A DNA stretch of 62,656 bases, the filler included. It is 4 parts of 4 records of this genome, joined end to end, with 100 filler letters (N's around TTAATTAATTAA, not from the genome) between each part and the next. Parts side by side here need not be neighbours in the genome. Positions count along the whole stretch, not along the records: positions 21,707 to 45,877 come from SRR22947727_2830; 3 more parts are not named here. One strand, 5' to 3'. The position numbers and the translations under genes are program-made. The notes beneath the pieces were generated by a model. The model was not told the origin of the DNA. It searched no databases and saw nothing but the letters and a program-made list of their open reading frames with translations. Below, piece after piece: positions 1-62,656 of this stretch; position 1 is the stretch's first letter; each line of letters opens with the position of its first letter.

Positions 1-581
1 AAATCATTGGTTGGCGTGAATTCATGGCCGCCATGTATTTGCGTCACGGAGTAACGATGCGAAACAGCAATTTTTGGAAGTTTGAGGATCGTCCCATCCC
101 AGATGCTTTTTACCAAGGAACGACAGGAATTCCGCCCATTGATGATGCTATTAAACGTGCTCTCAGTACTGGTTATTGTCATCACATTGAGCGATTAATG
201 TTACTTGGAAACATGATGCTTCTTTGTGGCTTCCACCCCACCCGAATCTACACCTGGTTCATGGAACTTTTTGTGGATGCCTACGATTGGGTGATGGTTC
301 CGAATGTTTATGGAATGAGTCAGTTTGCTGACGGTGGAATCTTTACGAGTAAGCCATATTTATCAGGATCGAATTATGTGCGCAAAATGTCTGACTACAA
401 ACCAGGAGAGTGGTGTGGCATTTGGGATGGCTTGTTCTGGAGTTTCATTCATCGTCATGGAGACTTTTTTCGTTCGCAACCACGGCTGGCGATGATGGCT
501 CGGAATCTTGATCGCATGTCTCCAGAGGTCTTAGACACGCATTACATGAACGCACAACAGTTTCTTAACTCGCTCAGCTAA
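1..581 (+). CDS. Prokaryotic (6-4) photolyase/cryptochrome family protein (PhrB/CryB-like), 5'-truncated
   Basis: Frame open from window edge (IIGWREFM); motifs HHIERLM, DAYDWVMVPNVYGMSQFADGG, KPYLSGSNY. Confidence 0.88.
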   Translation, partial: IIGWREFMAAMYLRHGVTMRNSNFWKFEDRPIPDAFYQGTTGIPPIDDAIKRALSTGYCHHIERLMLLGNMMLLCGFHPTRIYTWFMELFVDAYDWVMVPNVYGMSQFADGGIFTSKPYLSGSNYVRKMSDYKPGEWCGIWDGLFWSFIHRHGDFFRSQPRLAMMARNLDRMSPEVLDTHYMNAQQFLNSLS

Positions 582-616
582 CGGCTTTCTATTGTCGAAG
601 CGAGATTGATGGGGTC

Positions 617-1210
617 ATGACACTGACGCTTCCACCTGAGGCTTACCTGTGGTTCAAGACCCTTCACATCGTTGGGGTGGTGGTCTGGTTTGCCGGTCTG
701 TTTTATCTCGTCAGGCTGTTCATTTATCACGTGGAAGCAGAGGAGGAGGAATCGCCTGTACGCGAAGCCTTCAAAGCGCAGTACGCCGTGATGGAACGGC
801 GACTCGCCAACATCATCACCACACCTGGACTGATCCTTACCGTCACGATGGCTGCAGGGCTGTTGATTGCCCAGCCGTCCTGGCTTCAGCAAGGTTGGAT
901 GCACGCAAAGCTCGGGTTTGTGGGCTTGTTAGTGGCGTATCACGTGTTCTGCTATCGACTCATGGGCCAACTTCAGGCTGGGAGCTGCCAATGGAGCGGA
1001 CGGCAACTCCGTGCCCTCAATGAACTTCCCACCCTGTTGCTCGTTCTCGTGGTGATGCTGGTGGTGTTCAAGACCCAGTTCCCAACTGGGGCGGCAACCT
1101 GGTTAACCGTCGGACTGGTGGTGTTCATGGCAGGAACCATTCAGTTTTATGCCCGCTGGCGTCGTCTTCGTGAAGCAGCTCTTGCGCAGGAGTCGGTCCC
1201 AGATGCATGA
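617..1210 (+). CDS. hemJ: Protoporphyrinogen IX oxidase HemJ
   Basis: WFKTLHIVGVVVWFAGLFYLVRLFIYH, MERRL, WMHAKL, NELPT motifs; membrane protein. Confidence 0.92.
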   Translation: MTLTLPPEAYLWFKTLHIVGVVVWFAGLFYLVRLFIYHVEAEEEESPVREAFKAQYAVMERRLANIITTPGLILTVTMAAGLLIAQPSWLQQGWMHAKLGFVGLLVAYHVFCYRLMGQLQAGSCQWSGRQLRALNELPTLLLVLVVMLVVFKTQFPTGAATWLTVGLVVFMAGTIQFYARWRRLREAALAQESVPDA

Positions 1211-1856
1211 CGATCACCCGTTGCGGGATGTCCTTGACACGGTTGGTCCTGAGAGCTGTCCAGGCTTACTGAATTTTCACTGCCATACCGTCTGCAGTGA
1301 CGGCAGTCTGGAACCGATCGCTTTGATTGAACAAGCCACTGAGCGGAAGCTGAGTCACCTTGCGGTCACCGATCACCATTCGACCGCTGCCTACGTTCCG
1401 ATGGTTGCTTGGCTGGAACGCGCCCGCGATCGGGGTGAAACCACGCCAACGCTATGGAGTGGGATGGAAATCAGTTGCATCCTGCGCGGATGCTTGGTCC
1501 ACGTTTTGGCTCTTGGCTTTACGCCAGGACATCCTGCCCTTTTGCCCTATTCAAGCGGCGATGCTGCAGTCGGTGCTCCACTAAGGGCCGGTGAGGTCCG
1601 CAAAGCCATCCATAGCGCCGGAGGGCTTGCAATCCTTGCTCATCCAGGTCGCTACAGATTGGGGTTCTCCGCCTTGATTGAAGCGGCGGCAGAGCTGGGT
1701 TTTGACGGTGGTGAAGCTTGGTACGACTACGACATGCAACAACGCTGGGCCCCTACCCCATTGATCTGTGAATCGATCGACAAACAGTTGAAGAACCTTG
1801 GCCTTTTGCGTAGCTGCGGCACCGATACCCACGGTATGGACCTAAAAGGCCGCTAA
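1203..1856 (+). CDS. PHP-domain metal-dependent phosphoesterase
   Basis: FHCHTVCSDG, AVTDHH, LAHPGRY, GTDTH; ATG at 1203 overlaps hemJ stop. Confidence 0.88.
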   Translation: MHDDHPLRDVLDTVGPESCPGLLNFHCHTVCSDGSLEPIALIEQATERKLSHLAVTDHHSTAAYVPMVAWLERARDRGETTPTLWSGMEISCILRGCLVHVLALGFTPGHPALLPYSSGDAAVGAPLRAGEVRKAIHSAGGLAILAHPGRYRLGFSALIEAAAELGFDGGEAWYDYDMQQRWAPTPLICESIDKQLKNLGLLRSCGTDTHGMDLKGR

Positions 1857-1883
1857 ATTCATGTATCGATCTGGATCACAGGA

Positions 1884-2459
1884 ATGGGCCTCTTTGATCG
1901 GCTGCTGAATTCAAGCTCCAAGGACGACGGTCAACAGGACCTTCCGAAGGACCGTGCCAAGCCGAAAGCCGAAGCCTTCTATCTCGACTCCGACGCGTCG
2001 TCGTCCTACGGAAACGTGGATTACATGCGAGAGGCCAAGACCATTCGTCGCACCTTCCCCGGAACCGCCGACAACCCTGGCAACAAAGAGTTGGTGACCA
2101 AGGTCGACGCAATGGACGTCACCGTTGGAAAGCGCACCCAAGGATTGGGTGATGAGAAGCCCAATGAGGAACCCGCGATTCCGTCTTTGCTCTCCAGCGG
2201 CATTCCTAAGCCGGTCAAAAAGACATTCGCCGAAACGATGACCCAGGCCCAACTGGATCAAAAACTGAAGGGGAATGCGTTACGCACAGCTGGCGTCAAT
2301 ACGCCAATGGCGCCTGATGCTGCCCCTATGGGTCGCAAGGAAGAATTGAAGTCTGAGCCCGAAATTCAGCCCAAGAACACGCCGGAATCGCGGGATCCCT
2401 CTGCAAAACCGGGATCGATTGATCCGTTCAAGGCCATGGTTCGCGACCTCAACAACTAA
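1884..2459 (+). CDS. Conserved hypothetical picocyanobacterial protein
   Basis: 191-aa ORF filling the gap between PHP gene and cobN; no recognised domain. Confidence 0.7.
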   Translation: MGLFDRLLNSSSKDDGQQDLPKDRAKPKAEAFYLDSDASSSYGNVDYMREAKTIRRTFPGTADNPGNKELVTKVDAMDVTVGKRTQGLGDEKPNEEPAIPSLLSSGIPKPVKKTFAETMTQAQLDQKLKGNALRTAGVNTPMAPDAAPMGRKEELKSEPEIQPKNTPESRDPSAKPGSIDPFKAMVRDLNN

Positions 2460-5400
2460 GACCTCCTTTCTCGACAGTCTCCTCAGCTTGAAGAACCAAG
2501 CCCCTGATCTGGTCAAGCTGATCAGGGGATGGTTGAGACCACAATCCTCGGTTGGCAGCTTCAAGTAAACGTTCGGCCATATCCCTGAGAACCCAGGGAT
2601 TGGACCGGGTCAAAAAGTCTTGTGTGCCAGCTTCCAACAGCCACTGATCACAGATGGCCCCGTAGCACCAATCAGGAACGGCATTCGTGGAAGCGTCGTA
2701 GGCAAATAAATAGTCGAGGCTGGCTCCCATTTCGAAGGCTCCCTTGTAGCCATGCTGTTGCATTCCCTGGATCCAGCGTGGGTTTAACAAACGGCTTCTC
2801 ACCACCTTGTCGATTTCACGGCTGAGGGAATGAATGCGAAGCCGTTCTTGGCGAGAGTGATCTGCAAACCAGGGCTGCACTGAGGTTCCACCGGAACGAC
2901 GCACCGCAGCCGTCATCCCCCCATGAAACTGGTAGTAGTCATCTGAATCGAGTAGATCGTGTTCCCTGTTGTCCTGGTTATGGAGCACAACCTGCACGTG
3001 ACGCAGAGCAGCCTCTAACCCTTCTCGATTGGCCTGGGCTCGCACATCACTGTCATAACTCCACGAACTCCAGGCTAAAAAAGCCTCTCCAAGTTCGTCC
3101 TGGTTGTCCCATTGACCCGAATCGATCAAGGCTTGCAATCCAGCGCCATACGCTCCCGGTGCTGAACCAAAAATCCTCGATTGAGGCCCTTGCTCACGGG
3201 TGATCGCCGCAAGCGGGTTTTCACCGTCTGTTTCGTCGAGTGATGAGACGAGTTGCACAGCGCGATTCACCCAGCCCACAAGCTGGGGGAAGGCATCGCG
3301 GAACAGTCCTGACATCCGCAAGGTGACATCAACCCGGGGTCGAGCCAGCAGGCTTAAAGGAATCACTTCAAGGTCCACCATGCGCCGAGTTGGGCCATCC
3401 CAGAGAGGACGCACCCCCAGCAACGCGAACATCTGGGCGATGTCTTCACCGCCATTGCGCATCGTGGCTGTTCCCCACACCGACAACGCAAGGTGCCTTA
3501 GATCTTCTCCTTCCTCGAGTCGGTAGAGATCCAACAGTTGCTCAGCGCTACGCCGGCCTAAATCCCAAGCCGCTTCGGTGGGAAGACCGCGCAGGTCAAC
3601 GGAATAAAAATTGCGACCCGTTGGCAACACATCTGGACGACCACGCGTTGGGGCTCCGGAGGGTCCACTAGCAATCCGTCGTCCAGCCAAAGCAGCAAGA
3701 AAAGCCGTCTTTTCACTGGAAGCACAGGCCAACAATCGCGGCACCAGCTCGTCGCGCAAGCGCAGCAGAGCAGGCTCTTTGTTGTCTTGAAGCCACTGCT
3801 GCAGCAAAGGACACAGAGATTCAGAGGGCTCGTCTGTGATCTGCTCCAGCAAGCGGAGCGCTTGATCATCGAGCCAACTCACAGCTGCCGATACACGTCT
3901 GGGCTGATCACAACCCAACTGCTCGAGGGTTCTGCAGTCGTGGGCGCTAAGACGAGCACCGTCTTCATCCGACCAAGGGTCGCATTCCAGTCCAATCACC
4001 TTGGCCATCGCCTGAGTGATGCCTTGACAGCCACCGGAGGGCGATCGAGCAATGGCCAGGAGAAGTTCTCTCTGCATCAACGGTTCAGGTTGGCAGCCAA
4101 GCCGATGCAGGCCTGTTCTGATTTGCGCCTCCTTCAATTCACAGAGATAGGTTTCCACCTGATCAAGACAGCGGGCCCAAGACTCGTTGTCTTGATCAGG
4201 AGAACTTGATGAATCGTTCGGTGCTTCGTTTGAAGCATTGGGGAGGGAAGGCCAATCCAGACGTTGAAGTAGCTGCTTGATTTGCTGCTCGAGCAGATCG
4301 CAGCGTTCGGCAGCAACCTGACGAGCCTCGACATACTCATCAAGCAAGGCTTCCAAAGACAGCAAAGATCCATGCAATCCAGCCCGACCCAAGGGCGGAG
4401 TGAGGTGATCGAGAATCACGGCATGGCCCCGACGCTTGGCCTGGGAACCCTCTCCAGGATCATTCACGATGAAGGGATAAATGTGAGGGATCGGAGCAAG
4501 CGCCAGTCCTGGCCCACAGGCCTCACTCAGTCCAACCGACTTGCCTGGTAGCCATTCGGCGCTGCCATGTTTGCCCACATGGACCATTAGCTGGGTGCCA
4601 TGCACCTCCTGCAGCCAGAGATATTGAGCCAAATAACGATGTGGAGGAGGGAGATCCGGAGAATGAAGATCACTGATCTGATCGGGGTCGTAGCCACGGC
4701 TGGGCTGAATCAACACAGCCACATGACCCAGCAGAAGACCATGCACAGCAAATCCCTTCTCCTCCAGATCCACGGCCTGTTCCGGTGAGCCCCAGCGGCG
4801 CTCAATCAGAGCTCGAGCTTCAGGCGTGAGCTGTCGCCACCAGCGCAAGTAGTGGTTGAGGGGAAGATAGGCAAGGGGCTGAAGGTGAGAACTCTCCGGA
4901 TCGTTGCTGCGTCCAGACAACAGTTGGGCCATCAACGCTTGAGACGCATCGGGACGCGACTCGCTGCCAAGTGCAACACCGGCTTCAGAAAGCCAGTTCA
5001 AAATATTGATGGTGCTAGCGGGAGTATCCAGACCAACCCCATTGGCCAAACGTCCATTGCGAACGGGGTAATTCGCAAGCACCAATGCCACGCGCTTCTC
5101 TGCTGCGTCCGTTTGACGAAGATCAACCCAACAACGGGCATGGTCCGCAAGCCAATTCAGCCCAGCAGCGTCGGGAACCAAACTTTTGACAGCGGTCGAC
5201 AAACTGGATTCCGCATCCTGGACTTCACGGAATGCACCGATTCTCGTGGTGATGCGTCCATCCAACTCAGGAAGCACAACTTGAAGGGAGAGATCGATGG
5301 GATCGAGCCCCTGGGTGGTCGCGTCCCAAGCTTGTTTGGATCGTCCCGAGCAAAGCAGTTGCAACACAGGCAGATCAAGGCCATCCCACAGCGGAGTGCC

Positions 5401-6225
5401 CAGTCCCGCCTCTTGAAACTGCACCGATGCAAATGCCGTAGTGCTGACCACCAGCTGAACATCCTGCGCTTGAAATGCTCGTTGCACCCCCTCCTGAACC
5501 ACGGGATCTCTCAAGCTGCTCACCCAGAGGGCACGCGGTGCTAGTCCACGACTTCGCAACGCCGTTAAAAGTTGATCACACCAATCCGTGTCAGCGGCGC
5601 GGGCATGGGCCCGATACAACAGGACTCCGACCTTCGCACCTGATTCATCACGCCAATCAAATGGGGCTGGATCAGCCATCCGTTCCGGCTGAAGATCGGG
5701 CGCGTCCTTCAAGGCCTCAGGTTCCGTGCAACTGGTGATGAAGGGATGAATCGCCTTCAAAACCTTGGTCATGTTGGGCATCCCGCCTTCGCGCAACAAC
5801 AGAGCCAACTGTTGAGAAAGGGTGGGAGAAACCGATCCAATCGGATGGAGTTCGTCGTTTTGATCAGCGGTCCCCGCCAAGACGATCAAGGTGCGTTGTG
5901 GGGCAGTCGACTGCCAACGCCTGCACTGTTCAAGCCCATAACTCCAGTGACCCCGCCCACCTAGCAAGCGCACCACAAGCACCCGGGCGGCTCGCCCCGT
6001 TGTGGCCAGATAGTGGTCAATTTGAGCCGGATGTCGCAGGCAATCGAGCGGCAAAGCCCGCAATTGCTCCTTCCACTGCCCCAGCTCTGGCTGCCGAAGA
6101 CAAGCGGAGAGCGTACTGATATCGGTCGCAGCGCTAGTCAGAAAAAGAATGGGGGCAGGCGGTTGCTCAACAACGGTGAAAACCTCGTTGCTTTCGGCGC
6201 CAGGAAGACTGCTCAGTCGATGCAT
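2449..6225 (-). CDS. cobN: Cobaltochelatase subunit CobN
   Basis: 1258 aa; HVGKHGSAEWLPGK, NDPGEGSQAKRR, LPTGRNFY, HNQDNREHDLLDSDDYYQF. Confidence 0.96.
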   Translation of the reverse strand: MHRLSSLPGAESNEVFTVVEQPPAPILFLTSAATDISTLSACLRQPELGQWKEQLRALPLDCLRHPAQIDHYLATTGRAARVLVVRLLGGRGHWSYGLEQCRRWQSTAPQRTLIVLAGTADQNDELHPIGSVSPTLSQQLALLLREGGMPNMTKVLKAIHPFITSCTEPEALKDAPDLQPERMADPAPFDWRDESGAKVGVLLYRAHARAADTDWCDQLLTALRSRGLAPRALWVSSLRDPVVQEGVQRAFQAQDVQLVVSTTAFASVQFQEAGLGTPLWDGLDLPVLQLLCSGRSKQAWDATTQGLDPIDLSLQVVLPELDGRITTRIGAFREVQDAESSLSTAVKSLVPDAAGLNWLADHARCWVDLRQTDAAEKRVALVLANYPVRNGRLANGVGLDTPASTINILNWLSEAGVALGSESRPDASQALMAQLLSGRSNDPESSHLQPLAYLPLNHYLRWWRQLTPEARALIERRWGSPEQAVDLEEKGFAVHGLLLGHVAVLIQPSRGYDPDQISDLHSPDLPPPHRYLAQYLWLQEVHGTQLMVHVGKHGSAEWLPGKSVGLSEACGPGLALAPIPHIYPFIVNDPGEGSQAKRRGHAVILDHLTPPLGRAGLHGSLLSLEALLDEYVEARQVAAERCDLLEQQIKQLLQRLDWPSLPNASNEAPNDSSSSPDQDNESWARCLDQVETYLCELKEAQIRTGLHRLGCQPEPLMQRELLLAIARSPSGGCQGITQAMAKVIGLECDPWSDEDGARLSAHDCRTLEQLGCDQPRRVSAAVSWLDDQALRLLEQITDEPSESLCPLLQQWLQDNKEPALLRLRDELVPRLLACASSEKTAFLAALAGRRIASGPSGAPTRGRPDVLPTGRNFYSVDLRGLPTEAAWDLGRRSAEQLLDLYRLEEGEDLRHLALSVWGTATMRNGGEDIAQMFALLGVRPLWDGPTRRMVDLEVIPLSLLARPRVDVTLRMSGLFRDAFPQLVGWVNRAVQLVSSLDETDGENPLAAITREQGPQSRIFGSAPGAYGAGLQALIDSGQWDNQDELGEAFLAWSSWSYDSDVRAQANREGLEAALRHVQVVLHNQDNREHDLLDSDDYYQFHGGMTAAVRRSGGTSVQPWFADHSRQERLRIHSLSREIDKVVRSRLLNPRWIQGMQQHGYKGAFEMGASLDYLFAYDASTNAVPDWCYGAICDQWLLEAGTQDFLTRSNPWVLRDMAERLLEAANRGLWSQPSPDQLDQIRGLVLQAEETVEKGGLSC

Positions 6226-6301
6226 GTCTCCATTCTGGTCTGATCACATCACACCCACCGAGCGAGGTGAGTGAGAAAATTTGAGCATCGATCAATGAGC
6301 G

Positions 6302-7219
6302 ATGCATCAGTTCCTTCCCTACGCCTGGTTTGAAGGCCGCTGCATCCCGTTTGACCAGGCCAAAGTTTCGATCGCCACGCATGCCCTTCATTACGGCACC
6401 GGTGCTTTCGGAGGCATGCGCGCGATTCCAGATCCGGAAAAACCTGGCGGCATGCTGTTGTTTCGCCCGGACCGCCATGCCCGGCGTCTCTCCCAGAGCG
6501 CCAAGCTCCTGCTCGCTGATCTCACGGAAGAAACCGTGATGGAGGCTCTCGTTGCGGTGCTGAGGGCTAATAAGCCCACAACGCCCATCTACCTGAGGCC
6601 ATTTGTTTACACCAGTGATTTAGGCATCGCACCACGTCTGCACAACATCGAGACTGATTTTCTGATTTACGGCTTAGAGCTCGGCGATTACCTCTCTCCC
6701 GATGGCGTGAGTTGCCGCATTAGTAGTTGGACCCGGCAGGAAGATCGCTCACTTCCCCTGCGCGGAAAAATCAGTGGTGCTTACATCACAAGCTCACTAG
6801 CCAAAACGGAAGCAGTCACGAGCGGGTTCGACGAAGCCCTGCTCATGAACACGCGGGGAAAAGTGAGCGAAGCCAGTGGCATGAATCTATTTTTGGTGCG
6901 CGACGGAGTCCTGATCACCCCTGGAGTTGATCAAGACATTCTTGAGGGAATCACCCGCTCCAGCGTGATTGAGCTGGCAAAGCACATGGGATTTCAGGTG
7001 ATCGAACGCCCCGTCGACAAAACCGAACTCTGTATCGCCGATGAAGTCTTCCTTACGGGAACTGCAGCGAAAATTACGCCGATTCGGCAACTCGAATCCA
7101 CGGTCTTACCGACCCATCGACCGGTAATGGATGCCCTAAGACAACGGCTCGTGTCGATTACGCAAGGACGAGATCCTGAATTCAGCCATTGGGTCACCAG
7201 GATCGAACTCGAAGACTAA
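6302..7219 (+). CDS. ilvE: Branched-chain amino acid aminotransferase
   Basis: HALHYGTGAFGGMR, KISGAY, EASGMNLF, ILEGITR, EVFLTGTAA (class IV PLP enzyme). Confidence 0.92.
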   Translation: MHQFLPYAWFEGRCIPFDQAKVSIATHALHYGTGAFGGMRAIPDPEKPGGMLLFRPDRHARRLSQSAKLLLADLTEETVMEALVAVLRANKPTTPIYLRPFVYTSDLGIAPRLHNIETDFLIYGLELGDYLSPDGVSCRISSWTRQEDRSLPLRGKISGAYITSSLAKTEAVTSGFDEALLMNTRGKVSEASGMNLFLVRDGVLITPGVDQDILEGITRSSVIELAKHMGFQVIERPVDKTELCIADEVFLTGTAAKITPIRQLESTVLPTHRPVMDALRQRLVSITQGRDPEFSHWVTRIELED

Positions 7220-7277
7220 GGGTCGGCCTTCGGATCAAGAGCAGTTCATAGAATGGCTCGAGAGAAGCAACTGAGCG

Positions 7278-10200
7278 ATGCAGGCCGTCACAGAGACCCC
7301 CACCCTGATCGCCTCACGTTTTTTAAAGCGGCTGCATGATCCATCAAGACCTGTCTTGGTGTTTGACGGAGCAACTGGCACCTCCCTGCAACAGCTCGAC
7401 TTATCCGCCGATGATTTCGGCGGGGAAGCCTTAGAGGGTTGCAATGAAAACCTTGTCGTCACAAGACCCGATGCCGTTCAAAGCGTGCATCGACAGTTTC
7501 TTGACGCCGGTTGTGATGTCATCGAAACCGATACCTTTGGTGCCGCCTCTGTCGTGCTGGCCGAGTACGGCTTAGAAGACAAAACCTTCGAGCTCAACAA
7601 GCGTGCTGCCGAGTTGGCCAAGGAAGTGGCCATGGAATACAGCACCGACGAAAAACCACGATTCGTGGCTGGGTCGATGGGACCCACCACAAAATTACCC
7701 ACGCTGGGACACATCAGTTTTGATCTCCTTCGCGATTCCTATCAGGAGCAAGCAGAAGGACTGATTGCCGGCGATGTGGATCTACTCATCATTGAGACAT
7801 GTCAGGACGTTCTGCAGATCAAGGCTGCTCTTCAAGGGATTGAGCAAGCCTTTGAAACCAGCGGTGAACGCCGCCCATTGATGGTGTCCGTAACGATGGA
7901 AACCACAGGCACCATGCTGGTGGGTTCCGACATCGCAGCTGTTGTTTCCATTCTTGAACCCTTTCCGATTGATGTTCTTGGGCTGAACTGCGCAACAGGT
8001 CCTGAACAAATGAAAGAGCACATGCGTTATCTGACAGATAATGCTCCATTTGTGGTGAGCTGCATCCCCAACGCAGGCTTACCAGAAAATGTTGGAGGCG
8101 TGGCGCATTACCGGCTGACACCGGTGGAGCTGAAAATGCAATTAATGCACTTTGTGGAAGATCTTGGGGTTCAAGTGATTGGTGGATGTTGCGGAACAAC
8201 ACCTGCTCATATTGGAGCTCTTTCTGAAATTTCATCAGAGCTAAATGCCGCACCAAGAAAAGTGCGCACCCACCACCATGAAAGAAAAGCCCTCAGTTAT
8301 GAAGCAGCGGCCTCATCGATTTATGGCGCAACTACTTACCTACAAGACAATTCTTTCTTAATCATTGGTGAACGACTCAATGCCAGTGGATCTAAGAAAG
8401 TACGTGAATTACTGAATGAAGAGGATTGGGACGGATTGGTCGCCGTTGCCAGAGGCCAGGTTAAAGAAAATGCTCATGTGCTTGATATCAACGTTGATTA
8501 TGTCGGTCGTGATGGTGAGCGAGATATGCGCGAGCTGGTGAATCGAGTCGTCACCAATGTGAATCTTCCTTTGATGCTGGATTCCACCGAATGGCAAAAG
8601 ATGGAAGCCGGACTCAAAGTTGCTGGAGGAAAGTGCATTCTCAATTCAACGAACTACGAAGACGGTGATGAACGGTTCTTCAAGGTGTTGGAGCTAGCCA
8701 AACGCTATGGAGCTGGAGTGGTGATTGGCACGATCGACGAAGACGGTATGGCCCGGACTGCAGACCAAAAAGTTGCGATTGCGAAAAGGGCCTATCGAGA
8801 TGCTGTGGAGTATGGAATTCCAGCCCGGGAAATCTTTTACGACGCGCTCGCATTACCGATTTCCACTGGTATCGAAGAAGATCGACGCAACGGGGCTGAA
8901 ACAATCGAAGCCATTCGCAGGATTCGCACGGATCTCCCCCAAGTTCATGTTGTCCTTGGCGTATCGAATGTGAGCTTCGGCTTATCTCCTGCCGCCAGAA
9001 TTACGCTGAATTCAGTCTTTTTGCATGATTGCTGTGAAGCTGGAATGGATGCGGCGATTGTGTCACCAGCCAAGATTCTTCCCCTGATGAAAATCAGCGA
9101 AGAGCATCAGAAAGTTTGTCGAGATTTGATCAATGATCGTCGTGGATTCGAAGGAGATGTTTGCACTTATGACCCGCTTACAGTTCTAACAACGTTATTC
9201 GAGGGTGTAAGTGCTAAAGCCGCCCGTGAATCGGGACCATCCCTGAGCGACCTACCTGTCGAAGAGCGGCTGAAACAACACATCATTGATGGTGAGCGCA
9301 TTGGATTGGAGGACGCTCTCAAAGAGGGCTTAGAAAATTATCCGCCATTAGAAATCGTCAACACCTATTTGCTTGACGGAATGAAGGTGGTTGGAGAACT
9401 GTTTGGGTCCGGGCAAATGCAACTTCCTTTCGTCCTTCAGTCTGCCGAAACCATGAAATCTGCAGTGGCATTTTTAGAACCCTTTATGGAGAAAGAAGAA
9501 GGGGAGCGATCTGCAAAAGCCAAGTTTTTAATCGCAACAGTTAAAGGTGATGTTCATGATATTGGCAAAAATCTCGTAGACATTATTTTGACCAATAATG
9601 GCTATGAAGTTATTAACCTTGGAATCAAGCAAGATGTGAATGCAATCATCACTGCCCAGGAAGAACATCAGGCTGATTGCATCGCCATGAGTGGACTTCT
9701 AGTGAAATCCACAGCCTTCATGAAAAATAATTTGCAATCTTTTAATGAAGCAGGTATCAACGTACCGGTCGTCCTTGGTGGCGCTGCACTTACACCCAGG
9801 TTCGTGAATAAAGACTGCAACGATGTGTACGACGGCAAAGTGATTTACGGCAAAGACGCTTTCACAGATCTGCGCTTTATGGACGCGTTAGTGACTGCAA
9901 AAGCAAAGGATCGCTGGGATGATCGCGCTGGCTTTCTCGATGGCACCCCCGATGGTCTCTCGATTGGTGGGGACGCAGAACCCTCAGAGTCAGCCGACGC
10001 AGCGCCTGAGAGCTCCTCTGAGCCAACTGAGACACCTGATCTCAAGCTTCCCGTCAGTTACCACCGATCGGATGCCGTTCCTGAGGAGAAAGCCGTCATC
10101 ACTCCCTTCCTTGGTGCCTCCGTTCTTCAGGGACACGATCAGATTCCCCTCGACGAGGTGATTGCGTTCCTCGACCGTCAGGCACTGTTCGCTGGTCAGT

Positions 10201-10898
10201 GGCAGATGCGCAAAGCCAAAAACCAAAGCCGTGAAGAGTACGAACAGGATCTCGCGGACAAGGCCGAGCCAATCCTCCAAAAATGGCTGGCGCGGGCCAA
10301 AGACGACCAACTCCTTCATCCAGCAGTGGCTTACGGCTATTTCCCTTGCGGTCGCGATGGCAACGCGGTGGTGGTGTTTAACCCGGAGGGTGGTGCAGAG
10401 CTGGGTCGTTTTGACGTCCCCCGTCAACGCAGTGGGAATCGCTACTGCATCGCCGATTTCTTCCAAGACCTCAAAGAGGGGCATCCCTGCGATGTACTGC
10501 CGATGCAAGCGGTCACCATGGGTGAAGAAGCCAGTCGCTTCAGCCAAGAACTCTTTCGCAAGGATGCCTACAGCGACTATCTGTTTTTTCACGGATTAGC
10601 CGTTCAGATGGCAGAAGCGCTTGCTGAGTGGACCCACGCCCGGATTCGGCGTGAATGCGGCTTCTCCGATCCCGACGGGATGCCTCTCAGGGACATTTTT
10701 GCCCAGCGCTATAGGGGTAGCCGGTATTCCTTTGGCTATCCAGCCTGTCCCAACGTGGCGGATTCCCGTCAACAACTGGAATGGCTACAGGCTGATCGCA
10801 TTGGTTTGACCATGGATGAAAGCGATCAACTGCATCCAGAACAGAGCACAACAGCCCTGGTTGCTTTGCACAGCAACGCTCGCTACTTCAGCGCTTAA
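7278..10898 (+). CDS. metH: Cobalamin-dependent methionine synthase
   Basis: [32 protein letters not shown]12-binding [20 protein letters not shown]. Confidence 0.97.
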
Positions 10899-10950
10899 AG
10901 CCACACAACAATGTGTTGCCTCAGACTTCTGAGGCACTGCACTTGCTCCC

Positions 10951-11223
10951 ATGGACTTCAGCGGCCCCGACGCCATCGACAATGCGATTAAGGCTGGATT
11001 GGATATCGATGGCAGCCCTCTTCCAGAAGCGATGCTCACGCTCTACCGCGAGGTCATGGATCAAGAGGCACAACGAAAGCGCAGTGGAGTGCGTAAGTCG
11101 ATGAGAAACCGGATCGTTCGCACCGGTGCCAAACATTTCAGCCAAGACGTCCTGAACACCCGATTAATCGAGGCTGGCTGGGAAGGCCTGAAGGACAAGG
11201 AAATCAGCTTTTACTTCAGCTGA
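10951..11223 (+). CDS. Small conserved cyanobacterial protein (DUF4090/Ssr1528-like)
   Basis: GPDAIDNAIKAGLDIDGS...RKRSGVRKSMRNRIVRTGAKH pattern recognised. Confidence 0.75.
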   Translation: MDFSGPDAIDNAIKAGLDIDGSPLPEAMLTLYREVMDQEAQRKRSGVRKSMRNRIVRTGAKHFSQDVLNTRLIEAGWEGLKDKEISFYFS

Positions 11224-11251
11224 CAACCGATTCAATGTGAGCTCTGCAGGA

Positions 11252-11482
11252 TCACTCCTGGCAGAGCTTTTCCATCGTGTCGATCACGTCCTGCTGAAAA
11301 TCATCCAGCGCGCTGGACTCGCTCAAATCAAATCCTTCTCCCGCAGCGTTCTGCGCAAGATCCTGAAAGTGGAAGGCTCCCTCACCATTGGCAAGGAACT
11401 CAATAGCCGATGACTCGCCACTTTCGCGGAACGCATCGCAGAGGGCGATAAACGCCGCGTCTTCAGTGAACTCCCAATCCAT
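11252..11482 (-). CDS. Small acidic conserved hypothetical protein
   Basis: 76-aa ORF convergent with upstream gene, protein-like composition. Confidence 0.7.
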   Translation of the reverse strand: MDWEFTEDAAFIALCDAFRESGESSAIEFLANGEGAFHFQDLAQNAAGEGFDLSESSALDDFQQDVIDTMEKLCQE

Positions 11483-11593
11483 CGAGGAGGCATAACTGAA
11501 CGACCTTTAACGCCTAACCCCCGTGATCCGTCAACCATCTCGTCTCGGAATGTGCCAGTCGTTCGGCAGACTCCTGGCAGCAAATGCAAGCGA

Positions 11594-12001
11594 ATGCCGT
11601 CACAACAACAAGAGCAAAAGCCAGTTGGGCAGGGGAATCTGAATGTTTTAGGTGGTGCGCTTGAAGGCTGTAGTTGTGAGCCGATGACAGGTTGGTTTCG
11701 AGATGGACACTGCCGAACAGATCCCAGCGACGTGGGGCAACACAGCGTCTGTTGCGTGATGTCTGAACGCTTTCTGAATTACAGCAAGGCCCAGGGCAAT
11801 GACCTGAGCACTCCCCTGCCCGACTTTGGCTTCCCTGGTCTCAAACCAGGCGATCACTGGTGTGTCTGTGCCCCACGCTGGAAGCAGGCCTATGACGATG
11901 GAATGGCTCCACCGGTTCGACTCGCAGCAACCGAACACACAGCGCTGCAGGTGATCCCCCTAGACGTCCTCAAAACGCACGCTCACCAAGGAATCTCCTG
12001 A
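11594..12001 (+). CDS. DUF2237 family protein
   Basis: NVLGGALEGCS, PMTGWFRDGHC, GNDLSTP, GLKPGDHWCVCAPRW. Confidence 0.88.
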   Translation: MPSQQQEQKPVGQGNLNVLGGALEGCSCEPMTGWFRDGHCRTDPSDVGQHSVCCVMSERFLNYSKAQGNDLSTPLPDFGFPGLKPGDHWCVCAPRWKQAYDDGMAPPVRLAATEHTALQVIPLDVLKTHAHQGIS

Positions 12002-12723
12002 CCATCCCAAGCCAGGAAACGGCCGCTATCGCCTGCTGTCTGCTCGAGCAAAACATCAAGCAACAGGGCGGCCGCTTTTTGAGGACTGAACAGACGATCC
12101 GGCGGAACAAAATTTTGGAACGGCTTGGAAAGTGCTGTATCTGTGGTGCCTGGATGCAGCATCGTGACTGTGGCGAGAGGAAAACGCCGCGCCCACTCCA
12201 CACTCAACGAACGCAAATACATGTTCTGAGCCGCTTTGGCTCCCCGATAGGCGTACCAGCCCCCTGTTCTGTTGTCGCCGATGCTCCCGACTCGCGCGCT
12301 GAGACTCGCAAAGTGAAAAGGGAGATCACGGTTCAGAGCTGGCTCAATCGCTTTAGCCAAGAGCAGAGGGCCCGCGGCATTGATCGCAAAGGATTCCATC
12401 AAATGATCGGCACAAACCTGCTGCAGACGCTTCTCAGGGGTGAGGGAGCCTCCATGCAGTCGCCCAGTGGCATTGATCACCAAACGCAGGGGCTGTGGAT
12501 CCTCTAGGAGCCTCTGAGACAACACCGCAAGGCTCTGGGACGACTCGAGATCCACCTGCCAATTTCCACATTCGTCATCGGCTGAACCCAAGGTTCGGCC
12601 GCAAAGCATGACCTCCAGAGCCGGCTGACGGCGTTGCAACTCCTTGGCAAGTGCTGTACCAAGACCACCAGGCCCAACGACCAATGCACGGCCATTCCAA
12701 GCAACTCTGTTGATTTCAGGCAT
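11983..12723 (-). CDS. SDR oxidoreductase, C-factor (CsgA)-like
   Basis: GPGGLG, PEKRL, SARVGSIGDNRTGGWYAYRGAKAA, HPGTTDT; start uncertain. Confidence 0.88.
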   Translation of the reverse strand: MPEINRVAWNGRALVVGPGGLGTALAKELQRRQPALEVMLCGRTLGSADDECGNWQVDLESSQSLAVLSQRLLEDPQPLRLVINATGRLHGGSLTPEKRLQQVCADHLMESFAINAAGPLLLAKAIEPALNRDLPFHFASLSARVGSIGDNRTGGWYAYRGAKAAQNMYLRSLSVEWARRFPLATVTMLHPGTTDTALSKPFQNFVPPDRLFSPQKAAALLLDVLLEQTAGDSGRFLAWDGQEIPW

Positions 12724-13699
12724 GATCAAAAGCGTTGTCCGAGGGACAGTGAGACAGCTCACCCCACTGTTGCTGGGCATGACCGCCACCGCGGGAATGA
12801 TCGGTGTCGTCTCCTGGAGTGTCCAAGCGCTTGGGACGCTCGAACAACAGCGAACCCAAAAAAATACCCTTGAAACGCTGCTTGAGAGCTCCGAAAAAGA
12901 TCAAGCAACGGTTCACTCCCCAGCTGATGGACGTGAGCTCCATCGGCCGCCAACTAAATCGGTAGCGCAGCCCACTCCTAGTGCAAGGCCACTAGGCGCT
13001 CCTGGCAACCCGATTGTGCGCGTTGCTTTGTTGAGTCAATCGCCACCGCGTGCCGTGGATTTATCAGGGCAAGCCGAGTGCCGATTCAGCAACGGTGAGG
13101 TCGTGCAGAAACGAACTCTTAAAAAACTTTTTGCTGATCGTCATTCGAACCTAGTGACCTGCCATTCAGGTCAAAATGGGGCCGTAGTCGTGAATGAGCG
13201 CTCCTATCCGGAGACAGTTTATTTCCTCAACAGAGGTGATGGTTGGATTGCGATTAATCAACTTTCTTTGGAGCGTTACGTAGCCTCTGTGGTTGGAGCG
13301 GAGATGCCGAGTCACTGGAATCCTGAAGCATTAAAGGCACAAGCTGTTGCTGCACGGTCCTATGCCCTCGTGCACCTTGTGCGTCCTGCAGATTCCGATT
13401 TCAATCTTGGTGATACAACACGTTGGCAAGCCTATGGAGGCCTCAATAGTCAAAGCGCACCCACGGCAGCCGCAACAAAAGCGACCCAGGGTTTGGTGCT
13501 GAGTTTTCAAGGAGGATTAGTGGAATCGCTATACGCATCGACCAGTGAAATCGCTGCTGAGGCGCACAGCCATTTGGGCGCAAGCATGAGTCAACACGGC
13601 GCACAAAACCTGGCCATGAAGGGGCTCAAGTTCAATGAAATCCTGAGTCGCTATTACGTGGGTGCCTCCCTAGCGAGGCTCAAGACAAATGGGAACTGA
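12722..13699 (+). CDS. SpoIID/LytB domain protein
   Basis: LERYVASVVGAEMPSHWNPEALKAQAVAARSY, MSQHGA, ILSRYY; N-terminal hydrophobic segment; start uncertain. Confidence 0.85.
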   Translation: MIKSVVRGTVRQLTPLLLGMTATAGMIGVVSWSVQALGTLEQQRTQKNTLETLLESSEKDQATVHSPADGRELHRPPTKSVAQPTPSARPLGAPGNPIVRVALLSQSPPRAVDLSGQAECRFSNGEVVQKRTLKKLFADRHSNLVTCHSGQNGAVVVNERSYPETVYFLNRGDGWIAINQLSLERYVASVVGAEMPSHWNPEALKAQAVAARSYALVHLVRPADSDFNLGDTTRWQAYGGLNSQSAPTAAATKATQGLVLSFQGGLVESLYASTSEIAAEAHSHLGASMSQHGAQNLAMKGLKFNEILSRYYVGASLARLKTNGN

Positions 13700-14585
13700 G
13701 ACCTACTGGAAGCGAGCGCTCGAGCAAAGCGAGAGGGCACTGAAGTCTGGAGCGCTCGTTCCTCTTAGTACTTCATTAGAACATCTTGTTGGTAATCCAG
13801 AATCCAATTTCGAGTTGCGAACTCTCGAAAGTCGCTTGCCTAAACATTTAAAGAGAGAGGGACCTAAACCCAATCCATTTCAACCGTGGGACCCACAACT
13901 TGAGGTGGCACGTTTAGATCCAGGTCATGCAGTCATTTTGAATAAATATCCGGTCCAACGTGGACACATGCTTCTGATTACTTCCGATTGGGCCGCCCAG
14001 GATAGTTGGCTCACATTGGCTGACTGGACCGCGTTAGTTCACGTTGATCAAGACACATCTGGCCTGTGGTTTTTCAACAGCGGACCTATTGCAGGCGCGA
14101 GTCAACCCCATCGACATCTTCAACTGTTGCCACGCAACAAAGACGAGATTAGTTGTCCAAGAGACCTCTGGTTTCAAAAACAATTGGCTTCACAGAGAAG
14201 AATCGAAACAACGAACGATTCCTTGTTGAACAGCTGCTCCGTTGTCTCGCGATTCAATCCAAGCAAGAACCAAGATGAACAAGCACAACACCTTTATGAC
14301 TGCTATCTATCACTTTCTAAACAACTAGGCAACGGACATCCCTCTCAAGATCAACGCCCAAGATCTTTCTACAACCTTTTGCTGACACCGCAATGGATGG
14401 CGATGGTGAGGCGTCGTCGAGAAGGTGCTGCCGGATTCAGCATCAATGCCCTTGGATTTGCTGGATACCTATTGGCCACCGCAAGCGCTGATCGGAACTG
14501 GCTCAAAGTTCATGGCCCAGAGGCCTTATTGCGTGAAGTCGCTCTCGAAATCCGTGGAAACACGGTTGTGGAGTCATCCCCTTAG
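13689..14585 (+). CDS. ATP adenylyltransferase / Ap4A phosphorylase family protein
   Basis: NPFQPWD, ILNKYPV, FFNSGPIAGASQPHRHLQ, SINALGFAG. Confidence 0.88.
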   Translation: MGTETYWKRALEQSERALKSGALVPLSTSLEHLVGNPESNFELRTLESRLPKHLKREGPKPNPFQPWDPQLEVARLDPGHAVILNKYPVQRGHMLLITSDWAAQDSWLTLADWTALVHVDQDTSGLWFFNSGPIAGASQPHRHLQLLPRNKDEISCPRDLWFQKQLASQRRIETTNDSLLNSCSVVSRFNPSKNQDEQAQHLYDCYLSLSKQLGNGHPSQDQRPRSFYNLLLTPQWMAMVRRRREGAAGFSINALGFAGYLLATASADRNWLKVHGPEALLREVALEIRGNTVVESSP

Positions 14586-14642
14586 CTGTCTGTCTAAAGA
14601 AGGACAACCGTCCGATACCGACCCCCTTCTTGGATAACAACC

Positions 14643-15296
14643 ATGAACGAAAACCACACGATCAGAAATGCACGGATCAAGCATCATCTGAACCTGGTCG
14701 ATCCGATTGCAGGGCATTACGCAAGACGATCAGGTCTGGATCGAGATGATCTCAAGCAGGTGGGCAGGCTTGGGTTATTGCGAGCGGCAGAAGGCTATGA
14801 GCAAGGTCAAGACAAACCATTTGAGGTGTTTGCAAGGCCTCACATCAGAGGAGCCATTCTTCATTACCTCAGAGACAGCGTGGGACTGGTGCGACTCCCT
14901 AGACGGCTCCAAGAACAAGCCCAAAACACAATTAAAAACACCTCTTCAGAACCGCAACAAGCTTCGATGACAGCGGAGATGGAACTTCAGGTCCATGCCT
15001 ATCGCCGTCGTCAATCGTGGGAGCCCCTAGACGAAAGCAGGGTGGCAGCAGACCAACCTGGATGGGAGCCGATGCTGATGCAGGAAAGCGCCCGCCGAAT
15101 CTGGAAAGCCATTCACTGTTTAGCGCCAACAGAGCAAAAGGCGCTGATTGAGGTCGTGATCGAAGGTGCCAGCCTCCGTGTTGCTGGGACAAAGCAGGGT
15201 GTCAGCGCAATGACAATGCAGCGGAGGCTGAAACGGGCCCTAGCCCAATTGCGGCAGGAGTTGGTAGATCAGGATTCGTCGCTGTGGTCCCGTTGA
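14643..15296 (+). CDS. Alternative (group 3, SigF-like) sigma-70 factor
   Basis: Region 2 DDLKQVGRLGLLRAAEGY...PHIRGAILHYLRD; region 4 HTH GVSAMTMQRRLKRAL. Confidence 0.85.
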   Translation: MNENHTIRNARIKHHLNLVDPIAGHYARRSGLDRDDLKQVGRLGLLRAAEGYEQGQDKPFEVFARPHIRGAILHYLRDSVGLVRLPRRLQEQAQNTIKNTSSEPQQASMTAEMELQVHAYRRRQSWEPLDESRVAADQPGWEPMLMQESARRIWKAIHCLAPTEQKALIEVVIEGASLRVAGTKQGVSAMTMQRRLKRALAQLRQELVDQDSSLWSR

Positions 15297-15457
15297 ATTT
15301 GGCCCTCAAGTGTGGTCATCGCCGCGTTGACAGCAGCAAGTTGACGCTCAAGCCCATCGCGCCAGAAACGGAGCATCTCCAACTTGCGTTGTTGGTGATG
15401 ACTCCGCCAATGACTGGAGGACTCACATGAGGGCTGGCAGAAAAATGGAGGCAACAT
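15269..15457 (-). CDS. Small coiled-coil hypothetical protein
   Basis: 62-aa ORF MLPPFF...LRFWRDGLERQLAAVNAAMTTLEGQI; 3' end overlaps sigma gene. Confidence 0.6.
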   Translation of the reverse strand: MLPPFFCQPSCESSSHWRSHHQQRKLEMLRFWRDGLERQLAAVNAAMTTLEGQIQRDHSDES

Positions 15458-15578
15458 GCGTAAACACACGATCTTCCGTAATCCTGGCGAATTGTTCCAG
15501 AAATCGAGACTGCCAACACACACTTGGCGCTTCTGAACCAGACGATTAGGTTTGGAACTTGCGGAAGAATCCAGCCGC

Positions 15579-17246
15579 ATGGCCCGAAACCAGTCTCGCG
15601 TGTCGCACCGATTATCAAAACTGGTCCTAGTCAGCGTCGCAATAGCGACATGTGATTTAGGTGTCGTGGAGAAGGCACATGCTTACGTGCCCTTGATGGC
15701 TGGGCAGAGAGCTCGTGCTCTCAATGGCACCTTTAATAACGTTCCAGTCCTTCATTCGAACCAACCCGAAATTGTCAAAGGGCCTGGGATCCTCGTCAAT
15801 ACAGCTCCAGGTTCAGCTGTCGCCGCTGAAAACAACCAGCCATTAAGGAATGCTGAATTCACTTTTAATGGCGAATTCGGGTTGCATATGCACCATAAAT
15901 ACTATCCTCAAGACAGCAGTAAATTAGGTGGTCGTCGATCCAGAGGATTGCTAACAGTCGCAGCAATTGCTATCAACCCAGGTAGCAAACCTGTGACCCT
16001 CAAATTCAAAAGAGGCTCTGTTAAAAACAGTTTTGAGGCGCCCTATCAGTCCAATCGTTTGATGGGCGTAAAGCCCCTTGGCCGTCGTCCATGGAATACG
16101 GGCCCAGGTGACGCCACAGCAGTGCAAATGTTGAGAGGCGAACTTGATCGCAAGCTCCCACGGCAAATAACGATCCCAGCTCGAAGTCGCAAAGTGATTG
16201 TGAGTTCAGTTCTTCCAGCGAGAGGAATTATGAACGGTCTATTGAGAGGTCGTAGTGACGGGCCATTCCAACTTGCTGTGGTAGCAGCAGAGGAAACAAA
16301 CCAAGAGCAAGAGCTTATTGCTGTTCTTGATAGCAATAGACTGGCACCGGGGCGCATTTATTTGAACCGTCTCAATGAGATTCGTACCGGAAAAGTATTT
16401 TCAAGAGTGGCTGGTGTGGCCCTTGGTGACGAATACAAAGCCTCGATCAATCATGACCTCTCACAAAGTGCATTACACATTCCTTTAACAAGCACTCGCA
16501 AGCATCACTTTGGAACGAGAGATGTTCAAGTCAATCAATTATCAACACGGATGATTGATTCCGCTCTTAATAATGTTGGCACCTACGGAGTGCGCTTTGA
16601 TGTTGAGCTGAATCTCTCTGGCATTGGGGCTCACGAGTTGGTTTTAAGCCATCCAGTGGCATCCGGTCGAAAACCTTTCACAGCTTTTCGGGGATCGATC
16701 GGAATCAAAAGTCAGGAAGGCTATCGAGAAGTTCATGTTGGGATGAAATCTGGGCAGAGCCTGCCCCTCGGCCAAATCAATGTTCAGGCAAACGCTGTCA
16801 ATCCCGTCACAATCAGCGTTGTTTATCCAGCTGATGCCACGCCAGGACACTTGTTAAGCGTGGTTCCAGTGACCCAGCTCGCAGTGCTTCGTCGGCGTGA
16901 AGAGTTACTGGAAGCAGCAAGAAAAGCTGAAGCAGCAGCGAAAAAACGCAAGGTTGTTCCGCCAACGCCTCCACCGGCGATCAATGCGCAGCCAAATCCC
17001 CCTAAGGCGAAAGACAACAAGCCAAACCCCATCATCAGATCTCCTCGACCTGTAGCCACACCTCGGACCACTCCGAAACCAGCCCCAAGAATTCAGCCTT
17101 CAACGATTGCCGCGCCATCAAGTGGTGCCAATCAGTTGCCAGCAGCGATGATCATGCCTCAGCGCGTTAACGATTCATTGGAGCAGCGCTATCGCGATGC
17201 CATCAAGGCTCAGCAGGATTGGCTGCGCCGACTGCAAGGTCGATAG
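15579..17246 (+). CDS. DUF3370-like exported protein with Pro-rich C-terminal tail
   Basis: Signal-like AHA cleavage; VPVLHSNQPEIVKGPGILVNT, VYPADATP motifs. Confidence 0.75.
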   Translation: MARNQSRVSHRLSKLVLVSVAIATCDLGVVEKAHAYVPLMAGQRARALNGTFNNVPVLHSNQPEIVKGPGILVNTAPGSAVAAENNQPLRNAEFTFNGEFGLHMHHKYYPQDSSKLGGRRSRGLLTVAAIAINPGSKPVTLKFKRGSVKNSFEAPYQSNRLMGVKPLGRRPWNTGPGDATAVQMLRGELDRKLPRQITIPARSRKVIVSSVLPARGIMNGLLRGRSDGPFQLAVVAAEETNQEQELIAVLDSNRLAPGRIYLNRLNEIRTGKVFSRVAGVALGDEYKASINHDLSQSALHIPLTSTRKHHFGTRDVQVNQLSTRMIDSALNNVGTYGVRFDVELNLSGIGAHELVLSHPVASGRKPFTAFRGSIGIKSQEGYREVHVGMKSGQSLPLGQINVQANAVNPVTISVVYPADATPGHLLSVVPVTQLAVLRRREELLEAARKAEAAAKKRKVVPPTPPPAINAQPNPPKAKDNKPNPIIRSPRPVATPRTTPKPAPRIQPSTIAAPSSGANQLPAAMIMPQRVNDSLEQRYRDAIKAQQDWLRRLQGR

Positions 17247-17287
17247 GCTGCGCGCATCGTTTTACTCGGATCATCGCGGCAGGCTGA

Positions 17288-18370
17288 ATGGGGCGTCGGA
17301 TCACACTTGAACTTCCTGATCATCTCGTTGATCGCATCGACGAGCTGAAGAGAGAGTGGTGCATCAGGTCCAGAGGAGATTGCTTAACGCGATTGCTGGA
17401 AGAAATCTGGACTGATGAGACGGATTTCGAGACAGACCTCGAGGCAGGTGTCGCTGATCTTCTCAGCACTGGAGCCAACAGGGAGCCAACGGACGACGTA
17501 TCAGTCGCGACCTCGCCTGATGCCATCGAATTAAAGCGAGACCAGCGACCAACGGAACCCTCCTACAACGAGGACCGGGCCATCGTCTTGGTTCGCCGTA
17601 GTCAAGACCCGAAGGAGCAAGACACAACAGCAGTGCTCACCCCCGACACCAGTCAGCCGAGGGAGATCAACACAAAAAAACGAGGCATTGACTTACCTGG
17701 ATTTGTGCGAAGCCGCACGCAGGCCATCCGAACCAGCCTTCAACAGCCTCAAACACCAGAAGAAGGACGTGACAGTCCCTTTGTACCAGTGGTGAGCTTT
17801 GATCACTTAACCGCTTGCTGCAATAAAGCCATCGATCACTGGACCAGCCTGTATGGATCAGCGCCAGGGGCAACGGTTCTTGAAGCTGTGATGTTGTGGA
17901 TGGCCCGAGATATTTGGCCCCAATTGGACGGAAGCGAGGGGCGCACCTTCACCTGGAGCCAGGTCAACCAATCAATGCAGGATGTCTGCACTGATTGGTC
18001 CGTGCAGTCTCCAAAATTTGAACATGTGATTGTCGCTGCTGCAGTTCTCGAAGATCCATTTGCCGCAGGCAACGTGGAAGATCGCATCCCAACGTTGATT
18101 CGTCGCTTTGTGAACCGCTTCAAACGAAGTCGGCGTGTGACGTCCTTTGAAACCTTGGAATCCACCATGACCTTGCATGGTGCGCTGCGATTGCTAGATC
18201 TTCCAACGCAAGCTGGAGCCTCCCTCACTCTGCGTACCATCCGAGACGCTTACAAGAAAAAAGCGATCGAAGCCCATCCAGACGCCGGGGGATCTACGGA
18301 TGGAATGAGACGACTGAATGAGGCTTATCAGATGCTGCGGGAGCTTTATAGAGACAAAGAGTCTCAGTAA
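17288..18370 (+). CDS. N-terminal ribbon-helix-helix plus C-terminal J-domain protein
   Basis: RRITLELPDHLVDRIDELKREW..SRGDCLTRLL; IRDAYKKKAIEAHPDAGGS..MRRLNEAY (HPD). Confidence 0.82.
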   Translation: MGRRITLELPDHLVDRIDELKREWCIRSRGDCLTRLLEEIWTDETDFETDLEAGVADLLSTGANREPTDDVSVATSPDAIELKRDQRPTEPSYNEDRAIVLVRRSQDPKEQDTTAVLTPDTSQPREINTKKRGIDLPGFVRSRTQAIRTSLQQPQTPEEGRDSPFVPVVSFDHLTACCNKAIDHWTSLYGSAPGATVLEAVMLWMARDIWPQLDGSEGRTFTWSQVNQSMQDVCTDWSVQSPKFEHVIVAAAVLEDPFAAGNVEDRIPTLIRRFVNRFKRSRRVTSFETLESTMTLHGALRLLDLPTQAGASLTLRTIRDAYKKKAIEAHPDAGGSTDGMRRLNEAYQMLRELYRDKESQ

Positions 18371-19112
18371 TCTCAAGCATGCATCAGAGTAGGACTCACA
18401 ATAAGACGCATGCAAGACGACAAAGGGTCACAAATCTCAGCTGAGTCTTATAACTGGTCTCAGAGCAAGTCCCAAGCCAGATAGAAGATTGATTTGTTGT
18501 TATGAACTCACTTTTCGATTGTTTTAAATGCCACCCTTGCCGAATCCTCATTCATTGAGCCAATAAAAATCAATCGATCATCCAGACCCAAGCATCAAAA
18601 GCGCTTCGAGGAGCAACGAATCGATCGCCTACACCCTGTCCAAGCCCGTCAATCGGATGTCCAAGCGATTCTTGGTCAATAAAGACACAAGTGGTGGCCG
18701 CATTTTTGAAGCTTGCGTACCTGCTGTAGACACAGTGACGCAAGACCATTGGACGACCTGGCCAGGTCTATGACTCAAGCCACCTTGCGCAGCAAGACAA
18801 CAGCGCTGCAGACTTTTGCCGCACCAAACGATGGAAACAACAATCGCAATCGAGTCTTGTGTCAAGACTCAGTACAAGTCTCATTCATGACATACGAGAC
18901 AATAATTTCGGGTATCACCCCAAGCGAGCCCCTTCGCTCTGAAACAGAGCACAGCTGCAATCCGCAACGAGAAACCCGCCTCAACAATGCGAGGCAAGCC
19001 CGCTGTCAGCAACCAAAGTTGAGCCTCATGCGGCTCATCCAAGACCCTTAACTGGACTCATAAAGCATCTCAAGTGAGACTACTGCAAGCAGTTTTGAAT
19101 CTCTTTGGCATT

Positions 19113-19137
19113 AAAAAAGCCGCCCCTACGGGCGGCT
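19113..19137 (-). terminator. Rho-independent terminator of apcD
   Basis: Minus strand AGCCGCCC-GTAG-GGGCGGCT followed by T-run. Confidence 0.85.
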
Positions 19138-19158
19138 CTCGAAGAAAAGCAAGACCGT

Positions 19159-19653
19159 TTAAGTCGACGTTTGCATTCCTTGAATGAGGTAATCAAAGTA
19201 TGGAGCTGCGAGGGCTTGCTGATCTTCGGAAAGCAGTGTGAGGGAAGCCTCTCTCATGCAGCGCATGGCTTCCACCATCCCAGGCATCGGGACTCCAAGA
19301 CTGTTGTACATCTCACGGGCGCCAACAAGACCAATCTGTTGGATGAGCTCCGTACTTCCTGCAAGAACTCCGTAGGTCACAAGGCGCAAATACCAGCTGT
19401 AATCACGCAGGCACTGGGCGCGTTGCTTCTGACCGAAGGCGTTGCCTCCTGGAGCAACGTATTCAGGTTTTCGTGAGAACAGCTGTTTGGCGGATTCATC
19501 AACGATTTTCTTCTCGTTCTCTGTGAGACTTCGAACAACAGATAAACGAATCGAACCCTGGCTGAGAAAATCAACCATTGATCGCAGTTCACCGCTGCTG
19601 GGGTAACGCAGATCGTCATCTGCTTTGAGAATCAGATCCCGAACAACGCTCAT
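19159..19653 (-). CDS. apcD: Allophycocyanin alpha-B subunit
   Basis: MSVV..LILKADDDLRYPSSGEL, PGGNAFG..QRAQCLRDYSWYLRLVTYG, GAREMYNSLGVPMPGMVEAM. Confidence 0.92.
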   Translation of the reverse strand: MSVVRDLILKADDDLRYPSSGELRSMVDFLSQGSIRLSVVRSLTENEKKIVDESAKQLFSRKPEYVAPGGNAFGQKQRAQCLRDYSWYLRLVTYGVLAGSTELIQQIGLVGAREMYNSLGVPMPGMVEAMRCMREASLTLLSEDQQALAAPYFDYLIQGMQTST

Positions 19654-19733
19654 GTCAGCTGGCAAGCTTGAATGAGTCTAGAGCTATCGATCGCTTCGCA
19701 TGAAGTTGCAGCGATTGGTGTTACGCCTTTGCA

Positions 19734-21128
19734 ATGGCCCAGTCCTTGAGCGACCCACCAGTAGCTGGTCAAATCATCACCGTTCTGGGGAGCGATCTCA
19801 ACCATCAGGGCCTCGGACTCGCGCGCTGGCAAGGCTGGGTGGTGATTGTTCCTCAGTTGCTTCCAGGTGAAGAGGCCCAGGTGCAATTGCTGCAACGCAA
19901 GAAGTCGCAATGGTTTGCGCGCCATCTCAAAACACTCGTTGCCGCTCCAGGCGCGAGAAAACCTCCGTGCATCCTTGCCAAAGACTGTGGGGGTTGTTCT
20001 CTGCAACACCTCGAGGAGAGCATTCAGTCGGAATGGAAGCGCACGCGACTTGAACAGACCCTGAAACGAATTGGTGGGATCGACATCCAGTCGCCTGCCC
20101 CGATCCATCACGATCTTGAGCACTTGGGCTACCGCAATCGAGCCCTCATTCCTCTGCTTCGACAAAACGATCAGCTGCGTTTGGGTTACTACCGACGCGG
20201 AAGCCATCGCATCGTGAACCTCAATCGTTGTCCTGTTTTAGACCCACGCATCGATGCCCTCATCAAACCCCTGAAACAGGACCTTGAAGCCAGCGGGTGG
20301 CCGGCTGATGCTGACCTGCATGGCGAACTGGGGTTGCGCCACCTTGGTTTGCGCGTGGGTGTGCGAACCGGGGAACTGCTGATCACGCTGGTCAGTGCAA
20401 CCAGCGAACTCAACGGTGTGAAAGACCTGGCCGTGGAGTGGATGAGCCGTTGGCCTGCAGTAGCCGGTGTGACCTTGAACCTGCAGCCGCGCCGGAGCAA
20501 CACCGTGCTCGGTGCGATCACCCACACCCTCGCGGGTCGAGATTGCATCAGCGAACGCTTCTGCGATCTTCAACTTCTGCTTAAAACAACCACCTTTTTC
20601 CAAATCAACACGGCGCGGGCGGAGCAGATCGTGATTGTGTTGCGGGATTGGCTTTTGAAGCGTGGGGACTGCAAACGCTTAATTGATGCCTATTGCGGCA
20701 TCGGAACCATCAGCTTGCCGATCGCTGCAACAGGAATAAGCGTGGTTGGTCTTGAAATCAATCCCGCTTCTGTTCAACAGGCACAACAAAACGCGGCCTT
20801 GAATGGAATCACCGATGCCAGCTTTGAAGCGGGTGATGTTGCCTTGTTGCTAAGTGATTACCTTCCGGATCACGATGCTCTTGTGGTGGACCCACCGCGA
20901 AAAGGATTGGCGCCAGATGTACTTGACGCCATTCTGAATTGCCCGCCCAAGAGCTTGGCCTACTTGAGTTGTGACTCAGCAACCTTGGCGAGGGACCTCA
21001 AGAGACTGGTCTCAGAAGACGGTCCCTATGCCATTGACCGCATTCAACCCGTGGACTTTTTTCCCCAGACAACCCATCTGGAATGTCTGGTGCTGATGAA
21101 GCGCATCAACTGCGCAGTTCAACCTTGA
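19734..21128 (+). CDS. rlmD: 23S rRNA (uracil-1939-C5)-methyltransferase
   Basis: TRAM domain, CGGCSLQH, FFQIN, DAYCGIG, VDPPRKGL, YLSC, DFFPQTTHLE. Confidence 0.92.
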   Translation: MAQSLSDPPVAGQIITVLGSDLNHQGLGLARWQGWVVIVPQLLPGEEAQVQLLQRKKSQWFARHLKTLVAAPGARKPPCILAKDCGGCSLQHLEESIQSEWKRTRLEQTLKRIGGIDIQSPAPIHHDLEHLGYRNRALIPLLRQNDQLRLGYYRRGSHRIVNLNRCPVLDPRIDALIKPLKQDLEASGWPADADLHGELGLRHLGLRVGVRTGELLITLVSATSELNGVKDLAVEWMSRWPAVAGVTLNLQPRRSNTVLGAITHTLAGRDCISERFCDLQLLLKTTTFFQINTARAEQIVIVLRDWLLKRGDCKRLIDAYCGIGTISLPIAATGISVVGLEINPASVQQAQQNAALNGITDASFEAGDVALLLSDYLPDHDALVVDPPRKGLAPDVLDAILNCPPKSLAYLSCDSATLARDLKRLVSEDGPYAIDRIQPVDFFPQTTHLECLVLMKRINCAVQP

Positions 21129-21606
21129 ATTGTTTAACCAAGGCTTGCCGAACTTTGTCTTGCACGGGCTGAAGTTGCTCATCCGTAAGCGTGCTGTCTT
21201 TACCGCGATAGCGAAGTCGAAAGGCTTGGCTGCATTGATCATCAGGAAGTTGACCTCCTTCAAATCGATCGATCAACTCCACACTTTCTAGAAGTGGCTT
21301 GCCAGCTTTACGAATGGCTTGCATTAAGTCTGCAGCTGGCAATGTCTTCGGCACAAGCATCGCAAGATCCCTCTCCATCGCAGGCAGTGTCGAGAACGCT
21401 TTGAAGGAAGGCACCCAGCGATTGCGACGCGTCACCGCTTCCAGGAGACGGGGGAGATCAAGATCAAACAGGTAGGTGGCGTCGGGGAGCTCGTACTGAG
21501 CACACAAAACCGGATGGAGCTGACCAAAGCAACCAAGGGTTCGGCCTTCCACCACCACCGCTGCAGCCCGCCCGGGATGAAGACGGGGGTCATCCGCTAG
21601 GGGCCG
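21106..21606 (-). CDS. pheT: Phenylalanine-tRNA ligase beta subunit, C-terminal part
   Basis: LHPGRAA, FGQLHP, MERDLA, AFRLRYR..TLTD anticodon-binding domain; cut by contig end. Confidence 0.92.
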   Translation of the reverse strand, partial: RPLADDPRLHPGRAAAVVVEGRTLGCFGQLHPVLCAQYELPDATYLFDLDLPRLLEAVTRRNRWVPSFKAFSTLPAMERDLAMLVPKTLPAADLMQAIRKAGKPLLESVELIDRFEGGQLPDDQCSQAFRLRYRGKDSTLTDEQLQPVQDKVRQALVKQFKVELRS

Positions 21607-21706
21607 NNNNNNNNNNNNNNNNNNNNNNNNNNNNNNNNNNNNNNNNNNNNTTAATTAATTAANNNNNNNNNNNNNNNNNNNNNNNNNNNNNNNNNNNNNN
21701 NNNNNN
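21607..21706. other. Artificial contig spacer
   Basis: N-run + TTAATTAATTAA (stops in all frames) + N-run. Confidence 0.98.
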
Positions 21707-21736
21707 AGGTAGAACCGCCGCAAAAATCATCGGTGA
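21707..21736 (+). repeat. 30-bp inverted copy of the opposite contig end (45848-45877)
   Basis: AGGTAGAACCGCCGCAAAAATCATCGGTGA is the exact reverse complement of 45848-45877. Confidence 0.95.
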
Positions 21737-21930
21737 CCAGTGGCTGCATTAGAGCGACGGCGGTGGATTCGCTGTCGCGAGGATACCGCACCATAGTGCC
21801 AGAGGAGTGTGTCGCGGATAAGCACGAGAGTTACCACTTTGCTAACTTAACGGATCTGGCGATTAAGTATGCTGACGTGATGGGAGTGGATGAGGTGCTA
21901 GATTGGCTGTCGCAGCAGGGCCGCTCGTGA
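21733..21930 (+). CDS. Isochorismatase-family amidohydrolase (maleamate/N-carbamoylsarcosine amidase-like), C-terminal part
   Basis: TSGCIRATAVD catalytic Cys motif, VPEECVAD, ANLTDLAIKYADV. Confidence 0.85.
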   Translation: MTSGCIRATAVDSLSRGYRTIVPEECVADKHESYHFANLTDLAIKYADVMGVDEVLDWLSQQGRS

Positions 21931-22853
21931 GTGACGTAGCGCAATTTTCGGAGCTCTCTCTTTACGACTATAGTCCCTACGATGAACGGCCTAAACTCGT
22001 TTGGCCAAACGGTGCGCGGTTAGCGTTTTGGGTGGCGCCTAATATCGAATTCTACGAGTTCGACCCGCCGACGAATCCTCACCGTCAGCCATGGCCTCAC
22101 CCTTATCCGCCTGTGCCAGGTTACAGTATTCGCGATTACGGCAATCGCGTTGGCCACCAGCGGCAGATGGCGTTACTCGACAAATATGGTGTGCGCGGGT
22201 CGATTAGCCTGTCAGCCGCTTTATGCGAGCATCATCCTGAAATTATCGCTTTGTGCGCGGAGCGAAACTGGGAGTTTTTTAGTCATGGGATCTACAACAC
22301 GCGCTATACCTATGGCCTGACAGAGGACCAAGAGCGCGAGATGATTGAAGACGCCATGAACACGATTGAGCGCGCAGTCGGTCAGCGTCCAGCGGGTTAT
22401 TTGGCGCCAGCCTTGTCCCATTCAAATCACACAATTGATCTATTTGCCGAGGCGGGTGGCTTATACACCTGTGATCTATTCCATGACGATCAACCGACAT
22501 GGGTCAATACGCGATCGGATAAACCATTTGTATCCATTCCCTATTCTTTAGAACTCAATGACACCATTGCCTACGTAGTACAAAAGCGGGAGCCGCGCCG
22601 TTACGGTGAGAGCATTCGTCTGGCATTTGATCAGTTGTATGCTGAGGGCGCTGATAGTGGCACGGTGATGTGTATTCCCACCCACAATTATCAGGTGAGC
22701 TGTCCGCACCGTTTGCGCGCCTTTGAAGAAGCACTCGAATACATCACCGGCCATAGTGATGTCTGGGTCACCACTGGTAGAGAGATCGCGGAGTACGTTA
22801 TCGCTCAAGGTCGACAACAATTGGAGGGCAGGCCGGTGGAGCCATCAGCATGA
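21927..22853 (+). CDS. CE4/polysaccharide deacetylase family, PuuE-like hydrolase 1
   Basis: WPNGARLAFWVAPNIE, RDYGNRVG, WEFFSHG, DDQP, IPYSLELND; GTGA coupling. Confidence 0.87.
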   Translation: MSDVAQFSELSLYDYSPYDERPKLVWPNGARLAFWVAPNIEFYEFDPPTNPHRQPWPHPYPPVPGYSIRDYGNRVGHQRQMALLDKYGVRGSISLSAALCEHHPEIIALCAERNWEFFSHGIYNTRYTYGLTEDQEREMIEDAMNTIERAVGQRPAGYLAPALSHSNHTIDLFAEAGGLYTCDLFHDDQPTWVNTRSDKPFVSIPYSLELNDTIAYVVQKREPRRYGESIRLAFDQLYAEGADSGTVMCIPTHNYQVSCPHRLRAFEEALEYITGHSDVWVTTGREIAEYVIAQGRQQLEGRPVEPSA

Positions 22854-23776
22854 GCGACGAGTTACTGTCTTATCCACAGCGTCACTATGGCATGGATCAT
22901 GATCGCTATCGGTGGTCTATGCTACAGGACCGGGACCCCATCGTATGGCCCGACAATAAGCCGTTGGCACTGTGGATTAACTTATCCGTACAGCACTTTC
23001 CGCTGTCGGGAGAAAAGCCCGTGGTCGCGCCACCAGGGGCGCTGACCATGCCCTACCCCGACTTACGACATTACACCCTTCGCGATTATGGTAATCGAGT
23101 CGGTATTTTTCGATTATTGACATTAATGCAGCAGTATCAGGCGACACCCTCTGTGGCGATTTCAGGGGCTTTAGCACAACGTTACCCGAGGCTGATGGAG
23201 CGGTTGGCAGAGACCGGTTACGAATGGTTGGGTCATGGCTGGAACATGCTGTGTATGCATGCCGGTGAAATCGATGTAGCGACAGAGTCCGAATGGATTG
23301 CGCGAACGCGTGAGGCACTTGAGGAATTTACCGATCAGCCCGTGACCGGTTGGTTGAGCCCCGGGCGCAGTCAAACCGCAAACACGCCTGAGCTCCTAAT
23401 GCGCAACGGCTTCAGCTATCAATGTGACTGGGTCAACGATGAGCTTCCTTACCCGTTTAAAACGGCGGAAGGTGAGATGACGTGCCTGCCGTCGTGTCTG
23501 GAGCTCGATGATGTTTTTGTTTTGACGCAAAATCTGCACAGCGAGGATAGCTTTGTACAGCAGGTGACTGATGCAGCAGATTTACTGATCGAGGAAGGGC
23601 AGAAGCAAGGCGGGCGACTGCTGGCATTGAATCTGCACCCCTGGCTAGTGGGTCAACCTCACCGTGTGTCCGCGGTAGAGAAGATTCTCGACGCGCTGTT
23701 GGTGGCAAGGGGTGACGCCATTTGGCACGCGCCACCCGCCACCATTGTTGGCGCTGCAATCGACCAGATTGGTTAG
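22850..23776 (+). CDS. CE4/polysaccharide deacetylase family, PuuE-like hydrolase 2
   Basis: WPDNKPLALW, RDYGNRVGIFR, GWLSPG, CDWVNDELP, LHPWLVGQPHR; ATGA coupling. Confidence 0.87.
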   Translation: MSDELLSYPQRHYGMDHDRYRWSMLQDRDPIVWPDNKPLALWINLSVQHFPLSGEKPVVAPPGALTMPYPDLRHYTLRDYGNRVGIFRLLTLMQQYQATPSVAISGALAQRYPRLMERLAETGYEWLGHGWNMLCMHAGEIDVATESEWIARTREALEEFTDQPVTGWLSPGRSQTANTPELLMRNGFSYQCDWVNDELPYPFKTAEGEMTCLPSCLELDDVFVLTQNLHSEDSFVQQVTDAADLLIEEGQKQGGRLLALNLHPWLVGQPHRVSAVEKILDALLVARGDAIWHAPPATIVGAAIDQIG

Positions 23777-23789
23777 CCAGGTGTCCGCC

Positions 23790-24470
23790 TTAGATGGCTT
23801 TGGTCGCGCCAAAGAAGGCAACCGACGCGATCGTCACCCAGTAACAGTAGGCCAGTCGCTTGCCTACGACTAAGCTCTTCTCCAGTTGATCCTCTGCGGC
23901 CTGATTGGGACCGTCAGCCAGCACTCTAAACAGCGTTGTCCACTCGCGCATAATAAAGCGCAGTTTGAGACCGATCATGAGCGTGACGCTGTAGAGCAGA
24001 ATCTTGATGGAGAACCAGTATTGCATTGGCCCCACGTTGAAGGGACCGTAGCCCATCAGTGAGCTGATGGACGCAATGACCATGATGGGAATCAAGACAA
24101 AACGGACGCGCTCATCCCACAGCGTCAGTTGAATACCGCGATCGGTTTCGCGATAAAAATAGGCCGAAACACACAGTGTCAGCCAGCCAATCGCCAAGAG
24201 CCATACCGCCACAAGAAAGCCGCCACCAAAGGGCTGAACCCCCCATAGATGACCCATATGAAGTCCGAGAGGCAGCAGGCTAATAATGCCAATGCGCGCG
24301 AGAATGTCGATGTTATAGGCTGTCTGCATGTGCCGACGGCGTTCCTCCATAGACAGTTTGCGATTGATCACGTGGGTTGAAGTATTGAATACGCCCCATT
24401 CGCCACCGAGCCAGTACACCATGGCAAGGATGTGTAGCCAGCGTAGTACCGCTAATTCAGTTACTCCCAT
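23790..24470 (-). CDS. Multi-pass membrane protein of unknown function
   Basis: About six hydrophobic segments; LRWLHILAMVYWLGG N-terminus; GGAG RBS-like sequence upstream. Confidence 0.75.
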   Translation of the reverse strand: MGVTELAVLRWLHILAMVYWLGGEWGVFNTSTHVINRKLSMEERRRHMQTAYNIDILARIGIISLLPLGLHMGHLWGVQPFGGGFLVAVWLLAIGWLTLCVSAYFYRETDRGIQLTLWDERVRFVLIPIMVIASISSLMGYGPFNVGPMQYWFSIKILLYSVTLMIGLKLRFIMREWTTLFRVLADGPNQAAEDQLEKSLVVGKRLAYCYWVTIASVAFFGATKAI

Positions 24471-24490
24471 TACCCCGTCTCCCGTGCTTA

Positions 24491-24510
24491 AAGATATAAC
24501 ATTATAACTT
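24491..24510 (-). promoter_or_regulatory. Putative GntR operator, copy 1
   Basis: Minus strand AAGTTATAATGTTATATCTT; matches copies near 24604 and 33885. Confidence 0.6.
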
Positions 24511-24603
24511 AATCAGTCTCGGAGTGGTTTGGCCTATTAAACGATGGCAACCGCGCCGAAACGGTGTGGTGTGATGCGGATTGAATAGGCATTACACCTA
24601 ATT

Positions 24604-24615
24604 TGTTATATCATT
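24604..24615 (+). promoter_or_regulatory. Putative GntR operator, copy 2
   Basis: TGTTATATCATT about 40 nt upstream of the gntR start. Confidence 0.55.
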
Positions 24616-24656
24616 ATGCCTAATTAAGTTATCTTGGCGCAATGAGAGTCTAGGGA

Positions 24657-25427
24657 ATGGAAGAAGTATTTAGCCCGCACGTTGTCGGGCAGCTATCAAA
24701 GGAGTCGCCTACGCCGCTGTACCACCAGCTCTTCTCGTTACTGAAGACGCGCATTTTGGACGGTACGCTTGGCTATGGTACGCGACTCCCCCCTGAGGAG
24801 CGGTTGGCAGATATTTTCAATGTGTCGCGGATTACCGCTAAGCGTGCGATGGACGATTTATCCAAGGATGCGCTTGTTGAGCGCCGCCGGGGCCGCGGTA
24901 CCCATGTCATTTATCGATACAGCCCGCGACCCGTTCATGCGCCTTTGACCGGTATGTTGCAAGAAATTGAAAGCATGGCGCGCAACTCAGTCGCGCAGAT
25001 TCTTGACTTCGGGATCCGTATTCCCCCGCAAAAGATTCGCGAAGATCTGAGTCTTGAAGAGGGTGAAACGGCTTTGCACTTACTTCGAGTCCGTGAGCGG
25101 GATGGCATGAAATTTGGCCACTACACCAGTTGGACGGCGGGTGTAAAAATGCCTGCTGATCCCGCCATTTTTGAAAATACGCCGCGTTTGAGTTACTTCC
25201 GTCAGCAAGGTCTAGAGGTGAGCCACGTCACGCAAATGCTGTCTGCCGTTGCAGCTGATGCCTCAGTAGCTTCTGCGCTGGATGTGGTTGAAGGGAGTCC
25301 CTTGTTGAGCTTGACCCGTCGGTCTTATCAAAAGACCGGTGCTGAAGCGGAACACATCATGGATTTTTTGGAGGTGCTCTACAATCCTGAGCACTTCCAA
25401 TATTCGATGGATCTCACGCTTGACTGA
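24657..25427 (+). CDS. GntR-family regulator, HutC/UTRA subfamily
   Basis: PLYHQL..LPPEERLADIFNVSRITAKRAM..RRRGRGT wHTH plus UTRA-type C-terminus. Confidence 0.92.
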   Translation: MEEVFSPHVVGQLSKESPTPLYHQLFSLLKTRILDGTLGYGTRLPPEERLADIFNVSRITAKRAMDDLSKDALVERRRGRGTHVIYRYSPRPVHAPLTGMLQEIESMARNSVAQILDFGIRIPPQKIREDLSLEEGETALHLLRVRERDGMKFGHYTSWTAGVKMPADPAIFENTPRLSYFRQQGLEVSHVTQMLSAVAADASVASALDVVEGSPLLSLTRRSYQKTGAEAEHIMDFLEVLYNPEHFQYSMDLTLD

Positions 25428-25431
25428 GGTG

Positions 25432-26481
25432 TTAGATCACCCCTCTTTTCTTTAATCGCTCAATCACCGCGGTTTGTTGATTCATAAAATGCGATCGTTC
25501 TGGTTTGACAATATCGCCTGATGCAGCAATTAAATTATCCTCTGGATAAAAGTCACGCTGCTGGTAAGTGGACTGAAACAGTGACAACCGTTGTCGTGCT
25601 AGCAAATTCGTCATAGCGGGTTTGGCCCTTGCTTCACGAAGCCGCGCTACGTCAATCATGGCATGCGCCACCATTGACTCTCCAGTATAGGCTTCTGTGA
25701 GCACCTGCCCCTTAAAATCCACCACTTGTGAATGCCCTTGGGTGGAGTTTTGCGGGACGGGGGAATGATGAATGGCAGAAGTATTACTGGAAATAACGTA
25801 ACACATGTTTTCGTAGGCCCGCGCACATTTGGCGATATTTTTAGGCGTCGGCCTCGGGCTACCCACCTCGCTGGAGGAGTGTAGGATCACTTCTGCGCCC
25901 CGTGTTGCCAATGCCCGCGTGACTTCGGGGTAGAGTATTTCTTCTGATGCCACACAGGCCAGCCGACCCAAGGGCGTTTCAACAACGGGGAAGAGCGCGT
26001 CGGCGCCATAAACGTCGATGTACTGCGAGAGAACATCGTGGGGAGTGGGTGCAAACATCGATATGAGACGGCGATAGCGAAGAATGACCTCACCCGCGTC
26101 GTCAATGATAAAACTGGTTTGGAAGTAAAGGTCAGGAAAGTGAGGGTCAAGTTCATACGCGTTGCCCGACAGATAGACCCCACGCTTTTTGGCAATCTCG
26201 CCCATGCGTTGGTATTCAGCGCCATCTATTTCGATACAAGCCTTAGTGCGCCAATCAGCGATACTCTCACCCATCGGAAAGCTGGTCAGGAAGTACTCGG
26301 GAAGCACCACTAGCTTCAGCGTATCGCCACTGAAGGTGCCAATAAACGCTTTGCTGCCCGCGATCAGTTCGTCTACGTGGTCCAACGTTGTTGACATGGC
26401 ATTGTCGACGGACGCCCGATCGGGGAGTGCGTTAATCGCCGTACAATCCATCTGTAATGCCAGGGCAGAATAGGGTGTCAC
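25432..26481 (-). CDS. Nitrilase-superfamily carbon-nitrogen hydrolase with atypical catalytic residues
   Basis: LVVLPEYF, LRYRRL, VETPLGRLACVASEEILYPE, ARAYEN, GHSQVVDFKG. Confidence 0.85.
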   Translation of the reverse strand: MTPYSALALQMDCTAINALPDRASVDNAMSTTLDHVDELIAGSKAFIGTFSGDTLKLVVLPEYFLTSFPMGESIADWRTKACIEIDGAEYQRMGEIAKKRGVYLSGNAYELDPHFPDLYFQTSFIIDDAGEVILRYRRLISMFAPTPHDVLSQYIDVYGADALFPVVETPLGRLACVASEEILYPEVTRALATRGAEVILHSSSEVGSPRPTPKNIAKCARAYENMCYVISSNTSAIHHSPVPQNSTQGHSQVVDFKGQVLTEAYTGESMVAHAMIDVARLREARAKPAMTNLLARQRLSLFQSTYQQRDFYPEDNLIAASGDIVKPERSHFMNQQTAVIERLKKRGVI

Positions 26482-26487
26482 GCTACA

Positions 26488-26793
26488 TTACTCCAAAGGT
26501 GTTTGTTGCAATCCCTCGACCAACATGACGCGAAATTCGCCCGTGCCTTCTCGGAGTGGTTTGGCGGCAGCATAGGCATCGCTATGCCAAAACGCGCTAG
26601 CCTGCTCGGCAGAGGGCCAGCGATGCATGACCAGACGCGTCGCGCCCCAGTCCCCTTCAAGGGCCTCCTGTTGTCCACCCAGGACTAAATACTCGCCGCC
26701 CTGTTCAGCCACAATGCCGGGTACTAAACGTGCGTAGGCAGCAAATTTTTCGGGGTCATGGATTACGGCTTCAACAATGATGTAGGCGGTCAT
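26488..26793 (-). CDS. DUF1330 family protein
   Basis: AYIIV..DPEKFAAY..GGEYLVLGG..LEG..FWHSDAYAAAKPLREG. Confidence 0.87.
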   Translation of the reverse strand: MTAYIIVEAVIHDPEKFAAYARLVPGIVAEQGGEYLVLGGQQEALEGDWGATRLVMHRWPSAEQASAFWHSDAYAAAKPLREGTGEFRVMLVEGLQQTPLE

Positions 26794-26820
26794 CGCGTCA
26801 CACCTCGATCGTTATGATGG

Positions 26821-26868
26821 TGCGACACAATATAGCACGCCCTCTAGGGCGTGCTATATTGTGTCGCA
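26821..26868. repeat. Perfect 23-bp inverted repeat with 2-nt loop
   Basis: TGCGACACAATATAGCACGCCCT-CT-AGGGCGTGCTATATTGTGTCGCA. Confidence 0.95.
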
Positions 26869-26912
26869 GCTGCGCTCATTCGACGAGGTGCTCGAGCAGG
26901 GTGATGCGATTG

Positions 26913-28478
26913 TCAGGACAAACCCAGCACGCCAGGGTTCATGATGCCCTCTGGATCCAGCGAAGACTTGATCCCTAGGATTAAATCGCGTGCAGCGGGC
27001 TTCAGCGCGTCTTGATAATGGTAGGCCTTGCCCAGCTGTAAGTGACTGGCACCTTCACGGGACAGCACATCGATCACTTCACTTTTTATTTTTTGAACCG
27101 CTTCCCACGCATTGGGGACCGCATCAAACTGATGGAGTCGTGCCAAATGATCTGATTCAAGGGAATGCTTATGCAGTGCATTCAGTGCATCGGGCCAAAA
27201 AAAGACCGGCTCTAAAACCGTAATTTGTTCGCTCACTACCGCAATAAGGTAACCCGTCTCGATAGTAAACTGAGCTAATAGTGCTTGGTGGTCAGCATAG
27301 ACCGACTCAATGGCGGCCAATACTGCTTCGCCGCGAGAGTGCGGGACCAGTCCGTGCACGGGCAACCATCGCTCACCCTCCGCTCCGACCATATTATTGA
27401 CTGGCCCAAAAGGATTGGCGGCAAGGATGCGCGGAATGCTATCGGGAAGCTCAGTTCCCCCTTCTGCAGAACAAATGGCGCGAATACGTTCGGCCTGAAA
27501 GGCGGTTTCTTCGTCGGTGCGGCCTTCACTGATAGTAAACATAGCCCACTCAACGTCATCCATAAAACGCCGACCCGATAATGCAATCTTCGCGCTTTGT
27601 TTGAGCTTGCCAACCAGACTGGACTCCGCTTTGACGACGCCAGAGAGCTGTTGCGCGTCGGCGGTGAGACTCGCTCGCTTCATACGCTGCTTTTGTAGGT
27701 AGGGGTCGAAGCCAAAGCACTCAGTGGTCAAAGACTCCCGCGAAATCTGTGCCATCGCGCGTAACATGGGTCCGGATGTCCCAAAAGCAAAGCTGGTGTA
27801 GCTTTTTGAACCTGCCAGCGGAACGAGGGGGAGTGTGGCTCTCACCTTGATACCCAGTGCGCCACAATCACTGGCGAATAGCCCCGTAAGATCAGGACCG
27901 AAATGCCGGGTAAAGGGCGCGGCGTGACGTTGGCTTGCTGAGCCAGTTTCGATTAATTCCCCCTTCCCGGTGACAACGCTGAGGGACAGCACATTGTCAG
28001 CGGCTGTGCCGTGTTGCCCGCTTCCCCAAAAAATACTGTTCTGGGACAGTCCACCGCCTACCGTCGCGAAACGCCCTGAAAGCGTTCCCCAGTAGGGCGT
28101 GCGGACACCCAAGGGGGCCAGTTGCTCATAAAGCGCTTGCCAGCTGCAGCCAGTTTCGACAGTGACGTAACGATCCTCCAAATTGATCTCGATAATGGCG
28201 TTCAGGTTGGTGATGTCCACCAATAGACTGTCTGGAGCGGTGGCGAGATAACCACTGGTATAGCTCATTCCACCACCTCGCGTCACGATGGGCGTGCCTC
28301 GTTCTCGGCACGCACGCACCAGCGCTTGCACTTCTTCAATGCTGCGCGGCGTGACAACGGCGCAGACCGGTGGGCCTAACGAAAAGACATCTTGCGAGTA
28401 GAGGGCGATTTGTTCTGGATCCGTCTGAATGATTTCCGCGGGCAGTAATTGTTCGATACTCGATACCACTGCGTTCAT
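26913..28478 (-). CDS. FAD-binding oxidoreductase (VAO/GlcD family)
   Basis: TRGGGMSYTSG, ATVGGG, GPDLTGLF..CGALGI, LDPEGIMNPG; GGAG RBS before ATG 28478. Confidence 0.87.
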   Translation of the reverse strand: MNAVVSSIEQLLPAEIIQTDPEQIALYSQDVFSLGPPVCAVVTPRSIEEVQALVRACRERGTPIVTRGGGMSYTSGYLATAPDSLLVDITNLNAIIEINLEDRYVTVETGCSWQALYEQLAPLGVRTPYWGTLSGRFATVGGGLSQNSIFWGSGQHGTAADNVLSLSVVTGKGELIETGSASQRHAAPFTRHFGPDLTGLFASDCGALGIKVRATLPLVPLAGSKSYTSFAFGTSGPMLRAMAQISRESLTTECFGFDPYLQKQRMKRASLTADAQQLSGVVKAESSLVGKLKQSAKIALSGRRFMDDVEWAMFTISEGRTDEETAFQAERIRAICSAEGGTELPDSIPRILAANPFGPVNNMVGAEGERWLPVHGLVPHSRGEAVLAAIESVYADHQALLAQFTIETGYLIAVVSEQITVLEPVFFWPDALNALHKHSLESDHLARLHQFDAVPNAWEAVQKIKSEVIDVLSREGASHLQLGKAYHYQDALKPAARDLILGIKSSLDPEGIMNPGVLGLS

Positions 28479-28691
28479 GTTGTGTCTCCGAATCAAATCC
28501 TTTTTGCTCAACCAAAAGAGTAGCAGACGTGGTAGTCATTAGCGCGCCTTACGGCATTGCCGCTTAATAGATAGCATATTCTCGGACTTAGGGCACTAGG
28601 GAGCGGCGGTGCCGGTACGGCGTTAAAGAGATATCAACTCCCTATCAGGATCACGGTATGATGCGGCTAGGCTGAGCTCGAAGGTATCCGT

Positions 28692-29630
28692 ATGCGACCG
28701 CAGGGATTTTCGCACGTGGTGATCACCACCGCCCAGACGCCAGTGTTGGGTGCGTTTTTTGCGGCACTGGGTTGGCGCTCGCTGACGGTCGATGAAATGC
28801 CAGAAGCGGCGGCATTTTGGGGTGTTGAGCAAGGTGAGACGCCGGCTATGCGCTGGATACCGCCCTCGAACGCGTGTGAGGTCTTGCTGTTGCCGACACC
28901 CCAGAAGGTGCCCGTATTGCGCCCTAAAGAGTGCGCCGTCACAACCCCCGGAGGACTCTTTGACATCAATATGCGGACAGTCGATAGCGATTGGTCCCAC
29001 GACTTTTTGCAATCCCATGGATGGCAGCCTCTAGTTGACCCCGTGGCGTGGCGATTCGGAGATATTGAGACCAAAGAGGGGCTCTATATTCAAGACGATG
29101 GCATTGTGTTGGCGGTTATGGAGCGGCTGCAACCGCCGTTACCAACCGTCACCTTCGATCGGATGAGTGATGTCTTTAATGCGACGCAGATGGTGAGCAA
29201 TGTCGATCAGACGATTGCCTTTTTTAATTATCTGGGTTTTGAGCGGTTTATTCATCATCAAGGCCCGCTCCCCGGTGCGGGGCCAAAGGTGTTGCAATTG
29301 GAGCATCATCCCGAGAACACCGGTGACGTTCATCTCGCCATTTTGCATCCAGAGGGTCGTATGGAGGGTTCTCTTGAGCTTGTCGAAGTTCTTCACCATC
29401 CGCTTCCGCAGCTTAATGTGCCACCTGGTGGTGGGCGAGGCTTACGATCGCTCTGTCTCCCTATTGATGATGTGGAGTCCTGTTATCAGGGGTTGGTGGA
29501 GAGTGAGTGGTCTAGCCGAATCATTCATCCGCTCGCCCAGCGTGCACTGCCCGGTGTGCTGAGCACATTCAGCTTTGCCATTGCCGCGCCAGATGGCGGC
29601 AGGCTCGACGTTTACCAGCACACCGCATGA
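28692..29630 (+). CDS. VOC/glyoxalase-fold protein
   Basis: Two repeated VOC-like modules (FFAALGW; VSNVDQTIAFF..LGF; APDGGRLDV). Confidence 0.7.
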   Translation: MRPQGFSHVVITTAQTPVLGAFFAALGWRSLTVDEMPEAAAFWGVEQGETPAMRWIPPSNACEVLLLPTPQKVPVLRPKECAVTTPGGLFDINMRTVDSDWSHDFLQSHGWQPLVDPVAWRFGDIETKEGLYIQDDGIVLAVMERLQPPLPTVTFDRMSDVFNATQMVSNVDQTIAFFNYLGFERFIHHQGPLPGAGPKVLQLEHHPENTGDVHLAILHPEGRMEGSLELVEVLHHPLPQLNVPPGGGRGLRSLCLPIDDVESCYQGLVESEWSSRIIHPLAQRALPGVLSTFSFAIAAPDGGRLDVYQHTA

Positions 29631-29640
29631 GGTCGCTACG

Positions 29641-30540
29641 ATGTTGAAGTCCATTTTGATGGTTTGGGTGCTTGTCCAAAATGTGCCTGCTACACAAGAA
29701 GCGTATGAAGATTATTTGGGCTACCAGACGGCTGATCGTGGGGTGGTCTCCGCTGAGCTTGCGGCGGCGATTAAACGACCAAGATTGGCAAACCGGTCTT
29801 ATGTCACCTTGGTACCTAAGTCGGGCCCACAGGTTGGGATTCGTATCATCGAAGGAGCCGATCAAGGATATCAACCCATGCGCCGCTTGGGGTGGAGCGC
29901 CATTGAGCTATTGGTGAAGGACCCGGAGCAGCTCAGAAGTAATTTGTCTGGGTCTGCATTTACGCATTTGCTGGGCCCTGATTTTCTCACCGAGCAGAAA
30001 AACATTCTCGCCATGCAGGTTTATGGTCCCAGCCAGGAGCTTTTCTATCTTACCCATATGGTAGACCCCGCTTTATCCTTTTTAGTGCCTCAACCGAGCC
30101 CTGAACCCGTCGGCCACAGTTTTATCATGGTCATGGGCAGTCACGATATTGAAGCGAGTATCGCCTTTTTTAGGCAACACTTTGATAATCCGGTGGTGGG
30201 TCCTATCCCCTATCGTATCGGCGTGTTGTCCGACGCTTACGGAATATCGACTACAACTCAACACCCGTTGGCGCTCATATCGATGTCTGATGGTTACGGT
30301 ATCGAAATTGATCAATATCCCAAAGCGGCAACGCCGGTGCCAGCGGCGCTGGGTGCCCGAGGGGGTGTGATCTTGGTGAGTTTGAGCGTGGATCCAGCAG
30401 GAATGAAACAAGCGTTGCCTTGGACCCTCGCTTATCCAAGTGCAGATGATGCCTCACGCGGGGGTATTGTGACGCTGCCGTCCGGAACACCGTTAGAGCT
30501 TTTATGGAGTCAGCCCGTATTGCCTCAGTCGGGTAACTAG
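29641..30540 (+). CDS. VOC/glyoxalase-fold protein
   Basis: YEDYLGY, GWSAIELLVKD, AMQVYGPSQELFYLT, FIMVMGSHDIEASIAFF. Confidence 0.65.
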   Translation: MLKSILMVWVLVQNVPATQEAYEDYLGYQTADRGVVSAELAAAIKRPRLANRSYVTLVPKSGPQVGIRIIEGADQGYQPMRRLGWSAIELLVKDPEQLRSNLSGSAFTHLLGPDFLTEQKNILAMQVYGPSQELFYLTHMVDPALSFLVPQPSPEPVGHSFIMVMGSHDIEASIAFFRQHFDNPVVGPIPYRIGVLSDAYGISTTTQHPLALISMSDGYGIEIDQYPKAATPVPAALGARGGVILVSLSVDPAGMKQALPWTLAYPSADDASRGGIVTLPSGTPLELLWSQPVLPQSGN

Positions 30541-30614
30541 GTCTATGTTGTCTGAATCCGCGTGCTGGTCGATAAAAATCAGCACGCCTTTTTACGGAGA
30601 GTGATCGGTTTATC

Positions 30615-32021
30615 GTGGCAATGACGCTGTTTGATAAGCTCTGGCAGGAGCATGAGGTGGAGACGCTCTCCGAGCGTCAGTCCCTCCTGTACGTCGATCG
30701 CATTTTTCTTCATGAACGAACGGGCAGCGTAGCACTGAATAGTTTGCTTGAGCATGGCCGTCCTGTGCGACGCCGGCAGCATGCTTTTTGCACGATGGAT
30801 CATATTGTGGATACGATCCCTGGGCGGAGTGACGACACACTGATGCCCAGCGGGCGCGATTTTATTGTTGCCACCCGAAGCGCTGCGCGTGAGACAGGTA
30901 TTCAATTATTCGATATTCAGGATCCCGATCAGGGCATCGTGCACGTGATCTCCCCAGAATTAGGTATTGCATTACCCGGCTTGTCATTAATTTGCCCTGA
31001 TAGCCATACCTGCACCTTGGGTGGCTTGGGTGTGTTGGCGTGGGGGGTGGGATCAACCGAGGCAGAGCATGCCCTGGCAACCAGTACGCTTAGGGTAACT
31101 CGACCGCAAACGATGCGAGTGCAGTTTATCGGCAGTATGGCTGAGCATGTCACCGCCAAAGACCTTATTCTTTATACGATTCGGTCGTTGTCCGCGTCGG
31201 GGGGCGCAGGATACGCCATCGAATTTGCGGGTCCGGCTATTGTGGCGCTGCCAGTTGAGTCACGGCTCACCCTTTGCAATATGGCGACAGAACTCTCTGC
31301 GTTTACCGGGCTGATTGCCCCCGATGAGCAGGTCATCGATTATTGTCAGGGGCGTCCGTTCGCCCCTCGAGGCGCCGCATGGGAGGCGGCTATCCGTCAT
31401 TGGCAGACCTTGCAAAGTGATGCAGATGCCCAATTCGATAGCGAGCACCGCATTGATATTGGTTCCTTGAAACCACAGCTAACATGGGGAACCAGTCCGC
31501 AACACTGTATTGACTGGGATGAGGAAATTCCCGGTGCGGGAGAGGCGCCAGACGAGGCAACGGCAGCATCTTGGCAGCAGGCGCAGGCGTACATGGGCGT
31601 GACGGCGGGGCACCGCTTATCGGACTATCCGCTCGACGCTGCTTTTATTGGCTCGTGCACGAATAGCCGCTTATCAGACTTACGCGATGCGGCGAGCTAT
31701 CTGACGCAGACGGGGCACCGTGTTGCAAAAGGCGTAAAGGCCCTGTGCGTGCCCGGCAGTGGTCGCGTCAAGCGAGCCGCGGAAGCGGAAGGCATTGACG
31801 CCGTTTTTCGTCAAGCTGGGTTTGAATGGAGAGAGCCCGGTTGCTCGATGTGTTTCTTTGCCGGGGGGGAGAGCCTTGGGGAGGGTGTGCGGGTCGCTTC
31901 CACCACCAATCGCAATTTTCAGGGACGTCAGGGTCTGGGTGTCAGAACGCATCTTGGCAGTCCGCTGAGCGTTGTAGCGAGCGCTTGTGCCGGGCACTTG
32001 TTAGCCGATATGACGCCATGA
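30615..32021 (+). CDS. Aconitase-family hydratase large subunit (LeuC paralogue, probably catabolic)
   Basis: QGIVHV, CPDSHTCT, FIGSCTNSR, PGCSMC, STTNRNFQGRQG; divergent residues and no leuA/leuB neighbours. Confidence 0.88.
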   Translation: MAMTLFDKLWQEHEVETLSERQSLLYVDRIFLHERTGSVALNSLLEHGRPVRRRQHAFCTMDHIVDTIPGRSDDTLMPSGRDFIVATRSAARETGIQLFDIQDPDQGIVHVISPELGIALPGLSLICPDSHTCTLGGLGVLAWGVGSTEAEHALATSTLRVTRPQTMRVQFIGSMAEHVTAKDLILYTIRSLSASGGAGYAIEFAGPAIVALPVESRLTLCNMATELSAFTGLIAPDEQVIDYCQGRPFAPRGAAWEAAIRHWQTLQSDADAQFDSEHRIDIGSLKPQLTWGTSPQHCIDWDEEIPGAGEAPDEATAASWQQAQAYMGVTAGHRLSDYPLDAAFIGSCTNSRLSDLRDAASYLTQTGHRVAKGVKALCVPGSGRVKRAAEAEGIDAVFRQAGFEWREPGCSMCFFAGGESLGEGVRVASTTNRNFQGRQGLGVRTHLGSPLSVVASACAGHLLADMTP

Positions 32022-32653
32022 CACCTTTCACGTTGCATCAGGGTATTGCCGCACCGCTTCTACGGGATAACATTGATACCGACACGATTATTCCCTCGCG
32101 GGAGATGCGGACGGTTTCGCGCTCTGGCCTTGCCGACGGATTGTTTGCACCGTGGCGTTACACCGATGTGGATGCGCGGGTGGCGCACCCCGATTTTGTG
32201 CTCAATCAAGCGTGCTATGCGGGTGCTTCCATTATGTTGGCAGGTCTCAATTTTGGCTGTGGCTCCTCTCGAGAACATGCCGTATGGGCCATGATGGAGT
32301 GGGGCGTTAAGGTCGTCATCGCGCCCTCTTTCGCGACGATCTTCCGTAATAATGCGTTGCGCAATGGGCTGCTGACAATCGAGCTAACGCGCGATCGAAT
32401 TGAATGGCTGGCTCATTGGGTTAGCGCTGATCCTCAGGTAAACCCGTTAACGGTGGATCTCCAAGCCTGCACGATTTTGAGTGGGGCGGGCCGCGAGAAA
32501 GAGGTCTTTCAGATCGATCCGATAGCGCGCGCGATGCTCATCGAGGGTCTCGACGAGATTGGACTGACTGAACAGTCACTGAATCACATTGAGGATTTTG
32601 AACATCGTGACCAGCTGCGTCGCCCCTGGGCTTACCTAGTGGACCCGCACTAA
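32018..32653 (+). CDS. Aconitase-family hydratase small subunit (LeuD paralogue)
   Basis: [44 protein letters not shown] coupling. Confidence 0.88.
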   Translation: MTPFTLHQGIAAPLLRDNIDTDTIIPSREMRTVSRSGLADGLFAPWRYTDVDARVAHPDFVLNQACYAGASIMLAGLNFGCGSSREHAVWAMMEWGVKVVIAPSFATIFRNNALRNGLLTIELTRDRIEWLAHWVSADPQVNPLTVDLQACTILSGAGREKEVFQIDPIARAMLIEGLDEIGLTEQSLNHIEDFEHRDQLRRPWAYLVDPH

Positions 32654-33864
32654 GCGTTTAGTATGCCTCTCTCGATTAAGGCGGCAATCTGATCGACATC
32701 AAGCCCCAGCTCTTGCAGCACCTCATGGTTATGTTCGCCGGTCGCGGGGATGTCGCGGTGCAGGGGAGATTTGGTCTGGCCAAACTCAATGGGCAAACGC
32801 GGTAATTGGGTTGCTTCCCCTGCGCGGAGACCCTCGGTGAGATGAACGGGCACTAAGCCATCCGACGCGCTCAAATGGGGATCGTCAAATAAATCGCCGG
32901 GGCGATTGATCGGTGAGAAGGGCAGTCCAGCGCGATCTAGCCGTTCGCTGAGGTCAGCCAAATTCATTGGCGCAAATAAAGTGCGGATATGGGCCAATAG
33001 CGTTTCTCTCGCTGCCACGCGGCCCGCATTGGTGGCTAGGTCTTTGTCGCTGGCCCAATCCGTTAACGCGAACTCAGCACAGAACCGTTGCCACAGGGTA
33101 TCGCTGACGATGCCGACAAAAATCCGCTCTCCCGACGTTAAATCGAAAATGTCATAAATAGCCCATGCCGATTGACGTACTGACATCGGTGGCGGGGCCT
33201 CCCCACTGACTGCCTGCTGCGCCATATGCTGGCCAACTAAAAAAGCGGTGGTTTCAAACAGCGCGCTGGTCACATGTACCCCTTTACCAGAGGCTTGTCG
33301 CTGGTGGAGTGCAGAGAGAATCGCGATGACACCGAACATCCCGCCGGTAATATCAATGACAGAAGAGCCTGCCCGCATCGGCTGATCAGGAAGACCCGTC
33401 ATGTAGGCCAGTCCGCCCATCATTTGGGTCACCTCATCAAGGGCAACGCGGTGCTCATAGGGACCAGACAGAAAGCCTTTGAGAGAACAGTAGATCAAGG
33501 CAGGATGGCTGGGTTCGAGGGTGTCGTAGTCCAATCCCAGATTGGCCATGGTGCCCGGCCGAAAGTTTTCCAGCACAATGTCCGCCGAATGAATAAGGTC
33601 AAGTGCCACTTTGCGACCTTCCGGATTTTTGAGATCGAGGGCGATAGAGCGTTTGTTGCGGTTATACATGGGAAAATAACCGGCTCCTGAGCCTTGCAGA
33701 CGACGGGTGTTGTCGCCGTTGAGCGGTTCGACTTTAATGACATCTGCCCCTAAGTCGCCCAGAATCACACCCGCGGTGGGTCCCATGACCATGTGGGTGA
33801 ATTCGATGACTTTGATACCTTTCAGTGGAGCGCACTGTGCATGCGTCTCCTCGCCCCCCGTCAT
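32650..33864 (-). CDS. Class III CoA-transferase (CaiB/BaiF family)
   Basis: PLKGIKVIEFT, DLGADVIKVE, NRNKRSIALDLK, ENFRPG, GEHNHEVL. Confidence 0.92.
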   Translation of the reverse strand: MTGGEETHAQCAPLKGIKVIEFTHMVMGPTAGVILGDLGADVIKVEPLNGDNTRRLQGSGAGYFPMYNRNKRSIALDLKNPEGRKVALDLIHSADIVLENFRPGTMANLGLDYDTLEPSHPALIYCSLKGFLSGPYEHRVALDEVTQMMGGLAYMTGLPDQPMRAGSSVIDITGGMFGVIAILSALHQRQASGKGVHVTSALFETTAFLVGQHMAQQAVSGEAPPPMSVRQSAWAIYDIFDLTSGERIFVGIVSDTLWQRFCAEFALTDWASDKDLATNAGRVAARETLLAHIRTLFAPMNLADLSERLDRAGLPFSPINRPGDLFDDPHLSASDGLVPVHLTEGLRAGEATQLPRLPIEFGQTKSPLHRDIPATGEHNHEVLQELGLDVDQIAALIERGILNA

Positions 33865-33884
33865 TACTGCATCCCCAGATGATT

Positions 33885-33904
33885 TGTTATGATGTTATAT
33901 CATT
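33885..33904 (+). promoter_or_regulatory. Putative GntR operator, copy 3
   Basis: TGTTATGATGTTATATCATT in the divergent gap between CoA-transferase and reductase. Confidence 0.6.
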
Positions 33905-33940
33905 AAGCTGTTTTAGCTGCCAAGGTGCTTAGGTGACCAG

Positions 33941-34948
33941 ATGACAGAAAATCGAGACAATCAAGGAATCATTCTAGCGCAACGTCCTGATGGGTTGCCT
34001 AATCCGGATGACTTTGCCTTCGAAGTACGACAACTCGGACCGCGAGCTGCCGGAATGATTCGCTGTCAAACCCTGTTTTTATCGCTCGATCCTTATATTC
34101 GCTCGGTCATTGCCGGCAATCACCTGGGGCATGGCATCAATACGGGCGATATTGTGCCGGGCGAGGTGGTGGCCAGAATTATCGAGAGCGATGACCCGAC
34201 ATGGCCAGTGGGAATGCTGGTGCGTTGCCATAGCGGTTGGCAACAGTTCTGCGATCAGCCAGCGGAGGGATTGTCACAGGTACCCCAAGCGCTGAGCCGC
34301 CCGTCACTGACCTTGTCGATATTGGGTATGCCTGGATTGACCGCGTGGGCGGGCATGGTGTCCATTGCTAATGTCCGCGAGGGCGATGTGGTGGTCATTC
34401 CTGCTGCGGTAGGTGGTGTGGGCGCCATGGCAGCGCAATTAGCTCGGCGAGCGGGGGCGACAACGATTGCTGTCACAAGCGGAGCTGAGAAGCGTCGGAT
34501 CGCCCTGGAGACATTGGGGTATGACCATTGCATTGACCGTGTCGATCAAGACCTGGCTGAGGCATTGGCGGACGTCGCGCCACAAGGTGTCTCTGTTTAT
34601 TTTGATTTGGTGGGTGACCCGACGCTCACGACGGTTGCACAGCAACTCGCAATCGGCGGAAGAGTCGTACTCTGTGGATTAATTAAAGACTATAACGGTG
34701 ATCATAAAACGACGGGGCCGCATCCCGGACTCTGGATTACCAAGCGAGCCACTGTCAGTGGATTGGTGGTGTATGACTATGAACCGCAACGCGCTGCCTT
34801 CGAGCAGGAGTTTATCCCCCTTGCTGAGGCGGGTGACTTGGTCGCGAATGAAGAAATGCACGAAGGGTTGGCGTCTGCACCTGACGCATTTTGTCGCCTT
34901 ATGCGAGGAGGCAATACCGGTAAGGTGGTGGTTCATGTCGATAGCTGA
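33941..34948 (+). CDS. NADP-dependent MDR ene-reductase (CurA/prostaglandin reductase-like)
   Basis: LAQRPDGLP, LSLDPY, LGMPGLTAWAG, YFDLVG, GNTGKVVV. Confidence 0.88.
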   Translation: MTENRDNQGIILAQRPDGLPNPDDFAFEVRQLGPRAAGMIRCQTLFLSLDPYIRSVIAGNHLGHGINTGDIVPGEVVARIIESDDPTWPVGMLVRCHSGWQQFCDQPAEGLSQVPQALSRPSLTLSILGMPGLTAWAGMVSIANVREGDVVVIPAAVGGVGAMAAQLARRAGATTIAVTSGAEKRRIALETLGYDHCIDRVDQDLAEALADVAPQGVSVYFDLVGDPTLTTVAQQLAIGGRVVLCGLIKDYNGDHKTTGPHPGLWITKRATVSGLVVYDYEPQRAAFEQEFIPLAEAGDLVANEEMHEGLASAPDAFCRLMRGGNTGKVVVHVDS

Positions 34949-34960
34949 GGAAAATAATCA

Positions 34961-35905
34961 GTGATGAATCCCATCACAATCAGCGAGGTGGGCCCGCGAG
35001 ATGGGCTGCAAAGTGTTGAGACGGTATTGCCGACAGCGGACAAAATGACCTGGATAGAGGCCGAGTACCGCGCGGGTGTTCGAGAAATTGAAGTCGGCTC
35101 CTTTGTATCGCCAAAGATCTTGCCGCAAATGGCGGATACCGCAGTTATCGTGCGGGGTGCCCGGCGATTTGAAGACCTTGTCGTGGCGGTACTGGTACCT
35201 AATGTTCGGGGTTGTGAGGCCGCAATCGAGGCGGGGGCACATAAGATTTCTATCCCGCTGTCACTCAGTGAGACGCATAGCCAGAAAAACGTGCGTCGTG
35301 ATCACAAGCAAATGTTAGAGGAGATTAGTGCCTGCCAAAAACTGGTAGATCAACTGCCGCTCGGAGAGCGTCCTTATTTCGAGGTGGGATTATCGACCGC
35401 GTTTGGCTGCACCATTGAAGGCGTAGTCGAAGAGGCTTTCGTGATCGAGATGGCTGCGCGAGTGCTGGATCTGGGTGTCGCCGAGGTGGGTCTATCGGAT
35501 ACCACCGGAATGGGTAACCCCGCCCATCTGGAAAGATTGGTAACGGGCATTTGGCAGCGGTGTGGTGAGGCTCGACTCACGGGGGTACATCTTCACAACA
35601 CCCGAGGTCAGGGGCTGGCGAATGCATTGCGAGCGATTGAGTTGGGCATTACCACGCTCGACAGTTCCTTGGGCGGTCTGGGCGGATGTCCCTTTGCACC
35701 GGGAGCGAGCGGCAATATTGTGACGGAAGATCTTGTCTTTATGTTGGAATCGATGGGTTACGCGACCGGGATTGATCTGGAAGCGTTATTGGCCGTCCGC
35801 CACCAAGTCGCCACATTACTGCCTGAAGAAGAGTGGTATGGCTTCACGGCTTCTGCTGGACTACCGAAGCATTTTGATACCGCGACTCTGGGGGAGGCAC
35901 CTTAA
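34961..35905 (+). CDS. Hydroxymethylglutaryl-CoA lyase family protein
   Basis: EVGPRDGLQ, STAFGC, SDTTGMG, HLHNTRGQG, GGLGGCPFAPGASGNIVTEDL. Confidence 0.9.
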   Translation: MMNPITISEVGPRDGLQSVETVLPTADKMTWIEAEYRAGVREIEVGSFVSPKILPQMADTAVIVRGARRFEDLVVAVLVPNVRGCEAAIEAGAHKISIPLSLSETHSQKNVRRDHKQMLEEISACQKLVDQLPLGERPYFEVGLSTAFGCTIEGVVEEAFVIEMAARVLDLGVAEVGLSDTTGMGNPAHLERLVTGIWQRCGEARLTGVHLHNTRGQGLANALRAIELGITTLDSSLGGLGGCPFAPGASGNIVTEDLVFMLESMGYATGIDLEALLAVRHQVATLLPEEEWYGFTASAGLPKHFDTATLGEAP

Positions 35906-37353
35906 TGACTGCGGCACCGTCTCTCCTTGTTCGTAATCCGAGGACAGGTGAGTGTGATTACGAGATGCCAGTCGTTTCAGCCGCTGCGATCACGCCAATA
36001 GTCGAGGCGCTGCGTGTGGCACAAACTGACTGGTTGGCGATGGGCGCGACCACTCGATCGCAGTGCCTCAACCGTTTTGCAGAGGCGGTGATGGCGGAGG
36101 TTGAACCACTGGCAGCCGCGCTTGCGATCGATACAGGTCGTTCTACCTTTGCGCAATTTGAAGCAATAAAATCAGTGGAGCTCATCCGCCTGTGGGCTGA
36201 GCGAGCGCCGCCGATTATTGAGCAACTAGCGGGCGCTGGACAATCCGGGCAAGTCCCTGCCGTGCACTATCAACACCGATTGATCCCCTATCAAGTCGTC
36301 GCGGTGATCAGCCCGTGGAATGTGCCTTTGCTATTGGCGATGATCGATAGTCTTGCGGCCTTGTCTGCAGGCTGCTCTGTGCTACTGAAACCCTCAGAGG
36401 TGACGCCTCGATTTATTGAGCCGCTGCAGCGCGCACTCGATACGGTGCCCGAGCTGGCAAGTGTTTTACACATCATCACAGGGGGTCCCGACACCGGCAA
36501 AGCGATGATCGATCAGGTTGACGCAGTCTGCTTCACGGGGAGCGTGAAGACGGGCCGCGATGTCAGCCAGCGAGCGGCGGCCAATTTTATTCCGGCCTTT
36601 TTAGAATTAGGGGGTAAAGATCCTGCGTTGATCTTACCAGATGCCGATTTGCCGCTTGCTGTCCGCGCAGTCGTGCGCAGCGCCATTGGTATGACGGGCC
36701 AGGCCTGCCAGTCATTAGAGCGCATCTATTGCCATGAGGATGTGGCGGAGGCGTTAATCGAGGAGGTGGTCAGTCAGTGTCAGGCGTTATCGTTAACGTG
36801 CACTGAGGATGGTTCGGGTGACATTGCACCACTGATCTTTGCGAGACAAGTTGAGACGATACAGGCGCAAATAGACGACGCGCTTAAGAAGGGGGCGCGT
36901 TGCTTGTTGGGCGGAGAGCCGGTGCATGCTGGGGGTACCTGGTACCCGCCGACTGTGCTGATCAACGTTGATCACGATATGTTGGTCATGCAGGAGGAGA
37001 CCTTTGGGCCTGTTATTCCGATCGCAACGTTTACGGATGTCGAAGAGGCGGTTGCACTGGCGAATGACTCGACTTTTGGGCTGTCGGCGGCGGTCTTCTC
37101 CGCCGATGTCGCGCGGGCACTGGGCGTCGCTGAACGCTTGCAAGTGGGCGCGGTCAGTATCAACGACGCGTCACTAACCGGCATTGTGAACGATGTTGAA
37201 AAAAATAGTTTCCGTTACTCGGGAATGGGCGGTTCCCGAATGGGGGCGGCCGGACTGACTCGTTTTCTTCGTAAGCGTGCCCTGTTGATACAGACCACAG
37301 AGCCCGCGATGATTCAGCTTTTTTCTGATCCAGCACAGGAGCACTCAGTATGA
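35905..37353 (+). CDS. Aldehyde dehydrogenase family protein
   Basis: ISPWNVP, KPSE, FTGS, LELGGKDP, GQAC, EETFGP. Confidence 0.92.
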   Translation: MTAAPSLLVRNPRTGECDYEMPVVSAAAITPIVEALRVAQTDWLAMGATTRSQCLNRFAEAVMAEVEPLAAALAIDTGRSTFAQFEAIKSVELIRLWAERAPPIIEQLAGAGQSGQVPAVHYQHRLIPYQVVAVISPWNVPLLLAMIDSLAALSAGCSVLLKPSEVTPRFIEPLQRALDTVPELASVLHIITGGPDTGKAMIDQVDAVCFTGSVKTGRDVSQRAAANFIPAFLELGGKDPALILPDADLPLAVRAVVRSAIGMTGQACQSLERIYCHEDVAEALIEEVVSQCQALSLTCTEDGSGDIAPLIFARQVETIQAQIDDALKKGARCLLGGEPVHAGGTWYPPTVLINVDHDMLVMQEETFGPVIPIATFTDVEEAVALANDSTFGLSAAVFSADVARALGVAERLQVGAVSINDASLTGIVNDVEKNSFRYSGMGGSRMGAAGLTRFLRKRALLIQTTEPAMIQLFSDPAQEHSV

Positions 37354-37637
37354 CGATGGTTTGCGTTGATTTAAAAACGGGAGAGGCTGGATATCAGCCG
37401 GTTCTCGACTTTCTGACCACAATATTGCCGGACACGCGGGCCTTTGACGGATGTCAGGATTTGCGCGTCTACCTAGAGGATGAGGGCGCGAAAATACTGT
37501 TCATCGAGTATTGGGAGAGTGCCGAACACTATCAGCGTTACCTCAGCTGGCGCACCGAAACGGGCGTCCTTGACGACCTGGTTGCGATGCTGGCTGAGCC
37601 ACCCATTATTCGTATTGCGGAAGATTCGGGTATTTGA
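37350..37637 (+). CDS. Antibiotic biosynthesis monooxygenase (ABM) family protein
   Basis: LPDTRAFDGC, EYWESAEHYQRYLSWR. Confidence 0.8.
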   Translation: MTMVCVDLKTGEAGYQPVLDFLTTILPDTRAFDGCQDLRVYLEDEGAKILFIEYWESAEHYQRYLSWRTETGVLDDLVAMLAEPPIIRIAEDSGI

Positions 37638-37638
37638 G

Positions 37639-38265
37639 GTGCGAGTTTGTCTCGCCCCGGATAGTGGGTTGCTGTCCTCGATAGGACTAATCCTGCTGAT
37701 CGCATTGCTGCTCCCGCTGGCGGGATGGTCACAGCCCATCACTAGTTGTGATTGGGAGGCGGCTCATCCCTCCGACCCTCACCGTGTTGGTCCCGGTGTG
37801 TCCTCGTCTGACGTAAATACCGAGCGGGCTATTGCAGCCTGCAGACAGGCTTTATTGACCAATGCAGAGAGCCCGCGGCTACAGTACCAATTGGCCCGTG
37901 CGATCGTTTACGACGCCGAGCGTCATAACACCGCTAATGAGGAAGGTATGCGGTACCTCGAGCAATCGGCGCGCGCAGGCTATACACAGGCCATGTTCGT
38001 ATACGGATTAATGCTGACAAGCGAAGGTCGGGTTTGTGAAGCACCTTCCTGGATGCGACAGGCAGCAATGGCAGGCCTCAAAGCAGCGCGTATTGGCTAT
38101 GTAGAAGGTGCAACCAGTGGGCGATGGTCCTCATGCGGTATCGCCCTAGATCTGCAGCGCATGGTGGCATTTCTCGATGGCGCCGAAGAGCAGATATCCG
38201 GCTACTATGAAACCCTACTCGTGGCTACGCTGAGAAGCGCACTACAGAGGCTGAACCACGAGTAA
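37639..38265 (+). CDS. Exported Sel1/TPR-like helical protein
   Basis: Signal peptide; CDWEAAHPSDP, AIAAC, RLQYQLARA, SARAGYTQAMFVYG; start uncertain. Confidence 0.7.
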   Translation: MRVCLAPDSGLLSSIGLILLIALLLPLAGWSQPITSCDWEAAHPSDPHRVGPGVSSSDVNTERAIAACRQALLTNAESPRLQYQLARAIVYDAERHNTANEEGMRYLEQSARAGYTQAMFVYGLMLTSEGRVCEAPSWMRQAAMAGLKAARIGYVEGATSGRWSSCGIALDLQRMVAFLDGAEEQISGYYETLLVATLRSALQRLNHE

Positions 38266-38314
38266 ATCCGCGCATAGGCAATGCTGGCGTTGCAGTAGCG
38301 TTTACCAGACTGAA

Positions 38315-38358
38315 TCTGCTGTCTTCACACGCCTAGTCTACTGTCTTCACACGCCTAG
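38315..38358 (+). repeat. 22-bp tandem duplication between convergent genes
   Basis: TCTGCTGTCTTCACACGCCTAG then TCTACTGTCTTCACACGCCTAG. Confidence 0.9.
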
Positions 38359-38438
38359 TATGGCGACGACTTGAGGCCAGCTACTGTCATCAGGTCCTTT
38401 CTCTGCCAGTACTAATAGCGCTTATTGACTGCTCCAGA

Positions 38439-39716
38439 TTACGGGACATAGCCATAGAGTACGCCCGCAATTTTTCGCAGTTGTATCTCCTCAGCCCCCT
38501 CTGTAATGCGATAGCGACGGTGATGTCGATAAATGTGCTCGAAGGGTTTGTGACGCGAGTAGCCTAATCCACCATGAAACTGCATGGCCGTATCGGCGGC
38601 GTTGCACACCAGTCGATTCGCTCGGTAATTACACATCGACACTTTGTCGGTTAGCCGTTTTGCCACATCGACTTTTTCCATCTGGTCCATTTGTGCCGCC
38701 GTCTTGTAGATCAAGAGCCTCAGCATTTCCGCCTCTGTCTGTAGTTCGACCAGTGGAAACTGAATACCTTGATTCACCGCGAGGGGCTTTCCAAAGGGCG
38801 CTCTTTCGCGCGTATAAGCGAAGGTTTCATTAAGGCAGTATTGCGCGGCACCGAGCGAAGATGCGGCCTGTCGGATACGACTTTCATGGACAAAGTGCAT
38901 GGCCACTTTGAGCCCTTGATCGAGCTCACCGAGGACTGCTGAGTCGGCAATAAACACCTCATTGAGGGTGCAGTAGGGATGGTCTGTTGGCATATTAAAA
39001 GTCCACAGGTACTCCCCCACTTCAAAACCTGCTGCATCAGTGGGCACTACAAAGCAGCCAATACCCGAAGCGCTGCCTTGATGTCCAGAGTGCCGTGCGA
39101 AGACTAGAACGTGACTCGCTTTGTGTAACCCCGTCGTCCACATTTTCTCGCCAGTAATACGCCATCCACTGACACCATTGTGAATGGCTCGCTCAGCGCG
39201 AGTCTCCATCCACGTGGCATCTGACCCATGAGCTGACTCAGTGAGACCGAAACACCATCCCAATGCGCCCGTTAACATCGGTTCCATCCATCGGGCTTGC
39301 TGTTCGGGCGTCCCAAAGTCGTGCAGCACCATCGGCGTCATCAAATTACCGACGATCGAGTTCTCATTTTGTAGATCGTTGTGGAGCCCCAAGCCCTTTC
39401 CCGCTAGATGCTCACGGATCCGTGCCATGGCCAAGTTGGTGCCATTTTGGCCCCCATAGGTTTCAGGTAAGGCGTAGCGGAAGTGGCCGGCAGCATCCGC
39501 GCGGCGACGCATCTCTGTGAGCAGTGCTTCCCAGTCTTCGCTGGGTAAGCCATCGCGATCCCAGTCGGTGCGGGCGTGTTCGCGGCGATGATCGAAAAAG
39601 CGAATATTGTCGTCTTGATTCTCAAGCGGCGTAATCTCGCGCTCGATAAAGGCGTCGAGCACGCTCAAGTACTCCTCGATCGATTCAGGAATCTCAAATA
39701 AAAACTGATGCGTCAT
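38439..39716 (-). CDS. Acyl-CoA dehydrogenase family protein
   Basis: FGLTESAHGSDA, ITGEKMW, RAPFGKPL, QFHGGLG, RITEGAEEIQ. Confidence 0.92.
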   Translation of the reverse strand: MTHQFLFEIPESIEEYLSVLDAFIEREITPLENQDDNIRFFDHRREHARTDWDRDGLPSEDWEALLTEMRRRADAAGHFRYALPETYGGQNGTNLAMARIREHLAGKGLGLHNDLQNENSIVGNLMTPMVLHDFGTPEQQARWMEPMLTGALGWCFGLTESAHGSDATWMETRAERAIHNGVSGWRITGEKMWTTGLHKASHVLVFARHSGHQGSASGIGCFVVPTDAAGFEVGEYLWTFNMPTDHPYCTLNEVFIADSAVLGELDQGLKVAMHFVHESRIRQAASSLGAAQYCLNETFAYTRERAPFGKPLAVNQGIQFPLVELQTEAEMLRLLIYKTAAQMDQMEKVDVAKRLTDKVSMCNYRANRLVCNAADTAMQFHGGLGYSRHKPFEHIYRHHRRYRITEGAEEIQLRKIAGVLYGYVP

Positions 39717-39770
39717 AGGTAAATGGTCTCCGAGTGACGTTGAGCCGTTAGCGGAACCGCAACCACGTCG

Positions 39771-40208
39771 TTACCGTGTGTCTGCTACTGGATCGATATC
39801 AGTGGTCAGATAGCGCCATTTTTCAGCTGCTACGACCCGATTAGCATACCGTGGGTTGTTAATGGCGCTGAGCAAAAGCTGTCGCTGTTTGAGGTAATCC
39901 AAAAACGCCGCATCCGGCTTAATCCGTCGTTTGGCGAGGGCTTGCGATATTTGCGGCACAACATCGTCATCGGGTGCTCCATCGGGTATCCATTTACTGA
40001 ACGCGGCGTGATCCAATGCCGACAACCTTGGGCCTAATGCCTGCTCCCGCTGAACAATGCCGATCACGTTAGCGGCCACCCTCGCGTTGAATTGATCCCG
40101 GTCGTTGAGCGCGGGAGTGACGGTCTCAGCGAGAAATCCTTTCACGGCCTGCAGTAATTCCTGGGAGGTGACGTGGGTAGCGGTGATTGATTCGTCAAGT
40201 TCGGTCAC
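39771..40208 (-). CDS. Small helical partner of phosphotransferase (DUF6285/LvaB-like)
   Basis: ELLQAVKGFL..FNARVAANVIGIVQRE..INNPRY; GTGA coupling to upstream gene. Confidence 0.75.
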   Translation of the reverse strand: MTELDESITATHVTSQELLQAVKGFLAETVTPALNDRDQFNARVAANVIGIVQREQALGPRLSALDHAAFSKWIPDGAPDDDVVPQISQALAKRRIKPDAAFLDYLKQRQLLLSAINNPRYANRVVAAEKWRYLTTDIDPVADTR

Positions 40209-41218
40209 AAAGTCTCCCAGGTGTCGATTAAGTAAATGAGATCTAATTCGGCTTCCGATCGTCGTCTAGCGATCGCCGCGCGTTCGATATCACCGCTACC
40301 GCTGTGCCAGAGTGCGCCCATGGTCTGACACACCAGGCCCCAGTTCAGTGCGGCAAATATCTCCCAGTATCTCAGGCTCTCTAGATCCGGCGCCCATCCA
40401 GCGATCGATCGATAGCCGGCGAGTAAATCAGCGTATTCGCCAAATCCACCCACTGGTTTTTCGATATTGCCAAAGCGCCATACATGGGCGCAAAGGTAGC
40501 CAAGATCCTCGGCTGGTGGGCCCTGATGTGCCAACTCCCAGTCGAGAATACCGGCGAGTCCCTGCTCATTCACTAATAAATTGCCGGTGCGAAAATCACC
40601 GTGCAATAACACGCATTGTGCGTCGTTCGGAGCGTGATCAATCAACCAGTTAAGCCCGAATTGCATGGCCGGAGACACATCGCCAAAGATCTGCAAGCGC
40701 CGCTGTATGCCATTGAAGCGATGCGCGAGCGTTGAGGGCTTAATCGTGTTGGGCAGCTGCGAACAGTCGACGGTATGCGTCTGTGCGAGTGCCTCACCAC
40801 ATGCGTAGGCCAACCCGTTGCGGGCTGCGTCAAATTCAGCTGCGTTGAGCCACTGTTGAGGGATACTCTCACCCGGAATAAAGGCCATGATAAAAGCCTC
40901 TCCCAAAGGGTGTGACGCCTCCAGCACGGTGTAGATGTGAGGGACGGGCACTGCGGTTTGAGCGGCGAGTTGAATGATGGCGGCCTCGTCCACTAACGAG
41001 AGACCGAGAATATCGCCGTCAAGACCCTCCACCGATTCGGCGTTAAAAGGCCGTCGTCGTAAAATGAGCGGCGTCTCATACCATGTGAAGCGCCATGTTT
41101 CGTTATTAGCCCCCCCGGAGAGCCGCGTTAGGTGGGTAACGCGAGTTCCGACAACGTGGTCAATCTCTAACCCCTCTAGGACTCGGTTGAGATGCTCAGC
41201 AAGCGCTTCAGGTTTCAT
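40205..41218 (-). CDS. APH-family phosphotransferase (LvaA/ACAD10-kinase-like)
   Basis: RLSGGANNETW, LLHGDFRTGNLL, ILDWELAHQG.PAEDLG. Confidence 0.88.
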   Translation of the reverse strand: MKPEALAEHLNRVLEGLEIDHVVGTRVTHLTRLSGGANNETWRFTWYETPLILRRRPFNAESVEGLDGDILGLSLVDEAAIIQLAAQTAVPVPHIYTVLEASHPLGEAFIMAFIPGESIPQQWLNAAEFDAARNGLAYACGEALAQTHTVDCSQLPNTIKPSTLAHRFNGIQRRLQIFGDVSPAMQFGLNWLIDHAPNDAQCVLLHGDFRTGNLLVNEQGLAGILDWELAHQGPPAEDLGYLCAHVWRFGNIEKPVGGFGEYADLLAGYRSIAGWAPDLESLRYWEIFAALNWGLVCQTMGALWHSGSGDIERAAIARRRSEAELDLIYLIDTWETL

Positions 41219-41364
41219 GTTTCCTTAAGTGCCTAATCGACTGGGAGGCTCAGGCGAGCGTGAGCCAGCGTGGCACAGGCCGAGGGAGCAACGAGTGTTG
41301 CCGGTGTTTAATCCGCTTGCCCACTCTCGATACCCCTGCAGCCGATACGCCATTAACAGACCCT

Positions 41365-42543
41365 TTATCCTTTTTCGATTTGGAATGTCAGACCCGCGTG
41401 CGCTTCGAGGCGATCAATCAACGCTTGTCCCAGCGCTGCAGCAGGTGTCCACAATCCGCCAGCAGCGAGTGCTGGGTTTTCCAACAGGCAAATGGCCGCT
41501 TCCGCCAGCATTTTAGAGGTAGACCCATAGCCCGGGTCTCGATCGCCCTGCACGCTCGAGATCATTAACTCCCCCTCGCAGTTTTGGCCGGCGAAGAGGG
41601 CATCATAATTGCCGTTTTCTCGTTCTTCTTGTGTGGGACCCTCGCCGGGCTGTAAGTCGCTTTTACCGATGGAGTCGTCTTTTGCAACGTAATCTGCTGC
41701 GGCTTTACCTTGCTCACCATCACCGGTTAATAACATCTCGTCGTAGCGGAAATCCTCGCCATATTGGTGACCTAGTAAAAAGTTAGAGCGATGGATATTT
41801 TTAGTGTTAATCGCCGCCATGATGAAGGGTGCACTCCAGCTATTGAGCTCCTCGTCATACTGAGGCGCCGCACCAGTGGGCTGCTCTGGGCCGGTAAAGC
41901 CTTCTGTTAACGCAAAGGGGTTGGTGAGTACCTTGATAATGCCAGGATTGGCTTGTGCCGATGCCATGGTGGCGCGCATTGAGGCAATCGTTCCACCGGA
42001 GAAAGTGCCATTCATTGCTCGGACTCTACCCTTGACCGTGGCGATGGGCTTCCCTGTCTGACTGATGGCGTGCTGCTGCAGGCAATACACACCCAAATCA
42101 AAGGGAATGGAGTCAAAGCCACAGCTATGGACGATGCGCGCGCCAGAGTCTTTTGCGGCGGCGGAGTGCTGAGCAATCGTCTCGTGCATCCAGCTGGGTT
42201 CACCCGACAGATCAACGTAGTCTGTGCCCTGTTCCGCGCACTGTCTGATCAACTCCTCTCCGTAGAGCTGATAGGGCCCAACGGTAGTGATGACCACTTT
42301 ACAGTCCGACACCATCTGCCTGACAGAGGTTGCATCGTCACTGTCTACACTCACCAGTTCGACACTGTCAGGGATGCCAAGTGCTGTCCGTACTGAGGCT
42401 AATTTTTCGAGGGACCGCCCAGCCATCGCCCAATTGAGCTCGGTATGGGCATATTCTTGTTGCAGATACTCTGCAACGAGGCGTCCGGTATATCCGGAGG
42501 CGCCGAAGACCACAATGTCATATTTCGTATTTGCATCAGCCAT
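41365..42543 (-). CDS. Saccharopine dehydrogenase-like oxidoreductase (trans-acting enoyl reductase family)
   Basis: FGASGYTG, TVGPY, YVDLSGE, CGFDSIPFDLG, DPGYGSTSKM; GGAG RBS. Confidence 0.87.
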   Translation of the reverse strand: MADANTKYDIVVFGASGYTGRLVAEYLQQEYAHTELNWAMAGRSLEKLASVRTALGIPDSVELVSVDSDDATSVRQMVSDCKVVITTVGPYQLYGEELIRQCAEQGTDYVDLSGEPSWMHETIAQHSAAAKDSGARIVHSCGFDSIPFDLGVYCLQQHAISQTGKPIATVKGRVRAMNGTFSGGTIASMRATMASAQANPGIIKVLTNPFALTEGFTGPEQPTGAAPQYDEELNSWSAPFIMAAINTKNIHRSNFLLGHQYGEDFRYDEMLLTGDGEQGKAAADYVAKDDSIGKSDLQPGEGPTQEERENGNYDALFAGQNCEGELMISSVQGDRDPGYGSTSKMLAEAAICLLENPALAAGGLWTPAAALGQALIDRLEAHAGLTFQIEKG

Positions 42544-42711
42544 TTTGTACAACACTCCAAAAAAATAATGAGATAGGTCGACAAGGTTACCTTGTCTCAA
42601 CAGTGAGAGGGCGTTTGACGGGTACCTTTTTGAAAGGATGGCGGTTCCATAAAATGGCGCATGCAGTTCAATAGTGCAGGCAACACCTTGTGTTCCCGTT
42701 ATGATGCCACC

Positions 42712-43458
42712 ATGACCTCGCCAAACAACACTCGAAACGTTATTGAATTACTGCTCTCAGCCATCGAGTCGCGAGACCTACGCGCGATACGAAGCGCGTT
42801 ACATCCCAGCGCCACTTGGCAGAACGTGCCGCATGCGTCGGTGCAAGGCAGGGAAGCAGTGATGGCCTTACTTGCCAACATCGTGTGTTGGTCGGATAAA
42901 GTGCAATGGGATGTGGTCTCTGTTGCCATCGAGAACAATATGGGATGGCTCGAGCGGCTGGACCGTTTTTGGCTGGCTGGCGAGGAGCATTGCGTTGCCT
43001 GCAACGGTATTTTCACGATAGACCCAGAGACTCAGACGGTCCTCTCGGTGCGCGATTATGTTGATCTTGGCGAGTGGCGAAGTCGTGTAGGCCCTGTGCT
43101 AGCGGATTTTTCGGGTCGCTCACCTGCTGCGGTGGTGAGGCGACATGTGGCGGCAGTGGCGCGTCGTGATCCCGTTGCCATGGCGGCTGATTACACACTC
43201 AACGCGGTACTGGAACGCCCCGGCACGTGCCATGAAGGCTGGTATGCCATCGCCGATTACTTCGATTCTGTGCCCTCGAGGTTAGCGGGCCGTGAGCTCA
43301 CCTTTGGCTCAATGGACGCAATGGGATCTGACAGGATTAACCTCCCGTGGCACATCACAGAGGGTGTCGATGCCGTTGTATCAGGCCACGATACCTTTCA
43401 AATCGTTGCGGGTAGCATCGCGCATCAGGTAACGGTGTTAAGCGAAGGTGACTTTTAA
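42712..43458 (+). CDS. Limonene-1,2-epoxide hydrolase-like domain fused to SnoaL-like domain
   Basis: WQNVP, LERLDRF, CNGIF, VRDYVDL; second NTF2-like domain. Confidence 0.7.
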   Translation: MTSPNNTRNVIELLLSAIESRDLRAIRSALHPSATWQNVPHASVQGREAVMALLANIVCWSDKVQWDVVSVAIENNMGWLERLDRFWLAGEEHCVACNGIFTIDPETQTVLSVRDYVDLGEWRSRVGPVLADFSGRSPAAVVRRHVAAVARRDPVAMAADYTLNAVLERPGTCHEGWYAIADYFDSVPSRLAGRELTFGSMDAMGSDRINLPWHITEGVDAVVSGHDTFQIVAGSIAHQVTVLSEGDF

Positions 43459-43596
43459 TAACGCCCCGCTCTCGAATGGCCCCAGTACCAGTTGGCGGTC
43501 GTGCTAGCAGTGGCCGTTGTTGTCAACGGTTCACTGCACCGCCTGACGTAGCAGGGGATTCGTTTTGGCCGCTGCAGGGCGGCGCTGAAGGGCCAA

Positions 43597-43631
43597 TACC
43601 ACTAATGACATAAGCTATGTCATTAGTGGTA
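43597..43631. repeat. Perfect 16-bp inverted repeat with 3-nt loop
   Basis: TACCACTAATGACATA-AGC-TATGTCATTAGTGGTA. Confidence 0.92.
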
Positions 43632-43667
43632 CCATGTGTCACCAACTTAACGCCGAGTGATGACAGA

Positions 43668-44750
43668 ATGCAGATCTTACGAACGCCCGAAGCCTGTTTT
43701 GATGATTTGCCAGAATATCCCTTCGAGCCGCATTACACCGACATCGACTCGGGTGATGGTGGCACGCTTCGCATTCACCACTTGGATGAGGGGGACCGCG
43801 ATGCACCGATCGTGCTGTGTCTCCATGGACAGCCCAGTTGGAGTTATCTTTATCGAAAAATGGTGCCATTATTAGTCAAGGCTGGGTTGCGGGTCATTGC
43901 CCCTGATTTACCCGGCTACGGCAAGTCCGATAAGCCGGCAGCGAGAGAGGATTATAGCTACCAGCGCCAAGTAGACTGGATGGGTCGCTGGCTCGAGGCC
44001 AATGATTTTTCGGATATCACGCTGTTTGGACAAGATTGGGGCGGCTTGATCGGACTGCGCTTGGTCGTCGATTACCCGGAGCGAATGGCTCGAGTTGTCG
44101 TGGGTAATACGGGATTGCCTTATGCGCCACAGGTGCCCGATGACATTATTCAGCAAGTCGCGGTTTTTCGAGCCGAGGCAAAGACCCCGACCTTACCCGA
44201 GATGTCCAGAGCCATCGCCAAGTTAGCGCAGCCTGATGCGGCGCCCTTTGCATTTGTTTTGGGTTTTGCCTATTGGCAAAAGTTTTGCTGGGAAACTGAG
44301 AGTCTGCCGGTCGGCTTTATGATGGAAAGCATGGTTGAGCGTGTCGCCAGCTGGCGAGTGGCACTACCGTTACTGGGGCATCAGTTTTTCGGGCGCCGTC
44401 TGCGCCCCCTCACTCCGCTTGGACATGCCTACGAGGCACCGTTTCCAGACGCGCGTTTTAAGGTTGGCCCCCGAGCGATGCCGAGTCAGGTGCCCACCCT
44501 ACCTACCGATCCTTCGTTGAGTGCACAGGCAGATGCTTGGGCATTTTTTGAGCAATTCGAGAAGCCCTTTCTGTGCTTATTCACGGCAGACGACCCCGTT
44601 ACTCTCGGGGCGGATAAACCGTTTCTCGCCAAAGTGCCGGGTGCTGCCGGTCTTAATCATCAAGTGTTCGAGCGTGGAGGGCACTTTCTGCAAGAGCGGT
44701 GCCACCATGAGCTCAGTCAGGCAATTATCGACCTAATTCATAGCACGTAG
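43668..44750 (+). CDS. Haloalkane dehalogenase family alpha/beta hydrolase
   Basis: LRTPEACF..YPFEPHY, LHGQPSWSYLYRKM, GQDWGG nucleophile Asp, GGHFLQE. Confidence 0.88.
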   Translation: MQILRTPEACFDDLPEYPFEPHYTDIDSGDGGTLRIHHLDEGDRDAPIVLCLHGQPSWSYLYRKMVPLLVKAGLRVIAPDLPGYGKSDKPAAREDYSYQRQVDWMGRWLEANDFSDITLFGQDWGGLIGLRLVVDYPERMARVVVGNTGLPYAPQVPDDIIQQVAVFRAEAKTPTLPEMSRAIAKLAQPDAAPFAFVLGFAYWQKFCWETESLPVGFMMESMVERVASWRVALPLLGHQFFGRRLRPLTPLGHAYEAPFPDARFKVGPRAMPSQVPTLPTDPSLSAQADAWAFFEQFEKPFLCLFTADDPVTLGADKPFLAKVPGAAGLNHQVFERGGHFLQERCHHELSQAIIDLIHST

Positions 44751-44838
44751 CTCGGGCAGGTTCGTTATTGAAAGGGTTCTATTAGGTGCATTGAGGGTCG
44801 ATTGTCTCGACGTTGTGGCGCGATCTACATACGCTTTC

Positions 44839-45877
44839 TCAGTTTAGGATCGTTACGCCGCGGAGAGGGTCATCGCCGTTGACGAGCGAATATAGTGCCT
44901 CTGCAAGGCGCTCACTCTGATGGACGCAGGTCTGCCAATACGCGACTCGCTGATGTGGTGATAGACGGCGAAAGTCGGATCGGTCTGGAATCTTTTGGTG
45001 CGGCAGTGTTTCAAGAAATGATCGACTGGGGCACATCAGTATCAAGTTGTCGATGGCGGGCCGCAACTGAGCACGCCATGGCAGCATTTTATCAAACCAG
45101 CCCGGGATCAGTAGATCACTAAAGTGCGGATACAGTATGAGCCCGTCGGTATCTGAGTTGGTGAGGGAAAAATGATAATCGATAATCCCGCCATCCCAGA
45201 AAGGACCGCTAGTAGCGCCTGGAATCGATGCTTCACATTGCATGAGTAGCGGGATCGCGCCGCTGGCCTTGAGTGCGGGGATGAGATTCCCTTTGGATAG
45301 GGTCACGGTTTGCGTATTGAAATCTGGTGCGAAGGGCACGGTAGAGATTGCCGTGTGGCAGAAGGCAATACGCTGAAAAAAACCATTCAATGCTTTTCGG
45401 CTGAGGGCATTTGCTGCGCTGGCTACTGCCATGCTCGCGGCGAGGGGCAGTCCAGATTGTCCCTTAGCAAGACCTCTGCCTCGCGCCGTGATGATGATAT
45501 TGTGAAACCGGTCATGTTCAATGATGTGGGTCGCACCGTGAGGTCCGATTGCCTCGTGTAACAGCTGTTCCGCTACGTGGCTGACCTCTGCCGGTGAGGG
45601 TTTTGCGCGACTGTATTGCTGTTGAAGATACGCTGTTTGCAATCGTTGAATCGCAGCGCCGGGTTGCGGTTGGCTCAAACACGCATGGCGCCAGGTGCCG
45701 ATAGACGAACCCAGCAGTCGTAGGGGTTGGCTTTGATGGCGTAACAGTTCGCTGGCCAGCATTTGGTCGAGTTCTGACAGGATCAGCCACTTGGGTCCGC
45801 CCGAAGCCCCAATCAGCGTTTTGAAGGGTGCGCCTTTCCAGCCCTGATCACCGATGATTTTTGCGGCGGTTCTACCT
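44839..45877 (-). CDS. Patatin-like phospholipase family protein, 5'-truncated
   Basis: Frame open to contig end: IGASGGPKWL, GSSIG, ASGAIP, WDGGIIDYH. Confidence 0.82.
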
Positions 45878-45977
45878 NNNNNNNNNNNNNNNNNNNNNNN
45901 NNNNNNNNNNNNNNNNNNNNNTTAATTAATTAANNNNNNNNNNNNNNNNNNNNNNNNNNNNNNNNNNNNNNNNNNNN
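45878..45977. other. Artificial contig spacer
   Basis: N-run + TTAATTAATTAA + N-run. Confidence 0.98.
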
Positions 45978-47371
<1,394 letters not shown>

Positions 47372-47405
47372 TCACGAACCGTCGGCCTGGGGATGCAGCG
47401 AGCCA

Positions 47406-47456
47406 GTAGGCAACTACTCGGTAGGCAACTACTCGGTAGGCAACAACTCAGTAGGC
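47406..47456 (+). repeat. 15-bp tandem repeat, about 3.4 copies, in the leuA-leuB divergent promoter
   Basis: GTAGGCAACTACTCG x2, GTAGGCAACAACTCA, GTAGGC. Confidence 0.93.
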
Positions 47457-47465
47457 TCTTGCACC

Positions 47466-48518
47466 ATGGCGCGAGAACTAAACCTTGCTCTGATTCCCGG
47501 TGACGGCATCGGCACCGAGGTCGTTGCCGAAGCGATGAAAGTCCTCGACGCGGTCGCCCCGAAGGCGGGGATCAACGTCTCGACCACGCACTACGACTTG
47601 GGCGCGACCCGATACAACGCCACAGGCGAGCTGCTCCCGGATGCTGTCATCGAGGAACTACGAGCCAATGACGCCATATTGCTCGGGGCTATAGGCGACC
47701 CTTCCGTTCCGCCCGGAGTCCTCGAGCGTGGTGTTCTGCTGCCCTTGCGTTTCGTGATGGACCACCACGTGAACCTCAGGCCGGTCAAGTTGTATCCCGG
47801 CGTCCAGGGACCACTTGCGGGTGGGAAGGCAATCGACTTCGTCGTGTGCCGTGAGGGCACGGAGGGTCCGTACGTCGGGGCCGGGGGTGTGTTGCGTCGA
47901 GACACGCCCCAAGAAGTGGCGACCGAAGAAAGTTTGAACACCGCGTTCGGCGTGGAGCGGATTGTTCGCGATGCCTTCGAGCGTGCAACCAAGAGGCGTA
48001 AGCACGTGACGCTAGTGCACAAGACCAACGTCTTGACGAATGCCGGGTCCTTGTGGAAGCGGACCTTCGATCGCGTTGCGTCAGAATTCGATCACGTGGC
48101 CACGGATTACCAGCACGTCGATGCAGCGGCGATGTTCTTCATCACCAACCCCGATCGATTCGACGTTGTCGTGACGGACAACCTGTTCGGCGACATCTTG
48201 ACCGATATCGGAGCTGCCATCGGTGGAGGAATCGGGCTGGCGGCCAGCGGAAACATCGATCCGTCTCGATCGAACCCGTCAATGTTCGAGCCGGTGCATG
48301 GTTCGGCTCCCGACATCGCAGGGCAGGGCAAGGCCGATCCGACGGCAACCGTTATGTCCTTGGCGATGCTGCTCGACCATGTCGGGGAGAGCGAGGCGTC
48401 CGCGTGGGTGGAGGCCGCTGTGGCATCTGACCTAGAAGCGCGGGGCGATGCGGTTCGCTCGACATCGCAGATCGGCGACGCGCTCGCCGCCGGTGCTGCG
48501 GGGAATGCAGATCGGTAG
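47466..48518 (+). CDS. leuB: 3-isopropylmalate dehydrogenase
   Basis: [50 protein letters not shown]. Confidence 0.94.
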
Positions 48519-48527
48519 GTTCACGCC

Positions 48528-49649
48528 ATGACCGCGACGGAAACCGGCTCTCGCCTATGGAACATATCGACGAATCCGTCGACGTCTCCGACGCCGAGCG
48601 CTGAGCGAGACGCGATCTTGGCGAATCCTGGATTTGGCAGAAACTTCACCGACAACATGGTCAGAGCCAAGTGGACGGCCGACAAGGGCTGGCGCGACGC
48701 CGAGCTCGTCCCGTACGGACCCTTGCTGCTGGATCCCGCCACCAACTTCATCCACTACGGCCAGGCGATCTTCGAAGGATTGAAGGCGTACCGGCACGCG
48801 GACGGTTCGATCAAGACTTTTCGGCCGTTCAAGAATGCTCAGCGGTTCGCAGCGTCCGCTCGCCGCCTGGCGATGGCGGAACTTCCCGAGGAATTATTCG
48901 TTGCCAGTATCGAAGCGCTGGTCCGGCAGGACCACGAGTGGGTTCCTACTGATGCTGAGAAGACGCTCTATCTTCGACCCTTCATGTTCTCGACGGAGAT
49001 CGGTCTGGGAGTCAAGCCTGCAGACAGTTACGAATACCTGTTGATCGCGTCCCCGGCCGGCGCCTATTGGCCGAAGGGCCTCAAGCCGGTGAGCGTGTGG
49101 TTGTCCGATGACTACGTCCGCGCGGCCCCGGGAGGTACCGGAGAAGCCAAGTGCGCGGGAAACTATGCAGCGTCGTTGATCGCGCAGGCAGAGGCTTCCC
49201 AGCACGGTTGCGATCAGGTCGTGTGGTTGGACGCCGCCGAACGCAGGTGGATCGAAGAGATGGGCGGAATGAACCTGTATTTCGTGTACGGGTCGGGAGA
49301 CTCCGCACGGTTGGTCACCCCGCGCTTAACCGGTTCGCTGCTACCGGGCATCACCCGTGATTCGCTCTTGACCGTTGCTGCGGATCTTGGGATGCGTGCT
49401 GATGAGGGTCAGATCAGCGTGGAGGACTGGAAGGAGGGCTGCGAGTCCGGCGAGATCACCGAGGTGTTCGCCTGCGGGACCGCGGCCGTGATCACACCGG
49501 TCGGAGAAGTCAAGTCACGGACCCATGGATCGTGGAACGTTGCCGATGGCGGCACCGGGCCGGTGACGTCACGCCTACGCCAAGAACTACTGGATATCCA
49601 GACCGGAGTGATTCCCGACCGCCACAACTGGCTGCACGCGATCTGCTGA
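48528..49649 (+). CDS. ilvE: Branched-chain amino acid aminotransferase
   Basis: HYGQAIFEGLKAYR, YLRPFM, AKCAGNY, EEMGGMN, LLPGITR, EVFACGTAA. Confidence 0.94.
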   Translation: MTATETGSRLWNISTNPSTSPTPSAERDAILANPGFGRNFTDNMVRAKWTADKGWRDAELVPYGPLLLDPATNFIHYGQAIFEGLKAYRHADGSIKTFRPFKNAQRFAASARRLAMAELPEELFVASIEALVRQDHEWVPTDAEKTLYLRPFMFSTEIGLGVKPADSYEYLLIASPAGAYWPKGLKPVSVWLSDDYVRAAPGGTGEAKCAGNYAASLIAQAEASQHGCDQVVWLDAAERRWIEEMGGMNLYFVYGSGDSARLVTPRLTGSLLPGITRDSLLTVAADLGMRADEGQISVEDWKEGCESGEITEVFACGTAAVITPVGEVKSRTHGSWNVADGGTGPVTSRLRQELLDIQTGVIPDRHNWLHAIC

Positions 49650-49661
49650 TCGAGCCCCGCC

Positions 49662-49952
49662 GTGGAATGGGACTTCGAGGCCGAGGTGTGGCTGTGGAAG
49701 TCCGACGCCGCGTGGCACTTTCTCACGCTTCCACAGGATGTAGCCGATGAGATTGAAGATATGCCGATGAGTCGGGGTGGCTTCGGGTCTATCCGCGTAG
49801 AAGTCACGATTGGCTCGAGCACCTGGGGAACGTCGATCTTTCCCAGCAAGGAGATGAGTAGTTTCCTCTTGCCGCTGAAGAAGCCGGTGCGTGTTGCCGA
49901 AGGGCTGGGTGTGGGGGACCTGTGTCACGTCCACCTGCGGATCGCCGACTAG
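49662..49952 (+). CDS. DUF1905 family protein
   Basis: WHFLTLP, GFGSIRVEVTIG..WGTSIFP, LLPLKKPVR.AEG. Confidence 0.82.
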   Translation: MEWDFEAEVWLWKSDAAWHFLTLPQDVADEIEDMPMSRGGFGSIRVEVTIGSSTWGTSIFPSKEMSSFLLPLKKPVRVAEGLGVGDLCHVHLRIAD

Positions 49953-50091
49953 CCGGGGCGTCGTCGTTCTCCTTCTGATCCTCATGGACAGGTGCAGCTT
50001 CGAAGGCTCTTCGGCGCAAGGTCAATCACATATTTCCGGAGTTTCAACAACACCACCCGGCACATTCGCGAGGTGTGGCAGGATATGCAAC

Positions 50092-50133
50092 GTGTTTAAC
50101 GCGGTCATCACCAGCATCATCATCATTACTTAG
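50092..50133 (+). CDS. Isoleucine-rich leader peptide MFNAVITSIIIIT
   Basis: GTG TTT AAC GCG GTC ATC ACC AGC ATC ATC ATC ATT ACT TAG upstream of cimA. Confidence 0.85.
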   Translation: MFNAVITSIIIIT

Positions 50134-50157
50134 CGCGTCGAGTTTTCTCGACGCGCT

Positions 50158-50184
50158 GCCCTTCGCCAAGCGAGGGGCTTTTTT
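50158..50184 (+). terminator. Attenuator terminator upstream of cimA
   Basis: GCCCTTCGC-CAA-GCGAGGGGC + TTTTTT; preceded by hairpin 50132-50157. Confidence 0.85.
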
Positions 50185-50205
50185 GATGGTGGGAGAGAAG
50201 GAGAA

Positions 50206-51807
50206 ATGAGTACGTCACCGCTTCCCCAGCGCGACGCGTTTCACGTCTACGACACGACCCTGCGCGATGGTGCCCAGCGCGAGGGCATCTCGTACTCGGT
50301 CGTCGACAAACTCGCGGTGGCGCGACTGCTCGATGACTACGGCGTTGGCTTCATCGAGGGCGGATGGCCCGGCGCCCTGCCCAAGGACACCGAATTCTTC
50401 GCACGGGCGCAGAGCGAACTGTCGTTGACGTATGCGCAGTTGGTCGCCTTCGGCGCAACCCGCAAGGCGGGGGTGGCAGTTGCCGAGGATCAGCAGGTGC
50501 GGGCCCTGCTGGACTCCGGTGCCCCGGTGATCACCCTTGTGGCGAAGTCCGACGTGTGGCACGTGGAGCAAGCCCTGAAAACCTCGCTTGATGAGAATGA
50601 GTCGATGATCCGAGACACCGTCGATTTCCTCATCGGTGAAGGTCGGCGGGTCTTCGTGGACATGGAGCATTTCTTCGACGGGTACAAGCACGACCCCGAC
50701 TACGGAGTGCGCCTGTTGGTCGCTGCCGCCGAATCCGGCGCAGATGTCGGGGTCTTGTGCGATACCAACGGCGGAATGCTGCCGCTGGGGATTGCCGAGA
50801 TCGTGGCGGATGTGGCTGCTCGATCCGGCGTTCGGTTGGGGATCCACTGCCAGGACGACACCGCCAGCGCGGTGGCCAACACGGTAACCGCCGTAGCCTC
50901 GGGGGTGACGCACGTGCAATGCACCGCGAACGGATATGGCGAACGCACCGGGAACGCGGATCTGTTCCCCGTCGTGGCGAACCTTCAGCTGAAGATGGGC
51001 ATTGAATGTCTGCCCGAAGGCAAATTGGCGGAAACCCGGCGCATCTCGCACGCGATCGCAGAAATAGCGAACATCGCCCCCGACACCCATCAGGCCTATG
51101 CCGGCGTCTCGTCGTTCGCCCACAAGGCCGGACTGCACGCGTCAGCGCTCAAGGTGAATCCGGAGCTCTACAACCACATCGACCCCGCCCTCGTCGGTGG
51201 AGATCAGCGAGTGCTGGTTACCGAAATGGCGGGTCGGGCCTCGGTGGAGATGAAGAGCAAGGAACTGGGCTACGACATCACCGGTGACGCCGAGCGGGTT
51301 ACCCACATCGTGGAAACGGTCAAGGATCTGGAGTCCAAGGGCTGGACCTTCGAAGCCGCCGACGCATCCTTTGAGTTGATTCTTATGGGCTCCGACGAGA
51401 GTCAATCTCGATTCGAGGTGGAGTCGTGGCGGACAATCGTTGAGCAGGATGCCTCCGGTGACGTGCGCACCGAGGCAACCGTGAAGGTCCGCGCCAACGG
51501 GGAACGCATGATCAGCACTGCCGAAGGCAATGGACCGGTGAACGCCCTGGACAAGGCGTTGCGCTCTGCCGTGACATCCCTGCATCCGGAACTCGAGCCA
51601 CTCGAGCTCATCGACTACAAGGTCCGCATCCTCGAGAAGAGCGACGCCGACACCTCCGGTACCGCGAGTGTGACCCGTGTTCTCGTGTCGACCTCCGACG
51701 GAAAGCGGGAGTGGACCACGCTCGGGGTGCACGAGAACGTCGTCGCGGCCTCGTGGCGGGCGCTCGAAGATGCGTTGACGTACGGCTTGATGCGCTCGCA
51801 GGCGTGA
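50206..51807 (+). CDS. cimA: Citramalate synthase
   Basis: YDTTLRDGAQREG, IEGGWPG, EHFFDG, LCDTNGG, NGYGERTGNA, FAHKAGLH, FEAADASFEL, EGNGPVNALD. Confidence 0.9.
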   Translation: MSTSPLPQRDAFHVYDTTLRDGAQREGISYSVVDKLAVARLLDDYGVGFIEGGWPGALPKDTEFFARAQSELSLTYAQLVAFGATRKAGVAVAEDQQVRALLDSGAPVITLVAKSDVWHVEQALKTSLDENESMIRDTVDFLIGEGRRVFVDMEHFFDGYKHDPDYGVRLLVAAAESGADVGVLCDTNGGMLPLGIAEIVADVAARSGVRLGIHCQDDTASAVANTVTAVASGVTHVQCTANGYGERTGNADLFPVVANLQLKMGIECLPEGKLAETRRISHAIAEIANIAPDTHQAYAGVSSFAHKAGLHASALKVNPELYNHIDPALVGGDQRVLVTEMAGRASVEMKSKELGYDITGDAERVTHIVETVKDLESKGWTFEAADASFELILMGSDESQSRFEVESWRTIVEQDASGDVRTEATVKVRANGERMISTAEGNGPVNALDKALRSAVTSLHPELEPLELIDYKVRILEKSDADTSGTASVTRVLVSTSDGKREWTTLGVHENVVAASWRALEDALTYGLMRSQA

Positions 51808-51833
51808 GGTTCGTTCGTCATTAGGGTGGGGCG

Positions 51834-52628
51834 GTGCTGATCTGCCGTTTCGCCGTCGGCGAGGACATCTGGTTCGGAGCTGTCGACGGTCTCGACGATG
51901 ACGATCAGGTGACGGACGAGTCAATCGTTGCGCCCATCGAGGGCCACCCCTTCGTGGATATCCGCCCCGAGGGAAGCGTGATGAAACTGGCGGACGTTCG
52001 ACTCTTGGCACCGGTAATCCCATCCAAGATCGTCTGCGTCGGGAAGAACTACGGTGAACACGCTGCCGAGATGGAAAGCCAAGTCCCCGATCAGCCGCTG
52101 TTGTTTCTGAAGCCGAGCACCGCGGTGATCGGATCGGGAGACCCGATCGACCTGCCGTGGCAATCCGAACGGGTGGAGCACGAAGGGGAGTTGGCCATCG
52201 TCATCGGCCGAATGTGCAAGGACATTCCCGTTGATCGGGTCGACGAGGTTGTTTTCGGATACACGTGCGCCAATGACGTGACCGCGCGAGATGTGCAGAA
52301 GTCCGATGGACAGTGGGCTCGGGCTAAAGGATTCGACACCTTCTGCCCGCTGGGCCCATGGATTCAAACCGAACTCTCTCCCGTTGATGCGGACATCACG
52401 GTGCGTGTGAATGGGGAGCAGCGTCAACATGGGGGCATCGACGCGATGGTGCATGACGTACCGGCAGTGGTGTCCTACGTAAGTTCGTGCATGACGCTGC
52501 TTCCAGGTGACGTCATCTTGACGGGAACACCCGAAGGCGTCGGCCCGCTCGCCGATGGAGACTCCGTCAGTGTCGGTATCTCGGGTATCGGAACGTTGAC
52601 GAACCCAGTGAGGAGTGCTGCCCCGTGA
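51834..52628 (+). CDS. Fumarylacetoacetate hydrolase family protein
   Basis: KIVCVGKNY, FLKP, EHEGEL, NDVTARD, AKGFDTFCPLGP, GDVILTGTP. Confidence 0.92.
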   Translation: MLICRFAVGEDIWFGAVDGLDDDDQVTDESIVAPIEGHPFVDIRPEGSVMKLADVRLLAPVIPSKIVCVGKNYGEHAAEMESQVPDQPLLFLKPSTAVIGSGDPIDLPWQSERVEHEGELAIVIGRMCKDIPVDRVDEVVFGYTCANDVTARDVQKSDGQWARAKGFDTFCPLGPWIQTELSPVDADITVRVNGEQRQHGGIDAMVHDVPAVVSYVSSCMTLLPGDVILTGTPEGVGPLADGDSVSVGISGIGTLTNPVRSAAP

Positions 52629-54094
52629 GTGATGTTCGTGTTCGCTTCTGCCCATCGCCCACGGGCAATCCACATGTGGGTTTGATCCGAACCGCCCTGT
52701 TCAACTGGGCGTTCGCAAGACACACCCAAGGAACCTTCGTCTTTCGCATCGAGGACACGGACGCATCGCGAGACAGCGAGGAGTCCTACCGAGCACTCGT
52801 CGATTCGCTGCAGTGGCTCGGACTCGATTGGGATGAAGGACCGGAAGTGGGAGGTCCCTTCGGCCCCTACCGACAATCCGAGCGACGGGCGGACTACGAC
52901 GCGATGGTGGACGCCCTCGTTGCGGGTGGACACGCGTACGAATGCTTCTGCTCCACCGAAGAGCTGGACGCACGACGCCAGCAGGCGATGGCTGAGAAGC
53001 GCGCCCCTGGCTACGACGGGCACTGTCGAGACCTAAGCGATCAGGCCCGGTCTGCCTATCGCGCCGAAGATCGTGCCCCGGTGGTGCGGTTTCGCATGCC
53101 CGATCGGGACTGCACGTGGAATGACCTCATTCGCGGTGAGATCACGTTCGCAGCCGGGCAGATCCCTGACTATGTTCTTCAGCGTGCCAATGGGGAGCCG
53201 CTCTACACGCTGGTGAACCCCACCGATGATGCCGCCATGAAGATCACGCATGTGCTGCGCGGCGAAGATCTGTTGTCATCGACTCCCCGACAAATCGCCC
53301 TGTACGAAGCCATGATCGACCTCGGGGTGTTCGACGGCCCGGTGCCGCAGTTCGGCCACCTGCCCTATGTGATGGGCGAGGGCAACAAGAAGCTATCCAA
53401 GCGCGACCCGGAGTCGTCGTTGCAGATGTATCGCGACCGGGGATACCTGCCCGAGGCGTTGACCAACTACCTCGCGCTGTTGGGGTGGTCTCCGGGGGGC
53501 GATGTCGAGTTCTTCAGCAAAGAGCAGATGGCTCAGTCCTTCTTGCTCGAGCGCGTCAATCCCAATCCGGCACGCTTCGATGTGAAGAAGTGCACGGCCA
53601 TCAACGGCGATTGGATTCGGCACCTGGCCATCGACGACCTCGTCGAGCGCCTGGTGCCCTACCTGCAGCGCGATGGAGTCATCGGTTCAACACCGTCCGC
53701 TGAGGACATGAATCTGGTCCGCGCCGTGGTGCCACTGATCTCGGAACGATTGGAAACCCTCGGGCAGGCCAGCGCCATGGTGGGCTTCCTCTTCACAGAC
53801 GACATCGCTATCGATGCCGGCGATGCCGAGAAGATCATGGGAGACCAGGCCGATGACGTTCTCCGGGAGGCCGAGGCGGCCCTGGCTGGACTCGATGAGT
53901 GGACCACGGAGGCGATCGAGCGTGCCTTGCGGGTAACGCTGATCGAGGAACGTGGATTGAAGCCGAAGGTGGCGTTCGGGCCAGTCCGCCTGGCTATCAC
54001 CGGACGTCGCGTGTCGCCGCCACTATTCGAATCGATGGAATTGCTGGGCGCCGATCGCTCGCTCTCCCGGATTCGGTCGCTCCACGCGTCATGA
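52625..54094 (+). CDS. gltX: Glutamate-tRNA ligase
   Basis: RFCPSPTGNPHVG, RIEDTD, PYRQSER, ITHVLRGEDL, KKLSKR. Confidence 0.96.
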   Translation: MSDVRVRFCPSPTGNPHVGLIRTALFNWAFARHTQGTFVFRIEDTDASRDSEESYRALVDSLQWLGLDWDEGPEVGGPFGPYRQSERRADYDAMVDALVAGGHAYECFCSTEELDARRQQAMAEKRAPGYDGHCRDLSDQARSAYRAEDRAPVVRFRMPDRDCTWNDLIRGEITFAAGQIPDYVLQRANGEPLYTLVNPTDDAAMKITHVLRGEDLLSSTPRQIALYEAMIDLGVFDGPVPQFGHLPYVMGEGNKKLSKRDPESSLQMYRDRGYLPEALTNYLALLGWSPGGDVEFFSKEQMAQSFLLERVNPNPARFDVKKCTAINGDWIRHLAIDDLVERLVPYLQRDGVIGSTPSAEDMNLVRAVVPLISERLETLGQASAMVGFLFTDDIAIDAGDAEKIMGDQADDVLREAEAALAGLDEWTTEAIERALRVTLIEERGLKPKVAFGPVRLAITGRRVSPPLFESMELLGADRSLSRIRSLHAS

Positions 54095-54113
54095 TTACAC
54101 TAATGCGGTCTCG

Positions 54114-54185
54114 TGGGGTATGGGGTAATTGGCAGCCCGACTGGTTCTGGCCCAGTTAGTCTAGGTTCGAGTCCTGGTACCCCAG
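54114..54185 (+). tRNA. tRNA-Gln(CTG)
   Basis: Acceptor TGGGGTA/TACCCCA, anticodon arm ACTGG-TTCTGGC-CCAGT, T-loop GGTTCGAGTCC. Confidence 0.95.
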
Positions 54186-54206
54186 CGATGAGCGTTTGCT
54201 CGGCAC

Positions 54207-54279
54207 GGCCCCGTTGTGTAGCGGCCTAGCACGCCGCCCTCTCAAGGCGGTAGCGCGGGTTCGAATCCCGTCGGGGCTA
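54207..54279 (+). tRNA. tRNA-Glu(CTC)
   Basis: Acceptor GGCCCCG/CGGGGCT, anticodon arm CCGCC-CTCTCAA-GGCGG, GGTTCGAATCC. Confidence 0.95.
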
Positions 54280-54280
54280 C

Positions 54281-54314
54281 AAGGGCCCTCCCGCAGGGGA
54301 GGGCCCTTTTGTTT
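54281..54314 (+). terminator. Rho-independent terminator after tRNAs
   Basis: AAGGGCCCTCCC-GCAG-GGGAGGGCCCTT + TTGTTT. Confidence 0.87.
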
Positions 54315-54383
54315 CCTCCGTAGACTGCTGCCTCCAGGAGGTTGCGTTCCGAAGTTGACGCACGAGGTGACATGGAGGAATCA

Positions 54384-55784
54384 GTGGGTCGCACTCTGGC
54401 CGAGAAGGTGTGGCACAACCACGTCGTCAGGTCTGCCGAAGGTGAACCGGATCTGCTGTACATCGATCTGCATCTGGTGCACGAGGTGACCAGCCCTCAA
54501 GCCTTCGACGGTCTTCGAGGTGCCGACCGACCGGTGCGTCGTCCGGATCTCACGGTGGCCACGGAAGATCACAACATTCCGACCATCGATGTGGACAAGC
54601 CGATCGCCGATCCGGTGTCGCGAGCGCAAGTCGAAGCGCTGCGAACGAACTGCGCAGAGTTCGGTGTCCCGTTGTATTCGCTCGGGAACGTCGAGCAGGG
54701 CATTGTGCACGTCGTTGGTCCTCAGATGGGGTTGACGCAACCGGGCATGACGATCGTGTGCGGGGATTCCCACACCAGCACGCATGGAGCCTTCGGTGCC
54801 CTGGCATTCGGCATTGGAACCAGCGAGGTTGAGCACGTTCTCGCGACTCAGACCCTGCCGCTGAAGCCTTTCAAGACGATGGCGATCAACGTGGAGGGCG
54901 ACCTGCCCGAGGGGGTGTCGGCAAAGGACATCATCTTGGCTGTGATTGCGAAGATCGGGACCGGCGGCGGGCAGGGTTACGTTCTGGAGTATCGCGGTTC
55001 GGCGATTCGCGGCTTGTCGATGGAAGGACGCATGACGGTCTGCAATATGTCGATCGAAGCAGGTGCGCGGGCCGGCATGATCGCCCCGGATCACACAACA
55101 TTCGATTACGTCCAAGGCCGTGAGAAGGCGCCCAACGGACAGGAGTGGGACGACGCGGTCGCGTACTGGAAGACCCTCTTCACCGACGACGATGCCGAGT
55201 TCGATGCAGTCGTCGATATTGACGCATCCACACTCACGCCCTTCGTCACGTGGGGCACCAACCCGGGGCAGGGTCTTCCGCTGTCGGCGTCGGTGCCGTC
55301 GCCGGATGACGCCACCGATGATGTCGATCGGGTGGCGATCGAACGCGCCCTGGAGTACATGGATCTCACCCCGGGCACACCGCTGCGGGACGTCGCCGTC
55401 GACACGGTGTTCATCGGGTCGTGTACCAACGGTCGCATCGAGGATCTGCGGGTTGCCGCGGACATCCTTCAAGGCCGTAAGGTCAAAGAGGGAATGCGCC
55501 TGATGGTTGTGCCGGGCTCAGCTCGGGTTCGTCTGCAGGCGGAATCTGAGGGCTTGGACCAGGTGTTCTTGGAGGCCGGTGGTGAATGGCGCGGAGCCGG
55601 GTGCTCAATGTGCCTGGGAATGAACCCAGACAAGCTCACGCCCGGCGAGCGAAGCGCGTCTACGTCCAACAGAAACTTCGAGGGACGACAGGGCCCCGGA
55701 GGGCGCACACACCTGGTTTCTCCGGCGGTTGCCGCGTCGACCGCAGTGACCGGGCACCTGTCGTCACCGGCGGATCTGGCGTAG
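54384..55784 (+). CDS. leuC: 3-isopropylmalate dehydratase large subunit
   Basis: [62 protein letters not shown] before GTG. Confidence 0.96.
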
Positions 55785-55798
55785 GCGAGGAGCGCATC

Positions 55799-56386
55799 AT
55801 GGAACCCTTCATTCGGCATACCGGAACGGCCGCACCCTTGCGCCGGAGCAATGTCGATACCGATCAGATCATCCCGGCGGAGTACCTCAAACGCATTACC
55901 CGTGATGGATTCGAGGACGGTCTCTTCTCCGCGTGGCGCAAGGACCCCGACTTTGTCTTGAATCGACCCGAATATCAGGGGGTCAGCATCCTGGTTGCCG
56001 GTCCCGACTTCGGTACCGGCTCCTCCCGGGAACACGCGGTGTGGGCCCTGCAGAACTACGGATTCTGTGTTGTCTTGTCCTCTCGCTTCGCCGACATCTT
56101 CCGAGGAAACTCAGGCAAGGGCGGACTCTTGACCGCCCAGGTGGCCCAGAGCGTGATCGAGGAATTATGGACTCTTATCGAAGCGGATCCTTCCCTTCAG
56201 GTCACGGTCGATCTTGACGCGCGGACGGTCCGCGCCGGTGATCTGACGGCGGACTTTGAGGTCGATGACTACGTTCGGTGGCGTCTGCTGGAAGGGCTGG
56301 ACGATATCGGCATCACGCTGCAGCACTCCGATGCCATCTCTGAGTTCGAGGAGCGCCGCCCGAGTTTCGCACCTCTTACTCAATAG
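55799..56386 (+). CDS. leuD: 3-isopropylmalate dehydratase small subunit
   Basis: [40 protein letters not shown]. Confidence 0.95.
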
Positions 56387-56521
56387 CTGCGTGTGACGAA
56401 GATCCTGTGCCGCGCTGCGGAGCTGAACGGCGCGGCGACGGCCTGCAGGCTCTGAAGACGCTTACGTTCACTCCGGTGGCCAACCGGTCACATCCCAGCG
56501 CCCTTTGGAGGGGTACCACTC

Positions 56522-56842
56522 GTGAACAAGGCAGATTTGATCGACAACGTGGCAGAGCGTCTCGGCCATAGCAAAAAGGACGTCACCGACATTGTGGATG
56601 CGTTTCTACTCGAGACGAAGAAGGCCGTTGCGAAGGGCGACAAGGTGGCCGTGGCCGGCTTCGGAGTATTCGAGTCCACAGCACGCAAGGCTCGTATGGG
56701 CCGCAATCCGCGTACCGGCGAGGCCGTGAAGATCAAGGCCACGAAGCTGCCGAAGTTCCGTCCGGGTGCAGAGTTCAAGGGCGTCGTTTCCGGCGCCAAG
56801 AAGCTTGTGGAACCGGCCGCGAAGAAGACAACCGCGAAGAAG
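56522..56842 (+). CDS. hup: HU DNA-binding protein with Lys/Ala-rich tail, 3'-truncated
   Basis: MNKADLI, GFGVF, RKARMGRNPRTGE, PKFRPG, PAAKKTTAKK. Confidence 0.93.
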
Positions 56843-56942
56843 NNNNNNNNNNNNNNNNNNNNNNNNNNNNNNNNNNNNNNNNNNNNTTAATTAATTAANN
56901 NNNNNNNNNNNNNNNNNNNNNNNNNNNNNNNNNNNNNNNNNN
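56843..56942. other. Artificial contig spacer
   Basis: N-run + TTAATTAATTAA + N-run. Confidence 0.98.
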
Positions 56943-57008
56943 AATATAATCCCAAATAGCAGGTGGAATAATTTTTTTTAAGAATGACTTAATAGATTTT
57001 TTAATCAT
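56943..57008 (-). CDS. N-terminus of an unidentified polysaccharide-cluster protein
   Basis: MIKKSIKSFLKKIIPPAIWDYI runs off contig end; starts 11 nt after upstream stop. Confidence 0.5.
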
Positions 57009-57019
57009 GTTGAATTAAT

Positions 57020-57793
57020 TTAAATTAATTCCTTTAAAATTAAATCAGCTTCTTTAGCATTTGGGACTTTGTGGTGCCAAATTGGATTATTTGACATTTT
57101 TTTACTTGGATATCCTTTAATTGTTTTACACAAAATAATTCTAATATTACCTCCAATTAAAAGTGTTTTTTGAATTTCTTTTAAATCATGACCATCACAA
57201 GAAGTAACTGTAATTTTTTCAAATAGCTTATCTAAATTATTTAGAGTTTTTAAAATAGGTATAGCTCTTTCGGATGATCCATTACAATCAATAAGAACTT
57301 TTAGCTTTGAATAATTAAACTTTTGCGACAGTAATAAAGTTTCCCAAAAAGTACCTTCATTTGCCTCCCCATCTCCAACAACACAATAAGTCCAATCATC
57401 AATATTCAATAATGCATTTGCTGTTGATAGACCAAGAGCAAAGGGCATACCATGACCTAAAGAACCGCTACCAAATGAAAATCTTTTGTCTTTTGGAATA
57501 AAAGGAAGGTGTCCATAAAATTTACTACTCTTCTTACCTACTTCAATAATTTCTTCATCACTCATTAAATCTAAGTGATTTAAAAAAGCATAATAAGCAT
57601 AACTTGCATGCCCTTTGGATAAAATTAGGTTATTTTCTTTGAACCTACCATTGTTTAATTTCATATCTTTAAATACTGCAATAAGCATTTCTACAATTGA
57701 GAAGCTACTTGCTATATGCCCTTCACCACTACTTAAGACCATGTCAAGTATTATTTTTCTTATTGAATTAGGGTTAATTATTTTTTCTTCCAA
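57020..57793 (-). CDS. Transketolase N-terminal (TPP-binding) subunit-like protein
   Basis: GHIASSFS, ILSKGHA, GSLGHG, GDGEANEG.FWE, CDGHD, TIKG, WHHK. Confidence 0.87.
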   Translation of the reverse strand: MEEKIINPNSIRKIILDMVLSSGEGHIASSFSIVEMLIAVFKDMKLNNGRFKENNLILSKGHASYAYYAFLNHLDLMSDEEIIEVGKKSSKFYGHLPFIPKDKRFSFGSGSLGHGMPFALGLSTANALLNIDDWTYCVVGDGEANEGTFWETLLLSQKFNYSKLKVLIDCNGSSERAIPILKTLNNLDKLFEKITVTSCDGHDLKEIQKTLLIGGNIRIILCKTIKGYPSKKMSNNPIWHHKVPNAKEADLILKELI

Positions 57794-58677
57794 CTTAAAA
57801 CCTGATATCCGTTAATATATTTTGATCCTATACCATAATCTTTGGCAGTAAGGATATTTATATTAGAAACATTTGACATGAATTCATAGAAGCCATTCAA
57901 ATAGCCTCTAGTTTTTGCATACTCAAAGGATTGCTGGTTAATACCATACTCTAAATTTATTAACTCTTTAATTGGCTCAATATGTATTCCACCTATACAC
58001 TTACCATTATCAATTAAGTAGTTCATAAAATTATGATAGTAGTCTCCCGATTGCTCAAGAGAAGCATTTGTAAAAGCTATATAGCTGTCATCTGGGCTAA
58101 AGTAAGTAGAAGGATCAAAATAATCGGTTCTATAAACTTTATTCTCATTTAAAATTTTATTATCAACTAATTTTTTACAAGCGCTAACAGCCCAGTCTGT
58201 TCCAAAGAAATCCAAAGAGTTGATTTTATTTCTAAGAAATTGAATATTAGATCCTGTTCCGCAACCATATTCGCAGATAGTTTTAATTTTACTATCTATC
58301 TCAAGAAAATATTTTTTAAATACAACTAATTGTAGTGCGCGAAGCATATCAACTTCTGCAAAACCATTATTATCTTTATAAACTTTATGCCCTATCCTGA
58401 CATGCGTATTATTCTTAAAATAGTAAGGTAAATTATTATAATTATCCTCTGAATAATACACACCTGCGCCTGACCAACCATTCTCCCAATCGGACAACCT
58501 ATGACTTCCAGCTACCTTAACATTTTTTGTTTCACTTTTACATTCTTGAATAAAGGCTTTTAAATCAGAAATTTCTTCTAAATTTAATAATAAATCCTGT
58601 ATTTTTTTATCAATGAGATCTAATTCATTAAATTCAAAGATGCCCTTTAGAGCCTCATTTAAGCTAATGTCACTCAT
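57778..58677 (-). CDS. Class I SAM-dependent methyltransferase-like protein
   Basis: CEYGCGTGSN, GTDWA, SLEQ, HIEP. Confidence 0.7.
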   Translation of the reverse strand: MSDISLNEALKGIFEFNELDLIDKKIQDLLLNLEEISDLKAFIQECKSETKNVKVAGSHRLSDWENGWSGAGVYYSEDNYNNLPYYFKNNTHVRIGHKVYKDNNGFAEVDMLRALQLVVFKKYFLEIDSKIKTICEYGCGTGSNIQFLRNKINSLDFFGTDWAVSACKKLVDNKILNENKVYRTDYFDPSTYFSPDDSYIAFTNASLEQSGDYYHNFMNYLIDNGKCIGGIHIEPIKELINLEYGINQQSFEYAKTRGYLNGFYEFMSNVSNINILTAKDYGIGSKYINGYQVLSWKKK

Positions 58678-58682
58678 TTTTA

Positions 58683-59747
58683 CTAATTATCTTTATCAAA
58701 TTCACTTAAAGTAATTTCTTTTTTAACCTGGAGTAAATCAGATCGAACCATTTCTGAAACTAGCTCTTTAAAGGTAATTTTTGGCTTCCACCCAAGAGCA
58801 TTTTTAGCTTTAGTTGAGTCTCCCAATAAAGTTTCTACTTCTGTTGGTCTAAAATAGCACGGATCTATTTTTATGATCTGAACACCTTTATAAACACCTA
58901 CTTCTTCTAAACCATTACCTTGCCATTCAATATTAATACCAAGCTCTTTTGAGGCAATTGTGATAAAATCACGAACTGAATACTGTTTGCCTGTAGCAAT
59001 CACAAAGTCCTCAGGTTTTTCTTGTTGTAGCATAAGCCATTGCATTTCAACATAGTCTTTGGCATGACCCCAATCTCTTTTTGCATCTAAATTGCCAAGA
59101 TATAAGCAATCTTGAATACCTAAATATATCCGACTTAATCCTAAAGTAATTTTTCTCGTAACAAATGTTTCTCCACGAACTGGCGATTCGTGATTAAACA
59201 AAATACCATTACAAGCATATATTCCATATGCTTCACGGTAATTAACTGTGATCCAATAAGAGTAAAGTTTTGCAACTGCATAAGGACTTCTTGGATAAAA
59301 TGGTGTACTTTCTTTTTGAGGAGTTTCAAGAACCTGACCGAATAATTCTGAAGATGCAGCCTGATAAAATTTAGTCTTAGCTTCTAATCTTAATATACGA
59401 ATAGCTTCTAAGATACGTAAGGTCCCTAATGCGTCTGTATTGGCTGTATACTCCGGCACCTCAAAAGAAACTGCCACATGGCTTTGTGCTGCTAAGTTGT
59501 AAATTTCATCTGGTTGAACTTCTTGAATAATTCTTATGAGATTACTGGTATCAGTTAAATCCCCGAAGTGAAGTATAAACTTACGATTAACTATTTGAGG
59601 TTCTTGATATAAATGGTCGATTCGATCAGTATTAATCAGAGATGATCTTCTTTTAATACCATGAACCTCATATCCTTTTTCTAAAAGTAATTCCCCTAAG
59701 TAAGATCCATCTTGTCCCGTAATTCCTGTAATTAATGCTTTTTTCAT
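58683..59747 (-). CDS. gmd: GDP-mannose 4,6-dehydratase
   Basis: [56 protein letters not shown]. Confidence 0.96.
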
Positions 59748-59772
59748 TTATAAAGTCCTAACTTCAATATTA

Positions 59773-60573
59773 TCATACACCCCAACCCCCATCAACACGG
59801 AGTACTTGTCCAGTTACATATGCGGACATATCGCTAGCTAAAAAAGCTATAGCACCCCTAAAATCATCTTCTTTTGCCATTCTTTTTAGAGGGATTTTTT
59901 TTTCATAACGTGTTACGAAACTTTTAGGTTGGTCTCTTAAAATACCCCCAGGTGAAATAGCATTAACTCTTACATCTGGAGCTATTGTATTAGCTAGCCA
60001 ACGAGTTAATTGTATCAAACCTCCTTTACTAGAAGCATATGCAGCAGGATTACCCATGTCAGTGCCCTCATAAAGATTCCAATCAGGTCCAAACTCACCA
60101 TATATTGAGGCAATATTAATAATATTTCCACCCTCTGCTTTCTTAAGATCATGAGAAAAAGCTTGTGATAAGTGAAAAATGGCTGTCAAATTGACTTCTA
60201 TAGCTCGCCTCCATGTATCTAAATTTTGTTCTTCAAATGAAGTAACCCAACCTGTTAAATTAGAATTTCCAACAAAAGCTGCATTATTTATGAGACAGTT
60301 TAAACCTTGGTCTTCTTGCTTCACCTTATCAATTAAAAAATCACGTTCTTTTTCATTCTCAAGATCACATGACACTGACAAAAGATTTATATTTTTGAAA
60401 ATGGATAATTTTTTTTCTAATTCAATTAGGTCAGAGTCTTTCTTGTCCACTAAAATAAGACTAGCTCCGAGTTCTGCTAGAGTCTCTGCGATTATTGAGC
60501 CGAGTGCTCCTGCAGCACCTGTGATTAGAACCCGACGTTTATTCATACTAATTAACTGCTCAAATTTTTTCAT
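59773..60573 (-). CDS. SDR oxidoreductase, PtmA-like
   Basis: TGAAGALG, INNA, IASIYG, AYASSKGG, RVNAISPGGI, YVTGQ..VDGG. Confidence 0.82.
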   Translation of the reverse strand: MKKFEQLISMNKRRVLITGAAGALGSIIAETLAELGASLILVDKKDSDLIELEKKLSIFKNINLLSVSCDLENEKERDFLIDKVKQEDQGLNCLINNAAFVGNSNLTGWVTSFEEQNLDTWRRAIEVNLTAIFHLSQAFSHDLKKAEGGNIINIASIYGEFGPDWNLYEGTDMGNPAAYASSKGGLIQLTRWLANTIAPDVRVNAISPGGILRDQPKSFVTRYEKKIPLKRMAKEDDFRGAIAFLASDMSAYVTGQVLRVDGGWGV

Positions 60574-61274
60574 TATTTAAAAATTCTCCTAGACATTAAG
60601 TATTCTGCAATTTCAAAGTCATACAAAGTATCTATATCAATAGCTCTTTCTATAGGCACTTCGACTGCTTTTACACGACCACTAAATAATGAGTCCTTTG
60701 TTAATACAAAGTGTGGGTTTAAAACATAAGCAACGGTTGTCATATCATACACTTTTCTGGCATCCTGCCTACGGAATAAGATTTTTTCATCTTTATTAAC
60801 TAGTTCGGCAATATTTTTAGAGGATATTTTTACCATATTAAACCATGGATTACGGTTAGCCTCAGTAATAGTAATCACAGCGTCAACTTGATCATTAGAG
60901 AACATCTCTAAGCAATTAGTAAGATCTTCAGATTGTCTCAAAGGAGATGTGGTTGGTACAGATAACATAATATCAGGTAGTTTACCTTCAGTATCTTTTA
61001 AATAATTTAGGGCATGTCTCCAAGAAAGCCATTCAGGACTATCATCCTGAGCCAAGTTGGAAGGACGAATAAAAGGAACCTCGGCCCCAAATTTTCTACT
61101 AATAATAGCTATTTCTTCTGAGTCGGTAGAAACGATCACTCTTTTGATCGAGGATACTGATTTAGCTTGTTCAATTGACCAACCAATGAGAGGTTTTCCA
61201 TTGAGTGGTCGTATATTTTTTTTTATTAATCCTTTAGAGCCTCCTCTTGCAAATATAAATGCTATTATTTCCAT
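60573..61274 (-). CDS. Acylneuraminate (nonulosonate) cytidylyltransferase
   Basis: FARGGSKG..KKNI, VSTDS, VPFIRP.NLAQD, TSPLR, IDIDT. Confidence 0.9.
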   Translation of the reverse strand: MEIIAFIFARGGSKGLIKKNIRPLNGKPLIGWSIEQAKSVSSIKRVIVSTDSEEIAIISRKFGAEVPFIRPSNLAQDDSPEWLSWRHALNYLKDTEGKLPDIMLSVPTTSPLRQSEDLTNCLEMFSNDQVDAVITITEANRNPWFNMVKISSKNIAELVNKDEKILFRRQDARKVYDMTTVAYVLNPHFVLTKDSLFSGRVKAVEVPIERAIDIDTLYDFEIAEYLMSRRIFK

Positions 61275-61275
61275 T

Positions 61276-62274
61276 TTAAATATCGTCTAGATTAACTTTC
61301 TTTCCAAATATACTATTTGATATTTTAACAGCTTCAATCACATTAATAACAGACAATCCATCCTCAATTGTCACAATTGGTTTATTTAATTCATTAAAAG
61401 ATTTAAAAAAAGAGTCCCACTCAGCAATATAAGTATCATCTTGATTGCATTGAAAATGAAAAAGCTCTGTCCACATACTATCCCCTTCTTGCCAAAGCTC
61501 AACCGTGCCTAATATTTCATTCCATCTAAGCGTTCCTTTTTCACCGATTACTGTACAGGTTCTCGTGGGATCATGCCTAATAAAATCCATTAGTAAAGAA
61601 GCTGAAGGAGAATCACTTTCAAAATTGGATTTAAATTCTAAATTTAGATAAGCTGTATCTTCCACGTCTAATTTTAAACTACTGTGTTTTTTTATAATTG
61701 AACTTACTGAAATGATTTCTCCAAAAATCCAACGTAAGTAATCAAACTCATGACTTAATTCGAGTAAAACACCTCCACCAAAAGAGCTAATTGCCGAAAC
61801 ACTTTTTCTATAGTCAGTTTGAGGTCTCCAAGAAGGTAGATATCTTCCTACTTCACTTCGAATAGAATAGATATTACCAATTAGTCGAGAATTTAGCTGT
61901 TCTCTGAAATATATTAAAGATTTATTAAATCTTAGATTATAGCCTATTTGAATAACCAGCTCTAGTCGGTCTCTTTCATTAATTAAATCTTTAATTCCTT
62001 TCTTATTGTGGGAAATAGGTTTTTCAATTAACATGCTACATCCAGATTTTGCCAAAGCTATAGCTGCATCTATATGTAATGTTGCAGGAGTTGAGATAAC
62101 AGCAACTTGAGGAGTGAATGAAATAGCTTCATCTAAGTTCTTTAAGCATCCATTAGAATATTCGGGTATTAGTTGAGTTGGTTGATGGCGTAACACTCGA
62201 ATATCAGCTTTTGGATACATACTTCTGAGAATCCTAAGGTGTCTTTTACCAATACTTCCCAAACCTACTATCAA
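61276..62274 (-). CDS. Gfo/Idh/MocA oxidoreductase, PtmF-like; start uncertain
   Basis: IVGLGSIGKRH, IEKP, GYNLRF, YLPSWRP..DYR, GGGVLLELSHEFDY. Confidence 0.87.
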   Translation of the reverse strand: MIVGLGSIGKRHLRILRSMYPKADIRVLRHQPTQLIPEYSNGCLKNLDEAISFTPQVAVISTPATLHIDAAIALAKSGCSMLIEKPISHNKKGIKDLINERDRLELVIQIGYNLRFNKSLIYFREQLNSRLIGNIYSIRSEVGRYLPSWRPQTDYRKSVSAISSFGGGVLLELSHEFDYLRWIFGEIISVSSIIKKHSSLKLDVEDTAYLNLEFKSNFESDSPSASLLMDFIRHDPTRTCTVIGEKGTLRWNEILGTVELWQEGDSMWTELFHFQCNQDDTYIAEWDSFFKSFNELNKPIVTIEDGLSVINVIEAVKISNSIFGKKVNLDDI

Positions 62275-62290
62275 GATTTTAAATATTTTT

Positions 62291-62656
62291 TTAATACATA
62301 ATTATGGTTTTTCAAAAGAACTTTTTGGATACAAACTACATTCAGATATTTATCAATATACCAATGATGGTAAAATTAATTATAATAAAGAAGATATTGA
62401 CTCTATTGAAATATTTAAAGATAAGGTCAAAATTCCTAATACCTATTTAACCCAGTATGTTATTAAATCCACTACTGCTGGGAATATATATGAAATCCAT
62501 GGATCCAATAATAAATTAGATATTAGCCCAGTAGAGTGTTTGAGCATTCAGGAAATATTTATAAGCTCTTTTGAAGAAAGAAATTCTGACCTTTTTCTAA
62601 TAGAAAAAAAGAAATTGCCTATTAATCTTAAAAGTAAAATTACATGGGATTTAACA
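62291..62656 (+). CDS. Fragment of unidentified protein, no start codon, runs off window
   Basis: About 120 stop-free codons in very AT-rich DNA (HNYGFSKELFGYKLHSD...KSKITWDLT); not in ORF track. Confidence 0.55.

Follow-up and report, generated by a model that had tools for sequence, protein, structure and literature searches.

Gene content of the cluster

The window, meaning the whole 62,656-nucleotide stretch of DNA that was analyzed (filler included), consisted of four contigs joined by linkers of the form N44-TTAATTAATTAA-N44 at positions 21607-21706, 45878-45977, and 56843-56942. The gene cluster studied here spanned positions 21733-37637, and its 5' end coincided with a contig edge. 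The 28 nt at the contig start (21707-21734) were unlike other assemblies, and near-identical and related contigs carried the cluster further upstream, past this edge; three extra upstream genes in these relatives coded for a 242-aa beta-barrel protein, a VOC2-like paralogue, and a second membrane protein. The host of the cluster is a marine Luminiphilus (Halieaceae).

Pfam and NCBIfam searches of the cluster identified two PuuE-like Polysacc_deac_1 proteins, a membrane protein that belonged to no family, a GntR+UTRA regulator, and CN_hydrolase, DUF1330, FAD_binding_4, LeuC/LeuD, CoA_transf_3, MDR reductase, HMGL-like, Aldedh, and ABM proteins. Together with the predicted folds, these matches confirmed the gene types listed in the first-pass annotation, apart from corrections to the isochorismatase and VOC calls that are described below. 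The genes made up five or more transcription units that were spread over both strands, with terminator-like hairpins at 26821-26868 and around 30568-30598, and the acyl-CoA dehydrogenase, DUF6285, and APH genes downstream of the cluster resembled a separate module. This layout would suit a mosaic of unrelated small operons that are merely adjacent in Halieaceae: one for amide hydrolysis, one in which LeuCD, a CoA-transferase, and a lyase handle acids resembling citraconate or itaconate, and others encoding detoxifying oxidoreductases. We consider such a mosaic highly improbable in view of the motif and operon data presented below.

The hydrolase triad

The isochorismatase-family amidase (ISO) that had been called at the start of the cluster was present, but the window held only its C-terminal fragment of about 65 aa (21735..21930, + strand), a piece of a cysteine amidase truncated at the contig edge. 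The fragment was 98% identical to a full-length 245-aa gene at locus L004, which matched Pfam Isochorismatase with 98 bits. In a PDB sequence search, the best ISO match was N-carbamoylsarcosine amidase (N-carbamoylsarcosine amidohydrolase; 2.2e-28), on par with the isochorismatase-family hydrolase 4l07 (2.5e-27), which we take to be maleamate amidase; the match to a second member of that family, 3uao (presumably NicF), was poorer (7.5e-18).

ISO was followed by PD1, a PuuE-like CE4-fold hydrolase (21903..22853, + strand), and its paralogue PD2 (22850..23776, + strand), whose start overlapped the PD1 stop by 4 nt. Both matched Polysacc_deac_1 in Pfam, and their nearest solved relatives in the PDB were PuuE allantoinases; the top match of PD1 was PuuE 3cl6 (4e-30). 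Mean column identity among 22 PD1 orthologues was 78%. The PuuE-like imidase BpIH (EC 3.5.2.16) shows that cyclic-imide hydrolysis is possible in the PuuE group, according to the excerpted text of PMC11424739. PD1 and PD2 share the CE4-derived fold with PuuE and BpIH, but their TIGR03212 scores (121.9 and 103.2, NCBIfam) were far under the cut-off of 424.6, they were only about 27% identical to true PuuE, and PuuE is encoded by one gene, whereas the cluster always had two neighboring paralogues.

The active sites were read against the roles given for the PuuE residues (Glu, His, and His) in the same excerpt of PMC11424739. PD1 retained the equivalents of the Glu and both His residues and had Asn in place of the Trp of the PuuE Glu-His-Trp triad; PD2 had Gln at the Glu position and Met at the Trp position. 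In the alignment with PuuE, the full Glu-His-Trp triad was absent from both proteins, and the CE4 Asp-His-His triad was complete in neither, so their chemistry could depart from PuuE-type ring opening. PD1 is probably the catalytic subunit and PD2 probably its partner. A model of the PD1-PD2 complex scored 0.78 (best control, 0.00). Of 78 solved complexes, 51 reach that mark, as do 2 of 108 mismatched pairs. The PDB contains multi-chain PuuE-family oligomers, so this pass may reflect structures that the predictor had already encountered. Across the three runs, contacts agreed to 94% or more, and the partner had a pLDDT of at least 92.

The top match of ISO and the PuuE allantoinase relationship would also fit a ureide route, in which PD1/PD2, like PuuE acting on allantoin, open a ring of the hydantoin or dihydropyrimidine kind and ISO acts as an N-carbamoyl amidase; the remaining genes would then degrade the amino or oxo acid that is released along with CO2 and ammonia. 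The triad stood beside other partners on annotated Salipiger and Comamonas plasmids, and on the Salipiger plasmid it preceded amidase and hydantoinase/oxoprolinase A and B genes, which would agree with this route. However, the route leaves unexplained the unsaturated-dicarboxylate hydratases and the C-C lyases from three unrelated families that recurred beside the triad, and no ureidoglycolate- or allantoate-type genes were found in the cluster with Pfam and NCBIfam. We regard it as improbable.

Hydratase, CoA-transferase, and lyase genes

The LeuC paralogue, the large subunit of an Fe-S hydro-lyase (30615..32021, + strand; Pfam Aconitase, 480 bits), passed the cut-off of subfamily NF009116 (641.5 versus 531) and fell below that of equivalog TIGR00170 (504.8 versus 560.25). 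Its stop overlapped the start of the LeuD paralogue, the small subunit (32018..32653, + strand; Pfam Aconitase_C; TIGR00171, 199.7 versus a cut-off of 116.25). On the opposite strand was a class III (CaiB/BaiF) CoA-transferase (32650..33864, - strand; CoA_transf_3, 369 bits), whose best equivalog was succinate--glutarate CoA-transferase (252 versus a cut-off of 750) and whose PDB matches were 4ed9 (1.4e-59) and succinate--hydroxymethylglutarate CoA-transferase 9br7 (1.3e-46). The HMGL-like acyl-CoA lyase (34961..35905, + strand; Pfam, 153 bits) exceeded the subfamily NF004283 cut-off (276 versus 246) and matched HMG-CoA lyases in the PDB (3e-65).

Accessory genes

A polytopic 226-aa membrane protein (23790..24470, - strand) had no Pfam or NCBIfam match, and its atlas clusters were all labeled hypothetical. 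It was present in 8 of the 46 diverse loci in our comparison, all of which carried the triad and measured 8 kb or more, and its paralogue was found upstream in relatives. The 349-aa CN_hydrolase-family amidase (25432..26481, - strand; Pfam, 106 bits), present in 13 of the 46 loci, was only distantly related to aliphatic amidase, formamidase, and Nit2, and a DUF1330 protein (26488..26793, - strand; Pfam, 98 bits) was present in 7. Next came an FAD-linked oxidase/dehydrogenase (26913..28511, - strand; FAD_binding_4, 119 bits) that matched D-lactate dehydrogenase and glycolate oxidase in the PDB over the FAD domain only (5e-21); a 533-aa protein that shared its two Pfam domains adjoined the cluster on plasmid pJE1. 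An MDR-family NADPH ene-reductase-like protein (33941..34948, + strand; ADH_N_2 and ADH_zinc_N in Pfam) scored 267 against the curcumin reductase cut-off of 440. The aldehyde dehydrogenase (35905..37353, + strand; Aldedh, 362 bits in Pfam) attained no NCBIfam equivalog cut-off; members of its family were found in 14 of the 46 loci, and it was the match just before ISO in L060, L061, L070, and L086. Its stop overlapped the start of a small ABM-like gene (37350..37637, + strand; 26.5 bits versus a cut-off of 23.1), the final gene of the reductase-lyase-aldehyde dehydrogenase operon.

Two VOC proteins had been annotated, and the first of these calls stood: VOC1 (28692..29630, + strand), which had no Pfam match, was predicted to fold as a two-domain VOC protein (pLDDT 89.9, pTM 0.91). 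The second (29641..30540, + strand) had no Pfam match or family and was only weakly VOC-like, with a profile match to VOC1 at an hhalign probability of 76% and 31% identity to the paralogue upstream of ISO in L004. The Foldseek matches of the VOC1 model were maize glyoxalase I (2.5e-12), GLOD4, and, nearly equal to the first, 2,6-dichlorohydroquinone dioxygenase 4huz (2.2e-11); the model resembles hydroquinone ring-cleaving dioxygenases as closely as glyoxalases.

The VOC1 model raises a different possibility, oxidative ring cleavage of a hydroxypyridine- or hydroquinone-like heterocycle in a substituted analogue of the 2,5-dihydroxypyridine/maleamate pathway. VOC1 would then cleave the ring as a PcpA-like dioxygenase, PD1/PD2 would remove the formyl or other acyl group from the resulting N-acyl (alkyl)maleamate, and ISO would be the maleamate amidase, with LeuCD, the CoA-transferase, and the lyase removing the (alkyl)maleate. 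N-deacylases do occur among CE4-fold enzymes. VOC1 homologues adjoined ISO and the triad in Pelomonas and Novosphingobium, where FAD_binding_3 aromatic-ring hydroxylases were nearby (Novosphingobium also had a flavin amine oxidase), and the 46 diverse loci included 16 with the VOC2/3-type family and 7 with a cupin family. On the other hand, Pfam found no FAD_binding_3-type hydroxylase in the window, no deacetylase came as near to PD1/PD2 as the ring-opening PuuE group did, and the Burkholderia plantarii and Acidiphilium plasmid operons combined the triad, hydratase, lyase, and transporters without an annotated oxygenase among the listed genes. We regard oxidative cleavage as unlikely.

A shared operator-like motif

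The cluster encoded a GntR/HutC-type regulator (24657..25427, + strand) with GntR HTH (63 bits) and UTRA (67 bits) domains in Pfam and a HutC equivalog score of 94 versus a cut-off of 220 in NCBIfam. The operator-like motif that had been noted earlier was recovered: the 16-nt sequence TGTTATATCWTTAWGC had three exact matches in the window, all within two divergent intergenic (promoter) regions of the cluster; the triad's own promoter lies beyond the contig edge. Site 1 (24486..24501, - strand) was an exact TGTTATATCWTTAWGC match in the divergent region between the membrane protein and GntR genes and belonged to the 23-nt inverted pair I2. Site 2 (24604..24619, + strand), in the same intergenic region, had the opposite orientation and kept its position in related loci, and site 3 (33893..33908, + strand), in the CoA-transferase/reductase divergent region, kept its position in 15 Halieaceae loci. 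With up to three mismatches, the motif had four window matches versus 0.66 expected, and none of 100 shuffles reached four. The window's FAD oxidase/VOC1 intergenic region contained no exact match.

In 35 related loci, the 9-nt core of the motif occurred 44 times, never inside a recognized gene. One site separated the CoA-transferase and HMGL genes of an alphaproteobacterial Acidiphilium plasmid, and other sites, in three distant loci, lay between ISO and the gene for the barrel protein. The GntR protein would bind TGTTATATC sites and control the catabolic regulon.

Conservation of the triad and its partners

The genome-neighborhood comparison showed that the cluster genes were co-conserved, as the first-pass annotation had supposed. 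The metagenome matches numbered at least 569, and the 80 best were compared; these loci are mutually related, which means that counts from them are not independent samples. In them, ISO was immediately upstream of PD1 in 69 of the 70 loci able to show it, and PD2 was immediately downstream of PD1 in all 65. The window's gene order was kept in all eight Halieaceae loci that covered ISO through HMGL. The triad is a fixed unit and the conserved core of the cluster.

The partners of the triad varied. Tight operons in other classes linked the triad to genes that follow it in the window. They were found in Pelomonas cellulosilytica (VOC1-ISO-PD1-PD2-HMGL-CoAT-LeuC-LeuD) and on an Acidiphilium multivorum plasmid (HMGL-ISO-PD1-PD2-LeuC-LeuD), and Sphingomonas pJE1 carried two sets, LeuCD with CoAT and HMGL and LeuCD with an ICL-type lyase. 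A Burkholderia plasmid joined the triad to a small archaeal-type LeuCD and a PrpB-like lyase, and genome G092 joined it to PrpD, CoAT, and a CitE-like lyase. The 46 diverse loci included a hydratase in 24, a lyase in 23, both in 18, and either in 29; the MaoC/mesaconyl-CoA-hydratase and CitE families were each found in 8 and shared 7 of these, and acyl-CoA dehydrogenase families accompanied them. Hydratases (LeuCD, PrpD, and MaoC) and C-C lyases (HMGL-like, PrpB-like, and CitE-like) are interchangeable around the triad between bacteria, which fits a substituted maleate or succinate as the product.

Both enzymes were absent from 17 of the 46 loci within the stretch covered per locus, which, like the separate look of the downstream genes, would agree with the mosaic considered above. 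Against a mosaic, one operator-like motif was common to two separate promoter regions and to related clusters in other classes, and Pelomonas, Acidiphilium, and pJE1 united the hydrolase and hydratase/lyase genes in single tight operons. The cluster is a co-regulated, widely shared set of genes that belong together.

Proposed pathway and closest known systems

We favor, with a probability of roughly 0.55, a GntR-controlled catabolic regulon in which C-N hydrolysis by the triad yields an alkyl-C4 dicarboxylate that LeuCD, the CoA-transferase, and the HMGL-like lyase cleave. The probable role of the cluster is to free a small amide or ring-shaped compound of its nitrogen and then to split the residual substituted four-carbon diacid. 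The PuuE-like heteromer of PD1 and PD2 would act on a small nitrogen compound taken up by the cell, hydrolyzing an amide or imide bond in its ring, and ISO would then free ammonia from the half-amide, leaving a maleate- or succinate-type C4 dicarboxylate with an alkyl substituent. Water would be added to this acid by the LeuCD paralogue, the class III CoA-transferase would activate the resulting hydroxy acid, and the HMGL-like lyase would cleave the CoA ester to an acyl-CoA and a 2-oxo acid, probably pyruvate. The VOC, beta-barrel, and membrane proteins, the CN-hydrolase, the DUF1330 protein, the FAD oxidase, the MDR reductase, the aldehyde dehydrogenase, and the ABM protein would most likely serve to trim side chains or to channel related precursors to this core. 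We infer every catalytic step, their order, the heteromer, and the substrate from gene content, co-conservation, the common motif, active-site residues, and folds.

Comparative genomics supports the pathway logic proposed earlier: other lineages join the triad to nonorthologous hydratases and lyases for the same steps, which argues for the step order. The cyclic-imide opening step did not gain the same backing: PD1 and PD2 lack the full PuuE triad, ISO is as near to N-carbamoylsarcosine amidase as to isochorismatase-family hydrolases, and the co-conserved VOC protein looks as much like a ring-cleaving hydroquinone dioxygenase as like a glyoxalase. The idea of a chlorophyll- or haem-fragment substrate is speculative. 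The pathway had been called undescribed, and no characterized pathway matched the cluster in NCBIfam equivalogs, a PDB sequence search, or a literature search.

The proposed first two steps are like the cyclic-imide metabolism of Blastobacter sp. A17p-4, in which an imidase and then a half-amidase reportedly convert a ring imide to a half-amide and then to a dicarboxylate plus ammonia. The cluster would differ in its two-paralogue PuuE-like pair, its isochorismatase-family amidase, and its dedicated hydratase/CoA-transferase/lyase tail, which implies a substituted rather than a plain succinate or maleate. In the maleamate branch of aerobic nicotinate, nicotine, and picolinate degradation, the maleamate amidohydrolase NicF/Ami is likewise an isochorismatase-family cysteine hydrolase acting right before a maleate-type acid. 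However, the window had no NicX-type dioxygenase, NicD-type deformylase, or maleate isomerase, that branch isomerizes the acid that the cluster would hydrate and cleave, and ISO was equally near to N-carbamoylsarcosine amidase.

Hydration of an alkylmaleate by a LeuCD-type Fe-S hydro-lyase followed by C-C cleavage has parallels in the maleate hydratase HbzIJ and in nicotinate fermentation by Eubacterium barkeri, which uses dimethylmaleate hydratase DmdAB and 2,3-dimethylmalate lyase; some cluster relatives similarly paired a small LeuCD with an ICL/PEP-mutase-family lyase. The window's LeuCD, however, was of the bacterial type (NF009116), and cleavage would be CoA dependent, through the class III transferase and HMGL-like lyase. 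A class III CoA-transferase with an HMGL-/CitE-like lyase that turns a 2-methylmalyl-type CoA ester into pyruvate and an acyl-CoA is known from Chloroflexus, as (R)-citramalate CoA-transferase and (R)-citramalyl-CoA lyase, and from the itaconate degradation trio Ict-Ich-Ccl, whose MaoC/CitE version was found in some cluster relatives. In this comparison, no equivalog cut-off was attained (mesaconate CoA-transferase model, 199.7 versus 700; RipC model, 149.8 versus 375, on the lyase of G092 rather than that of the window), and the acids, which there come from central metabolism, would here come from C-N hydrolysis.

Gene content of the cluster

The genes form a genuine, co-regulated cluster with a wide distribution. 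It lies on the second contig of the window (21707-45877) and starts at the very edge of that contig. Pfam and NCBIfam searches of the window supported the gene list in the first-pass annotation. All of the listed gene types were found, and one of them, the isochorismatase-family amidase gene (ISO), was truncated by the start of the contig, which left only a C-terminal fragment (21735-21930). The remainder of ISO was present upstream in other assemblies, with which the opening 28 bases of the contig did not agree. ISO was followed by two PuuE-like genes with Polysacc_deac_1 matches, PD1 (21903-22853) and PD2 (22850-23776). The other predicted products were a 226-aa membrane protein with no Pfam or NCBIfam family, a GntR-UTRA regulator, a 349-aa CN_hydrolase, a DUF1330 protein, a 532-aa FAD_binding_4 protein, two proteins of roughly 300 aa without a Pfam match (28692-29630 and 29641-30540), LeuC and LeuD paralogues, a class III CoA-transferase (CoA_transf_3), an MDR reductase (267 bits with the curcumin-reductase model versus a cut-off of 440), an HMGL-like lyase, an aldehyde dehydrogenase, and a small ABM-like protein. 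In near-identical and related contigs, the upstream region encoded a divergent 242-aa protein, a paralogue of the 29641-30540 protein (31% identity), and another membrane protein.

The minus-strand genes for DUF1330 and the FAD oxidase are separated by a region with a perfect inverted repeat of 23 nt around a 2-nt loop (26821-26868), which could be a terminator or a further protein-binding site. Contigs from RNA and DNA runs carried four changed letters at 26856-26860, inside this repeat.

Conservation of the hydrolase triad

PD1 was detected at an E value of ≤1e-40 in 2 of 401 sampled genomes of the phylum, which was too sparse for statistics, and metagenome contigs were therefore used for the co-conservation counts. 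When these contigs were scanned with an alignment of PD1 orthologues, at least 569 stretches encoded a relative, and the best 80 were used. Of the 70 loci among these 80 that extended far enough to show it, 69 had ISO immediately upstream of PD1; PD2 was immediately downstream of PD1 in 65 of 65. The ISO-PD1-PD2 triad was also found on annotated plasmids of Burkholderia plantarii, Salipiger abyssi, Comamonas endophytica, Acidiphilium multivorum, and Sphingomonas sp. JE1, and the three genes were adjacent in one further genome, G092. The nearest relative genome available (G001, 89% complete) gave no match to a PD1 query.

Searches with the first unannotated protein yielded 25 loci, and the gene order and orientation of the window were kept in all eight Halieaceae loci that spanned ISO to the lyase gene. 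Four genes in these related loci did not pass a 50%-coverage filter: two in L004 (LeuC and the reductase), one in L007 (the membrane gene), and one in L020 (GntR). Together with the triad counts, this order bore out the co-conservation on which the first-pass proposal depended.

PD1, PD2, and ISO

The sequence of PD1 was unusually conserved (mean column identity of 78% in 22 sequences from several classes); the corresponding value for PD2 was 65%. In PDB sequence searches, PuuE allantoinases were the closest solved structures for both proteins, and 3cl6 was matched by PD1 at 4e-30 and by PD2 at 4.5e-24. Scores with the PuuE allantoinase model TIGR03212 were 121.9 bits for PD1 and 103.2 bits for PD2, both below the cut-off of 424.6 bits; two true PuuE genes, which served as controls and were included in the PD1/PD2 alignment, scored 523 and 469 bits. 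Pfam Polysacc_deac_1 scores were only 32-33 bits.

According to PMC11424739, the Asp-His-His metal site found in CE4 deacetylases is replaced in PuuE by a Glu-His-Trp triad, and PuuE also has a catalytic His259. The paper describes BpIH as a cyclic-imide hydrolase with 61% identity to PuuE and 91% identity to 3S6O. At the PuuE positions, PD1 had Glu49 (invariant), His128, Asn132 in place of Trp, and His261, and PD2 had Gln48 in place of Glu, His129, Met133 in place of Trp, and His263, which left the Glu-His-Trp triad incomplete in both proteins. The positions aligned with the CE4 metal triad were Glu/His/Asn in PD1 and Gln/His/Met in PD2. Because the triad residues were changed and the TIGR03212 scores were far below the cut-off, the pair is, as judged by sequence, outside both the allantoinase subfamily and the metal-dependent deacetylases, and we rejected both assignments. 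PD1 matched 3s6o at 3.4e-24 and was about 27% identical to true PuuE, which suggests that it shares a superfamily with PuuE and BpIH-type cyclic imide hydrolases (EC 3.5.2.16) but belongs to a different subfamily.

PD2 looks catalytically reduced from its residues. The PD2 gene begins before the PD1 gene ends, and the two were never found apart; a PD1-PD2 heteromer would be the simplest reading. The modeled complex supported this reading, with a score of 0.78 compared to 0.00 for the best control. Among solved complexes, 51 of 78 attained this mark, as did 2 of 108 mismatched pairs. The runs agreed in at least 94% of contacts, and partner pLDDT values were at least 92. Since multi-chain PuuE-family entries exist in the PDB, the pass may reflect likeness to those entries.

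A full-length ISO orthologue from locus L004 scored 98 bits with Pfam Isochorismatase, and no NCBIfam equivalog was reached. It matched N-carbamoylsarcosine amidase at 2.2e-28, the isochorismatase-family hydrolase 4l07 (a maleamate amidase) at 2.5e-27, and 3uao (NicF) at 7.5e-18. The Cys motif TSGC(I/V)RAT was conserved in alignments to 26st and 4l07 and was present in the window fragment. The match to N-carbamoylsarcosine amidase speaks for a hydantoin-type route, which we consider improbable. Maleamate-type enzymes were matched as well, and the ISO sequence by itself does not choose between the two substrate classes.

Downstream hydratases and lyases and the proposed pathway

The strongest evidence for the logic of the pathway came from the gene sets that recurred downstream of the triad. 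In Pelomonas cellulosilytica, a single operon had the order VOC1-ISO-PD1-PD2-HMGL-CoAT-LeuC-LeuD, in which VOC1 is the counterpart of the 28692-29630 protein, CoAT is the CoA-transferase, and PD1 was 75% identical. An Acidiphilium plasmid carried HMGL-ISO-PD1-PD2-LeuC-LeuD followed by FAD oxidoreductase, porin, and MFS genes, with CoAT divergent. The Sphingomonas plasmid pJE1 carried the LeuCD, CoAT, and HMGL set, a second LeuCD with an ICL/PEP-mutase-family lyase, and homologues of the FAD oxidase, the 242-aa protein, and a VOC protein. On Burkholderia plantarii plasmid p1, there was a small archaeal-type LeuCD with a PrpB-like lyase (277 bits versus a cut-off of 354); genes for a CaiB/BaiF CoA-transferase, an acyl-CoA dehydrogenase, and ETF alpha/beta adjoined this cluster (positions 1-5300 of locus L026) and would suit a glutarate-type cleavage product. 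Genome G092 had PrpD/MmgE, a class III transferase, and a CitE-like lyase.

We then considered 46 diverse triad loci, which were metagenome loci (PD1 identity of <81%, length of ≥8 kb) plus the named loci, with ORFs clustered de novo. Families found in these loci included MaoC/mesaconyl-CoA hydratase (8 loci), CitE (8), enoyl-CoA hydratase (10), acyl-CoA dehydrogenase (10), and SDR (12). A hydratase was present in 24 of the 46 loci, a lyase in 23, both in 18, and either in 29; the 17 loci with neither included short or one-sided stretches, in which such genes may have been missed. The recurrence beside one fixed hydrolase module of three unrelated families of hydratases and three of lyases, which would substitute for one another at two shared steps, is as expected if the module yields a substituted C4 dicarboxylate. 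One would expect this product to be unsaturated, or saturated where dehydrogenase sets are present.

The cluster LeuC reached subfamily NF009116 (641.5 versus 531) and did not reach the equivalog TIGR00170 (504.8 versus 560.25); LeuD reached TIGR00171. Pfam found no leuA or leuB within the cluster. With the LeuC equivalog missed and no leucine-operon context, we rejected 3-isopropylmalate dehydratase of leucine biosynthesis as the role of this pair. A separate leuA-leuB-leuC set was located on the third contig (45926-55784, 0.61 G+C), with two LeuA-like synthases, a LeuB-type dehydrogenase, a class IV aminotransferase, and a 480-aa LeuC, and it is likely to be the housekeeping counterpart of the cluster LeuCD paralogue if both are from the same organism. 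The HMGL-like lyase reached subfamily NF004283 (276.4 versus 246) and matched PDB HMG-CoA lyases at 3e-65, and Pfam detected no methylcrotonyl-CoA carboxylase or related genes within the cluster. CoAT matched CoA_transf_3 with 369 bits across positions 1-366 of 366 and reached no specific equivalog; its best was succinate--glutarate (252 versus 750).

The best-supported mechanism, to which we assign a probability of roughly 55%, is one in which PD1/PD2 and ISO would hydrolyze C-N bonds to give an alkyl-substituted maleate or succinate, LeuCD would hydrate this acid, the hydrated acid would be activated with CoA, and the HMGL-like lyase would cleave the CoA-activated acid.

The first-pass annotation listed two VOC proteins. 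The assignment held for VOC1 (28692-29630), whose model (pLDDT, 89.9; pTM, 0.91) had a two-domain VOC fold; the second protein (29641-30540) gave only a weak profile match to the VOC superfamily. A structure search with VOC1 returned 335 PDB matches at an E value of ≤0.001, with two-domain VOC proteins leading, and the top matches were maize glyoxalase I, GLOD4, and the hydroquinone-type dioxygenase 4huz, all near 1e-11. As modeled, VOC1 could have an isomerase-like or a ring-cleaving role. A dihydroxypyridine-type oxidative route is an unlikely source of the C4 acid. The most economical substrate would be a cyclic imide, given that the genes listed for the compact operon versions include none annotated as an oxygenase.

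The proposed route, from C-N hydrolysis through LeuCD hydration to HMGL-like cleavage, would combine known enzyme families in an undescribed way, as a variant of the known imide, maleamate, and alkylmaleate pathways. In the literature covered, we found neither a bacterial alkylmaleimide pathway nor this gene combination, in agreement with the first-pass view that the cluster matches no characterized pathway; subscription journals were outside this coverage, and an older or paywalled description is possible. The literature on strain JE1 yielded nothing about the pJE1 plasmid. A Burkholderia cenocepacia expression review (PMC3417382) concerned unrelated genes (purine and nicotinate clusters) and was set aside.

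If the proposal is true, the cluster encodes an entire catabolic route, regulator and operator included, that acts on small nitrogen compounds of a class without a described bacterial pathway. The route would be common, given the number of related stretches in public metagenomes (at least 569), and it would provide names for several orphan families (the PD1/PD2 pair, the VioE/LolA-like barrel, the six-helix membrane protein, and DUF1330). Its potential is high if the substrate is identified, and the culturable carriers Pelomonas cellulosilytica P8, Sphingomonas sp. JE1, and Acidiphilium multivorum JZ-6 make it directly testable.

Regulation of the cluster

Both a GntR helix-turn-helix and a UTRA effector domain were found in the regulator with Pfam, and the HutC equivalog was not reached (94 versus 220). 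The sequence GTNTANAC, the consensus for the HutC subfamily of GntR regulators, was absent from the intergenic regions of the cluster. Its single occurrence on the cluster contig was at 42343, well outside the cluster, and it was dropped as a candidate operator in favor of a motif found de novo.

A repeat search identified a 23-nt inverted pair that links the membrane-gene/GntR region with the CoAT/reductase region. The pattern derived from this pair, TGTTATATCWTTAWGC, matched the window exactly at three positions (24486, 24604, and 33893), all in these two divergent regions; the three putative GntR sites are labeled TGTTATATC. When up to three mismatches were allowed, four matches were found versus 0.66 expected, and none of 100 shuffles attained four. 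A shared operator-like motif, as suggested from the sequence earlier, was thus recovered. The 9-nt core of the motif occurred 44 times in 35 related loci, at orthologous intergenic positions and never inside a recognized gene. It was found between CoAT and HMGL on the Acidiphilium plasmid, and between the 242-aa protein gene and ISO in three distant metagenome loci. Because the reductase, lyase, aldehyde dehydrogenase, and ABM genes behind site 3 overlap or are separated by a 12-nt gap, they probably form one operon under the control of this site.

Other cluster genes and a possible pigment-derived substrate

The 242-aa protein encoded upstream in relatives was modeled with a pLDDT of 90.4 as a beta-barrel closest to DUF1849 (TM of about 0.55), with weaker resemblance to VioE, LolA, and RseB; this fold likeness yields no function. 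The protein has many invariant His, Asp, and Arg residues and was present in 15 of the 46 diverse loci. Atlas clusters for the membrane and barrel proteins were labeled only as hypothetical, apart from a weak DUF3108 lead for which the Pfam E value on the barrel protein was only 0.021. Other partners in the 46 loci were aldehyde dehydrogenase (14 loci), CN-hydrolase (13), the membrane protein (8), DUF1330 (7), ChrR-type cupin (7), flavin amine oxidase (6), and TonB receptors (5). In addition, a HapK/RedY-like 102-aa protein was located beside the triad in nine loci (for example, at 7002-7310 on the minus strand of L105; Pfam HapK, 2.4e-11). We read the recurring partners as functioning in side-chain or precursor processing.

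The first-pass annotation had suggested alkylmaleimides from chlorophyll, haem, or bilin breakdown as a speculative substrate. Such compounds include methylethylmaleimide, methylvinylmaleimide, and haematinic acid imide, which are formed from chlorophyll, bacteriochlorophyll, haem, and bilins. It is conceivable, although we hold it doubtful, that the cluster is a marine version of a widespread bacterial route, as yet undescribed, that mineralizes monopyrrolic fragments of photo-oxidized tetrapyrroles. The substrates would be alkyl-maleimides or -succinimides such as these three; PD1/PD2 would open the imide, and ISO would free ammonia. The resulting dialkyl-maleate or -succinate, whose hydration can yield a tertiary alcohol only, would be hydrated and split to pyruvate plus an acyl-CoA or a glutarate-type acid. 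The VOC, barrel, cupin, aldehyde dehydrogenase, CN-hydrolase, and reductase proteins would handle larger or side-chain-bearing fragments.

This tentative proposal draws on inference and background chemistry, and several side observations fit but do not prove it. All tail variants use a lyase, with no dehydrogenase instead; the acyl-CoA dehydrogenase, MaoC, and CitE set in some relatives suits saturated, succinimide-derived acids; and glutarate-type genes (CaiB transferase, acyl-CoA dehydrogenase, and ETF) are beside the Burkholderia version. Several versions are flanked by TonB receptors, and the HapK/RedY family, which has a member in 9 of the 46 loci, occurs in gene clusters for prodiginine, a tripyrrole pigment. 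The carriers also include Luminiphilus and Acidiphilium, which are bacteriochlorophyll-containing genera. If pigment-derived maleimides are the substrate, a gap in the recycling of chlorophyll and haem nitrogen and carbon in sunlit water would be closed.

Occurrence and genomic context

Related contigs pointed to Luminiphilus/Halieaceae, marine Gammaproteobacteria, and a contig of an uncultured Luminiphilus metagenome-assembled genome was 100% identical across the query protein. A near-identical Luminiphilus version was present in 17 public runs that had at least half of the sampled words from the first 10 kb. The 19 rows with this version represented 15 studies, nearly all labeled marine, seawater, or estuary. 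Two metatranscriptome runs from one study covered all 30 bins, with long contigs across genes on both strands, and the DNA run of the same study gave similarly long contigs over the cluster; DNA carry-over is therefore possible. A third RNA run, from another study, gave short contigs (220-655 nt among those listed) and covered 21 of the 30 bins. The RNA-library contigs are at most a weak hint of cluster expression.

The four contigs of the window are joined by three N44-TTAATTAATTAA-N44 linkers (21607-21706, 45878-45977, and 56843-56942) of the six-frame-stop type. Since the G+C contents of contigs 1 to 4 were about 0.53, 0.54, 0.61, and 0.33, contigs 3 and 4 may be from other organisms (bin contamination) or may be islands.

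On the first contig, a 1,258-aa CobN/Mg-chelatase family protein (2449-6225, minus strand) and a B12-dependent methionine synthase (7278-10898, plus strand) were encoded; the chelatase may function in either bacteriochlorophyll or cobalamin synthesis. A 150-aa ORF at 21106-21558 (minus strand) contained only C-terminal domains of the phenylalanyl-tRNA synthetase beta chain (FDX-ACB, 96.6 bits, and the end of tRNA_synthFbeta), and it is the end of pheT cut by the contig edge. On the second contig, a 22-nt unit was tandemly duplicated at 38315-38358, 3' of a Sel1/TPR-like ORF, and one copy was missing in one DNA-run contig (22 letters omitted at 38319). After the cluster, an acyl-CoA dehydrogenase, a DUF6285 protein, and an APH-family phosphotransferase were encoded at 38439-41218 (minus strand). 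These genes look like a module separate from the cluster and resemble the kinase-plus-dehydrogenase logic of 4-hydroxy-acid catabolism; the acyl-CoA dehydrogenase gene was kept directly after the cluster in Halieaceae loci.
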